A stretch of 64,000 bases of DNA, from contig NW_024705101.1 in the NCBI RefSeq assembly GCF_018977255.1, forward strand, positions 1-64,000. The letters run 5' to 3'. The notes under the pieces were generated by a model, which ran no database searches, was not told the origin of the DNA, and saw only the letters and a program-made list of their open reading frames with translations. This DNA comes from Callorhinchus milii. Lineage: Eukaryota. The position numbers and the translations under genes were made by a program. Each line of letters starts with the position of its first letter. Positions within the stretch are counted from its first letter, which is position 1. This document shows positions 1-64,000 of this stretch, one piece after another.

Positions 1-160
1 GCTCGATTGGATCACGGGAAGTGGGTTAAAAAACGACCGAAAGATTTGCACGGTCGTAAGCAAGCAAGCAAGCACGCAAGCACGCAAGCAAGCAAGCAAG
101 CGAACTTAATATAAAGGATTTAAAAACAAGTATAACCCGTAAAAACAAAGTTTTTCAATA

Positions 161-423
161 TAAATCCTTTATATGCGTGGCGGCTAGAGTCCTCTCGTCC
201 TCTGGCTCAGATGATTGCATGGCAGCATTAAGCAATTGGTAATTAAATATAATATTTTTGTCCTAAAAAGTGTAAAATTTTGGAAAAAAAATTTTCATTG
301 TCACGCCACGAGTCTGTGTGGAAAATGTCAGCTCGATTGGAACACGGAAGTGGGTTAAAAAACGACCAAAAGATTTGCACGGTCCTAAGCAAGCAAGCAA
401 GTGAACTTAATATAAAGGATTTA
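161..423. mobile_element. Short non-autonomous DNA element (MITE or Helentron-associated type) with 14-bp terminal inverted repeats; the end of a second copy occupies 1-122
   Basis: TAAATCCTTTATAT (161-174) and ATATAAAGGATTTA (410-423) are exact reverse complements. 331-423 repeats 1-122 except for the length of the (GCAA)n tract. Confidence 0.6.
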
Positions 424-770
424 ATAACGTCCGTTATCTGGTTGAATTCGAAAGTGAAGGCAATATTCAATTCATCGCGAATTCAAAGTTAGATTCGCAT
501 AAAGTGACACATATCTAGTGGTGGGAATTCCACATTTCTATGACAGTGGCCAGACTCTCCAAAGGGTAATTACTCTTGACTTTGCACATTGTCGTGCAAA
601 TTGTATCACCCCCGGAAGAGATGATAGGCTGTGGAAATTTCTAATGCCTGAAAGCTTTTGATCTTTCGAAATTCCATCAGGTTATGTTTGATGTGCTTAT
701 TGCACAATAGGTTATGGTTTTTCGGTTTTGTTAAAATGCAATCGTAGCATAGCGCGCATATATCCACGAC

Positions 771-1139
771 CAGGGGTCGGCAACCTGCGGCTCCGGAGCC
801 GCATGCGATGGCTCTTTAAGGACTAATCTAGATTTGAAGTTTTCGTGACTGCAGGATCCATACTCTTTGGTTCTTTCGGTAAAGTCACGTAGGTATAAAA
901 TATAAAATAAAATAAATCACGACGTTTCGGGCGCAACACAAGCAGCTCTTTTGCCCACTGCAGCAGTTGTTTCTTGCTGTGGTTGTCCCACCTGATGACG
1001 TCTTTAAGGACTACTTCGTGACGTCATTGATTAAGGACCACAGTATCGTATTCACAAGCATTGTGGCTTTTGAAATTTTGTGTTCTTTGACCGTTTAATA
1101 AAAAACATGCCTCTTTTTGTTGGTGTTTGCCGACCCCTG
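771..1139 (+). mobile_element. hAT (Charlie-like) MITE interrupted by a PLE mini-insertion at 826-1000
   Basis: TIRs CAGGGGTCGGCAA...TTGCCGACCCCTG; 8-bp TSD TCCACGAC/TCCATGAT; same family at 13929-14108 and 48299-48488. Confidence 0.85.
826..1000 (-). mobile_element. Non-coding, internally inverted Penelope-like terminus (pLTR) insertion
   Basis: 13-bp TSD TCTTTAAGGACTA at 813-825 and 1001-1013. The left part matches the PLE 3' end at 1352-1460; the right part is the opposite strand ending in CCTGATGACG. Confidence 0.85.
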
Positions 1140-1433
1140 TCCATGATCAATTCAGTGTGATCCGAGCTTATAATTTGCAATGAACAACGAGATTACAAGA
1201 TAATTAATCATTTTGTAACCAGTAATCGTGTTGCATTCTCAGTGCTAATGAATTACATGAAAGTAAAAATGTATTGCAGTCCTTGGAGACGTTTCAGAGT
1301 GTAGCACTATTGAACTGTCAATAACTCCTGTATCAATACAGAGTTCAATCTTGATTTGAAGCTTTCGTGACTGCAGGAATCCATACTCTTTGGTTCTTTC
1401 GGTAAAGTCACGTAGGTATAAAATAAAATAAAT

Positions 1434-1474
1434 CACGACGTTTCGGGCGCAACACAAGCGTCCGTCATCAGGTG
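1434..1474 (-). ncRNA. Minimal hammerhead-ribozyme-like motif in PLE terminus (family A)
   Basis: Minus strand reads CAC-CUGAUGA-C-GGACGC-UUGUGUU-GCGCCC-GAAAC-GUC-GUG. Confidence 0.75.
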
Positions 1475-1679
1475 GGAAAGCATGGTCTGCTGCTGAGGCA
1501 GACTGTTTTAAAAGGTTTGAAATGGGTGTAGCCCAAGGGTCATAAAGAAGTGGGCGGGGCTAGTGATGTTAATGTGAGAAATTAGCATGTAACTGTAAGA
1601 TGGAGAGCGGCCTCCTCGACGAGGGCACGGAAGTGGCTATGTTAATGTGAGAGATTAGCATGTTAATGTGAAATCGAAG

Positions 1680-1815
1680 AGTGGTGCAATCCAAAGGCAT
1701 GAGGGTGCAATCAAAGGCAGATGTGAGTATGAGAGTGCAATCCAAAGGACATGTGAGCATGAGAGTGCAATCCAAAGGCATGAGAGTGCAATGCAAAGGA
1801 CATGTGAGCATGAGA
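1680..1815. repeat. Minisatellite in PLE 3' UTR
   Basis: Repeated ATGAGAGTGCAATCCAAAGG(C or ACATGTGAGC) units. Confidence 0.8.
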
Positions 1816-1946
1816 GATCTAAGAGAGAGGCATAGAGAGAGAGAGACACAGAGAGTCGGAAATAACAGCTGACATAGGCAGGTAGGATGGAAACATCACA
1901 GTCAGTTAAGACTTTACCTGGTTAATAACGTCCTTCCAATGATTGC

Positions 1947-2414
1947 TCAGTTTGTACCCATCCTCTCGGTTGAAGTTGTGTCTGTGTTTATATATCTGGA
2001 TGGCTTCATGAACAAATCTCTGAAGGTAGCCGGTAGGTTTGCAGAGTACCTCCGTCTTGGAAAAATCATTTCGTGTGAGCCCACAGCGTTAAAACAATGA
2101 TCGGCAACGGCAGAGGTATTGGTCCTACCGTGTTTCAGATCTGCCTTGTGTTCACGAACGCGGTCCGAGACATGTCGTTTCGTTTCCCCAATGTAACTGC
2201 TGCCGCAACCACAACTCAGTTTGTAGACACCAGGGTATTGCATGTCAGGAATCACATCCTTTACATATGGGATTAAATCACGGATTTTGTGTACTGTGTT
2301 GAAACGAACCTGGATCTTGTGTTTGTTTAAGATTTTGGAAATCTTTTTGGTAACCCCTGCTATGTACGGTAAAGTGATGGTTTTGGTTGGATCCTCAGAA
2401 GGTTGTCTCCGCAT
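1947..2414 (-). pseudogene. PLE GIY-YIG endonuclease domain fragment (frameshifted)
   Basis: ORF track: LPYIAGVTKKISKIL...GVYKLSCGCGSSYIGETKRHVSDRVREH...SAVADH. Confidence 0.9.
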
Positions 2415-2559
2415 GGCTGGGGAGACAGCTTTGCGGATTGTATGGTCCGAGATTCTTCATCCTGAGGGCTTGGTGTACGTGCTCCAGCTCACTGGCTACG
2501 GGGTGCTGGTCGGAGATGCAACGGGCCCTATGGAGTAGTGTTTTGATGAGGAATTCTTC

Positions 2560-2850
2560 TGGGATGGATGGTGGTGGTATCAGGCTTTAGATAGGCATAC
2601 GTGTGGGTGGATTTCCTGTAGACCGAATTTCCCAACGAGCCATCAGGTCTCTTCTCGATCAAAACAACCAGGAATGGTAGCTTGCCATCCTTTTCCACTT
2701 CTATGGTGAATTTGATAGACGGGTGTATGGAATTGATGTGGTTGAGAAATTGGTTCAGTGCTGGCAGGCCATGTGGCCAGATGACAAACGTGTCATCCAC
2801 GTATTTCTTCCACAAGGAAGGACGTAGGGTGGACGTGGATACCACGTTCG
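2560..2850 (-). pseudogene. PLE reverse transcriptase C-terminal fragment
   Basis: YVDD catalytic motif, FLNHINSIHPSIKFTIEVE, LPFL. The first ~25 aa of the called ORF 2528-2923 come from an adjacent SINE. Confidence 0.9.
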
Positions 2851-2854
2851 TCAT

Positions 2855-2970
2855 CCGGAGGTCCCGGAGAAAAATCCACACGAACATGCAAACTCCAAAT
2901 ATACTGGTGGGGATCGGGCCCACGACCTCCTGAATTACCAGGTGAGGCAGTTAACATCTCGCCACCGTGA
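2855..2970 (-). mobile_element. 5' half of tRNA-derived V-domain SINE abutting the PLE
   Basis: Minus strand reads CACGGTGGCGAGATGTTAAC...GGAGTTTGCATGTTC...TTTCTCCGGG, matching full copies at 25485 and 48924. Confidence 0.75.
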
Positions 2971-4435
2971 CATTGTTTGTAAGTTACCTAGGTGATCGTT
3001 CAGGTGGAACAGATGAGTGGGGACTAGTCGGAAGGACACATTTGCAACACCCATTACCGCTGTATAATTAAATACCCATTGAGATACGAAGCCACTGAAG
3101 TATAGTCTGGGAGGAAATAGGCGTTGAGAAATATTTAATACCTTGTAAAAACGCCATCTGGGGAAATATTGGAGGCAAGGGCATAGCCACAATGCCAATT
3201 GCAGGTGGGTGGGCAAATTTCTGACTATCGGCGACAGCAGTGCACCGACAGTACCTGGGGAAACTGGAACCCGCTCCGTCCCAGTGTCTTTTACCACATA
3301 TATTCGTTGGAAATTAATGCTTTTTAACGTTTGTGCTTACGGGCTTGAACATATGACCATAGATGTAAGTGATGATGGTACATTGTATGCAAGGACAGCT
3401 ACCATGGTATCTAAACACTCGGTGTAAGTCCTTTGTTAAAAAGAGTTCAACTTGGTTTGCCCCACGTGTTCCAAGGTGGTGCTTGTCTTCTGTACAACAA
3501 GAATGGAACCGCTGCTATGAGCAGGGGACGAGCTGCACATGAGAGTGCCTTGCTTGGCTGTTTTAACATCTTAACACCTGTTTTGTTTCCAGAAAAAAGG
3601 GGAAAACCTATTCTCATATTTTGGTACTGGCAAAGGAGGTCGCATGATGTAGCTGCTCAACCCGAGCTCTCATTACTCTGATGGTGCATTGTCTTTGTGC
3701 TGTACGCCTTTGGCGTCCTCTGGTCTAACACCGTTTGAGACGAGGCTCGAAAGAAAACTGTCTTTGGTGTGGACCAATCAGTTTCAAAGACAATGCATAT
3801 ATTAGAGTATGTTTTTTGTTTGCATTCTGACGACAAGTATTGTGGTTAATGCAGTCATGATTCCTTGTGAAAGGTTTCAGTTTGGTGTTTTAACATCTTA
3901 ACACCTGTTTGTTGCCAGAAAAAAGGGGGAAACCTATTCTCAGCGTGCCGCTGTGCCTAAGTAAATATATTTAAACAAGAGGTTTATAATCACGTCGTAA
4001 ATTTTTTTATAATTAATGCCGCATTGTAAGGGACATGACATTTCGATAATATTGAGTTAATATGCAATGGGACAGTGAGTTATTGACCCGTATAAATAAT
4101 TTCTTGTGTTTTCTCAGTTAATAGCCAAAAGATTTTTGATGATACCGTTAAATTAAGACAAACGGTGAATATCTCTTCGTGTCTAAATTCTGCAGTCTTG
4201 AATTAGTAAGCGCATTCGTTTCTTAAATTAGGTTACATATTATGCAAATGTTATGATGGTACTTCGCGTTGCTGGCAATGCGTTTATTTAACGCATAAGC
4301 AGGCGTTCGTGACCAACTCGTAATTGATGTTTGTGTCAGATCGCGTCAGGGAAATGCGTGTCCTACACCCTCAATCCACCTGACGCAGCCAATAATGAAA
4401 GTTGCCACGAGAACAAACGTGCTAATGTATCACTG

Positions 4436-4793
4436 TATCGCGACATAGGGGCACCACGAGAGCGATACAAAGACTCCCTGAAGAAGTCCCTCACTGCTTG
4501 CTGCATCGATCACCGTCAGTGGGCAACACAAGCAGCTGATCGCAACTCCTGGCGGCACACAATCCACCAGCCACCTCCTTCTTCGAAGATACCCACAGGG
4601 CCCGTATGGAGGACAAAAGGAGAAGGAGGAAGAACCATGATCCCTCAGCACCCATCCCAGATGAGACCTATACTTGCAGCTGTTGTGGCAGGACCTGCTT
4701 GTCCCGCATAGGCCTCTTCAGCCACCAGCGTGCCTGCAGAAGACGTGGATGTCCTTCCTAGATCTTCGTTCGCGAAGCCAAGCCATGATGGTG
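4436..4793 (+). mobile_element. 3' fragment of an RTE-clade LINE
   Basis: Frameshifted translation RDIGAPRERYKDSLKKSL...WATQAADRNSWRHTIHQ...CSCCGRTCLSRIGLFSHQRAC; (ATG)n-like tail; 11-bp TSD ATGTATCACTG at 4425-4435 and 4794-4804. Confidence 0.85.
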
Positions 4794-5472
4794 ATGTATC
4801 ACTGCCTCAGTACTCCGGTGTATTGGAGGGATAGCCACAACATTTAACAAGTGGGGAGTCTGACGGTTCGCCAGGAGTTACAACCGGCATCATCAGGCGA
4901 TTAGCAGAATTGTAAAAACGTCCTCCAGCCTTGGGCTTGCAATTATAGCTTCATTGCCAACATGGTAAAACGTTATAACGCTGTGGATGTATTTTGTCCT
5001 GGGTGTTATTAATGGAAGATACATTGCTATTGAGGCTGCTATTGTATGAGCATAACACGTCCTCAGATGAAGGCTCTCTGGATCTCTACACCTGAAAATT
5101 GTACGTATGTTGAACTTCTTTTGTGTCGTACGTAGCCAACCATTGACATAATGACACTGATTCCTCTACCCATGCCAAGGACTTGGTCTACCTGTTTCGT
5201 CTCATACACACTGTGTTCAACCACCACACTGCAGGTTCCAACATTTCTCTGTCTGATTCTTCTCTTGTGCTGCTGCATGTTGAAATCCCCCCCGCCGTCC
5301 CACTCCCCCCCCCCCCTTGCCCATCCCCCATCCCTTTCCCCAAACTCTTATGACCTTGTTCAACTCAAGAAACGTCTTTAATGTTTATTTATTACAACTT
5401 TGATAGTGTCTACCCGAGACACAGCCAATGAGTAGTGTTGCCACGTGAACATAACGTGTGAATGCATTACTA

Positions 5473-5723
5473 GATTTGAAGCTTTCGTGACTGCAAGGAT
5501 TCATACTCTTTGTTTTTTTCGGTAAAGTCACGTAGGTAAAAATTTTAATAAATGAAAACAAATATATTAAATCACGACGTTTCGGGCGCAACATCAGCAA
5601 TAGGCCATGCTTTCCCACCTGATGACGGACGCTTGTGTTGCGCCCGAAACGTCGCGATTTAATTTAGTTGTTTTCATTTATTAAAAATTTTACCTACGTG
5701 ACTTTACCGAAAAAAACCAAAGA
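5473..5723. mobile_element. Non-coding fold-back PLE mini-element with a complete hammerhead-like motif
   Basis: 13-bp TSD GAATGCATTACTA at 5460-5472 and 5724-5736; ~90-bp inverted arms (about 5506-5593 and 5636-5724). Confidence 0.88.
5616..5656 (+). ncRNA. Minimal hammerhead-ribozyme-like motif (family A)
   Basis: CAC-CTGATGA(5619-5625)-C-GGACGC-TTGTGTT-GCGCCC-GAAAC-GTC. Confidence 0.75.
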
Positions 5724-6792
5724 GAATGCATTACTACTTCAGCACACACCGATGCGTGTGTTATACAGAAAACCCACAACATCTAAAATTTGAGCACGAC
5801 GTCTCGTTGGCGATTACAACTGCCATCATCAGGCATTTGACAGAAGTATGTGAATAATATTGGTCGTGAAGTCAACTGACAGATAAAGGCCTGTCCTCAC
5901 CATTTCGGTCATGGGGGTTGCTAGACCATACTTCGACATACTGCTCAGTGCGTGTTGACTAAGGTGAAAATTTGTTCCGGAACTGATTTAGTCGCCGCTT
6001 GCCTCTTACGTTAGCTGCGACAGAGAATTGAACTCAGTTGTCTGCGTTCACAGTGCGATGGGTAAACCAATGCACCACCGCTCCACCGTGTTTTGTAACA
6101 ATTACGCATATTTTAAAATGCGTTGGTGGACGGTTAGAAATAATGTTTACTCCTTTGATCTGAATTCACCATTCTAAACACACGGTCGACACTTGTTCAT
6201 TCGCCTGTGATATGTTGTCTAATCAGCATGGTGTGTTGTAATAAGGGGCGATATAAAGGATCAAATTACATTGTTTCAGAGAATAGGTCATCGGTCGCTT
6301 GCGTGGTGGAAAATTATCAACCAACTAGTCATGTCTAGTGAAGTTACTGCATTTGACATTTCTCAACACTTGCCGACACAAATTGTGTTTGTGTCCTCTG
6401 AGCTGAAACCGGGTGCAAGGCAATGTTCAAAGCAATTCAAAGTGTCTCTCTGGTGAAAATATACACGGAATGGAAATTCCACATTCAGTTGGCATGGATC
6501 AGTCTGTCCACGATGGACAAATGATGTGTTCCGAGCAATGGTAGTCGTGGTAAGTGCACTTTTATCTCGGTGATTTGGGTTCAATTTGCTGGCCATGCAC
6601 AACACCTGATGGCCTTGGTGTGTTATAGGTAATAATTGGCGTTGGGGAGACAAAGGCAGCTGCTGGATACACGTGGGCCGTGCCAGCTTCCTTGGAAATC
6701 GCAAAAAGCACGTGCACCTAGAGTCTCTGTAAGGCTTGGCAGGCGCATGTGTGTGTGTGCCATGTGTGTGTGTGCCATGTGTGTGTTTGTGG

Positions 6793-7060
6793 GGAGTGGT
6801 TATGTGGTTAGTGTGCTGTGCTATGAACCCCGGCAACCCAAGTTCGGTTCCCGCTCACGGATAACACCAGTGACGATTACATGGGCCTCCGCTAGGTCGA
6901 CTCAGCCTCAAATGAGTACCTGGTGTGGTGTGTAAAAAACATCGCCACTAGGGAGACAAAGGCGGTCGGGCGTGGTGTTAGCCACCCACCCCCTCATATA
7001 CCGTTCCGGCCTTCATAAGTGCTCGACAGTCTGTTAGGCTATATAGGAGATATGTGTCTT
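6793..7060 (+). mobile_element. tRNA-derived SINE, second family
   Basis: A/B-box-like head (GTGGTTATGTGG...GTTCGGTTCCC) and a GGTCGACTCAGCC..AAATGAGTACC core; inverted copy at about 23345-23542. Confidence 0.7.
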
Positions 7061-7854
7061 TGTCTTGTGCCATGCAGGTATGTGGGCCTATAAAAAGCGT
7101 CACCGGTATATAAATGCAGCATTCGATATTGTATTGATCTCACTCTAAGTCACACTCACTGAAATATAACTAAAAGAGTGCCAAAGATATGAATGCTTGG
7201 TTAATGTCACCAATAGCCCAGGTTGCACAACCACTGTGTTATTCTTACATAAATCATAACTAATAATTTCTAGTTGTCTTCCATGGGCGTGTGTCTACAT
7301 GCATTCATTTGCAAGCGTATATTGCATCAAGTTATTGATATAATTTAACGTGTGTCTAAGTAAAGTAAAATATGCTCAGAACTGTTATTTTATAACATGA
7401 AATTGGCTGACTACATCTTAATTCGTTGCAATCTTATCAGTCAAAACATTGGTTTACATGACCATACTCTGAAAATTCCAAATATTGGATTGCCACTTTT
7501 GAAAACTGAAGTAATCTCGGAAAGCTTTCTCTCCGATGGTACCCATTCAAACTGTGAATACTTCAGTTGTTGTCAGCACACAAGATTACTATACATACGG
7601 TGTAAGATTTTGCAATTGTACAATTCATGAACTTAAATCAGTTTTTTTCACTCTCAGATGCCCCTCCACAAAGCGTTGGCCAAAATCACGAAAGCAAAGT
7701 TGTCGTCAAATCGGAGTTGCTCTGGCGAGCAAGGATCGTGGTGTTTTCATATTCGAGCATCACAAGCACCGCATAAGTATAGCATCAGTGCTCTGTGCAC
7801 ATCTTGGTGCACAATCACACCACCCAGGTGTTGTGCAGCTGTATATACACTTTT

Positions 7855-8145
7855 TTACTTTTTTTTTACCAGGTCAGGCCCCACTGAGCGATACATCCAT
7901 TTTTTCAGAAGCAACATGGCCATAAATGATAGGTCAACGCAGTGGCTTATCATGTTGAAATTTATAGCCGCCAAATACTCTAAATGCATGTCTCTAAATA
8001 TGGAGGGCAAAACCGAAGGACCCGGAGAAAAGTACACGTGACCACGGGGAGAACATGCGAACTCTAAATATACAGCAGGGATCAGGCTTGGGATCGAACC
8101 CACGATCTCTATACCAGGCGAGGTATTCAACATCTCGCCACCGCA
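7855..8145 (-). mobile_element. tRNA-derived V-domain SINE
   Basis: Minus strand has B-box GGTTCGATCCC, V-domain TTCGCATGTTCTCCCCGTG...TTCTCCGGGTCCTTCGGTTT and tail ACCTGGTAAAAAA. Confidence 0.85.
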
Positions 8146-8267
8146 CAGCATGGTGCAGATGACTTGGGACCCCCAATGAAATTGACCCCTAACATTGTTT
8201 TTCCTTTGCATATTCATTTATTTTTAAATAAACCTTAAACAACATTACGTTTTAGAGAATTAAATGG

Positions 8268-8368
8268 TGATAATTGGTTCTTTACCCTTCTATCTGGCAA
8301 CAAAACTGACACCTTTTTGCAAGGTGTCAGTTTTGTTGCCAGATAGAAGGGTAAAGAACCAATTATCA
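8268..8368. repeat. Perfect inverted repeat, 48-bp arms with 5-nt loop
   Basis: 8268-8315 is the exact reverse complement of 8321-8368. Confidence 0.95.
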
Positions 8369-11300
8369 TATTTTTACTGGCAAATGAGGTCCCCATAGTG
8401 AATTAAATGGTGGTCACAAGAAATGTAGACCACCCTGTACTTGTATAGATGTTAAGAATGATAAGGCTTTGTTTTTGATACAGCCCATCGTTCTTGATGC
8501 CAGGGCGTCTCGGAACGCCTTGCACGCGATAAGCGACTTGCATCTCGTATCTCTTCCAAAACACATGAAATGGGCACAACCCCCAATGGCAGCTGTCCCT
8601 GTGGGCACAAACAGACTCGGCACCTGGTCTGAAAACGGGCATTAGTCTCCCAGCAGGGGGGGAGTGATGATTGTTACATGTAATTCCAATTTAGTAATTT
8701 TTGGGTAGCGTTTGAATTTGGAAAACACAATATTCTACCCTTGGGAATGACATCAGGGGATCTTTTAACATTCAATGTGAAGCAGACAGCGCGTTGTATT
8801 ATTTCGGCTATGACACACCACAGTAACGATCAGGGCAGCCACTTGATTTGAGCCATGAACCTCGGCAGTAAGTGGCGACTGCACTACCGCTGGGCAATTT
8901 CACTGCCCCAAACTAAACCCAACGTTCCTCCAGGTACTCTGGTTTCCTACCACATATATAAACACTCATGAATGGAGTTGGCCAAATATAGGACCACAGA
9001 GCTTTGGCAATTATTGGAACCAATACTGGCTTGCTTCCCACTTCTCTGTATATTCTCGTTCTTCACAAATTCTAGAGCTAAAATATTTTATATATAGTTA
9101 TTAATATTATTCTTTGTCCCTTATATCTTGGTCAGCGGATGCTCATTGGCATTGTCTCCCTATGCCCTGTGGTGTCCAGTGCAACCTGGCTTTATCTCAT
9201 CTACATTCATTTCATCTACGTTATTTTTAGCTGATGTATATTAATGGAAGAATTAAATATAACAATGGCATACCACAGATTAAGCAGATGTATATACAAG
9301 CCTGTGAAAGTATGCGAATATAATATGTAGTGGACTGCAAGGGCCATTTGAATATTGAAAATTAAATATATATTTAAGATATTTAAAGTGTAATTGCTTG
9401 CTACATGGTTTTCATTGTGCTAATGATGGGCTCAGTTGACCCCGTTCAGGATTTGAACTCGGGAAACCGATTGTGAGGCATGTGATCCAGATTCCCTTCA
9501 ATGCAACGCATCACGTCCTGTGCAGGCCACACCTTCTCAACGTGGTCTCGGACAACCCATCATCCTTTCTTGACCGATCATAAATTGTAAAAATTTTGGA
9601 ACCTTCGTTAAATATTAAATCCACGCTTCATGCCACCCCTTTCCTCAATTCATTTTTATTTCATGGAACAAATATAGGTAGACTGAAGAGGAGCACATAT
9701 ATTATACGGTGCATGCAGTAAATAACTAGGTTTAAATTAAACAATGGTTGTCCTGTTAAGAGACTGATCTCTGCCATAGGAATGTGGATTTTTTTCCACG
9801 ACTGCGTTTGGGCTACTCCATCGCATAACGTATTTTTTTTAACCAATACACAAAAGTCATTTTTGATTTACATTTTACATTGATTAAAAATGTCACATCT
9901 GCTCAAAGTTATGAGTTGAAAAACTATGAATGTGCATTTTTATTTAGCATTTTGTTTACGTTATTTTAATACATTTTGATAAAAGGTCTGGTTAATAAAG
10001 GGTCGATTTGACTGGTTCGCGTAATTGGTTGGAACATCACATGACTAAAACAAAGCTCGTTGACTGCAATGAAACAACATAAATACCATGGCCATTACCG
10101 TACATTAGTAGGGGTTACCACTACCCTTGAAGATTCGGCTAAGTTTCAACGTGGAAAAAAGACTCCACTTGCACTCAGAAGATTGTGACTTCAGGTCCTG
10201 GTTGGGGATTGACTGAACACATCATCCCTTCATGCTCAATACAACGAGTACTGTTTTTTGTTGGGTATAAAGTCGTTGTCCTATAGGGAGACTGTCCTCT
10301 AGCATAGGAATAAGGAATTACCACTTCTGGTTCGGGGCAACCGTGACAGATGAGCACTGCCCGTTGCTCATTTGAGCAGAGACACACCGATATCATTGAG
10401 TTCCTCAAAAATATGAACCTTCTTACAAAGCATGACCAGGGCATGCAATGCTCCATCATCGTTCCAAATCCTCGTTTATGGCATCCTGTCGTTTGAGTTT
10501 ACCTATTTGCCGCCACTCATCTTACTTGGTAAGCTCCTCGGAGACGAGGACACATATTCATGTTCGAGCCACAACTTTCAAATAGTTTTTTTTGTCATTA
10601 ACCAGTATCCATGGGTCACTGGGCCAAGGTTGTTCAACTCGCTGCACACAGAACTTGTCAGCTGCCATCAGAGTGGAATACATTCCATATCGCTGCTCCC
10701 CAGGGCCACGGTGGAATTAAAATCGGGATCTCGAAGGTCCCTCTCATGGAACTGAGACGGTGGTTTAGCCAACTGAGGCAGCCATCCATTCTCGTTTAAA
10801 TACAGTAACAATAATAATAAAAATAACATTTAACACGTTTGTTTAAAATGGTATTACATGTGGAGGTCTGTGATGCATGGTTTCACTACCAAGTTGTTTT
10901 TTCTACACTTGACATACTGTGATCAGTTATATTTCCTCATTTGTTTAGCTTAGCATGTGAATCTGTGAATTACAGTTAGTCTGTATACTGATTACATCCT
11001 TACCTAGATTGTTTTGGTGACTATCTTATTTGTTCCTCTACAGTAATTCGCTTTGTTGAAATCTGACGTGTTGCATTGCACCAGCCTGTGATCAATCTGG
11101 GGGTTGTGTCCACGAGAGTCAAGTCAATAATATTGACTCTAAATTTCACCATTTGGGGGTTCTATTTTCATTGTCTATAATCTTTGCTTTTGGAAAAGCT
11201 GTTTAACTACTCACCTCAGTGTCAGTCGTGTTGGTTGTTTTTGACCATAATTCCCATACTAGTCAAATGCGAGTTGGTAAAGAGGAAGGTCTCCAGGACT

Positions 11301-12807
11301 GGTTTCGGATATTACTCATGGTAACCGTGGCCAGGAATGAAACTCAGGTTGCCGGCTTTATAAGCAGTGTGCTAACCAGTGCGCCACCACTCCACTCGAT
11401 ACAGTAACGTGCTTATTCACTTGTCACGTTTTGAATTTGACAAATTCGCACGCCGGTTGTTGGATAGAATTTGTTATAAATGTAACACACTGGATATATC
11501 TCGACCGAGATGCATTTGTCTCATATGCGGGGAGCGTCCGAATCCCATAAGGTGCCGTTTATTGTCAGAAATGTCGATGCTAAAGGACGTTTTGTCACAG
11601 GCTTGAGATCTTTAGAACTGCATCAATATTTTTTTTCCTCCGGAATTTAATCGGTAACTGTTAACCTGTCAAAGTGCGCTATTAAATATTACATATCCAT
11701 AAACAAGTCGGGACCTTTATTTAACCTTAAAAACACACACGTTATAAAGGATGGGATCCTCCTCTCGCGAATCAGAGGCATAAGTCGAATTTTAATCCCA
11801 GGCAGAAAACTGGTCCCCTTCACGTAAAACATCAGCCCCAGGCCCACCCCATGCAAGCACGTGTTATCCTAGGATGGTTCTTCGTTGAAGGATGATGCAG
11901 CCCCAAAATGATTTGCTGCTATTTTGTAGGTAGGCTTTGAATGTGTCTGAGCCCGTCAGGTTTAAAAAGCTAAGCTGATTTTGAGCCTGGGTGAGTGCTT
12001 GGATGGACGACAATCGTGCTGTATCAACAGGTGTCGTTGGCTGCTGCTGCCGCTATGTTGTCAGCAGAGGACGGTGCAGCCAAATGCATTGTTGTACTGT
12101 ACTATAGCCGATGTCAAACTCTCTATGTCTTCACCCACCCCCACCGACCAGCCTGGTTAAAGGATTGCCAAACAACAACCCCCATGACCCAACGTGGCGT
12201 GGGGAGGCGTACGTCCAGAAGTGAGTTGACAAAACGGTTGTGCATGCGCATGTTGTAGGACAATTATCACGAGCTTGAAACCTCGTTAATGAGAGAGGTG
12301 GGGGGGGAGGAGATGCGCCTTTGCGATCCACATCCGTGGCACGTTCTGCCAACATCGCAACCACTATGCAGCCCCTTCACCTCGACTATCCACAAGGTGG
12401 GAACTCCATGACCTCTGGCCATGCCATGATGTACGGTGCATGGTAGGAGTCCTCTCCGTCTACCCAGCGGATTTTAAATCCGTAATGCCAGCACCAATGC
12501 ACTACAGCCAGGAGCCAGGATTTGACAAGAGAATCGCCAATACAGAAGCAGATTTCTTCTGCCCAATTGTCATTTGGATCTGTATTATTTTAAAAACATA
12601 ATTGGTGGCAGAAAATTATATTTTTGCTTGCATCTTCCTTTTGATGCAGTAATAAAATCTGACCCTACTTAGCTTCTGAGCTCATCTAATGAGATCAATT
12701 ACAGTGATCATACTGTGAGTATAAGAAACTATCTACGTGTTTCATACTTGAAATGAAGGACGTGGGCAGGTGCTCCAAATCGAGGGAAACACATTTATTG
12801 TGGTAAT

Positions 12808-13420
12808 CTGTAAAATGCAACAGCACGTGTGTCACACACAGCAATTCTCAACCGAGTCGCCATTACCAACGTGACTGGTGTACCGGTCAGGTTACTCAAT
12901 AACAGTTTCCTTTCAACCCAATTCCACTACTGATACACCATCTTTGTATTTAATCATAACCTTTACACTTCACTATTCGAATTTTACTTTAATCCTAAGC
13001 TGTATGTCTATCTATACCATCCACTTATATTGATATCTTACACCCATTATCTGTACTGTATATGTACTGTACTTGTCACCATTGTACAACTTACTGCTGT
13101 ACAGATGTTCTATTCTTAATAGCATTGCAAGTAGTCATACTGTGGGTGCATGGGCATGGTTATAGAATAAACAGTATTAGGGTTAGAGAATTACCAGTAT
13201 TAACTACAGTACGTCATCCTTTACAGTGTTAAACCCCCTCCTATTGAATATATCACAAACTACCAATTCAAGCCAAGCTTAAAGACTAGAACATGTATAT
13301 AACTATAAAAACAACATTTGGTCCTTTACCTGTAAAATGCAACAGCACGTGTCACAGCAATTCTCAACCGAGTCGCCATTAACCACGTGACTGGTGTACA
13401 GGTCAGGTTACTCAATAACC
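12808..13420. repeat. ~95-bp direct repeat pair (12808-12904 and 13329-13420)
   Basis: CTGTAAAATGCAACAGCACGTG...CAGGTTACTCAATAAC occurs twice. Confidence 0.8.
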
Positions 13421-13928
13421 CTGCCAGCCACCTACAGGCCCGACTCAGTATCGCATGCTGGTGTACACACGTGCATTGATGTACTGCACAGCACATAAGG
13501 ACCTTCACAAAACCACACTTTACTCCATTGCTGCAAGAGGAAATAATTAAAAGAGGGGTCCATTCCTAATGTGCCACATACGTAAAGTGCTAATGTGTCG
13601 TACATTGGCTGGGTGCTGCATATAAACTGGTGAACTGCTATGAACAGAGAATGTGCCAACACGAGTTATATATCTACATTGAAAGCTAATTTCTAATTTG
13701 AATCAGTTCTTTCGAACTGCGTGTTTAGTTTGTCATCCTCCCCCCGTACCTCCGATTAGCACGGTTGGTTACGTATGGTGTGAAAAAAAGTTCAACACAT
13801 ACGTAAGTTCAACACGCATAGTTATCTCCAGCTTGCTGGAGATTTAGACTCAGAGGCAAAGGGTGGTAAACGCGCAGCCCTGGAATTTCCTGCTCACGTA
13901 CTGCTGGCAGACGATGCCTGAACTAGGG

Positions 13929-14108
13929 CAGGGGTCAGAAAATTCAATGACAAAAAGAGCAGTTTTTTTCGAATTCGGTAAAAAAACCCACAATATTTCA
14001 AGAGCGAAAGGAATGTAAATACGAGGTGGTGGTCCTTAATAAATAACGTCACAAAGCAGTCCTTAGAGAGCTGCGTGCGGCTCCAGAGCCACAGGTTGCC
14101 GACCCCTG
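13929..14108 (-). mobile_element. hAT (Charlie-like) MITE
   Basis: CAGGGGTC...GACCCCTG termini; flanks AACTAGGG/CACTAGGC; homologous to 771-1139. Confidence 0.8.
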
Positions 14109-14276
14109 CACTAGGCGAAGCTCGATAGAGCCTCACTAAATTATATTTTCATAATACAGTTTTTTTTTTGGGTTAGATCGCTTAAATATATAAATGTGTC
14201 GTTAAACCCTCCACCTCCTGGCACAGCCAATTAGTAAGGTTTGTCACGTAAACAAAACATGCCAATTCATTACTAA

Positions 14277-14934
14277 TGTAGTGAGTTCAACTGAGTTGCA
14301 GACGTACTCTTTGGAGGCAACACATTTATTGATACCAACACAAAGGGGTAACTGCCCCTTCACCAGATAACAACCTATGTTGTTGGACCACCAGGCTAAC
14401 TACACCAATACACACGGAGTAGCTACAACGGACAGGACCCCAGCTTGGGTCCAGGTCCACGTGTTGGTGACTCTTCACGGACGTCCAATGTAGATCTTCA
14501 GATGACAACAGCAACGCTCCCCCCAGTCCCTCTGGGAACCCGGCTTATATCCTCACTGGTTGTGGCTGGCTTCGCCCTTGGCCACGACCACCTTCTCGAA
14601 TCCTCTAGCAGGATATCGCCCAGACACTTGACCACCCCTAGCCCTCCACTCAGGGCTCCTGTGCAGACTGTACCAGTCACATGTCCTCCGGGATCAACCA
14701 GAGTGCCATGGCCTATAGTAACCCTATTCCATGGCTGACACTTTCACACCCCATCCTATAGGGGTCGGCACTGCACGCCGAGCGTGGTGCCACTCAGCAC
14801 TATGACTCAGCGCTCACCTAGCCCCTCTAGGGCCGGTACTACACCCACATATACGGGGTGTCCACGATGTGAGCACATTGCACGCTGTGCCTCTCTAGGG
14901 CCGGCATTACAGTGACATCCGCGATGTCACTACA
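14277..14934 (-). mobile_element. Solo LTR
   Basis: TGTAGTGA...TCACTACA termini; 4-bp TSD CTAA/CTAG; minus-strand AATAAA near 14325; the flanks rejoin into the family-B sequence. Confidence 0.8.
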
Positions 14935-14973
14935 CTAGTACAGCACACGGGTGCGTTGCACAAATCTGGCTGT

Positions 14974-15013
14974 CGCCTGATGAAGCTAGTTGTAATTAAT
15001 AGCGAAACGTCGT
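14974..15013 (+). ncRNA. Minimal hammerhead-ribozyme-like motif (family B)
   Basis: CTGATGA(14977-14983)-A-GCTAGT-TGTAATT-AATAGC-GAAAC-GTC. Confidence 0.7.
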
Positions 15014-15814
15014 ACACAGATTGTAAATGTTGTGGCTTGGCTCTCCAACACACCGGCGTGTGTACTCTCTGTCCACCACAGTTTCTGCTGCTGTCCACCA
15101 GCCGGCGCTATTACACTACATCACCCCCCCCCTTGTTTAAAAAAGCAGCCGTCCCAGCTGATACACAGAAATGTAACCGGGTGGACAGGCAGAGCAACCC
15201 CAAAACCGAGGAACGTACAAAAAAAATACAGTCGCGACACTGTGACGATTTAACAACTTATAACGCCAGTCGTATAATTTCAACGATTTCTGACACCAGT
15301 TGTGGTGTCGGTGATTCGGAGGCGAGGTTTGAAGGATGCACCTTTTATTTAGAACATCCATGGCCTCGTCTGCACACTCTCGACAGTCACTTAGCCTAGC
15401 CTATACACAACACTAGCCGTCTAACACTAACGGCGCTGACTGAGACAGCCAACTACTATCTAGCAGCGCAATATCGAGCAAAGACGGCAGCGACGAGATG
15501 AATCCAATCCCAGAACCGGCAGCCTCGAGCTCCCGCTCTCGGCTCCTTCTATCCTACCAGCGTGGCCTAACTGCGCCTTGGCCGCGCCTCCCTTCTCGAA
15601 CCCACTAGCTTCCAGACGGGGTCCTCTGTGACCCTTGCCCCAGTTCCTCCGCCCTGCCAACACACCTGTGCACACGCTCACTGGCGTGTGTACTGTTTGT
15701 CCACCACAGTTGCCGCTGCTTTCCACCAGCTGGCGCTATTACACCTGTATTATGGATGATATTGGTCGCGAAAGCCTACGTGTTAAACAAATTATATTTT
15801 GTTTACTAACCAAC

Positions 15815-16130
15815 GCTGGAGGTGGAGTGCCTACACTTTACCCCACCACATGTCGTGGGTTCGATCCCGAGCCTGACGCCTGCTGTATATTTGGAGTATG
15901 CATGTTCTCCCTGTGGTTATGTGGATTTTTTCTCCAGGTCCTCCGGTTTTCCCCTCCACATTTAGAAGCATTACACATTTTGAAACAACCTCACACGTTA
16001 AGTGTATTTGGCTGCTATAAATGTCTACACGATAATACCACTTCATTGCGCTATCGTTTGTGATAGCCAGGTCGCTTCTGAAAAAGAGCTAAATAGCTCA
16101 GTGGGCCATACCTGGTACAAATGAAAAATA
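15815..16130 (+). mobile_element. tRNA-derived V-domain SINE
   Basis: GGTTCGATCCC B-box, GGAGTATGCATGTTCTCCC...CTCCGGTTTT and ACCTGGTACAAAT tail. Confidence 0.8.
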
Positions 16131-16989
16131 GATTTTAGCTTTTATAGTTTTCACAGCTGCGAGTTACCATTAAAATGTACCAAATATACAACCCATGGGC
16201 TCTGTTTTCGGGCTTCTGTCCACAACATTTCTGTGCCCCCCCCCAACCCCTCCCCATTGTTATTGCTCGCGTTCTGTCCCGGGCTCTTGTCGAAAAAAAC
16301 AATAACATATTTTTAAAATCCTGTCTGAGATCAACACAGCCCATCATCTCTGCAGAGGCATGCCTACACGATGAAGGACCAACGCTATTGAAAACAGAAG
16401 CTACCCCACTAACCATAGGAATGTAAAACATTCAACACTGACTCAGTGCCTCGGTGCCTCATGCTCACTTGAGCAGGGCAAGTTATTTCATTTTCCATTT
16501 TCCATACATAATCAATAATAGTGGCTGAGTCTATATACAGTACCGTGGTGTTGTCTTCTGTGTACGTAATGCAAAGTAGAAATTGTCCTTTCTGGAAATA
16601 GGGTGGTTGGCCTCTTTTACAAAAAAGGTTTTTATAGGGGGTTAAATTGCGTAAAAGTGTCGTTAACCCGCCACCACCCGACGCAGTCAATTATTAAGGT
16701 TTGTCACGAACGCCTCCGCGTTAAACTGGTTGTCCCCGTGACCTTCAGTGCCCTTACTTTTACGCTGCCTTTCCAAGAATAATTTTGGGCTAAAGATCAA
16801 TACCACGAGTGTGGTGACGGAATGCACTGACAATTGCCCATTTGTTTTGGATAATAGTTTGTGCCGAATGGCATCAATCTTTCTCAACAATGCTGGGTGT
16901 AATTTGCGTTCACCTTGTCCGTCTAATCGGCTCTAAGAGGCTGACGTAACCGAACTAGAGTGATGTATGTGCACAAGTTGTTGTTGGGA

Positions 16990-17490
16990 AAAAGGTTATT
17001 ATCTGGACAGTCATTTTTGGCATTGGTTCGAGTGGACTCTCACGTTTCACCTCAAGAGATCACAAACAGTAGCTTTCGAGTTCTGGCTCAGATCCCCGGG
17101 ATTGGTCTCTCAGAACTATAATGTTACCTCCACATTCCAGATGTTTCGGTTGCCAAACGAATACATTACAAGGTCGCACTCATTACACACAAAGTGCCTG
17201 TTACAAATGAACCACAATATGTTGATGATCTGGCCAAGGAACAGATCCAGTCATCCTCGCAGCAGCTGCTTTTGGCTAGCCATCGAACAAAGATGGTCAC
17301 TGCATCGTGTGCTTTCGGATGTGCTTCTGCGGTCGTCTGTAACGCTCCTCCTTTGGATATTAGGAAGCCACTGGAGCTGTACACTATTCAACCTACATTG
17401 AAACTAATTTCTTTAAAACTAACTGCTTTTTGTGTTTAGTGTGTTTTCCCATCCCCCGCACCTCTGATTAGCACGGTTGGCTACGTGACA
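16990..17490 (+). mobile_element. Decayed L2-type LINE 3' end
   Basis: Degenerate peptide SSSQQLLLASHRTKMVTASCAF..ASAVVCNAPPLDIR..LK fits the L2 ORF2 C-terminus. Its tail CCCGCACCTC(C/T)GATTAGCACGGTTGGCTACGT recurs at about 5100-5141(-), 13740-13805, 26042-26085, 27768-27826(-) and 29025-29078(-). Confidence 0.65.
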
Positions 17491-18461
17491 CACGCAGAAG
17501 TCTGGAGGCACCACGATTTATTAACAACTTAACAGGGCTATGGGTTAACAATACTTGGGGTTATTCTAGACCCCCAAAAGGGGTCTCTACATAAACCGAC
17601 GACCGATGCTCCAAGACCCCTGAAGCAACACCGCACGGTCAGCTCTTCCCGCCAGACTAACCCCGATCGCTCCGCCTCCGTCCCTCTTATCCCCTCGAGC
17701 GTGGCTTCGCTCCACCTCCGGCTACGCCCCTTCCTCGGTCTCTCGCGACAGAAACCTGCTCTGTAGGGCCTGCTACCCCGCCACGTCTCCGTCGACCCCA
17801 TCGAGAGGTACGTGTGCACTCATTCACCAGTTGTGGTTGTAGTCGGCTTATATGCCGTAGAGACGCTATTTACTTCTCTACACATACATATAATTTCAAA
17901 CCCAGCAAATAGAGAGAATATTTGAAGGTAGAGGTACAGCCCGGCAACTGCTTTCTCGCACCACTGCTGGCAGAAGAGCCACTGCCAGCAGGGGCTGGAG
18001 ATTTAAGACATTTGCCCAATATTTCAACTGCCCTGCCTGGGGATTCTGGACATGCCAGCGTTCTTGACAGTGGTGAACGGAGAATGGAGATTCACCATCT
18101 ACCCCTACAAGGCACAGTGAAGGTTGTGAAACGTCAAAGATAAGGTCAAACTGCCTCCATGTTCAAATGAGCAATGGGGTAGTGCTCATCTAAATTGTAA
18201 TCCTAATTGGGGGGGGGGGGGAAGCATTCCACTTTCCAATGATAGTGGCCACATTTTATATAGTACGAGCAATATTGACTTAATGCAAAGTGGTACTTAT
18301 TTATCAACCCCCAACCAGAAAATGGGCTGGCAACCTTCCAGTTCCAGTTTGAGTCGGTTGCTCTGAACACAGCGCCACCTGGGCTGCTATAAATTTCCAC
18401 GTTATAAGCCACTTCGTTGAGCAATCATTTGTAGCCAGTTCGTTTATAAAAAAAATAGCTA

Positions 18462-18655
18462 TGTAAAGTAGGAGCCGACACCAGATTGCAGGGGTCTCGT
18501 CCTTTATTCCTTTCCATCCACACCTGTCCCCAGCCGTCCCAATCTCGTTCCCGCCAAAGGCCCCTTCTTCCCGCCCGTTCTCTCCTTATATCTCTTCGAT
18601 CACCCCTCCCACTAACCCATCTATTGGTGGGAATCCTTCCCCTGACACCCCTACA
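18462..18655 (-). mobile_element. Very short (194 bp) solo LTR inserted in a V-SINE 3' half (18383-18695)
   Basis: TGTA...TACA termini; 4-bp TSD GCTA on both sides; minus-strand TATAA and AATAAA; the flanks rejoin as the SINE tail AAAAATAGCTACATAGCTCAGTG. Confidence 0.8.
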
Positions 18656-20452
18656 GCTACATAGCTCAGTGCACCTTACCTGGTGGTGGTAAAACAATAT
18701 AAACATTTGAACTAGATTCTTAGAGTGAAGGTTGGGTAAAAGTTGTAGTCAGACCAACTATTAGTCATCCTGACATTTCACATCACACTCTGGGCTGCTA
18801 ACAACTACAAGGGACCTCTGTGGCCACGTCTTTTTCCCCTGACAAATCATACTGCACCCCCTCCACCTCCTGGGGGGCACAACACGTCAGCCCTCACCAT
18901 CAAAGTGCTCCAAGGTCCCTGCACCTGGTTTCAACTGCATGTGGCCCCAGCAACATTGCTGTGGCCCGTGGCCTGGGCATCGTGAATCGGTAATCGGAGG
19001 GTGTGCTGGGGCAGACCTGGACAGAACTGTCAGATCATAAATGGATTATGTGGAAATAATTTCCCGTGTCTTCACGTGCGCACTTGCAAAACGAAAGTAA
19101 AAGATTAAAACATGATCTTACAATGTGTATTTGCTTTTTCATCGTACCTTTGTATTGGCTTTTTATCTTACCTGTATATTTGCTCATGTTTTTTTGCTGT
19201 GTATTTGCTGCTAATATTAAACAAATCCTTTGGAATTGTGACGTTATCATGGGGCCTTGCACAATTGAGCGCAACGTGGAGAAGACGCCGTGGCATGTCA
19301 AATATTCGTGTTTTGCACCAGCTGCCAAGGATTCTGGAAATGTATGTCCTCTACCTTGCGCAAACCATACACTGTTCTCCAAAGTGTATCTCCGTCAGAT
19401 GGAGTGTGTCAGTATATTCTGCGGTGTCCTCACAAAGTTCAATAGCCTTCAAAATAAACTATCCCACAGTCACGGTACAATTTCTCACGAACCTCAATTG
19501 GCTGTGTTTTTCCCCGGACCGGAGATGACTACTTAAGCAAAATGTTCCAATTGAAAAGTGGATCGCTCTGTAAGCTTTCCGGGGAACTATATTATTTTAG
19601 AACAGCCAATCGTGGAAGCCAGTACCATTATTGCTCAGCTTAGAGACTGGAAACGCATAATGAAGTGCAATGTTTATCACAGTATCTACTGGATATCTGT
19701 GAAAAATAGCTTTATAGCTCATCGGATTCCGCCAGTATACATAAATATTCTGATACTCACATGGTTGTAATCTAACACAAACGCATATGCACTGTTATGT
19801 AATGAATGTAGAGTTAGTCACTCACTGTTCATATGCATCGGCAAAGCAAGTTCATACTTAATTTTCTACCTATTGATACATATAATACCATATGCAATCC
19901 AACATAAAAAGGTAAATACATTTAAATGTAACACATGCTTACGTATCAACAGTATATTCATTACACATTCTCTATGCACACGTTTAATGAATGTGTAAAT
20001 AAATGACTGCGTGTTCTGTCTCCTGAAATAACCAGGAGGTTGTGATGTGTTCTTGTTTTGATTTATTTCACGGGTATATAAATATTTAAATATGCTGGAC
20101 GTTACCCCCCCCCCCCCCCACAAAAAAAGATCAAAATTTATTTTTGTTTTAAAAATCTTTCTGAAGTCTGCTGCTGCCTGCTTGGGTATTTGACTCCGCA
20201 TGCAGCTACCACGCTGCTAATATAAATAGAGAGCACATTACCAATACGTTAGGTGTAAGATGTAGAATATTAAAATAAACATTATGCCTTTGAAAGACAG
20301 CACTTGTTTTCATGACTGTTGGATTCATTCAATAAGGGGTGTTGTGCTCGGCACAATTTTATATTGCTGGGCTTGCAGGCAAGTGTCCACCAACTGCACT
20401 TCCTACGAGCAGTCATCATGTCTATCCGTGTACAAGCTCTTGTATACCACTA

Positions 20453-21660
20453 CAGTCTTGTTCTCTTATAACACCGCTGTAGTAGTTGCGTTCCTGAAGA
20501 ACACCGCGTTATGGAAGAATCGTTCTAATAAATAATACATAGTAGTGTAGGGTAAAGCACAGGTCCACGATAACACGTGAGATGCTTACAGTATGCAGGC
20601 TGAACAAAGACTGAGGCACGTGGGTAGCATCTAGAAGCATCTAGCAGCATCCCATCTTGTGGGATGCTACGTCGAGGCACGCATACAACCGCGTATTCCT
20701 ACTCACGTGACGTAGTTCCATTTACTCAATCCCGTAATATCCAATTCGCATCCAAGTTATATATAAAAAATTCCCCTAATACAGTAGAACATCTGGTCAC
20801 GAACGGTTCTGACCACGACCAAATCGGGTTCCGACCAAAAAATTCACAAAAATTTTGAATCTGGTCACGAACACAAACTCGGGTGGCGATCAAACACCGC
20901 CGCGGCCGATTTTCCCTTCCTCGCCATTTTTTTTTGTAAGCGCCAAATTTCCTGTTTGTTTACAAGCAACAGCGACCCACGTGTGGCCGCTTGCTCAGTC
21001 AGTCTCGCTTAGTAATCGGTCTCGGTAAGATATTAATTTTGTGAGTGTAGTCATACCCCTCATTCAAGCCGTAATTTAGAGAGCGAAAGCGCTGAGTTCG
21101 TAAATCGCTAACATAAAAACCCGTTAATCACTTATCGCATCATTCATACGATTATGCGGTGAATGCTTCCAAAAACAATACTGTACCCAAATATTACTGT
21201 TAACTTTCTTTCAATAGAAACATTAATTGCTCATACGAATATTCTCTCTCTCTCAGAATTGACCGACTTGATGTAGCAGATGAAACAATCATTTTGTTGA
21301 ACGATTCTAAACCTTGACGCGGCAATGTTAGCTTTCTCTGTTGTTCAAGGTTTACTCAGTGTTATTCAATGTTTTTACATTTAGTTTACTATTACACTGT
21401 GAATTCTATGGCATAATTAACTATTTTTGTGCTTACAAATCTTTAAAAAACAATATTTATATACAGTTCGTAAGAGTCTGGAACGGATTAATCGTATTCA
21501 CATACAATCCAATGGGGAAATTAGGTTCGAGTCACGACCAAATCGGGTTGCGACCAACGTTATGGAACGAATTATGGTCGTGACCAGAGGTTCTACTGTA
21601 CATTCATCGCGTTATATCCAATTCGTGTTATTAAAACACGCGGTATAGGAGAACGGATTT
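20453..21660. mobile_element. Older Tc1/pogo-type MITE hosting a nested MITE
   Basis: Degenerate TIRs CAGTCTTGTTCTCTTATAACACCGC...GCGGTATAGGAGAACGGATT, preceded by TA. Confidence 0.5.
20782..21598. mobile_element. pogo/Tigger-type non-autonomous DNA transposon
   Basis: TIRs CAGTAGAACATCTGGTCACGA...TCGTGACCAGAGGTTCTACTG; TA on both sides; subterminal CACGACCAAATCGGGTT repeats. Confidence 0.88.
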
Positions 21661-21953
21661 CACATTGTTTTCTTTGTGCCAGGGGAATAACTTGCGTGGG
21701 GGGGGGGTAAAGCTACGAGTTGGGGTCCCCTTGACAACCACCATGAGATGTTTTCAACAATATTGGGGCCCCACGTGGCCGATTGCTGCACCCCCTGGGC
21801 CTGGAGTGATAAGATGTAGTTACTACGCCACTGCTCTTAGCTATCTGGAAACACACGTTCCCATCAGGTTGAAAAGTCTGACCAAATTCGGAAGCCATAG
21901 GTTCTGGGGGGGAAAAAAAACCTCCCATAAACCGACACAAGTGTTGACGCTGG

Positions 21954-22833
21954 TGTAGTGCTCGACTTGACAGGACAGCTTCTTGCTTTTCTCTCTCTTT
22001 ATTTCACCAATACAGATCAACATTCCTCCAGCTAACACAATCAACATTCCTCCGCGCTCTCCACTTGCTCGCCGCGTTCCCCTGGCCTCGCTCGCTCCCG
22101 CATCTCTCCATCGACTCTCCTCTCCCCTCTCCCTGTCACAGTTCAGCCGCTCTTTATCGGCTCCGCCATCACACTCAGTCGTAACTATCAGCTTCTCCTC
22201 CCACACTCCAACCGCTTTCTACTGGCTTCGTCGTCACACTCCAGCCGCTTCTGCTGGCTTCGTCGTCACACTTCAGCCGCTTCTGCTGGCTTCGTCGTCA
22301 AACTCCAGCCGCTTCTGCTGGCATCTCCACTGCTACCCTACACTTCTCCACTGCTACCCTACACTTCTCCACTGCTTCTGGCTCCACTGCTCCATCTCCG
22401 ACATCCTGCTTCTCCTCCCAGGCGAGAACTCCCGTCCGCTTTGAAAACCCTTCTCTTTATCCCCGAGCCAATTAATCTTAAATTAATCTGAGGCATCCCC
22501 CGCGCCGCCACTCGCCCCCAGCCCCCGCTGGCACCTGGCATGTTTTCCCAGACAATGCGGCGCCACTTAGCGACAACAACAACCTCTCGGCCAATCAGCG
22601 CCCTGCGTCCTTAATTACCACTTACCACCTGCTACTGTCCTCAGACAGCGCGTCACCTCCTTTGGACAACAACAACTCCCAGCCGATCAGCGCCCTGTGT
22701 CCTTAGTTGCCCCCTACTCGTCTCTGACCTCCTCACGCCTAGCAAAAACAACACCTCGATCTCGTTTGCTCCCACTGTACGCCGTGCGACCGTACACCGA
22801 CTTCAGCGTGTTGCGCGTATTTCAGGCACTACA
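21954..22833 (-). mobile_element. Solo LTR (family also at 45825-46740)
   Basis: TGTAGTG...CACTACA termini; 4-bp TSD CTGG; end-to-end similarity with 45825-46740. Confidence 0.9.
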
Positions 22834-23344
22834 CTGGGATAGAAAATCTTAAGCTCCTAGGGCGACCAGAGCAGCAGTCCTGTGAGTGCCCATGACTCCT
22901 CCTCTGGGCTGATTAGGTTTTTGTATTCTCCAGCACTCCTGAGGGCGCCATAGGTGAATGAGTCCCCATCGTTCATCGGACCTCGGGTAATATTTGAACT
23001 TGGAACCCCTGGGGATGTTGTGAGCAGGCGTCTGATGCGGAGGTTAAGCTCACTTTGCCCCTTCCGTCGCCTCTCAGGTGTCTCAACCGTTCAATTACTT
23101 TTTTACTGGTCTCACCCAGGGCAGTGCCCTTTGAATACTCCTGGAACCCCAACCTACGATGCTGTCACGCTGACAGATTCACTTGGGGGGTGGTGGGGGT
23201 GGGGGCCATGAAGATGATTCCGATTTATGAGTGGCACGCTTCGAGAGAAACTGTGTTCACAACTCACGGGTGGCGACACAGCAAAGACCCCCATATAGCC
23301 ATAAACTGTTGGGAGCAAGTGCTGTTAGCGAGCACCTATCAAGG

Positions 23345-23542
23345 CCGGAACGAGGGGGTGGGTTGGCCAGCACCACACCCGGCCGCCTAATCTCCCCAGT
23401 GACGATGCTTACACACCGCACCAGGTACTCACTTGGGGCTGAGTCGACCTAGAGGAGGTTCAGGACTGGTACGGATAATGGTCACTGGTGTGGGCTGTGA
23501 GCGGGAATCGAACTTGAGTCGCCGTGTTCGTAGCGCACACAC
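23345..23542 (-). mobile_element. tRNA-derived SINE, second family
   Basis: Reverse complement of 6793-7000 (GGTACTCACTTGGGGCTGAGTCGACCTAG; GGGAATCGAAC B-box). Confidence 0.7.
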
Positions 23543-24276
23543 ACACAGGGATAAGGATACTCGCATTTTACAGACGCTGATGTTTGCTTATGACCTTGCT
23601 TCCTCGAAATACAGCAGTTCACTTGAAAACATTCCTAACACCCCCCCACCCGACTCTGCAGGTAAGAAGGATGATCAGCGAGCAGTGTTAGAGGTTAACG
23701 TATTACAAGTGATCTTCCAATGGGATTCATATTACAAAAGGCAGGTACCAGTAACTCATACCGTGATTCTGCTTTAAGCGTTTGAACAGACATTTTATGA
23801 GTTGTATTTTTTAAAATTCCAAAATAGTTATTTCGTTTATATATATTTAGAATTCCCACGTTGTTTGATCGTGAGTTGTTTTTTTTAGGGAGCGCTTCAC
23901 AGGCGGAGACTCCCATCGCATCTCAACTCGCTCGAAAGGGGGGCACCTCCAGTGGCAGCACCTACCCTGCGAGCAGGCATTCGTCTGCCAGCATGTGGGG
24001 AAATGATTGCTGCTGTGTGTATGTATGTTGGACTTGTTTTGCACCATACATAGCGCTAATAATTAGCGGTGCAATTTTTCAGGTTTGTCAAATTTTGACC
24101 CAGATGCCGGCACACAGTGGCTTGCTTAATTTGAATGTCGTCACGGGATCATCAGCATGCACCGTGAAGCAGGTGGTGCACACAGAGTAAGGTCCATACA
24201 CTCGCAGTCATAACCAGGGCGGCCTCTGGAAATCGAACCGTGAAACTCAATTGGCGGCTAACTGGCTACCGCTGGG

Positions 24277-25190
24277 CTCTCACCCCCGCTCGCCCCGCCC
24301 CTCTTTCCTCCACTCGCCTCGCCCCTCTACACCTCGCTCGCCCCGCCCCTCTACCCCCACTCGCCCCACCCCCCGCTCGCCCCTCCCTCTCTCCTATTCT
24401 ATGTTGGATTTATCTCGCTCTCTTTCCAGGGCACCTTACAACAGAGGCCCACGGCGGTACACACAGGGGGCAAAGGGGAGCAACGGGTGGGGTTGAGCGG
24501 CTGTCAGTGAGGGAGGTGACGGAAGAGATGGAGGGACAGGGGCTGGGAATGGAGCTGTTTATGTTGCAGGGGTAGGGAAGGAGGAATACGGTGGAGTGTG
24601 ATGGTGAGTGAGGGTGACACATGGGTGCAACGTGGACGAGAGGCAGCGAGGTATGGGCACATGCGTGAAGTGGTAAGATAGATAGGTGCTGTGGCTGGGC
24701 ATGGGTGAGGGTAGGCGAAGGGTGGTGGCCGGATAGTTGAGCTGAATGAGGAGCACAGCGGAGGGCTTGGGGAGAGACGTGGTTAGGTGCAGATGGAGAA
24801 AGCGAGACGTGGGAGCCGGGTCAGGAATTAGGGTCGTAGGATGAAGAGGGCCGGGGCACTGGGAGTGGGTTTTAGGCGGGGAAGAAATGGGTAGCGAAAG
24901 GACGTGAGGGTCTTTATCCCCGCTTGCCCCCCCCCCTGCCCACACCCCTCTACCCCTTGCCCGCTCGCCCCCCACTATCTCCCACTTGCCCCTCCTCTCC
25001 ACCTCCTCCCCTCTCCTCCCCGCTCGCCTCTCCCTCTCTACTCCTGCTCGCCCTCCCCCACTTCCCCCACTCACCCCTCCCCCACTTCCCCCACTCACCC
25101 CTCCCCTTTATCCCCCGCTACCCCCCCCACTCGCCCCTTTCCACTATCCCCCGCTCGCCCCTCCCCTCCACCCCCCGTCCACTATGCCAT
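24277..25190. repeat. Low-complexity C-rich / G-rich / C-rich block
   Basis: CTCGCCCC-type units at 24277-24400 and 24915-25190 flank a purine-rich segment. Confidence 0.75.
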
Positions 25191-25484
25191 TTGGACACCC
25201 GAACTCCTGCGTTGACATTTTTGGATGAATCCGCCTCCTAAAACTTTTTCATTGATTATTTACTTGACAAAATATCAACAACAGAGGCAGGCCTCTGTTG
25301 TAACACTTTAACGAGTACTGCTAATGGATACTTTTCTCAAGGAGTGTAGAAGTGTACTTCGGTTTGAGGAAACAGCAATATTGCGCTTTGTGTTTTATCC
25401 ATTCCGCACGTCAGCTGTGGCCGCTGTAAATGAAGAACGATCTTGGCACGTGGCGAAAAACGTCGGACATCATCGCAAACAATG

Positions 25485-25772
25485 GGCGCCACGGTGGCGA
25501 GACGTTAACTACCTCGCCTGGTTTGGAGGAGGTTGTGCGTTCGATCCCGACCCTGACGCCTGCTGTATATTTGGAGTTTGCATGTCTGTGTCGCCGTGGT
25601 CGCGTGGATTTCGGGTTCTCCGGTTTTCCCTCATTTAGAAACAACGTGCGTTTAAAGTATTTGGCTGCTATACATTTCCATGTGATAAGCCACTTCGTTG
25701 AGCTATCATTTGTTTCAAGGTCGCTTCTGAAAAAAGAGCTACATAGTTCAGTGGGCCTTACCTGGTGAAATA
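25485..25772 (+). mobile_element. tRNA-derived V-domain SINE
   Basis: GCGCCACGGTGGCGAGACGTTAAC head, GTTCGATCCC, GGAGTTTGCATGT...CTCCGGTTTTCCC and CCTTACCTGGTGAAAT tail. Confidence 0.85.
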
Positions 25773-26167
25773 TATTTTTTTAATAGTTTAAACAACACCG
25801 CAAAACACCTCCGCGAGGTCTACAGCACAGCTGTGAAAACCTGCACAGCATTTAAAACGCAGGGGTGTCACCTGGATTCTACCACAACTGACATGGCCAG
25901 TAAAATTAGAGTTAAAGATCAAAGCTTCTTCATCATCTCCCTTTGCCAGTCACGGGCATTCTCTGTGCTTTTGGCCATGAGCCATTGGAGCTATGCACTT
26001 TAAAATGTACTTTGAAAACTCATTCAAGTAAGAACTGCTTGAGCACGGTTGGTTACGTATGGTGCGAAAGAAGTTCTACATACATATAGTACAAGCAATG
26101 GCCACATGATGGACTGTTTCATGGCACATGCCAGGGCTAGGTGATGGATCATTGCGTGTCCATTTGG

Positions 26168-26213
26168 CAGGGTCATGTCCCCAAACATGATCATGTTTGG
26201 GGACATGACCCTG
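26168..26213. repeat. 46-bp perfect spacerless palindrome
   Basis: CAGGGTCATGTCCCCAAACATGA|TCATGTTTGGGGACATGACCCTG. Confidence 0.95.
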
Positions 26214-27076
26214 TGTGTGAATGTTATTGTAAACTTCATTGAGGCACTCCTACAAAAGATTTCTCAAGCCCCAGAGACAGGATGTGTGTGTGCCACCAGA
26301 CCCATGCCTTCATGGAGTACGTATTCACCTGCACTTTCCACACCGCTAACAATGCACTCATTTCGTGTGATATTTTATTCATGCTATCTGCAGGTTATGA
26401 GGAATGTGGCATCAATATTTTTAAGATTTAATTTTTTCATTAAAAAACGATTGCATTGAACAATTTGGTTCAGAAATGAGTACAGCCTAATTTGTAATAC
26501 CCTGCCATCAAAACCTTGGGAAATAACTTAAGGATTACTCAAATATAATTCTCAGTTTTTAGGACAAAACCTGGATCTGCAGTTGATGTTTAAAAATGTC
26601 ACGAGTGTATTCACAATAATGATAATGTTACTCATCTATATAACTTCGCCTCCATGCTGTTCTTCATCAGCATAAACATGTAATTTGACACCTTCAAATC
26701 AAACATATTTACGTGCAATAAATCTTAGACCAAGGACAATTTCTAATTATATTTAAGTTTACATCATAGCGCCGGTTCACAAATCCCTTAATATTTAATG
26801 TAGGTAAATCATGAATTATGAAAATCCCTTTCCTGGAATTAATAGCCATCTTAATAATCCAGGATGTTGCATATTATGAGACTGGAATAGAGAGGCTAGC
26901 CATTGTTGACGGGTTTGCTCACCTGAAAGTCTAATGTGGGGTTTAACGATACCAGCATTGCACTCAGTTGCATGTTGTTGTACTCACGGTTTGGAGGTCA
27001 AATCAATACGAGGTGGAACATGCACGCGCAGCGACTGAATCGGACACAAGCTCTCCGATTCTGAAGTGCTACATAT

Positions 27077-27201
27077 TCTGATTTAAAGTTTTCGTGACTG
27101 CAGGGATTCATATTCTTGGTTCTTTATTATTTCGTATTGTTTAAGATTTGTATTATTTAATTATTTCCCTTCTACGTGATTTTACCGAAAGAACCAAAAT
27201 A
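27077..27201. mobile_element. Tiny inverted PLE-terminus insertion
   Basis: 10-bp TSD TGCTACATAT at 27067-27076 and 27202-27211. The minus-strand terminus GATTTAAAGTTTTCGTGACTGCAGG is followed by plus-strand CTACGTGATTTTACCGAAAGAACCAA. Confidence 0.8.
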
Positions 27202-28532
27202 TGCTACATATCGTCAAATAAAGCATTGGAACAATGACGTTACTCGTCTATGCTGTGCTACTATCCAGTACAACCATACTGAGTCATTAAAGCTATTCTT
27301 AAAGCTATTCGACCATCAGTAAATAGATATTGTAAATAGATACTGTGAGCTCACTGTGATATATTTGTGTAAATCGGGAACTGCTAGACCACCTGCCTTC
27401 TTTGATGCCGTTAGATAATCACAATGCAATGTAGCTTCCCGTGGTGCCAAATGAAATAGGAAATCAATTATTAAAGGTGAGTACTGTAAATACATTTTGG
27501 ATTAAACATTAAGAGGCGTAGAACACAGTTACACCAGCTTATGGAGAATGGTCATCATAACGCCATTTATTTTGCCGATAAGCGAGAGAGTGGTACTGAT
27601 TCCCATTATCTGAGATGATGAAAGATGGAGCCTCGGGGGAGGTGGGACATTATGTTGTAGGAGTCCATTCATAGGCGGTTGTAAGGCGCAAATATTTCAG
27701 TTGGGAGGCTCTCCAGATGAATGGGAAAGTCGCCCTTTCCCAACTGTGGGTCTCCTGGGAGGAGAGGTGTATGTATCTGTGTGTTCGCACCGTATGTAGC
27801 CAACCGTACTAATCGGAGGTGCGGGTGTGATTACTGACGTGCATGACTTCAGCTGCAACGTGACCTCTAACCACAGAAATGGGGGCTGTCGACTTGAATA
27901 ACAGATGAGGCATGCCAGCCCACAGGAGCTAGAATGCTGTCTATCATCTTTAACTGTCATCCAATCAGCAGATGCATGCCAGGATTGGTGCCATCTACAA
28001 GGACGGGAGGCACCTTCTGCTTATCACGGGTTTGTCTCTCACTTCTTCATCCTAAATGCATGTTGCAATTAACACGCGAGACCACGTGAACACAATGCAA
28101 AGTTGTTTGGGAGTCCATAATTTTCTTTCAGAAACTCGTAAAACCACCGGTGCCCTTGAGATACATAATATGACCGAGCAGAGTGCTACTCTTATAATGC
28201 ACGACGATTGGGAGTTCAAATCCGATCGAGATTCGCCTCTGCTATTCATCCACACGAATAGCCGGCAAGAAATCAGTGGGGAAAAGGACTTGCTGTACTC
28301 ACTACGACAGGTGCCTGTTGGGCTCTGCATGTGAATGCAAGGGCGGTGATGTGGTTAAGCGGTAGTGCCTTCATTACGTACTGGCATCATGTTCCACATT
28401 TTGTCTCGTTTGTAAGATTACCCTCAAATTACTCAAATATCGCCCTCCACTGAGAAAACTTGCCAAGACCCTCCTGAAAAAGGAGTCATGAGACTCAGTG
28501 AAGCTATCCGGGACAAGCAAGCGTAATGTATG

Positions 28533-29016
28533 TGTAGTGTAGTAGAACGACACTACTGTATTGGCTCGGTATGGGGGCTGTAGGCAGGTGTCACGGGGGT
28601 CGTGTCGGGCCGTGACACTCTGCATGAACCCAACAGGACACGTGACCGGATAAAGGGGGCCAGGGGCCCCAGGGGGGTCACGTGGTTGGGGTTTGGGCCT
28701 TCTCGAAGGATCGGGAAGGGGGGCGTGGCCTGGGACAGAGCCGGCCACGCCGGAGTGGTTATAAGCGGGGCGTGGACAGAGATCGGGGCTGTTCTGTGCT
28801 CTTCTGCTGGGTCAACTCTGGGTTGAAGCCACCATCCACGATCCTCGGTTTCCGGTCCAATAATGTAGTATCCCCGTGTGTTAGCTAAGTTAGGAACGGT
28901 GGTTACCACCACCCTATGTCGTTATCCTGTTAATGTTAAGAGTTACCCGTTGTGTTTAGCTAATACATAGTGTTGCCTCCAAAATTCCAGTGTGCGCCTG
29001 AATCCAACCCACTACA
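28533..29016 (+). mobile_element. Solo LTR (related to 46743-47359)
   Basis: TGTAGTG...CACTACA termini; 4-bp TSD TATG; TATAA at about 28760; 3' end is the reverse complement of 46743-46790. Confidence 0.88.
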
Positions 29017-31207
29017 TATGTACAGTATGTATGTTGAACTTCTTTCGCACCGTACGTAGCCAGCCGTGCTAATCGGATGTACAATAATAGTTGTGTATGA
29101 TCGGGCTCTATTTTACATAATTTGGCATGTTGGATCAGTGGTGATCTCGATTAGATGCTGTATATTTCCCATAACTAATCAGTATGCTGTATTGTATTTA
29201 ACCTGGAGAAATCCATTGAGCTATTACGCTATTTTTCACAGATGTCCAGTAGGGACGGGCAGCTGCAAACATCTACATCTATTTGTGTTCCACTAACCCC
29301 ACCCATCTCCCAAGTTCCAGGATTACAGGAGATGTTACTGCCCACTCGAGTATGCTGTGATAAATCTCCAGCCTCAGCTGCAGCTCGCATTTTCTCGCGA
29401 TTCTCCATTGCATTTGCTTTCGCATCATTTACCAGGTAAGGCCCCACTGAGCTCCTTTTTAGATTTGAAATGTCAACGCAGCAAGACACCGACGTGTATT
29501 TTGAAAGCACTCCCTTCTACACGTCAAGCACTTTGTAATACTGTAGTGCCACTCAGCTAGATCAATGCGCCGATATGATGAACAAAAACCTAAAGCCAGA
29601 TTCTTACTACCGTGTTTTCCATAGCTTCTCCAGCCTCATCATCATTCACGGACAGGACAGTTAATTAAATAATAAACGACCTGCCTTGATATCGGGGTGT
29701 CTGGATATTGTAAATGACCACTCGCTCCAGATTGTCATGTTTTATCAATGAGGATTACAGATTGGACTGATAAAGAATGTTCGCACATATCCCTGCCACA
29801 CCAGTGCTTGTAGCTACCTGCGTGGCTGAATTTCTGGGCCAACGCTGCAGCCCTTACAGATTTTTACACCCCAGTGAAGCAGACGAGCAGGCGAACACAT
29901 GCGCCTTAATTATAATGTAATGTCGAGTTAAATTAGCGCCTTTGTTTGATCGTGGAATCTGTTTGTTCACGAAAACTGTACGCTGCACTGCTCCTTCGTT
30001 GGGCCGGGGACGGACACGGTCTGTTGCTGAATGTAGCTCGCACAAATCGTCTCCTATTGTGAGCATCTGCAGCTATTCAAAGTAAAAGGCTGTCTCCATA
30101 CTCAAACGAGGCGGGATCGGGAGAGAGAGGTCGTTAGCTCCCTGAATGGCCTGAATGGCACAGAGCGAGTGGATGAAATTATACATTCGTGTAGAGAGGC
30201 CAATCTCCCTTTAAGACAATCACCGTTGACTTATCATTAAATGGCGCTTATTGTATTCACCCCAGAAGAATGATGTTGGGTCGTCAAGTAGCCGCATCAA
30301 GTATTTTGTTGGTACGTTTCGTTAAAGTAAGCAATGTGCATGCTCATTCTCAGCTCATGAAATATATGATTTAAAAAATATCCATGTAATGGCTACATTT
30401 AATGGACAAAAATATATATTATTGTGCTTACAGTGCAACATGTTCTAGTCTAGTTTTCAAGAAAGCCTTCATCAAAAGTGATTTAAATTCATTTTTAATG
30501 AGGCAAAACTGTCTGCAGTAAATGCTGGGTGTGGTAGTAAATTTGTGTGGTCGTGAAAAAAATGTCAATTGAATAAAATGGCAATGCCAAGATATGTTTG
30601 AGCCACATTTATCGTTGTTTTATTGCTTACAATTTATATTATTGTGTTCACAACGCTAGTTTTATTACTGACCTGAGGAAATGTAATATCCTGCATTTCT
30701 GTGGTTACGGCCAATTTTAAACCATTCATATTAACAAACGTAGCTGCGGAGAATAATTATATTGCACGAGTGAATGCAAGAGCAAATTGATTAATAATAT
30801 AATTATCAAAGCTGAAAGTGTTGCAGAATCATAGGGGTGGCGATATTTGGAGTCATTCATGCAGCAGTGGATTGATGAAGGCTGATGACGAAGCTGTGCT
30901 TGATTCTTATTGGGCATTCACCTATAGTCCAGCACTTGGAGGCAGCGTTGGTGGATCGCGTGCTAATGCTTCCATCTGTTGGCCTTGGAGGTGGCTAGAA
31001 TATGGTAGTTAAGCGAATATGGTAAGTTAAGTTGTTTAACCAAGTAATAACTCAAGAGAACATGGTGGTCTCCTTTGTAAAACTTACCTAACCGTAATTT
31101 GTTTTAGTGTTGCCACCTCAGAAATGTGCATTCTCTCCAGGTACTGTATTTTCCATCCATGTACAGAAATATTTATATTGAGAAACTGCCCAAATGTTAA
31201 ATATTGA

Positions 31208-31345
31208 CTTAAAGCTTTCATGACTGCATGAATTCATATTCTTTGGGTCTTTCGGTAAAGTCACGTAGATAGGTTGAAAGAAAATAACAAAAAACTACGA
31301 CGTTTCGATCACAACACAAGCGATCGTCATCAGGAGGAGAAAAGA
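31208..31345 (-). mobile_element. PLE terminus (family A variant) with hammerhead-like motif at 31297-31335
   Basis: AAAGCTTTCATGACTGCA...CGGTAAAGTCACGTAG; minus strand CUGAUGA-C-GAUCGC-UUGUGUU-GUGAUC-GAAAC-GUC. Confidence 0.8.
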
Positions 31346-33864
31346 GAAAAGCTGCTGAGGCAGAAAAGAGGAAAGCTTCAGCAGCAATGTAGAATCCTCA
31401 CGAGAGTGTTGATAATCGGTGAGGATTCTTAATTTAATACTTTCATCTGCAGGAGGTTGGCCACTGCCATCACTCCCGACAGACCTCGAAAGCTAAGCGG
31501 GTGTGAGACTGGACACTGGTTGGATGGTTGACCACCGCACGCAATAGACGAGTGCAGTAGGCACTGTGAGGAAGGGCCTTTGCTATTGATGCCCACAGGA
31601 TCTGGAATGCTATTGCCAATAAACTGAAACTTGAGTCACTACCTATGAGATATTCACTCAAAACTGCTTTAGAGGAGTTGTACACCCCTAGCTGCCACTG
31701 CAATTCAGTGGCCTAAAATACAATGTTTCACTCCGGATGATCGCTGCAAAGTATGATCTGTGTTTTGATTTAGTGTGCTGATCTTAAAGGTGCATTGAAA
31801 AATGTTGACACTCCGACTGATGCTCCTGCTGTTGTGGAGTGACTCATGCAGCCAGCTATGGCTGCAGAGTTTGGTAATACATGTTGTTTACGTCGTTTAT
31901 TGTGAAAATTCGGTCACAGTTCCTATGATCACTGTTCCATTGCTTTTATGGCTTTATTTTGGTGATTTTAGAAAAGTTTTTCGGTTTGGCCATGTTTGTT
32001 TGTTGTAGTACAGAGTTAGACTGATGGCCTTAATCTAAGTTGTCTTGTGGTTGTTGTTGTTTGACTTGCATCCCACTGGGATTTTTGCACACAGTGTTGG
32101 TGTACGGTGCTTTTTCTGCAATATTTTGCTGTCTTTTCTTGGATTTTCTGTTTGCACATAGTCACTTTAAGATGTTTTCTTGTTCATGTTTTTTTGTTGT
32201 TGCGGTTGCACCCGAGTCAAGAGCCGAATGGCTCACAGGGCTATACCTAATAAATGAACTTGAACTTGCACTTGAGTCGAGAGCAGTGCAGCAAAATCCA
32301 TTGTTCTTCTGCACTCCCCCCCACCACCTTCACCAACCCGTACTGACTGGTGTCGTCATATATGGTAAAATAAACCTTATGGCCCGGTTGATTGTACGAA
32401 TAAAGAATATGTCTTCAAGAGGAATTAAGAAACTACGAGCAAATCCCTAGACAATTCCTTGTTTTATAAACCTTTATTAGAATGATAGTGAGTGTAGACT
32501 TTTTTCTTACATCTCACATCGGATTCCTCCAGTATAAATAAAGATTCCGATTGAGTTTGTCGACAGCTTTGTCTTTAGCAGCGCTACTTGTTTAATAATT
32601 TGGAGCAGATGTGACACCTTGACCTGATGCACCTCCCTATAATAACAAGTTAATGAATGAGAGCCAAAACAATACGGTATTTAATATCTATGGAAAAATG
32701 GAAAATTTCAGTAAATGAGATGAGATTACGTTCAGGGAAATGTAAATCGTTGTGCATTCTTAACAACGCTCGTGATTTGGGAATTCAGGACGAATCTCGT
32801 GAAAATAATTATGCGTGCATCTGTGCAGTGCCTAACCATTGGCTGGAGCGCAATTAATGTTCAGGCTTTGATGCCTAATTAACTGTTGTTGCACATGCAA
32901 CGTAGTGGAACAGATATATAAAAAAATTTAAAGTTATTTTATACTCAAATGTACATTGAGGCGACAATAATCTTCCGTTTACAGCCCCGACGCCTGTGGT
33001 GGAAAATCCACGATCTTATTGCAGGGGGAAAATATATCCATAGGACAACCACTGTCGTTCGCCGCTCCTGGATAGGCCGAGTCAACCCTTGGCCAGGATT
33101 TTAACTCGCAGAACCTTCTCAATTGCGAGTTGCTCGCTCCAATGCCGAGCCACCTGGCATGGACAGAAAACAAACGAATTCAACGCTTGTAAAATAAACG
33201 CAACGGAGATGAGCATACTCAATTGAAAATGGAGACCTCTGAAGTATTTAGACAACAGACCGTCAAACCAAGTCACTCTTTCGCAGCGTTTAGTTTGTAT
33301 GCAGCTGCCAAAAGTGTACTTATGGCTCGCCAAGTCTTCTCAAATACGGCCGCTGTATGATATTTAAAAGAAGCAGATAGTGCATGTTGTGAGAAAATTG
33401 CCTCCCCACCAAGATCCCAGTGTATTTTGTCAATAATTATTGCTCTCATCGAACATCACTATGGCTACAAACACCGAGCTCTGCTAATGGCGTGACCATG
33501 TGCTGTAATGCACCCTGCCCACCGCCCGTCGTTACAAGAGGACTCTGCTCGCCGCTACGCACGCGGCCCAGGATTCATGCAGCACTTAGCATTCTGTGAA
33601 ACAACACCTTGAAGCCTGAGACAAGTGGTATATCAACAACGTGTCTCCTTTGAAAATGCAAGCACTGATTATTTAATCAAGCATCCTTGAGCCTACGTCC
33701 AGAATAACAGTATGGTTTCCATAATGCACATTCCAGCCTGGGTCCTTTCCCAAACCAAATCCTGCTCTTCCGTCACCCCGGCAGTTGTTGCTCTACCACC
33801 AGGAGCCACGCGAAGAATACGTTGTGCCAGCCCCCCCCCCCGCACGAGTGTGTTGCACCACACG

Positions 33865-34099
33865 CAATGGTTCTGAACCTGGGGTACACGCACCTCTGGG
33901 GGTGCGAGATGCCCTTTCTGGGGTTGCGAGACATGGCCAGATTTTTCTAGAAAGTAAATAATCGAAAACACAAAAAGCACGGGCACGTAAGTACAATTAC
34001 TTTGTTTAATCAAACCCTATGTATTCATTAATATTATACTTTTTTTTCATTATGAAAACCAAAGGGGTGCAAAGCTGCGGTAAAGATTAAGAACCACTG
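33865..34099 (+). mobile_element. hAT-type MITE (second family)
   Basis: TIRs CAATGGTTCTGAAC...TTAAGAACCACTG; near-identical flanks CACCACACG/CACTACACG; second copy at 36153-36385. Confidence 0.8.
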
Positions 34100-34683
34100 C
34101 ACTACACGATCCTTGTCCTCACGTTCAACTCCACCGACGGCCCCCTCCCGACCTCTGCAATCTTCTTCTGCACCGCCCCACCACGACCCACCCCTCCGGT
34201 GGCTCGCTCCACAGATATAATTATCTGGATAAATCCTCCTGGCTTCCAAGGTGCGCCACTCTTTAGGACAGTGTTAATTCACTCATTTTCAGAAGGGGGC
34301 CACTTTCGCTGATGAGACATCATTTGAAACTATCAGGGTTCTACAGTAGCACGGTAGTGGGGTGTTTTCACACGTTGTGCATTGTCGGAGATCGCACATC
34401 AGGGGCCGCACTAAAGGCCACAAGGGCCGCCAGTGGCCTGCGGGCCTTGTAATGAAGAACATCGATCTAGGACAGGACGCTCCCACTCTGTGGAAACACC
34501 AGGCAACTCTCTGTATTTGCAAGTACTGCATTCTACAGACTATGTTTAAATCATTCTCTCAGATCCCTGTAATTTATTATTTTCTCTCCTCCCCTTCCCT
34601 GCTCGGTCCCGCACGTCCCCCCCTGGTATCTCTATGCCCTGCTAGGATTGTTTAAAACTAAACTATTACTAGACTATTTCATG

Positions 34684-34938
34684 TTTTACCAGGTAAGGCC
34701 CACTGAGCTGTACAACTCTTTTTCACAAGCGACCTGGCGACAAATGGTAGCTCAACGAAGTGGCTTATCATGTGGAAATGTACAGCAGCCAAATACTCTA
34801 AAAGCATGATGTTGATACTAAATGTGGAAGCAAAAACCGCTACCACGGGGAGAACATGTAAAATCAAAATATACAACAGGCGTCAGGGTCGGGATCGAAC
34901 CCACGACCGCCTGCATACCAGGCGAGAGAGTAAACATC
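34684..34938 (-). mobile_element. tRNA-derived V-domain SINE
   Basis: TTTTACCAGGTAAGGCCCACTGAGC...GGGATCGAACCC, the reverse complement of the family. Confidence 0.8.
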
Positions 34939-36152
34939 ATGAATAAAGTACCGTAATATATTGTTGTAAAGATGTACAATGCAGATTGAAGGAATGAAAA
35001 TGGTGAATATTTTTTTTGGTGCAGGTCAGCAAGCGTCACAATGCACCTCAAAGTGCACCTATCATGGCACAAGCGCCGCGATGACGTCACCACCACCACT
35101 CAGTGGTGAACGGCGGTTGTTGTTGATGCCCCCTCTGAAGGAGTGCCAACGCTGTGCTGTTAATGCAGAGTGGTGAACGGGCCTTACGCAAGCGTCATTG
35201 CAGATTCCCTGTCTGCGTGAGCCACAGACAGTGATATATATACGTACGGCAGGGGCTGCAGCACACCACAGTCACACACGGTGCTCTCGCCGGCTGTTTC
35301 ACATTTACAATGCGGACTAAATTATTTAAGCTCGTTTCAGATGCATGGGTAGTGCCGCCGTCACACTGGGATGTGTAATCCGCTATCATAGTAATGCATG
35401 TAAAGTATGTTTGATATGCAAATGACAAAACAGCAAGGTAAATAAATACCCACATATTTAAGATGAATGCCGTTATGCCGCTTATAATTAGATGTTGTGT
35501 TAAAATATTCGTAGTTTTTAAAATATATTTTTTTGGGAGGGTTTTTAGTTTTTACATCACGTGGTGGAAAGGGTACATTATACATTCATATTGAGCCAAT
35601 TTAAAATTAAAGTGATTTCTTCCTCAAATGTGCATTGAAGCGGTGCTCATCTCCCGTTTACAGCTCTGAGCTAGTTGTAGAATTTATACATTGCTATGGC
35701 AGGGGAGAGTCTCCTCATAGGAATACAACTGGTCACTTCCCCAAAATGTAATACATATTTTATATTTTATCAACCCAGGAGGGATGATGGCTGAGTCAAC
35801 CCCAACCAGGATTTGAACTCGCAGACCTTCTAATGGCGAGCCGCTCACTCGAGCGCTGATCCACCTGGCCAGATTGATTTAATTTAATGTACTGTACATT
35901 AACTTCTGGCTCGATAATCCTATGGTTGCTGTACTTGACCCCGTCAATCAGCAAGATTGACGGGAGACTCAACCCACCGCTGTCGGAAATTAAATGTGAC
36001 CGCTCGTTTGATGAACCGTTATAGGAATGTGGAGTTGTAACCATCGAATCGTGATAGAAGTGGCCCACACTAGGTTTTCTGAAGACAGGAATCTCTCATC
36101 ACGCACTGGAATGTGATGGAGTAGTGCAGCACTGGAACAGATCACTCTTGAG

Positions 36153-36385
36153 CAGTGGTTCTTAACTTGGGGTGCTCGCACCCTGGGTGTGCGAGATGCC
36201 CTTTCTGGGGTTGTGAGACATGGCATATTTCTTTCGAGGGTAAATCATCGAAAACACAAATTAAGCACAGGCACGTAAGTACAACTACTTTGTTCCATCA
36301 AACTTGTGTATTTATTAACATTCTAATTTTTTTACGATTAAGAACCAAAGGGGTCCAAGGCTGCAGTAAAGGTTAATAACTACTG
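36153..36385 (+). mobile_element. hAT-type MITE (second family)
   Basis: CAGTGGTTCTTAAC...GTTAATAACTACTG; homologous to 33865-34099. Confidence 0.75.
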
Positions 36386-36588
36386 CAATCTATCGTAATA
36401 ACGTTGCACATGTATACAGCATAACAATAACCTGTGCTGACAGCTCTTCTCAATCCACTGTTGTATGAATGCCTTCCCACACCGTGAGCACACTTTGAAT
36501 GAACATGTTATGGACATACTCTTTGGTTTTTTCGGTAAAGTCAGGTAGGTAAAATATAAAATAAATAATGAGAACAACTAAATTAAAT

Positions 36589-36629
36589 CACGACGTTTCG
36601 GGCGCAACACAAGCGTCCGTCTTCAGGTG
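36589..36629 (-). ncRNA. Minimal hammerhead-ribozyme-like motif (family A)
   Basis: Minus strand CAC-CUGAAGA-C-GGACGC-UUGUGUU-GCGCCC-GAAAC-GUC-GUG; differs from the 1434-1474 copy only at the free N7 position. Confidence 0.75.
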
Positions 36630-37161
36630 GGGACAACGTAGCGAAAGCACAACCGCTTAAGTGTGTCTAAGAGATGGCTGTGACGAGGAATTATATAGTT
36701 GCGGGGGAAGGAGGGGGGGGGCATGGTGAGTGTGGGGGCGGGGTGTGGGCTGGGAGGTAACCTGGAGTTCAAACTGAAGCTTTGTGATGCGGGGGCGGAA
36801 GTAGATAAGAAAGCTAAGTTAAGCCGAGTGTGGGGGCGGGGTGTGGGCTGGGAGGTAATCTGGAGTTCAAACTGAAGTTTTGTGATGCAGGGGGTGGAAG
36901 TATATAATAAAGCTAAGTTAAGCCGATTAAAGACATCCTTTGTTATGCTGCAGGGGGGGTAAATTGGAGTTGTGCAAGCTAAACTTGCACGCTCGAAACG
37001 ACGTGTGGCAAATTTTTTCTCAAGTGTTGGGAGTAGGCCGGGCTTAGAGCCAAATTTCATAGTGATGGTAGTGTGTAAAGCTGGGAGTAAAAGACTGGGA
37101 ATATGGATATGAATATGAAAATAAATATAAACTGGCTGCCTTGCAGTAAACTGCACAGCAG

Positions 37162-37611
37162 CTAAAGTTTCACTTGGTTAATTACATCCTTCAAATCATT
37201 GCTCAATTTGAATCTATCCTCTCGGTTGAAGTTACGTCTATGTTTGTATATCTGGATGGCTTCATGGACAAATCTTTGGTAGTATCCAGGAGGCTTGCAG
37301 AGTACTTTGGTATCGGAGAACACAATATCATGAGAACCTGCAGTGTTATAACAGTGGTCTGCTACGGCTGAAGAATTCGTCCTACTGTGTTTCAAATCTG
37401 ACTTGTGCTTGTGAATGCGGTCAGAAATATGTCATTTCGTTTCCCCGATATAACAATCACCACAGGTGCAACTCAGTTTGTAGACACCAGGGTACTGTAA
37501 GTCAGGAATGACAACTTTTACGGATGGGATCAGATCACGGATTTTGTGTACTGTACTGAATCGGACCTGGATCTTGTGTTTGTTTAGAATTTTGGAAACC
37601 TTTTTGGTAAC
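37162..37611 (-). pseudogene. PLE GIY-YIG endonuclease fragment with premature stop
   Basis: ORFs 37432-37761 (PLE part only) and 37162-37395 are in frame and separated by a TGA where the other copy has Arg (CGA). Confidence 0.85.
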
Positions 37612-37826
37612 GTAGTGGGAAAGGTAGTGGAGTGTGTAGTGGGAAAGGTAGTGACCACACGTGTCAAGTGAAGTGTGTGTAGAGTGAGGAATAGTGACCA
37701 CACGTGTCAAGTGAAGTGTGTGTAGTGTGAGGAATAGTGACCACACGTTGTATCGTGACAAGTCAAGGTTTAATAAAAAGTGTGCTACCCGTCAAGTGGT
37801 TTCCTGCCGTCATTCCGAATACTTCA
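37612..37826 (+). repeat. 5' LTR remnant (3' part only)
   Basis: 37626-37826 matches 44035-44235 with one substitution seen; AATAAA at 37772. Confidence 0.92.
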
Positions 37827-37828
37827 AC

Positions 37829-37842
37829 TGGCGTCAGAAGTG
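37829..37842 (+). promoter_or_regulatory. Primer binding site, tRNA-Leu-like
   Basis: TGGCGTCAGAAGTG, 2 nt after the LTR end; one mismatch to TGGTGTCAGAAGTG, the complement of the tRNA-Leu(CAA) 3' end. Confidence 0.8.
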
Positions 37843-37858
37843 AAACAGTCTTCCAGGC

Positions 37859-40800
37859 ATGGATACAAGGAAGACCCGTCGGACTCACGGGATTGACCGC
37901 GAGGATAACCTTGACGACTCGGGCCAGCTGGCATCGGGGGGAGAGGACGAGGAAATGCCGACGCCGCAGGACCCGCCGAGGGCGCCGGACGAGCGACTGG
38001 GGACCGATGCCGTACTCCGCGAGGCGCACTCCCGTCTGGCAGAGCTGCTGCTCGCCGCCGCGTCCATCCTGGCAGAAATCAACACGTCGGGAGGAGCGGG
38101 GACGTCGGCGGACATTCAACAGGGTCGCCCCGCAGATTCCCGCCAAAATGACTTGGCGATTCCCGCCATTTCAACTGCGCGGACATCTTTTGGCGGGAAC
38201 GGCGAGCAACACGTGGCGGCGGTTCTCCAAGCGCGCCCGCTTACGTCATCAACGCGCGCTGCGGACCGCCATCAGCCACCCGCCATTGGGGCCGCCATCT
38301 TGCAGACCGACGGTGCGGCGGAGAGGAACCACGTGGCAGAGGACGACTTCATCTTCCAGCAGCGCCTTCCCACATTGTCAGCCTTCAAGGCGGAAGGCGG
38401 GGACTGGGGCGCATTCCAGCGCAGGTTTCTGGCGCATCAGGAAATGTCGGCCTGGTCCGACGCTACGGCGCTGCGGGCACTGCCTGCCATGTTGGACGAC
38501 GACGCGCTCGCGGCCTTCAGGTCCGCACAGAGGTCGGACCGCTCCACGCTTAAGGCTGCGCTGGGTCTCATGGCCAAGGTCTACGGACCTCCCTCGGCGT
38601 GTCGCCATCACTTTTACGCCCGACGGAAGGCGGACACGGAGACCGCGCTCGCCTACCGCACGGCGTTGTTGGCTCTCGCCGACGCCGCGTTCCCTCGTAT
38701 GGACGAGGAGGGCCAGGACGCGATGGTCTTGGAGCAACTGCTCAAGTTGGCGCAGGACCTGGGGGTCCCCATCAACACGGCCGACGAGGTCGATATTTCT
38801 TCTTTGCGGGTCGCAACAAGTATACAGGCGCACGAGGTCCTCCAGCGTAAACAGGGGGTCGTCTGCACTGCTGCCGTGGCCTCAGCTCCGGGCCCGGTGG
38901 TCACCGAGCCCCAAGTCGTCAGCCCACGAGAGGAGGCGTTCACCGCGGGACGACCGGGGGACTGGAGGTCGGGGGGTCGTTCGCCTCTGCGATCGGCCCG
39001 CAAGCTGGAGCAACCGAGACCTCCGACGTCCCTCATCACGTGTTACAACTGCGGCCTCCGGGGCCACGTGGCGTCCGGTTGCCGCGCTCCACGTCAGCGC
39101 GCCATGGGACCTCGGCTGGACGACGACCAAGGCCCCAAGTCATCCCTACTACCCCCGGCAAGTCGCGGCACTTCACATGCTCGGCCTACATGCACGACAC
39201 ACATGGGCCGTCGCGTTGCGGCGGAGGAAGGCCGGTTAGGGATCGGGGATTCGGTTCGGCGAGGGGGGTTCGTGCGGGACCGAGGGGACATTAAATGGTC
39301 TGAGTTGGGGCACAGGATAGTGGCTGCGTCGGCGGGATCATCGGTCGTTACGGGATTCATTGACGGGGTCGAGGTCAGGGTGTTAGTGGACACGGGGGCG
39401 TCGGCGACTATTATATCAGACCTCATTTACAACATTCTCCCCGTCCAATGTCGACCTCTGCTCCCGGTGGACGTGCCATTTTACGCGGCAAATGGGGGCT
39501 CGTTGGGCATTGTCGGCCAGATTAGGGCGTCCATTTGCATTGGAGATATTAAATTGTCGGGACCCGTTTTCGTTTCTTCTTCCTTAGCGGTTCCTTGTCT
39601 CTTGGGCACAGATTTTTTGGCTAAAATGCCCATTAAAATTCTCATCGATCAGCGTTGCATTGAGCTACCATCGGGTCGCCGTATTTCATTTTTGACGAAT
39701 CCTACCGAAATTCGGACGGCGTGCGCTACGATACAAGCGCTGGCGACACAGACCGTGCACGTGCCCCCGGGTTCACAGATGTTAATTCCCCTCCGGTTGA
39801 GGAAACCATTGGTTGGGGAGACCTCGGAACAGGGCATGCTTTTGGGTCCTTCAAATAGGGCTGTCGGGGGTCTCGATTTGTCGGTGGCTCACACTTTGGT
39901 TCGGGCTGACAAGGACCCGTTCGTGATGGTTTTAAACGCTGGTTCGCGGCCGGCCGTTATTCAGCAGGGCACTGTGCTAGCTCACGCGGCACGGGTCCCT
40001 GCGGAAGAGCGCCTGGTTGCGCATGTTGATCCAAGCCCGACGCAGAACAATCCATCGAGGGAGGACCTTGAATGGGTCGATTCGCTGTGCGCGGACTCGA
40101 ACGATTTGTCAACGGTACAGTTGGGTGCGCTGCGTGCGTTGCTGATAGAATTTTCTGATGTGTTCAGTAAGCATAAATATGACATTGGGTGCACGGACCT
40201 GTTGCGCCACCATATTGAAACAGGCGATGCGGCACCGGTCAGGCTAAATCCCTTCCGGCTGAGTCCTGCTGAGAAGGAACACGTTCAGTCGGCCGTCAAC
40301 GATATGCTGGCGGCCGACATTATTTCGCCTTCTTCCAGTCCTTGGGGAGCACCTATTGTGCTGGTTAAAAAGCAAGACGGGTCCTTGCGATTTTGCGTAG
40401 ATTTCCGTCGCCTGAATAAAATATCCGTGGCTGACGCGTATCCGCTCCCCAGAATGGACGAGTCCCTCGATGCATTGTCTGGTGCGCGATATTTTTCTAC
40501 TCTTGATTTATTATCGGGATTCTGGCAGCTGCCACTCGACGACGAGTCTAGACCTAAGACAGCATTTCGGACTCCAGGGGGCCTGTTCCAGTTTAACCGG
40601 TTACCCATGGGACTTCACTCCGCTCCCGCGACGTTTCAGCGCCTTATGGAGTTGGTTTTGTCGGGCTTGCAATGGGATACTTGCTTGATTTACCTAGACG
40701 ATGTCATTGTTTTCAGTAAAACGTTTGAGGAACACCTCCAGCGGTTGAGAGGGGTGTTCTTGCGGATGCGATCGGCTAAATTAAAGTTTAAACCGGCCAA

Positions 40801-41362
40801 ATGCCACCTTCTTCGTAAGTCCGTGAGATACTTGGGCCACATTGTCGATTCTTCGGGGATCTCTACCGATCCCGCGAAGACGAACTGTGTCAGTTCATGG
40901 CCAACGCCCACGTCAGTTTCGGACGTGCGCAGTTTCATCGGTTTTGCTTCTTACTACCGCCGATTCGTTGAGCATTTCGCCACCATTGCAAAACCCTTGC
41001 ACGCTCTAACGGCAAAAGGAGTCAAGTTCCGATGGGGACCGGAGGAGGAGGCCGCGTTCTGCTCCCTCCGGGACGCCTTGGTGGGCGCCCCGCCCTTGCG
41101 TTATCCTGACTTTACAAGTCCCTTCTTGCTAGACACGGATGCTAGCAACACGGGCATTGGGGGGGTGCTCTCACAGGTCGTTGGGGGAGTCGAAAGGGTG
41201 GTCGCCTATGGTAGCAGGGTTTTGTCGCCGGCGGAGCAGCGCTACTGCGTCACCCGTCGCGAGTTGCTGGCTATTGTTTTTTTGTACAGCAATTTAGACC
41301 GTATCTCTATGGCCGTCACTTTACGGTCCGGACGGACCACGCGGCGCTTCAGTATTCATTGA
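37859..41362 (+). CDS. gag-pol: Gypsy Gag-Pol polyprotein (gag with CCHC knuckle, aspartic protease, RT, RNase H); frame lost near 41280
   Basis: CYNCGLRGHVASGC; LVDTGASAT; LRFCVDFRRLN, LPMGL and YLDDVIVF; LDTDAS and YCVTRRELLAIV. Confidence 0.96.
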   Translation: MDTRKTRRTHGIDREDNLDDSGQLASGGEDEEMPTPQDPPRAPDERLGTDAVLREAHSRLAELLLAAASILAEINTSGGAGTSADIQQGRPADSRQNDLAIPAISTARTSFGGNGEQHVAAVLQARPLTSSTRAADRHQPPAIGAAILQTDGAAERNHVAEDDFIFQQRLPTLSAFKAEGGDWGAFQRRFLAHQEMSAWSDATALRALPAMLDDDALAAFRSAQRSDRSTLKAALGLMAKVYGPPSACRHHFYARRKADTETALAYRTALLALADAAFPRMDEEGQDAMVLEQLLKLAQDLGVPINTADEVDISSLRVATSIQAHEVLQRKQGVVCTAAVASAPGPVVTEPQVVSPREEAFTAGRPGDWRSGGRSPLRSARKLEQPRPPTSLITCYNCGLRGHVASGCRAPRQRAMGPRLDDDQGPKSSLLPPASRGTSHARPTCTTHMGRRVAAEEGRLGIGDSVRRGGFVRDRGDIKWSELGHRIVAASAGSSVVTGFIDGVEVRVLVDTGASATIISDLIYNILPVQCRPLLPVDVPFYAANGGSLGIVGQIRASICIGDIKLSGPVFVSSSLAVPCLLGTDFLAKMPIKILIDQRCIELPSGRRISFLTNPTEIRTACATIQALATQTVHVPPGSQMLIPLRLRKPLVGETSEQGMLLGPSNRAVGGLDLSVAHTLVRADKDPFVMVLNAGSRPAVIQQGTVLAHAARVPAEERLVAHVDPSPTQNNPSREDLEWVDSLCADSNDLSTVQLGALRALLIEFSDVFSKHKYDIGCTDLLRHHIETGDAAPVRLNPFRLSPAEKEHVQSAVNDMLAADIISPSSSPWGAPIVLVKKQDGSLRFCVDFRRLNKISVADAYPLPRMDESLDALSGARYFSTLDLLSGFWQLPLDDESRPKTAFRTPGGLFQFNRLPMGLHSAPATFQRLMELVLSGLQWDTCLIYLDDVIVFSKTFEEHLQRLRGVFLRMRSAKLKFKPAKCHLLRKSVRYLGHIVDSSGISTDPAKTNCVSSWPTPTSVSDVRSFIGFASYYRRFVEHFATIAKPLHALTAKGVKFRWGPEEEAAFCSLRDALVGAPPLRYPDFTSPFLLDTDASNTGIGGVLSQVVGGVERVVAYGSRVLSPAEQRYCVTRRELLAIVFLYSNLDRISMAVTLRSGRTTRRFSIH

Positions 41363-42213
41363 GGGTCGCCCAACCCTCGGGCCAATTGTCACGGTGGTTG
41401 GAAGTCCTCCAGGACTATCAGTTCACGACCACATACCGTAAGGGGTTGCGCCACACTAACGCCGATGCCCTGTCGCGATTGTCGCCTTGTCACAAATGTG
41501 CGTGCTTAATGGGATCGGCGCGCTGTAAACCGCCAGCTGCGGAAAGTATGGGGGCGTTGGCCGCGACCGCGGATGCACCGATCGGTGATGTTCCCGCTAC
41601 CCCTGAGGGAGAGGACTCGCTGCTCTCACTGTCGCTGATTGAGTGGGGCCGTCTCCAAATGGCTGACAGCTCCCTGCTAGCGTTGCGTCGCAGGGCGGGG
41701 GGTCCCGAGGAGGGCCGGGAGCGAACTGGCTCCTGGGTACTCAAGCAGGGCCTGTTAATGAGATGGGACAATTTGTCCCGGCGGCACGCACTCGTGGTGC
41801 CTTCCGCTGTGCGGGGGAAAGTTGTCCTGGCCGCACATGAACGCCTCTTGCATTTGGGAGTAAACAAAACGCTTGCTCTGCTTCAGCGTGACTATTATTG
41901 GCCGGGGATGGGGAGTGATGTGGTGAATATTCTAAAGGGGTGTGTTGATTGCGCCAGACGAAAACCGCCGCCCGTGGCGTCAAATCCACCGCTGCAATCT
42001 ATTCAGGTCTCGCGCACTAACGAGCTCGTTGCGCTCGATATTTTGGGGCCTTTTCCAGTCACGCCTAGGGGAAATAAGTACCTGTTGGTTGGTGTCGAAT
42101 ACTTTACCCGGTGGCCTATGGCGTGGCCACTCGCCAACCAGTCGGCGGCGGCTGTGACGGACGCCTTTGTCCAGGGCTACGTCTGGACAAGGGGGCTCCC
42201 GAACGCTTGCTGA
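41359..42213 (+). CDS. pol: Pol continuation: RNase H end, integrase zinc finger and start of catalytic core
   Basis: LSRWLEVLQDY, NADALSR; H...HLG...YYWPGM...C..C; ALDILGPFP, GNKYLLVGVEYFTRW. Confidence 0.9.
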   Translation: MRVAQPSGQLSRWLEVLQDYQFTTTYRKGLRHTNADALSRLSPCHKCACLMGSARCKPPAAESMGALAATADAPIGDVPATPEGEDSLLSLSLIEWGRLQMADSSLLALRRRAGGPEEGRERTGSWVLKQGLLMRWDNLSRRHALVVPSAVRGKVVLAAHERLLHLGVNKTLALLQRDYYWPGMGSDVVNILKGCVDCARRKPPPVASNPPLQSIQVSRTNELVALDILGPFPVTPRGNKYLLVGVEYFTRWPMAWPLANQSAAAVTDAFVQGYVWTRGLPNAC

Positions 42214-43141
42214 CCGACCAAGGGAAAATTTTTCTAGTAAATTGCTGCAAGAGGTGTGCGACCTATTGGGTACTAAGAAGGTGCGTACCTCCCCGTACCA
42301 CCCACAGACAGACGGGATGGTGGAGCGACTCCACAGGACTTTGACTTCTATGCTGTGCCAGCAGGTGTGTGAGGCACATGTTGACTGGGACCTGCAGGTC
42401 CCGGGGGTCCTCGCCGCGTATAGAATGGCCCCCCATGCAGCAACGGGATTTTCCCCATTCTATCTGATGTATGGTCGGGAAGCCGACCCGCCCATGGAAA
42501 CGCAGCTGGGACTGTCCGCGCCACGAACGAATTCGAAATTGGCTGAACATATTAAATTTAACATTCATAAGCTGACCGAGGCACGGGAGGCCGCACGGCT
42601 TAATTCGCGGGCTCGCCAAATTGCCAACGAGCGTTTGCGTGCACGGAAGGTGTCCGTGCACAACTGGAAACCAGGCGATAGGGCCTGGCTGCACTGCCCT
42701 CAGGCACCTTTGGCTACGTCGCCTAAATTGTTGAAGCCATGGCGGGGACCCGTGGAGGTCGTGCGGGTTGCACGCCCCCAGTGTGTTCAGATAAAATGGG
42801 GAAAGCGCCGTTGGTACGTCCACCCCTCCCGACTGAAACCGTTCTCGCCTCCATATGGCCTCCCTTTGTGTCGTGAGGGCCGAGCATGTGACGTGACCGA
42901 CGACCCAAGGGGGGAAATGTCTCCGCCTGATCCTCACATGTCTCCGCCTGATCCGCTCCCAGGTGTCTCGGAACTGACAGCTGCCGACCACCGGCGGCCG
43001 GATCCCCGCGGCGCGGCCGGTCCTTCCAGGCCCGATCCGCGCCTTCCAGGGCTGCCGGAGCCACCAGACGGTCGTCAGCGTCCCGTCCCATACGATGGAC
43101 CGGCCAGGCGGACTCGCGCTAAGTCGCGCAACTTTTCATGA
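42167..43141 (+). CDS. pol: Pol continuation: integrase core C-terminal half, GPY/F-like module and Pro-rich tail
   Basis: TSPYHPQTDGMVERLHRTL, TGFSPFYLMYGRE, KLLKPWRGPVEVV, VHPSRLKPF. Confidence 0.9.
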   Translation: MSRATSGQGGSRTLADRPRENFSSKLLQEVCDLLGTKKVRTSPYHPQTDGMVERLHRTLTSMLCQQVCEAHVDWDLQVPGVLAAYRMAPHAATGFSPFYLMYGREADPPMETQLGLSAPRTNSKLAEHIKFNIHKLTEAREAARLNSRARQIANERLRARKVSVHNWKPGDRAWLHCPQAPLATSPKLLKPWRGPVEVVRVARPQCVQIKWGKRRWYVHPSRLKPFSPPYGLPLCREGRACDVTDDPRGEMSPPDPHMSPPDPLPGVSELTAADHRRPDPRGAAGPSRPDPRLPGLPEPPDGRQRPVPYDGPARRTRAKSRNFS

Positions 43142-43501
43142 CCAACCGAATGAGGGGCCGATGCGGCCGGAGCGCCTCGTCACTGCGTTCCTCATCCGCT
43201 CGACCGCTCTATCATCCCGGTGGAGGAGCGAGCGGAGGGGGGGGATCGATAGTCACAGAGACACTGGACACGTTCTTTTTCTTGGACTTGCTTTTATTGT
43301 GTTGTTCGTCGGTTTGTACATAGCTTGTTGTCTAGGTGTTGTGTGTTGTTGTTGACTTTTATTGTGTTGGTTGTCGGTTTGTACATAGGTTGTTGTCGGG
43401 TGTTGTGTCGTTGTGTTGTTGTTGTTGCGTTACGGGGCACACTGGGGGTGGGGTTTTGTTGTGTTGTGTTGTTTAGCAGCCGGGCCGGCTGCGAGCTATG
43501 T

Positions 43502-43513
43502 GGGAGGGGGTGA
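43502..43513 (+). promoter_or_regulatory. Polypurine tract
   Basis: GGGAGGGGGTGA directly before the TGTAGT that starts the 3' LTR. Confidence 0.75.
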
Positions 43514-44235
43514 TGTAGTGGTGATACGCGCTGGGGTGGGATCGTGTGCCAGCGCGTAGTGATTGGCTGTGTGTGTTGGTGACGCGCGCTGACGGTGAAG
43601 GATCAGGGGTCAGCGCGGGGTCGGGGGTTATGAGGCAGTGATTGGCTGGGTATCGGTGACGCGCGCTGACAGCGATGGGATCCTGGGGCAAGCGCGCGGG
43701 GATTGGTCAACTAAGGGGGATGCTCACGTCGAGGTCCGCATACGCTCCGTCTCCCGAGAGCGGGGGCTATATAAGGTGGTGCGCACAGGCGCACGAGGAG
43801 TTGGTGACCAGCGAAGACTGAAGACGGAGGAGGAAGAGATAGGGCCCTGCGGCACCTAGTCCCGCTGTCCTTGTAAGGGCCGGGGCTCTGTGTGACCCAG
43901 AGGCGGGACCCTGGGACCCGGGGCCGAACGTCCGTGTGAGGGCCGGCCCTCGGCCACGGACGTTACGGGGCTGGAGTGCAGTGTGAGCATGCAGTGTGAG
44001 CATGCAGCGTGAGCCATAGTAACTACACGTGTCAAGTGGAGTGTGTAGTGGGAAAGGTAGTGACCACACGTGTCAAGTGAAGTGTGTGTAGAGTGAGGAA
44101 TAGTGACCACACGTGTCCAGTGAAGTGTGTGTAGTGTGAGGAATAGTGACCACACGTTGTATCGTGACAAGTCAAGGTTTAATAAAAAGTGTGCTACCCG
44201 TCAAGTGGTTTCCTGCCGTCATTCCGAATACTTCA
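43514..44235 (+). repeat. Complete 3' LTR (722 bp)
   Basis: TGTAGT...ACTTCA termini; ATTGG boxes; TATATAA at about 43768; ~49-bp tandem units containing CACACGTGTC; AATAAA at 44181. Confidence 0.85.
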
Positions 44236-45824
44236 CATGTACCAATGAAATACTCGAATTTTCGTGCTTTCTTTTTAAGATGCGCACGTTAATTTTCCTG
44301 ACATTTATCACAAACCATAGCTGTAATGCGTTCGGTAAAGTTTCTTCTCTAAACGAAATCGCACACCCTAGAGTAACCTTTGGTCAGTAATGAAAAATAC
44401 ATACGTGATGCCTGAAACACAGCAGCTTAAAAACAACACATTTACAATGCAATAAAAGCTCCCTTGCAGCTATTACATTTTATGGGGACCGATGCGGCAC
44501 AGCTCTAAACCTGTGCACTGGTTTGAGAAACAGATGAGGTAATTGTGGCTAAAAATAGCGACCTGAAGATATGACGATTTTCTGGTGTCAGAAGAGAAGT
44601 GGAGCGATATGAACCAATTGTTTAAGCGGCAGACGATTTCACAAGCAGAGCCACTCCGTAGTTGTTATGAGCATCCCTGGAGGGGTTTCTCTGGCCCCTG
44701 AGGAAATATGGGCACCCGTCCCATCATGCCCCCAAGCTAATGCTCCACTGAATGAATGTGAAGCTGCAACGTCAATTGAGCCCCCCCCCCCCCCCGCTTG
44801 CTGAAGGCCCTTGCTTAAATATTCTCTCTTGACAAGTCCACGTTGTTTGCATCAATATCCAAATGAGAACATTTTGTATCGTTTGGCCTCTCGAGACCAA
44901 ACGCCCTCAACGGATCTCAAAAGCCTCCCCCTGCACCCTTAACACCTCATTGTTTTACTTACGTAACAACCTGCTCGAATGCAAGATGCATTGAGTAAGC
45001 ATCTCAAGTATTGACACCCGCGTTGCAGTGAGTGAGCTGGGCGAAGGGGATTTTTAATAGCAGCACCAAGGCTCATAATGCAACACAGATGTATTCAACA
45101 TTGGGAAACTGTAAAATTGAAGCGACAGCTGTCAATGTCCAGTGCATATGACAGAGCGTTAACTGCAGTTGAATCAGAGCCTGTTTTTTTCATATCTGAT
45201 CTGATCACAGAAATGGGTAGGTGAAATGCATGCACTCATTATTTTAAGTACATGTTTTATTTAGATTCTTCCATTTTTTTGTACCTCTGTACACTAAATG
45301 TATGATGTGCCAGTTACACTTGATGGTATGAACGTGTGCACAAACATAAATGTTGGCTGAACTCTTCCACGCTATCCAGATATATTTGAATGGTTGGGTG
45401 TACCCACACTTTATCCCACCACACGTGACCTGCCAATCGACAAACTGTGGTACAAGACATTTATATTGCTGCGTGGACAAAGGTCATCCAGTGACCTCTG
45501 GATTGCATGTCCAGTGTGCTCACCGTTCACACCACGGCAGCATCCCAGACAAATAGCAAAGGGAGTGATAAACCTTCATGTTTTGTCACTGGAGCAGGCA
45601 TGTGTGGATTATCCACAGCAGCGAGTTGAGGAATCGTTAATCTATAATTGCTGGCAATTTTGTTTGGTTATTTATAGTGCACGACTTAATTGGGTCATTG
45701 TTGCACCGGGTCATTGGAATCCGATGGCTAGATGAACAGGTGCGCTAATTGATCCACACGGCGCTTGTGATTAATTCGCACCTGATGATGGAATTATAAA
45801 ACCCATCTTACATGGATATACGTG

Positions 45825-46740
45825 TGTAGTGCTGAACTTGACATGACAGATTCTTGCTTTTCTCTCTCACTTTATTTTGCTAATACCGATCAACATTCCT
45901 TCCACTTAACATCAATCAACATTCCTCCAGCGCGGTCTCTGCTCGCTCGCCGCGTTCCGCCAGCTTCGCTCGCTCCGCGTCTCTCACTCTGTCGACTCTC
46001 CTCTCCACTCTCTCCGTCACAGTTCAGCCGCTCTTTATCGGCTTCTCTGTCACACTCAGCCGTGTCTCTATCGGCTTCTCCATCACACTCCAGCCGCTTT
46101 CTGCTGGCTTCGCCGTCACACTCCAGCCGCTTCTGCTGGCTTCTCCACTGCTGCCTTATACTTCTCCGCTGCTACCTCATACTTCTCCACTGCTACCCTA
46201 TACTTCTCCGCTGCTACCTTATACTTCTCTACTGCTACCCTATACTCCTCCACTGCTACCCTATACTTCTCCAATGCTTCTGGCTCCGCTGCTTCCACTC
46301 CAACATTCTTCTTCTCCTCCCAGGCGCGAACTCTCATCTGCTTCAAAACCCCCTCTCTTTATCCCCAAGCCAATGAATCTCTAATTAATCAGGTCAGGTG
46401 GCATCCCCCGCGATGCCCCTCACCCCCAGCCACCGCTGGCACCCGCCACGTGTTCCAGACAATGCGGCGCCACTTGGCGACAATAACAACCTCCCGGCCA
46501 ATCAGCGCCCTGTATCCTTAATCGCCCCCTACCACCTGTTACCTTCTCCAGACAGTGTGGTACCCCGTTTGACAATAACAACCTCTCAGCCAATCAGCGC
46601 CCTGTGTCCTTAATCGCCCCCTACCGTCTCTGGCCTCCTCACGCCTAACGACAATAACAAACTCGACCTCGTTTGCTCCCACTGTACTCTGCGCGCGCGT
46701 ACACCCACTCCCGTGTGTGGTGCGTATTTCAGGCACTACA
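45825..46740 (-). mobile_element. Solo LTR (family of 21954-22833)
   Basis: TGTAGTG...CACTACA termini; 4-bp TSD CGTG; expanded 21-bp CTGCTACCCTATACTTCTCC(A/G) array. Confidence 0.9.
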
Positions 46741-46742
46741 CG

Positions 46743-47359
46743 TGTAATGGGTTGAATTCAGGCGCACACAGGAACTTTGGGAGGCAACACTATTTATTAT
46801 TAACACAACGGGCAACTCTTAACATAGGGTGGTGACCACCGACCTATCCTCACTAACACACACCATCACTCGCTAACACTCGCTAACCCTGACGCTCTGA
46901 TACGACTAGCGTGGCCAAGCCAGGAGGGCTACTGGTTGGCCACGCTGACTTGAGGCTTAACTCTTCTTCACGAGGCATCTTCAGCCTCGAACCCGGTGCG
47001 GAGGCCGCTTATATGCGCCTCGGCGTGTCCGGACCGCACCCCGGCCACGCCCACCTTCGAGAACTCCCGAGAACTCTCTTCTCCTGTCCACGTGGCCCCC
47101 AAGGTGCTCCCGGCCCCCACCTTGATTGGTCACGTGTCCAGCCAGGTTCACCCAGAGTATCACGGCCTCACACAACCCCCGCGGTACTGACCCACGTCCT
47201 ACAGACCCCCGAACCGGCCGTGACATCATTCCCGCAACCAGACGTGATGACATCATGTGTGTGTGGACCCGCGTGGTAGTGACGCTCCCCCGCGTAGTGA
47301 CGTCACGCGTGTGTGTGTGTGTGTAGGCCCACACGGTAGTGACGCTCCAAGTCACTACA
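46743..47359 (-). mobile_element. Solo LTR (family of 28533-29016)
   Basis: TGTAATG...CACTACA termini; removing the 45825-46740 insertion restores the TSD TACG/TATG. Confidence 0.82.
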
Positions 47360-48298
47360 TATGATTAACAAGATTTGCTATTACCGTTGGCATACAATCT
47401 TTACTTTTTAAAAAAAAATGATGCAACGGGTGCTTTGTTAAACTGATAATTACAGCAATAATAAATAGCAGGTTAGTACAATTCACTCTCATTAAAGTAA
47501 CTTACAATGTATTGTTTAGTTTTTTTTAATTGTATAGTTTGTCCCTCTTCGAATGTATTCTCAGCATTACCAGAGAATTTGCTGAAATGTATTTCTGTTA
47601 GAGCTGAGCGTAAGGCCATGGTGGAGGTGGTGTTGAGGGCAAGGCCATGGTAGAGGAGGAGCTGATGGTAAGGCCTCGGTGGAGGAGGTGTTAATTGGGA
47701 AGACCATGTGGAGAAGGATGAGCCTGAGGCCATAGTGGTGAATAAGTTGCTGAGGATCACGGTGGTGGAGGAGAAGAAGGAGGTGCAGAGGCCAGTTAAA
47801 TTGGACATTCTAACTCTGGTCATGTTTGCCAATGGTGGAAATTCCATGTTCCCATGGCAGAGCCCAAAAATACAACACTGGTCCAACTAAACTGATCTGT
47901 TGCTGCCTACTAACGTGCTTATTTGTTATCAGATATGAGCAATAATCGTATACAAACACTTGTCACGTTTAATAAGCACAAATACGTGTCAGTGCCCTAC
48001 AGAATGCCATTTACTCTGGTCTATTTTTTCTTTAGCACTGGTTACTCAGGGATATGCATTCCCTGGTGAAGAGCTGTATGCATTGGTGCTTAGCTATGGG
48101 TGTGATGGCTCTTGTAGCTGGCAGACTTATCGGGTCGTGGCCTTGGCTCAGAGAATTGGCACAGAACGGATTCCTCCTTCCTGCATATAAAGCAGTGTTT
48201 AACTGTTTAAGCCCTTATGTCGGTCAAAATACAACATCCCATTTAATAATAATGATACTAATTTCGTACAATTTGGTATTCGTGCCTTTCCTATAGCG

Positions 48299-48488
48299 CA
48301 GGGGTCGGCAACCTGCAGCAACCTGCGGCTCATGTGGCTCTTTCAGGACTGCTTCGTGACTTTATTTATTCAGGACCACCGTCTCGTATTCACATTCCTT
48401 TCAGGTCTTGAAATATTGAGTTTTTTTTATATATACCGAATTAAAAAAAAATATGGCTCTTCTTGCTATTTTGGTTGCCGGCCCCCTG
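48299..48488 (+). mobile_element. hAT (Charlie-like) MITE
   Basis: CAGGGGTCGGCAACC...GGTTGCCGGCCCCCTG; flanks CTATAGCG/TTATCGCG. Confidence 0.82.
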
Positions 48489-48609
48489 TTATCGCGCAAG
48501 GCTATCATGAAGGAAGGCACTCTGTTTCACAGAGATTTGTGGCAGCTTCACAATAGCGGGGCGATGCTGTGTGTAATACCAATCGAGTAATTTGGCGGTA
48601 ATTTAGCAA

Positions 48610-48800
48610 CATTTGAAAGATAACGCCGGCATACAGCAGCCTCCTCTTTCCGAACGATGTCGCGGGATCTTTAACGTCCAATCCGAAGGAGACGGCTTGT
48701 GTGGCTTTACTTTTTTATTTTTACGGCTGACACATCCCCAGGCATTAACAAGGGCTCTGCCTTCTGGATTCAATTCACGAGCCTCCGTAGGAATCGACAA
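48610..48800 (-). mobile_element. Degenerate Deu-domain-like SINE fragment
   Basis: Minus strand GCCGTCTCCTTCGGATTGGACGTTAAAGATCCC resembles the DeuSINE core as I recall it; B-box-like GTCGATTCC upstream. Confidence 0.45.
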
Positions 48801-48923
48801 AACGCCATATGCCACCCTTTTATCTCCACCTCTTTTCAGTGCAGATTGCCACCTAACTATTGTAAAACGTCGTGTTGATGCGTTCCTGAAGGTGCAACGA
48901 TGAATACCGAAACTACGTAAATC

Positions 48924-49212
48924 AGCGCCACGGTGGGGAGATGTTAACTACCTCGCCTGGTATACATGAGATCGCGGGTTCGTTCCCGACTCTGTCACCT
49001 AAGTTTGCGTGTTCTCTCTCCTCGTGGTCGTGTGGATTTTTCTCCGGGTCCTCCGGTTTTTCCCTGCATATTTAGAAACATGCGTTTAGAGTATTTGGCT
49101 GCTGTAAATTTCCACACGATAAGATACTTGGTTGAACTATCATCTATGGCCAGACCACTTCTGAAAAACAGCTATAAAGCTCATTGGGCCTTACCTGGTA
49201 AAATAAAAAAAA
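48924..49212 (+). mobile_element. tRNA-derived V-domain SINE
   Basis: Same head, V-domain (TTTCTCCGGGTCCTCCGGTTTT) and ACCTGGTAAAATAAAA tail as the other copies. Confidence 0.85.
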
Positions 49213-50889
49213 ATAGTTTAATAGTTTTTTACAGTTTTTAATGGTAACGTTTGATGATATCTCACCATGCTGGTTGACATTGCATAGATAGGCGCCCTAG
49301 TTGGGAATCGAAGTCAGGAATTTATTGTTGTGATGACAAGTATTACAACTGCGCCACCCTGCCACCCAAATTCCACTGTTGGCATGAGTGTCTCCACTAG
49401 AGGCAGCTATAGAAAGCCTCTCTCGTAATAACCACCCAGATCCATGCCATAGCCAAACAGCATTTCATATCTTTAGTTTCATATAAAGTTATAAAAATGT
49501 AAACTGTTGTTGTAACAAAAAAAATATCTCAAGGTCATGAGAAGACAGGTAAGACACGTGTTTCATTGCATCCATCAATGGGCCTTCATGACCAATGATT
49601 CCAAGTAATATTTATTTTAACGAAGCAATCTCCACATTTTTCTACTTGTTTGAGATTCAGAAATTGGTACAGGGTTTGCATCGTATAAACAATTGCTACA
49701 GGGAAACATACAGTACTCCAAATGGCCCACTCTTTAATAGACTTAAAATGCTATTTTACGTTGGTGATGCTACAGACCATTAACGCAATGTTTTTTGTTT
49801 AGTCTGGTTTGTGAGATGGGGTTATGGAAGTGTGCAGGTTGCACAGCATGGTAGTTGAAATCAACCAACCAACTGCTCAAACTCTATTTGTCAGCAGCAG
49901 AGAACCCAACGAGACAGTAATTTTCCTCAGCGAGGAATGCGGAATTGTACTTGCTGGCAGAGCAGCTGGTCAAGTGAAATTGGGTAAACATGGCAGAGCT
50001 ACATGAGCCCCGCAGGCTTCCGGGAGTGCTTTCGCCCTCCTTCCAGTCTCACGGAATATCACAAATGGCCCCTCACACTTGCCTCAAGGACTTTCTAAAG
50101 TAAAAAAAACCTTGTCGTGTTGTCCCTGACGTGACATTGGCTACGTATCTTTTTACCATTTTAAACTTCCCTCGGTGTCTTTCACCTTGCGACTTGTGAA
50201 CACTCCTCTTCATTGTTGTGCGTTTTTAACCACTCACAAAATGTATTTTATTTTTGCTGTTGTAAAGTCGACTGAAAATACACTTAATTAATTGTCAATG
50301 TGTAACCGTTTCTCTCTATGTCCACTAATATATTTCCGTGCAAGCCTGAACAGGAGTTGCGTGAATATAGAACTCCTTTTATCCGCGACCCGATTACCCA
50401 CAACTCTTCTCATCAGCTGGAGCTGTAGGGTACGCAAAAAAAGTTGATTGTTCCTGTACATTTCTCAGAGATAAGTGGAGTCCCATGACAAAGTGGAGTA
50501 GATTTGTGGATAATCCCGCGGATAATAGGATCCATCGTTATGTCCCCCATATCACAACGGAACAGAGAATTTCTGCTAACGCAACAAAACACCGATATGA
50601 ATATACATCATATACTCTGTATACACTGGATACTTACCAGTTAGTTAAGATATGCGAAAACACTCAACCTCATTTAAAATCCACATGAATAGCCAACAAG
50701 CAATGGCGACTTGGGATCTACGGATGAAATGTGCCTTAAAAATGTAAATTATTATTATTGTATCCACCTTTCAGCATTGGATATCATAATTACACTCAAT
50801 AGTGAGGACACGACCCTTGATGATCCAAGTCCATTTTAATTGTTCATGGACTCCGTTGATCTCCAATCAAGGCTTACGTTTAGTAGTTA

Positions 50890-51201
50890 GACCGAACGCA
50901 GAATAACCCTGTGTTTGATCTTCCACGAAGCTCATGGTCCACCCTAAACCGCATACACTGTACAACACATGGCAGCAGATGCGGGATACCTGATGCACAA
51001 ATGGAAAATTAAAAACTCTCCAGTGTGCGACTGTGGTCATCCAGAACAGATATATTACGATGCTGGCACTATATGGACACATACGAAGGAGACATCACAG
51101 TGATACACTTCGCTGTTCCTGACGCGGTTGTCTGGCTTGAACATCTGAATGTGACATTATGGTTGTTGTTCTGCATTTACATCAGCCGTACGAAAGAAGA
51201 A
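50890..51201 (+). mobile_element. 3' fragment of a Vingi/Ingi-like LINE
   Basis: Frameshifted peptide FDLPRSSWSTLNRI...RCGYLMHKWKIKNSPVCDCGHPEQ...PDAVVWLEHL; 3' end CCGTACGAAAGAAGAA. Confidence 0.7.
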
Positions 51202-51723
51202 ATTAGAGACGGCACCATCCGGCTTGTTCAGCTCTTTGCACAAAGTATATATTTCATTAATTATTATCTACAACTATTAGATGCATTGTAAATTACCACT
51301 AACGTAGCAGTTAACATAATGCCATTGTTATATCCTGTGCAAAAAAAATATTTTGACACTATTTAATTTCAACAGCCATGCGTAGATTCACCCAATAAAT
51401 GTGACCATAGTGATCCCCAATCTCCATTAATGCAATGCAAGTGCCAGTCGAGATTGAATTTAACATAGTATGCAATGCTCAATTCACAAACATATATCAG
51501 CTCCACCTGAGATTTAACACGTAGGCTTGCACAACCAATATCATCCATAATAGAGTTATTTTTGGGTTGATCGCGTAAATATATAAATGTGTCGTTAAAA
51601 CCCGCCACCACCCAACACAGCCAACTAGTAAGGGTTGTCACGTAAACAGAATGTGGCCAATTTGTCACTAGTACAGCACACCGGTGTGTTGGAGAACCAA
51701 GCCACAACATTTACAATCTGAGT

Positions 51724-51763
51724 ACGACGTTTCGCCAGTAATTACAACTAGCTTCATCAGGCG
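51724..51763 (-). ncRNA. Minimal hammerhead-ribozyme-like motif (family B)
   Basis: Minus strand CUGAUGA-A-GCUAGU-UGUAAUU-ACUGGC-GAAAC-GUC. Confidence 0.72.
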
Positions 51764-52156
51764 ACAGCCAGATTTGTGGAGAAAACTAACTGTTTCGTTC
51801 CTTATATAGAAGTGTGGTGACCACACTTCTGCGCTCTTGCCCAAAGTCAAGGGGGATTACTGAGTCAACGTACATTATGCATGTGCATTATGTGAAGCCT
51901 TTGATCTTGTCCTTCCTGTCTATTGTGTGTAGTGGCGTAAATGGAGTCACTATGGCGTTTAGCACCAGCTACTGTCACAAGTGTGGAGCTGTGTGTCTTG
52001 GGCCTCTCTCTGGCACCAGAGTTGGTATGCCATGGAAGCGGGCCCTAGGGGCATAGTCCTGGTGACAGTGAGAGAGGTCGGGTGAGGACGTGACAGTCTG
52101 GGTGACCCCGAGAGGACACGTGTGGTCACCACATCTACGCTTCAAATATGGCAGTT

Positions 52157-52196
52157 GCCTGATGAAGCTAGTTGTAATTACTGGCGAAACGTCGTA
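52157..52196 (+). ncRNA. Minimal hammerhead-ribozyme-like motif (family B)
   Basis: CTGATGA(52159-52165)-A-GCTAGT-TGTAATT-ACTGGC-GAAAC-GTC. Confidence 0.72.
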
Positions 52197-52646
52197 CTCA
52201 GTAAATGTTGCGGTTTGGTTCTCCAACACACCGGTGTGCTGTACTAGTGACGAATTAGCATGCTCTGTCTACGTGACAACCCTTACTAGTTGGCTGTGTC
52301 GGGTGGTGGTGGGGTTTAATGACACATTTATATATTTACGCGATATAACCCACAAAAACCTCTTATGGATACACTGAGATTGTATGACGATAAGGCACGC
52401 GTTTCCTCCTCCGCACTATTTTTGTTCCAAAATAATTTTATTAACAAAACGAAATCAGGTACACAACACAGGATATGAAAGGAGGTTGACACCACAACAC
52501 ATTACGGATTACAGTGCAATGGAAACTTGTCTAAACCGCAAGTTTCAATAAACTGCTTCAATAAACTCTACAACCCCCTGGTGTCTTCCTTAGCTTTGAT
52601 ACCCCTGTAGGAGAAGAAAATAAAGGAGGGGGGAGTGCCTAAATGC

Positions 52647-52676
52647 NNNNNNNNNNNNNNNNNNNNNNNNNNNNNN
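52647..52676. other. Gap or spacer of 30 N
   Basis: Run of N. Confidence 0.99.
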
Positions 52677-55600
52677 ATTAGCCCCGTGTAGGATGTGAGC
52701 CGTAGTCCTTCATCCATACTAATTCTCAACAACGTAGATGAACTCGGCGAACTTCAGCGGATCGATAATGGAGATTCCTTGAAACCGGCGTTTTCAAATA
52801 CTTCAATGGCCATTTGCCCATCTATAGCTGAGCGTGATATGTTAGTCTCTGAGCCTCAGCCAACGGGTCAGCACGTTTAATACAACAGGCGATAACTATC
52901 GGGTCTGAAAAGCTTTGCACACAATGCGCTGGAAATCTGAACGTGTTACGTTTAATTAGAGCAGTCCCACTTTGATAGTCGTGCCCGCGAGCACTAGATC
53001 GCTCGGAGGGGATTACATAGTAAAGTTCTAGTAACAACATCGATGATTAGTCATAATTTAAGTACGTGTTGGATCACTTTCATGTAGCATGACTTGGCCG
53101 GGATAGTGAAGGAGATATTGTCGCCACCCTTATGCCAACTAACGTATCAAGTAAGCCCCTCGATTCGCGGGGATTTTTGAACTCCGGCTATTGGCATTGG
53201 GAGTAGCTCATTGTCTAACACTAGACTGGTGACATACACATACACTTCTTAGAACAGGTGACCGAATAACAATCATCTCTGTCCCCCCGCTAAGATATTT
53301 AGGGGCGGGCCATGTCGACGTGTTGATCCGTAATTCGCTACATGTCCATAAGCAACGAATCTTACAACCTCGACCCCTAGAAAGTAGGTACGGATAACTA
53401 ATAACAACACATGAGTAATTCCTATCCAGGGACGTTATCCGGGTGATGCAACTCCAGACGGCATCTTTAATGTTTCCACAAAGGTGAGGATCCCATGGCC
53501 ATCACCCCCGTCAATACTGGTTTTTCCACAGATTATCATAACTTACTGTCTATTAGGGAAAGATTCGTGTTATCCTTTGGCGGGTTTGTCTGGGGGAGTC
53601 CCGGCATGTGAGAACGAGATCTTGCAGCTTGGACCAGTGAGTCAACATCCTGTACAGTCTTGTAAGGGTATGGTGCGATGACAGGAAAAACCATGGATCT
53701 GAGCAGTGATGGTCTCCCCTCTAGTCTTGTCTCAGTTACGATAATCCTACGTTGCCCGCACTTGCGGTCGACCTAGGCGAAACTTTAGCGTTACGTCCGG
53801 ATGGATCCATTATCATCGAGTTCATGTAAGCGTGCATATCGCTTGTTCGCAGGGAATGTTCGTCTCGTATTGCCCCAGCGTTGGCCGGGGTCACAGTTTG
53901 ATTACAATTACGCGTGTTGAGAGAGTATAGCGATCATTCCTAACTCTTGGTGGAGGACGATATGGGTTGTCCTACTGAACGTTTGAAAGAAGACATCCTA
54001 GCCGAGGATTTCCATAATATTGAACTTTCTAGACCTGTCGTGACTCCCATGAGCAGAAAGGGCCACCGACACCTCTTTGAAAGTTACCACGGCCTTCCGA
54101 AACGAAAACCACGCTACATGAATACATTGATGGGGCAAGTAGGAAACCTGGGGATGAAAAGGGAGATCATGTACGGCGTATGACAATTGGTTGTACGCAC
54201 ATGGGACGGATAATAGCGGAGAATAAGCGCCACGACCGGTCCTAGTGCTGATCACCACTGAACAATCCGTTAGCCGTAGGCCGGGCAAGGCCATGACGGG
54301 TTCGTCTCGGATTTAAACTCAGTCCCCCGGTGTATTAATACACACTGACATCCGCAATCCCTCGAAAACCCATGGGTAATAACAGCGGACCTCCAGCGAT
54401 CAGTGATTGCTTCGTTTGGGCCCCGTACACTACTAGGAAGGACCGTCCCGATTCACAACAATTCCAGGGACATCTAGCGGCTGATAGTAGAGTATGCTAC
54501 CGCTGGTCCAAGCCAGACGCTAAGGTTTCGAACACACGCTGGCAGTGGGTATACTCGGACATAGCTACCCAACTCAATGGTTCCTTCTAAAGCGCGGCAC
54601 CAACCCGAGCGCGCAATTCGCGATACAATTGAACGTTTCCAACATCTTCGTGGTTTGGGGTCAATGTATTAGTTGCGGCTCTAACTGTTCACGGAGTGGG
54701 GCCCCTGGCATATGCGCTATATCCTTTAGATATGATCCTGTTTAGTGACCGCAGTTTAAATCAAGCTCTGCAACGTCCGCGGACCGGGCTGAAAAACTCC
54801 TGAACAAAGACAACGTAATATCTGTTGGGTTATTGTTTTAATCCCCGTGACGGATCATGTTGCAGTTATTATTCAATTCGGGCGATTCTGTCCTAAATAC
54901 CGGATGGCCTCTTCGGTGCTAACTCCATAGGCCATGTCCTCTGTAGGCGCTATACAAAACGTTTTTACATCGGTGGCAAAGTTAAAACCGCCTCCAGGCT
55001 GTTGCGGCATGCGCGAATGGTGAACCCCGGACGAGGAAGTATTGGGTTCATTGAGATACAAGATTTCGAGTACCGCTATGAGCCTAGGACGAACATAATT
55101 GCCTCCGTTATGGCGGAAACACAGTTGAGATGGACTGCGGTTCGTAAGGTTGGCAGAAGACACTATCTAGCTCTCGATTCCCATACTTGAGAGTACCTCC
55201 AAACTTGGACCTCCCAATGTGCTTGGCTTTTAGACCAGAGCGATAACTGGACGTCACGGCCCGGATCGGTTACGGCCGTGTGCTGCTATCATTATACCCA
55301 CAGTCTGAGACGTAAGAGATAGTTAAATAAAAACTGGACGATCGCTTCGCTAACCCGCCTACTACGCCCAGCACTTGGCCTCCGATGGGTGTCACACGAA
55401 TTCATGGCTCCAGAGCGAGTACGGCTCTCTGTATTGGTATCCGGCGGCTATAGAAGTATACTCATGGTGTGATAAAGAATTATAATCTGAGAAGGATCGC
55501 CAAGACAAGGGGTCGAGCGTGACGACGAGTTCACGCTGGACTGGATTCCCATCTCTTGCCCGTGACTAACCGCTAGTTCTGGGTTGTGCGATGAGCAAGA

Positions 55601-58600
55601 CACCGTTGCGCGGAGTCTGTTCGCGGTTGAGATCACCGAGCATCAATTAAGTCGGCGGCTCAGTTTTGATGAGACATGTTCGATTTGAAGGGACGCCTCA
55701 GACGCTGGCGATCGCTACTGGTTTCGGAAGTACCAAAGATCTGGTCTGCAGGCTCTGAGGGGCATAGAGCTTCGCTCGTAAATGGGACATAGGTAGCGCC
55801 GCTGTCTTGGGGACGAATAGCACCCAGTGCGGGGTTTTCGCAAGAGTGTCGCTCATGAGCCCAACAGCACCCAAACAAGTTTTCTTCGTGGGATACGTCG
55901 TTAGCTTCTAAGGTCAGAAAAAGTAAGCACGACGGAGACTAATAACATGGGGGGGATTGGATATCTAGGCAGGTCTGAGCCTCAGCCAGGGATGCGTGGG
56001 TGACTACCTCCCAGCCACAAGGTTACCCAGCTTACCAGTAGGTATGCATACGGCGTGCGGGTGTAGGGCATGATAACCGCATGCGTGGTTACCGTAGATA
56101 GGCGGAAAGTCGTGCATCAAGACTGTACCTTGGGATCCGAGTTGTAAAATCTAAGATAGCCAAGCGCGTTCGATGGTCGAGATAAACATGCCACGGTTTG
56201 GCTGAAATATAATCGGATTTTCCAGCTGTATTCTATGTTAGCAGCACGCGTTAGGCCCGACCTGTCCATTCGACCATCGCCGGCCAAGTATGGTTGCTTG
56301 CATAATCTGGAGTACTGGGTGGAGATCATGTCCGGATTCAATAATAAGTGGCAGCACCCTATTTCCGAGTTTCTCCTCACACCGTAGCCATGTGCTGACG
56401 ACAGAGGCTGCGAAGGCTAGCGCTAAAATTGTCTGTATTAGTCCATCCTCTGCGTGACCATCTATTAGATGTACTTGAGCGGAGCCGTGGATCAGGCGAG
56501 AAACTTCTCGATAACACCCGCATAGGCCTCGGCAAACGTACTCGCTCCTAACTTTACCGAGATCGTAAAACCTCGAGCGCTGAACCAGGACGGCACCACG
56601 TCTACAGGCTCCTGCCACCTGCGCCTCTCGATGGCCATAGGACGCAGAATCAGGGGAGCAGCATCGCATGCTAAATAGCCGGATTGCAGCCGAGCCTTTC
56701 GGTTTAACATCAGAGGCCTCCTAAACCGTGTACGAACGCGCTACTTGTGCGACGCCAGCTTACTATGAAGCTTTAGTGGCAAAGGCCATGCGCGTGCCCC
56801 TCGGTGACCCCCCCCGCTCCTGGACATGATCGGGGGTTATCATCCCCGCCGGTCGGAGGCTCGGCCCAAGGTGTACTAGGCGCTCGTTGTGGTATACTCC
56901 TTTTAAGTTGGTCACCGTAAGTCGCTGTCGCATAGTCAGAAACAAGATTTTAGGTAACGATCTAGCGCTCCCTTTGCTGGAACTGGCTGGGATGCATCAC
57001 CCTAGAGAAATACATGGCAAATGCGAACCAGACCCAGGACGGTAGCGAGGTACTGCCATGGTATACAAGAATTCCATAGTTTTGTGTAATCATTCTACAA
57101 GTACAGAGAAGGTGATGGCCTAATCAATGTTGCCGCGCTCCTTGGCTACGATATATTGTTTCCAGCATAGCGACCGACCGCACGCGTGATGAATTTACCA
57201 AGTGGGCGCACTCTTAGACCTAATGTCCTTTTCATCCGCGAGCCCAAGAATAAAATAGGCTACATTACTCGCCCTAACTAAGGCCTCCCTCCCTTACTAA
57301 ACTAGTTACTTGTGAATGTGACCATCCATATAAATCGCGTTGGGATGAACTAATGTAGCCGTAAAGACTAATTAGGTCACTGAATAGATAACTTGCACAC
57401 TTCATCGGGAACTTAGCCGATCTAAGTTTGCAATTGATAGTGTTCTGAGCTCGGTACGGCCCGGCAGGACCCAACTGTTGCCTCAGCGAATTTAGCCCAC
57501 GCTGGAGCACGATCACCGTATATATCTAAGATGATACCAGGCGATGAGAGATAGGATCGACGTCACAGTTGTTGCCGATGCTGTCTTAGTGAGGCGCTCT
57601 CAGAGTCCAATCAGACCTCTTAGAGCTGGCTGTAGGGTCACCTGATGAAATGGCGAGTTAGCTAGACACATAAACACCTGGGACAATGGATCAAAAAAAA
57701 GATATTATTGTAGGTGTGATTGTAACGGCACTCTGAACCTTCTTGCGTTATGCCATTAACAAGCCAGGACACAGCGCGTGCCCCGTGCCATGACCCGTGG
57801 TTGTAGCAATCGCTTAGGTCATAAGTGGGCTTAACGTCCAATAGAGAGGGATGTGCGTTGGAGACGGAACAGGAACTCCCTTGTTCCTTGTATTAGTGGG
57901 GCGAGCTGTAATCTGCATATCAGAGGTCATATCAGTATTGGGGCCTCCGCTCATTATCGCACCAAAGTACCTAACGCTTGTCGCACAGGGTTGGCGTGTT
58001 GTATTCTCAGCCGCTCAACGTCCTGTTACCTCTAGCTGCGTTACTGGTATACCAGGGTAGGTTGACAGTTGATAGAGATGTATTTGCAGGCTGCGGTGTC
58101 TTTTGAAGTCTTCTAACATACCCCGGCGGTGGATGCCGACCGGTCTAACTGGTTAGAACGGAGTATCGTGGCGGAGAAGGAACAGTCGGTCCAGGGTGCA
58201 GGGTTGGTTTTCTTAGGGATAGAGTAAACGACGTGTGGCTTTGAGTCGGTTATTGCGCCCTCGCTGATGGTAAGTGGCGCACACTGGCACTCGCGTAGGA
58301 CTATTACCAGCGCCGTAACGACTATGGGTCGCGCTGGACGTACCGCACGTCAGGCGCCAGTAACGTATTAGCGTGAGGAGCCTCACGGAGCTACTCTTAT
58401 TATTAAACGCTAATATCCAGAATAGAGTACTTAGGAACCGCGAGATTGCATAAGCGCGTAGTTATTCGATCATTCCCTCGTTAAATGAGCTCTGAAGTAT
58501 GCAACCTTCTCAAAGCGGTCGCCCCGCACGTAGCGATGTCGGCCGCTACCGACTAACTGTCCAAGCCCCAAAGGCTCGACTACTGGCGGTCTAGAGCAAA

Positions 58601-61600
58601 TAATGCGTGCGAAGGAAGAAACTGGTGCAGCGTGCGGTCTCTAACCCCTGAGAAGTTAATTTTCCACGAAACCGGAAGCGCTCCTCTAAAATTCATAGTT
58701 ACCGAGAGGTACGTTAAGGGTTGGTAACACCTCATGCGCGGGGCAGTGGACATTCCGTCCCAGACAGTTGAGCACCATTTGTTAGCGATATAACGTATCT
58801 GATCGAAAATCGCCAATCCTCTTAATAGGGGCATTTTTGCGCTGTCCACACCCAGACCACGAACGAGAGAGTGTCTATACAGAAAGGTGGGAACAAAAAT
58901 CGCGGGCTGAGAAAATCGCTTGTGCGAGGCCCATGGGTACGTGTGTGGCGCTTTAATAAAGTACACATTTTTGATGAGATTGTGGTTAATCTTAACACCC
59001 ACGAATATGATGGTTTAATTCGTTTGAGTACGGACACAAAATATGACTGGGAGGATAGCAACTAACATGCTCGAATGATCTACACAGGGCCCCCGTTAGA
59101 CGGACTGTCTGGGTCCCTGGCGTTCTCAACTAGGAGACTCGACATTACTGTCACCCAACGGGATACTGTACGCAGGGCCTCCCTTTGAGTTTCAAGCGCC
59201 TTGGGCTTGGGCGGCCCCAGGCAATGTGCTGTACAGACTACGCTATACATGTGCTGACGCGGAGGACGCCATCTAGGAAGTCAACACTTTTGCAGTTAAT
59301 CATCATACCGGGTTCTCTCGACGACGGTTTGCTTGCGGTCTCAAACCATGTCCAAGGAGGCCTACTCTCAGCTTCCCCGATCATCCCTGCGAATACAAGA
59401 GTCACATCCTCGAACGTCTCCCGCTACTTTCGGTCGACCGGCCTAGCATCCTTATCCATACCATATTTTAAAACGTGCCAGACGGGAAACACATTGGACA
59501 GTCTTCCAGCGTTGTCCAAGCTCGGGGCGGGATTCCATACAGACCCTACTCGCGGCACAGAGGCAGCGGGCTTGAGGAAGGGTACTTGTCTATTGCAGGG
59601 TGAAAGCGCGCCCTAGCTGGAGGACTAAATTCACTAGCAATGGAATTATCTACGTCCTTTGACTTCGTAATAGATCAGGATTTTGAATATTCATCTTAAC
59701 TGTAGCGTTGTCTGGTTGGCCAATGGTGCTTTACCCGCACAATGTGAGATCTTTGCAACGGATACTAGCTTATTAGAGTATATTGGAGTTCTGGTGCTGC
59801 CGTTTTCTACAAGCAAAACAAGTTTCTGACGCACCGGTACAGCGCTTCAGTCTTGCCAGATCTAGCCTACGCGTGACGTCTTGGTAAATGGGAGTGCTCG
59901 AGGGCTGAAATTGGATACAGGGCACAATCCGGGTTAGGGACAACCCCGACGTTACTAGATCGCAAAATGGATTTGACAGTCGCAGTATAGCCACAAGCGA
60001 GACGGTAATTGATTACAGAAGAACCTTCCTCCTGTAGCTGTCGCAACATCCCAGGACCGCCAAGGTCCAGTGTCTGTCCGAACGGGTCCTACCCCTAAAA
60101 TATCCCCAGCCGGCAGCATTGTCCTTTCCTCAACGGTCGGTTATCGGGCGTTTTTTTAAGGTGTGAAGCGCCCTGTGGTTGCGCTCGAGGGACGTAGATG
60201 CGTTCAGAGAACGGGCTAAATTTTTATATTAAAAACACCCGGATAGTCTCTTGCTGTCTGTTATATATCTACGAAACGTTAGCACGGACTCAAAACGGCT
60301 AACTGGTAACGTCCAGCAAACTAACGTGACTTTGGTGTCTCGACTGACAGCGCTCTTGTGTTATACGTTGAACGACCCTATGGCATGTTGGATCTACATT
60401 AAAGCGAGAGGTAATAAGGTAGCGTCGATTGGAGGACTAGCACAAGTGCGTATCGCTGGAGGAACAGGTCAATTTCCTCCGAGTTGTCCCAGAGACACCT
60501 TGACGGTCGAGCTTCGAGGACATTAGGGGGCGTGGTGCAGTAATATATGCTGGCAACCCGTCGTCTTGAGTTCCCGCGACAGCTCTAACTTGATATTACG
60601 AGGCTCGATATAATAGCCTACATGAATGCAGCGTACCGGTTTTGCTTGTCAAAAATGTGACTACCCTCGGCGGGACTCTGCAAAGCGATTGATGAATAAC
60701 CGTTATACTATATGCCTAGCTAGCAACCTAAGTGCGCAAGTAAGATGAAAGATGCTCCGCGGGGGGACCGTGCACGGATGTGGAACTATTACTATCTGGG
60801 CCTGTTAACTGGTTGCTATGGGTTATCTTCTATTGTTAAAGACTGATGAGACCCAATGGAAATTGGGATCCTTGGTCGCAATTGGAGGTATGATTGACGA
60901 AGTTCTCGTGGCTTTACGTGAGTTGTGGCACATTCTGACCTTTGGAAATCGCAAAATCGATCGACGCCGCCTGTTCTCCAGCCACAGTGATACTCGTCAG
61001 CTGCAATTTGGGGAGAGTACGGGGACGATAAAGCGATATTCCCACCCAAATCGTCAACCTAGACGGGAGTTACATCAACTTTATACAGATACGTAATTTC
61101 CATGTACAGGCCCTAATCGCGTAGGAAAGCACTCGGCACATGTGCTATGGTAACAGTAATGTGAAGCACTGACGACACAAAACACCTATAAACGGGGAGG
61201 GCGAGGGCTCTGCGTCGATCCACATAATTGGGGTAACAGCGGGAGTAATGAGAGTGAACTAGTGAACATGAAGACGCCGCGTTGCTTTGTCGTTCTATAG
61301 CCTAGGAAAGTTTAGGAAGGCAGACCGGGAGGTCAACTCAAAGCTTGGCTTCGGACTAGCGATCAACGATCACCCGCAAAACCAAGGCACCCATCTCACC
61401 TGTCTGACCAAGATGTAATCATATTCGAACAAAATAAGATTTTCTGCAACGAATCTAACGTCAAGAAGGACTTGGCAGGGCGGTATCTGATAGGTCGAAC
61501 TTCCTTTCGTCTATGCGTATGATATCCCGCCTTGGAGTCAAGCGCATTCGCTGTTAACGCTGCTTGAACAAACCGCATAACGTCAAGGAGTTGACGAACA

Positions 61601-64000
61601 CGAAAACGCCGACACTTTGACAGTTGCCGATCCAAGACGCTCAGCCCGAACCGGGTATAAGTGTACCTGCAGCTCTACGACCAAACCGGAGGTCAAGCTC
61701 CTAGTCCCGCGGACAGTTGAAGAATTTTGCGAGTAACGCGTCGTGCCTATGAAACGGTTAACATCTCTCACAGTTCAACTGTACTAAAATGGCTGCGGGG
61801 AGGTACTACTCTGGGCTTAAGCATCAGGCAAGCACGGCATCTTCTACCGACGAGCATCCATTACAGGACATTTGACGCGCTGATAAATATATAGCGGTAA
61901 AAGAAAGTAGACAAGCCCGCCGAGTGGGGGTCGACTGCACAAGGTGAACGAAGATGGGATGTAGCTGGTTGAAGAGTCAACCAAGTCCCTCCGGCGTATC
62001 GTGGACTCTAGTACGTTGTAGCTCTAAAAATCCATTATAAATTAGTACTCCGAAACAGACGGGCTGCTTAACGTCGCGTTACGTTTGGTCGAGGGGGCCA
62101 GTCGTAGGTGATTCACTAATCCCGTCGGTTATAGATGCGTAGTGTCGATTGGACAATATTGGGGCAGAACCCTTTCTTTAGATAGTATGCTTGGGATGCG
62201 TGCTCTCTAACTGAAAATTCGGCGTCTGCTCTATAGAAGGGAGCCTTTTATTACCTACTAACCACGCTAGATGGTGACCAGGTCGGCGTTCACGGCGCGC
62301 CTGGAGGCTGGTGGACGCAAAAAGAACTAGTGGTTGGATCTCGTCCTTTATGGTGCCCCGCGTTGGCCATATAAACTTACCTGAGGAGTCAGCAGAATGG
62401 CCTGTATCGAGCGGTATATAATCGGCCGCAGGTTATATGTTGGTGTTAGCATAGGTCCACTGCTTAGGCCAAGTGCGAAAAATAATTCCGCGTTGCTCCG
62501 GAAATTTGCAGTGCACCCTCTGTTTAAGGATCTAAGCTCCTCTACGGCTAGCGTCCCGGGGTCTGTGTCCCTAACGTACTGGATCAGGTGCAGTTACTTT
62601 ACCCAGACTACTTTAAATGGGTCAAGATCATGAGAATGCCGTTATTACTCTCGCCTTTCAGGAGCTCAGTGGTAATCTGGTACGGAGTCTTAGGGTACGC
62701 TGACGGAAGGATATGCAGGCCAGGGATGCGTATTAGCTGGAGCTCATCGATAGGTTGACACCAACTGTGGGAAAAACTGCCACGCGGTGTAACCAAGGTA
62801 GCACTTACTTAAACTACAATAAGGCATTGTACTATTTGCATTCGTTAGGGATACCCAGTGGTATCGTACGGAGCTTGTACAATGGTACTATTTCGCCTAG
62901 AGAAATTAGGCAGACACGAGTAGACCTGATTGACTTTGACATATGGCTAGCCTGGGTTGCCATGAAAGAGCAATTTGTCCTGAACATTTCGTATATAATG
63001 GAGCTCATTAAAAGACACTGTATTATAGGAAAATTTGTCATACACCATCGATCTGATGAATACGTGTAGGGCGGGCAAATCCTGAGTCCGTGTATCAGAC
63101 GGTCTGATACTATCTTACGTACCTCCAACGGCCTGCTCAGGAACGATTTCAAAGGTTTTCACCCGAATTGGCATATCGCACCCGAGTTCACCGATCGGTC
63201 GCTGGACCTGAGGTCCCGCTGGCACTTTTACTCAATTCACCCTCAATTTTCGCCTGAGAAAGACCATTGGTAGAGGCTACCTTCTGGCCGCATTTGTGTT
63301 CCGCGCTTTGGTTTGGACTTGAGTTCCCTATCGTCTTATGGCTCAGTCCTGTAAGTCAAAAGGGGTGATTGCCCTATCGAGTGGTTTAAGATAAGTGAAA
63401 TCAATCTAACATGGAACTGAAATTTTGCTAGGAGCTCCGTAGTGTACTACCTTTTGCACGGTATTTAATCTGTGCATGGTCGGGGTATTCAAAAGACACG
63501 CCCCCACTGATCCGCCAGTCGCGCTGATTCCCCTTTAGATGTGCCTGGTCGGTCCCATCTGGTCTAAGAGCTACATATCTCCAACGGCATTACGAGCGAA
63601 CAAGTCAGTGCAAGGCGCGCCTGCAGCCTTTTGATACTGAACATGTAGGTAGTACTACTAATCAACCGATTTTTCAGGGATTGTGAATGCCGGCGGTTGC
63701 TGTTGAGTATCGGAGACCTTGAGAGTCTTACCCGGATACGCCTTCGAAGATCCTGTGGGATGGCAAATAGAGCTCGTCAGTCATTTGATGTTTTCAGTAT
63801 GTTTGGGAGACTTCGTTACTGTGTGCCAGCAATGCGGAATCGTCGGCACCTCGATTACGCACGAATAGTGGGCTGAGCATCAGGGTTATGCTGAGAATAG
63901 CTGTTCAAGCTTTGGCAGCAGCGCGTCCGGAAGGGGTCGACCGTAGTAGAAACTACAAAATGATGAAATTGGTAACGGAAGAGAAGGGCCGGTCGCACAC
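52677..64000. other. Featureless, random-like sequence (probable filler, shuffled or foreign DNA)
   Basis: None of the repeat families on the left occur here. No microsatellites, very few homopolymer runs, frequent CG and TA dinucleotides; the longest ORFs are 143 aa with no motif I recognise. Confidence 0.75.

What the first reader, a model, noticed from the sequence alone, without database searches (positions are those of the whole stretch)
826..52372. About ten hammerhead-like motifs from several Penelope subfamilies, with covarying stem II and almost no stem III
Seen: the core CUGANGA-N-[6-bp stem, 7-nt loop]-GAAAC-GUC occurs at 1434-1474(-), 5616-5656(+), 14974-15013(+), 31297-31335(-), 36589-36629(-), 51724-51763(-) and 52157-52196(+). 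Degenerate versions occur at 4861-4900(-) and 5795-5835(-), and a split one at 918-1000. Stem II changes sequence but keeps pairing (GGACGC/GCGCCC, GAUCGC/GUGAUC, GCUAGU/ACUGGC) while the core is retained. Established: PLE terminal repeats carry minimal type I hammerheads proposed to cleave as dimers via a palindromic stem III. Inference: stem III is reduced here to the 4-nt palindrome ACGU and stem I to about 2-3 bp, so a monomer cannot fold. Activity would need dimerisation or protein help, or the fold may serve as an RT/endonuclease recognition signal.
Basis: partly seen in the sequence, partly recalled or inferred. Interest (0 to 1): 0.7.

Follow-up and report, generated by a model that had tools for sequence, protein, structure and literature searches.

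The report
Known mini-hammerheads in Penelope retroelement stubs
Nine small hammerhead RNA motifs and one split copy are really there, but they are leftover ends of lamprey-type Penelope jumping genes whose motif was printed in 2014; it is predicted to cut only in pairs and with protein help, and these copies were likely made from RNA unbroken at the cut site, so this is an ordinary case of a known thing.

Summary
Observation confirmed: 7 intact and 2 damaged cores (0 in 100 shuffles) and one copy split by an inversion at insertion. They are minimal type I hammerheads in the terminal repeats of two Penelope/Poseidon lineages (intact proteins 49% identical; one has a 92% identical sea-lamprey relative). 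Nearly the same motif is printed for a Petromyzon marinus Poseidon element in the supplement of Cervera and De la Pena 2014, with the dimer model. The assembly holds 3,226 exact copies, almost all on small lamprey-like contigs. Found without using the core, copies keep core and ACGU palindrome (6.5% and 1.6% deviation) while stem II and flanks drift (33%, 44%). Stem I is 1-3 bp in the window but 10 bp in the intact tandem subfamily. Copy ends ignore the cut site: 46 of 46 3' ends lie at the start codon or about 35 nt into the ORF, and 5' ends show no excess at the cut. The window's copies are likely passive relics. Cleavage was not tested. The scan has noted this motif many times, also in this genome. 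Already known; low interest.

The parts
826..1000 (.). Family A stub inserted with a 5' inversion that breaks the hammerhead inside stem II (3' half 921-943 on -, 5' half 992-1000 on +); cannot fold
   Evidence: 13-bp duplication at 813-825 and 1001-1013, single in two related empty sites
1343..2875 (-). 5'-truncated, frameshifted family A Poseidon element: RT end, GIY-YIG endonuclease (1897-2875), 3' UTR, hammerhead, tail
   Evidence: tblastn 68-81% to intact 825-aa ORF; blastn 80% over 941 bp
1437..1471 (-). Minimal hammerhead core, family A (stem II 5 of 6 pairs, stem I 3 bp)
4862..4896 (-). Damaged core, family B/C type (A15.1 to C), in a stub of about 4799-4926
5473..5724 (.). Fold-back family A insertion: half hammerhead 5576-5593(-) on the arm with the tail, whole hammerhead on the shorter arm
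   Evidence: 12-bp duplication 5461-5472 / 5725-5736; arms 92% complementary; ends at +112 and +76
5619..5653 (+). Minimal hammerhead core, family A (stem I 1 bp)
5798..5832 (-). Damaged core, family B/C type (A14 to G; stem II 3 of 6)
14977..15011 (+). Minimal hammerhead core, family B, in a stub of 14959-15066
27080..27197 (.). Fold-back family A stub that lacks the hammerhead (arms begin 25 and 67 nt after the cut site)
31299..31333 (-). Minimal hammerhead core, a second family A subfamily, in a stub of 31196-31364
36515..37635 (-). 5'-truncated family A Poseidon element (endonuclease 37177-37635, 3' UTR, hammerhead); an LTR retrotransposon abuts its 5' end
   Evidence: tblastn 76%
36592..36626 (-). 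Minimal hammerhead core, family A (stem I 3 bp)
51513..52380 (.). Inverted pair of family B ends (51513-51931 on -, 52143-52380 on +), tail on the left arm only
51726..51760 (-). Minimal hammerhead core, family B (stem II 6 of 6)
52159..52193 (+). Minimal hammerhead core, family B (stem II 6 of 6), opposite strand to its neighbour

Best explanation
These motifs are minimal type I hammerheads carried in the terminal repeats of two lamprey-type Penelope/Poseidon retrotransposon lineages, and the ten copies in the window are likely passive relics of truncated or fold-back insertions. Shown: in intact elements one motif sits about 80 nt (family A) or about 180 nt (family B/C) ahead of the start codon and again after the ORF, every 3 kb in head-to-tail arrays; core and ACGU are conserved while stem II changes. 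Inferred: a single motif cannot close stem III over two bases, so two motifs on one read-through RNA would pair ACGU with ACGU, probably with the element's own protein as chaperone, and cut after GUC to trim the multimeric transcript. Inferred from copy ends: reverse transcription starts at the start codon or about 35 nt into the ORF and runs through an unbroken hammerhead, which is why so many short stubs carry the motif. Lone or opposite-strand copies such as those in the window are predicted not to cut.
For: Motif real and abundant: (3,226 against 16 for the reversed pattern). Position in elements: hammerhead after RT/GIY-YIG remnants in the window; 825-aa ORFs bracketed by motifs at a period of about 2,995 bp; family B motif downstream of a same-strand PLE ORF piece in 12 of 30 loci, 11 distinct places; 789-aa ORF with a related motif. 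Identity: best hit 92% over 67% of the query, Petromyzon marinus; the printed P. marinus motif has the same loop II, stem lengths and CGUC. Selection on the fold: 64 distinct copies found without the core deviate at 50 of 768 core letters and 2 of 128 palindrome letters, against 214 of 640 in stem II and 451 of 1024 in flanks. Ends: 17 of 46 at +72 to +87 and 29 of 46 at +112 to +124, start codon at +81, none at the cut; family B 12 of 16 at +167 to +191 or +213/214, start codon near +178; 0 of 58 5' starts at +1; genome-wide loss across the cut 32 of 765 against 28 of 793 and 33 of 733 in the flanking steps. Literature: no monomer activity and low dimer activity for a Schistosoma motif; anole Poseidon hammerhead cuts only with protein and its mutants insert normally. 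11 of 16 neighbour pairs under 1 kb are divergent, opposite-strand pairs.
Against: No cleavage was measured for any lamprey motif. An RNA cut at two motifs and ligated into a circle would also show an unbroken junction, so the end maps do not prove that the template was never cut. Nearest-neighbour energies put the double-hammerhead fold 4 to 20 kcal/mol above two freely folded monomers in all 9 cases tried, so a dimer is not predicted to form unaided; that model ignores tertiary contacts. Pair-level covariation measures are not above shuffles. An intact-ORF lineage carries U4 to C in 85 copies, a change reported to lower activity, which weakens the claim that cutting is essential. The low deviation of the core partly reflects few founding lineages.
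Confidence: 0.72

Rival explanations
1. Cut-and-circularise: two motifs of a tandem cut out a unit RNA, its ends are ligated into a circle that restores the hammerhead, and reverse transcription round the circle makes the tandems and the stubs. The motif is then an essential step, not a side activity.
For: Proposed in the 2014 paper; head-to-tail arrays of at least five units exist; an unbroken junction in the copies is what a circle would also leave; core conserved across lineages.
Against: Anole hammerhead mutants insert normally in vitro and no RNA reads ended at the cut site; no circle was seen here (contigs only); tandems also arise by insertion beside an earlier copy (review passage).
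Confidence: 0.17
2. The fold is kept as a binding or recognition signal for the RT/endonuclease, and cutting is incidental.
For: Loop II is nearly fixed within each lineage; active folds are not the lowest-energy ones; a U4 to C lineage has intact ORFs.
Against: Copy ends keep their place relative to the start codon although the hammerhead lies about 80 nt away in one lineage and about 180 nt in the other; an anole template starting at +20 of the ORF, past the 5' core strand, was active; the conserved letters are exactly the catalytic ones.
Confidence: 0.07
3. The motif is no longer under selection: it is inherited with the repeat, and its apparent conservation reflects recent amplification of a few masters.
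For: Few lineages; pair-level covariation not above shuffles; several abundant subfamilies carry a mismatch in stem II.
Against: Two lineages whose proteins are 49% identical share core, bulge, stem II and loop lengths while their stems and flanks differ; core deviation 6.5% against 33-44% next to it; same architecture across 40 animal species in print.
Confidence: 0.04

Closest known systems
Minimal hammerhead (min-HHR) of the Petromyzon marinus Poseidon element, Cervera and De la Pena 2014 (PMC4209133, Table S1 and Fig. S3)
   Same: Printed row: helix I UCAC/GUGA, CUGAAGA plus one unpaired base, 6-bp helix II GAUUGC/GUAAUC, loop UUGUGUU, CG palindrome, UC; same element type and position. This is family A of the window.
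   Different: Window subfamilies differ in stem II letters; family B/C (loop UGUAAUU or UGCAAUU) is not among the 56 rows of that figure, which gives one lamprey example.
Poseidon element of Anolis carolinensis (PAc), Frangieh et al. 2024 (PMC11167929)
   Same: Same clade; two reverse-transcription start sites that bound a 30-40 bp tail; template not cut at the hammerhead. An A. carolinensis protein is 45% identical to the family A ORF; that it is PAc is my inference from its first residues, not confirmed.
   Different: In PAc the ORF starts inside stem II and the start sites lie about 111-118 nt into the ORF; here the ORF starts 81 or about 178 nt after the cut and the ends lie at the start codon and about 35 nt in. 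Cleavage and protein help were measured there, not here.
Dimer-cleaving small hammerheads of PLEs (Lunse, Weinberg and Breaker, RNA Biol; paper not held, seen only as a title and a passage in review PMC6765202)
   Same: Type I, palindromic and extremely short stem III, proposed dimer cleavage in tandem elements.
   Different: Could not check whether lamprey motifs were assayed.
Non-LTR retrozymes of animals (Cervera and De la Pena 2020, PMC7229834)
   Same: Type I hammerheads, dimer use in amphibians.
   Different: Retrozymes are 150-450 bp tandem units with canonical ribozymes; the window's copies are dispersed or inverted ends of an ORF-bearing element.

Membership tests
Minimal type I hammerhead of metazoan PLEs | Core CUGANGA ... 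GAAA ... UH | tested here: met
   7 of 9 intact, 2 with one change
Minimal type I hammerhead of metazoan PLEs | One unpaired base between positions 9 and 10.1, and G10.1-C11.1 pair | tested here: met
   G-C in 9 of 9 window copies; bulge in all; features named
Minimal type I hammerhead of metazoan PLEs | Helix II longer than canonical, with compensatory changes | tested here: met
   6 bp; 4 of 6 pairs change on both sides; count of such pairs not above shuffles, so statistical covariation is not established
Minimal type I hammerhead of metazoan PLEs | Palindromic positions 15.2-16.2, no real helix III | tested here: met
   CG kept at 126 of 128 letters in copies found without the core
Minimal type I hammerhead of metazoan PLEs | Short helix I closing the core | tested here: met
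   1-3 bp in the window; mode 3, second mode 5, up to 10 in 200 contexts
Minimal type I hammerhead of metazoan PLEs | Located in the pLTR of a PLE | tested here: met
Minimal type I hammerhead of metazoan PLEs | Self-cleavage after UH, as a dimer or with protein | not testable with these tools
   needs a bench assay; runs held only as contigs
Penelope/Poseidon clade of PLEs | Single ORF, RT followed by C-terminal GIY-YIG endonuclease with CCHH residues, DKG motif | tested here: met
   825-aa and 789-aa ORFs read directly; RVT_1 E 9e-12; Pfam did not call the endonuclease, which I read by eye
Penelope/Poseidon clade of PLEs | No zinc-finger-like linker between RT and endonuclease (marks Neptune and Nematis) | tested here: met
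   no cysteine in the linker of either ORF
Penelope/Poseidon clade of PLEs | Tandem and inverted insertions with a one-sided 30-40 bp tail | tested here: met
   described
Penelope/Poseidon clade of PLEs | Placement in a tree with named members of all PLE clades | tested here: inconclusive
   quick tree of 20 rows groups both lineages with the Petromyzon protein (support 99) but holds no named Neptune, Nematis or Naiad row
Canonical type I hammerhead (Rfam families) | Match to an Rfam hammerhead model | tested here: not met
   no hammerhead match up to E 1
Non-LTR retrozyme | Short (150-450 bp) head-to-tail repeats each with a ribozyme | tested here: not met
   window copies are dispersed or inverted

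The most novel reading that the evidence does not exclude
Lamprey Poseidons are a natural experiment that uncouples the hammerhead from reverse transcription: two lineages place the motif 80 or 180 nt before the ORF, yet both start copying at the start codon and about 35 nt later, and a lineage with a weakened core (U4 to C) keeps intact ORFs and 85 copies. The start codon region, not the ribozyme, would set the element's end, and cutting would be a tunable brake on the element's own RNA rather than a step of transposition.
Probability: 0.25. Interest if true: 0.4.

Novelty: already known. Interest (0 to 1): 0.13.

Why it matters
The motif and the dimer model are published, for lamprey too, so the finding adds no new kind of RNA. 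What hammerheads do for Penelope-like elements is still open. The end maps here add modest genomic support, from a second vertebrate group, for copying from RNA that is unbroken at the cut site, and they point to ready test material: an intact tandem subfamily with a 10-bp stem I and a U4 to C lineage. A practical point: the window lies on a small contig whose repeats are lamprey-like and are missing from most chromosome-scale scaffolds sampled, so copy counts from this assembly do not describe one organism's genome.

Tried and rejected
Rfam scan: no hammerhead family matches. Pfam on 45 long and 78 shorter frames found only the LTR element; 156 shorter frames left of 44,300 and 2 repeat-derived ones right of it were not scanned, so a host exon is not excluded. 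Lunse et al. could not be read; claims about it rest on a review passage. Full-text search for lamprey + hammerhead ribozyme + Penelope gave 0 papers, yet the motif is in a supplement, so that blank means nothing; file 1 of that supplement was not searched. The anole paper's supplements gave no sequence (the GenBank file cannot be read). An intron starting right after the cut site (GU follows it) was considered and dropped: no pyrimidine tract with AG before the start codon in the sequences, and no matching joint, which covered only part of the unit. Four public runs were laid as contigs only: they hold the element but cannot show RNA ends, strand or circles. Conservation counted with the core pattern was rejected as circular and redone with anchors outside the core (82 of 161 anchors had loop II at the right distance, 65 distinct, 64 used). 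In the family B end map, +213 is also where the reference copy stops, so that peak is a lower-quality estimate; only the 16 matches from the contiguous sample are counted. Alignment A2 holds one stray one-base row that was set aside in the counts.
Full report
1. Observation. The pattern CUGANGA-N20-GAAACGUC matches 7 times exactly and twice with one change; 100 dinucleotide shuffles give none. In the assembly the exact pattern occurs 3,226 times against 16 for the reversed control. Rfam has no model that catches it. The split copy is one insertion, 826-1000, with a 13-bp target-site duplication in a MITE-like repeat whose relatives hold the site once; its 5' part is inverted, so the hammerhead was broken at insertion. 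A second fold-back insertion (5473-5724, 12-bp duplication) carries one whole and one half motif.

2. What carries it. Frameshifted RT and GIY-YIG remnants lie directly upstream of the motifs at 1437 and 36592 on the same strand. Elsewhere in the assembly, intact 825-aa ORFs stand head to tail at a period of about 2,995 bp with one motif per unit, ahead of the start codon. The best of 615 homologues is a Petromyzon marinus protein, 92% identical over 67% of the query; the next listed are 36-51%. The second motif type (14977, 51726, 52159 and the two damaged copies) has no ORF in the window, but lies downstream of a same-strand PLE ORF piece in 12 of 30 related loci, and its sister lineage has an intact 789-aa ORF, 49% identical to the first. 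A quick tree joins both lineages with the Petromyzon protein (support 99). Neither ORF has the cysteine linker of Neptune and Nematis (described), so I file them under Penelope/Poseidon.

3. Is the fold under constraint? For 64 distinct family A copies found by anchors outside the core (804 kb sampled), deviation from the commonest letter is 50 of 768 in the 12 core positions, 2 of 128 in the CG of the palindrome, 214 of 640 in stem II and 451 of 1024 in flanks. Stem II pairs in 85% (window) and 90% (19 variants) of cells, with 4 of 6 pairs changed on both sides; percent paired and covariation score exceed all 500 shuffles and all slid controls, but counts of covarying pairs and pair types do not (142 and 97 of 500; 175 and 202 of 500). 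So pairing is kept across lineages, but on few independent events. Stem I is 1-3 bp in the seven intact window copies, and 4 or more in 73 of 200 distinct contexts, 10 in the intact tandem subfamily.

4. Mechanism. Shown by the sequence: only two bases separate A15.1 and U16.1, too few to close a hairpin, and ACGU is self-complementary. Inferred: stem III can form only between two motifs. Energy calculations say this is marginal (ACGU duplex -1.7 kcal/mol; the double-hammerhead fold lies 4-20 kcal/mol above two free monomers in 9 of 9 cases, usually because the 5' core strand pairs with CGUC), which fits a need for a chaperone; the model omits tertiary energy. For the anole Poseidon element, cleavage was seen only with the element's protein, core mutants inserted normally, and copying started at two internal sites that bound the tail (second part of the main text; passages). 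The lamprey copies show the same signature. Measured from the cut site, 46 of 46 3' ends of family A matches (90% identity or more, off record edges) fall at +72 to +87 (17) or +112 to +124 (29), with the start codon at +81; none of 58 5' starts is at +1 and four are at -8 to -2. Contigs of four public runs also leave the element near +117 (loose ends). Family B ends fall at +167 to +191 (7 of 16) and +213/214 (5 of 16), 4 earlier, start codon near +178. Genome-wide, nested patterns of the commonest subfamily lose 28 of 793, 32 of 765 and 33 of 733 copies per three-base step; the middle step crosses the cut, so there is no footprint of cut RNA (local check). The template was therefore continuous across the cut site: uncut (my preferred reading, on the anole data) or cut and re-ligated (first rival). 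Close neighbours are mostly on opposite strands (11 divergent of 16 pairs under 1 kb in 614 kb), so stubs rarely have a partner on the same RNA; intact tandems do.

5. Comparison with what is known. Cervera and De la Pena 2014 (PMC4209133; I read parts 1-2 of 4 of the text and parts 1-2 of 3 of supplementary file 2) define this motif class, list its marks, note single and opposite-strand copies 100-700 bp apart, report no monomer and low dimer cleavage for a Schistosoma example, and print a P. marinus Poseidon motif with the same loop II and stem lengths as family A. Craig et al. 2021 (PMC8557442, passages) describe inverted copies and the one-sided tail. A 2019 review (PMC6765202, passages) states the dimer model; the dimer paper it cites was not held. 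PMC7229834 and PMC3088659 were seen as passages, the 2026 retrozyme preprint as part 1 of 5. All sequence-level membership tests are met; activity is untested.

6. Context. The window's repeats are confined to small contigs and three clusters, and differ in CpG content from the large scaffolds sampled, so the contig likely comes from a second organism in the assembly. Earlier notes of this scan reached the same reading of the motif on other pieces of this genome and in other genomes; they are not independent support. One of them prompted the footprint test and was not borne out here; another sharpened the circle rival.

7. Verdict. Real, correctly recognised, already known down to the lamprey example. 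The small additions are the second lineage, the U4 to C lineage and the end maps; I ran no search on whether these are in print beyond, and supplements I could not see may hold them. Interest 0.13.

Noticed in passing
G000 as a whole; window = C360:1-64000: The motif, the PLE ORFs and an old SINE-like repeat sit almost only on small contigs (C75 onward, 0.24 Mb or less). Of the 100 listed pattern matches, in contig order, 39 lie on C1-C43, 28 of them in three clusters on C5 and C14; all 85 U4 to C copies are on small contigs. CpG observed/expected is 0.68-0.95 in the window against 0.20-0.66 in 16 stretches from C1-C74 away from the clusters, and only the 2 cluster stretches of 20 share sequence with the window. 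Likely a second, lamprey-like organism in the assembly; a restricted chromosome is not excluded.
   Followed up: partly
window 37626-44235 (+): Young LTR retrotransposon: 201-bp LTRs 99.5% identical; 1172-aa frame with protease, RT and RNase H, integrase in later frames. It abuts the 5' end of the second PLE remnant.
   Followed up: partly
L224:4555-4589 (-), L167, L170, L225: A lineage with an intact 789-aa ORF carries CCGAUGA in place of CUGAUGA (U4 to C); 85 exact copies. One passage reports that U4C lowers activity in vitro yet supports viroid infection.
   Followed up: partly
L226-L229 (G000:C174): Tandem array with a 3.3-3.5 kb unit over at least 78 kb; each unit holds the first 570 nt of an 18S rRNA gene and a cluster of family A stubs with one intact hammerhead on the strand opposite to the rRNA piece; no frame of 400 aa.
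   Followed up: partly
L061:6231-6316 and 6682-6707, run X19: Two contigs of one RNA-labelled run show clusters of a single kind of change (T to C on one, A to G on the other; 32 of 37 changes in the run), as A-to-I editing of double-stranded element RNA would give. Depth under 6, one run, no matching DNA.
   Followed up: no
window 771-1139, 13926-14108 (-), 48294-48485 (+): MITE-like repeat with 13-bp terminal inverted repeats (hAT-like by my recall, not tested); the copy at 771 is the target of the split hammerhead insertion.
   Followed up: partly
window 7846-8143, 15852-16151, 25486-25772, 34660-34938, 48925-49238: Five copies of a 290-bp SINE-like repeat, 71-78% alike; the V-SINE label is recalled, not tested. 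One copy-like piece lies at 2855-2979, at the 5' end of the first PLE remnant.
   Followed up: partly
window, 50-85 nt after the cut site in both lineages (e.g. 1407-1413 and 51638-51644, -): The heptamer ACGTGAC is kept downstream of the hammerhead in families A, B and C although the sequence around it is unrelated; a candidate internal promoter element.
   Followed up: no
L002, L004, L006, L120 (C1, C3, C5, C24): A different, older repeat of the chromosome-scale scaffolds (76-84% alike over 95-216 bp) also holds both core strands 20 nt apart but with poor stem II pairing and no PLE ORF within the loci.
   Followed up: partly
window 8268-8368 and 26168-26213: Two perfect palindromes (48-bp and 23-bp arms) that give weak microRNA-family matches far below Rfam's cut-offs; the first has relatives in L115.
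   Followed up: no
window 51726-51760 (-) with flanks: Family B can extend stem I beyond an internal loop by about 6 more pairs in constrained folds; not tested for covariation.
   Followed up: partly
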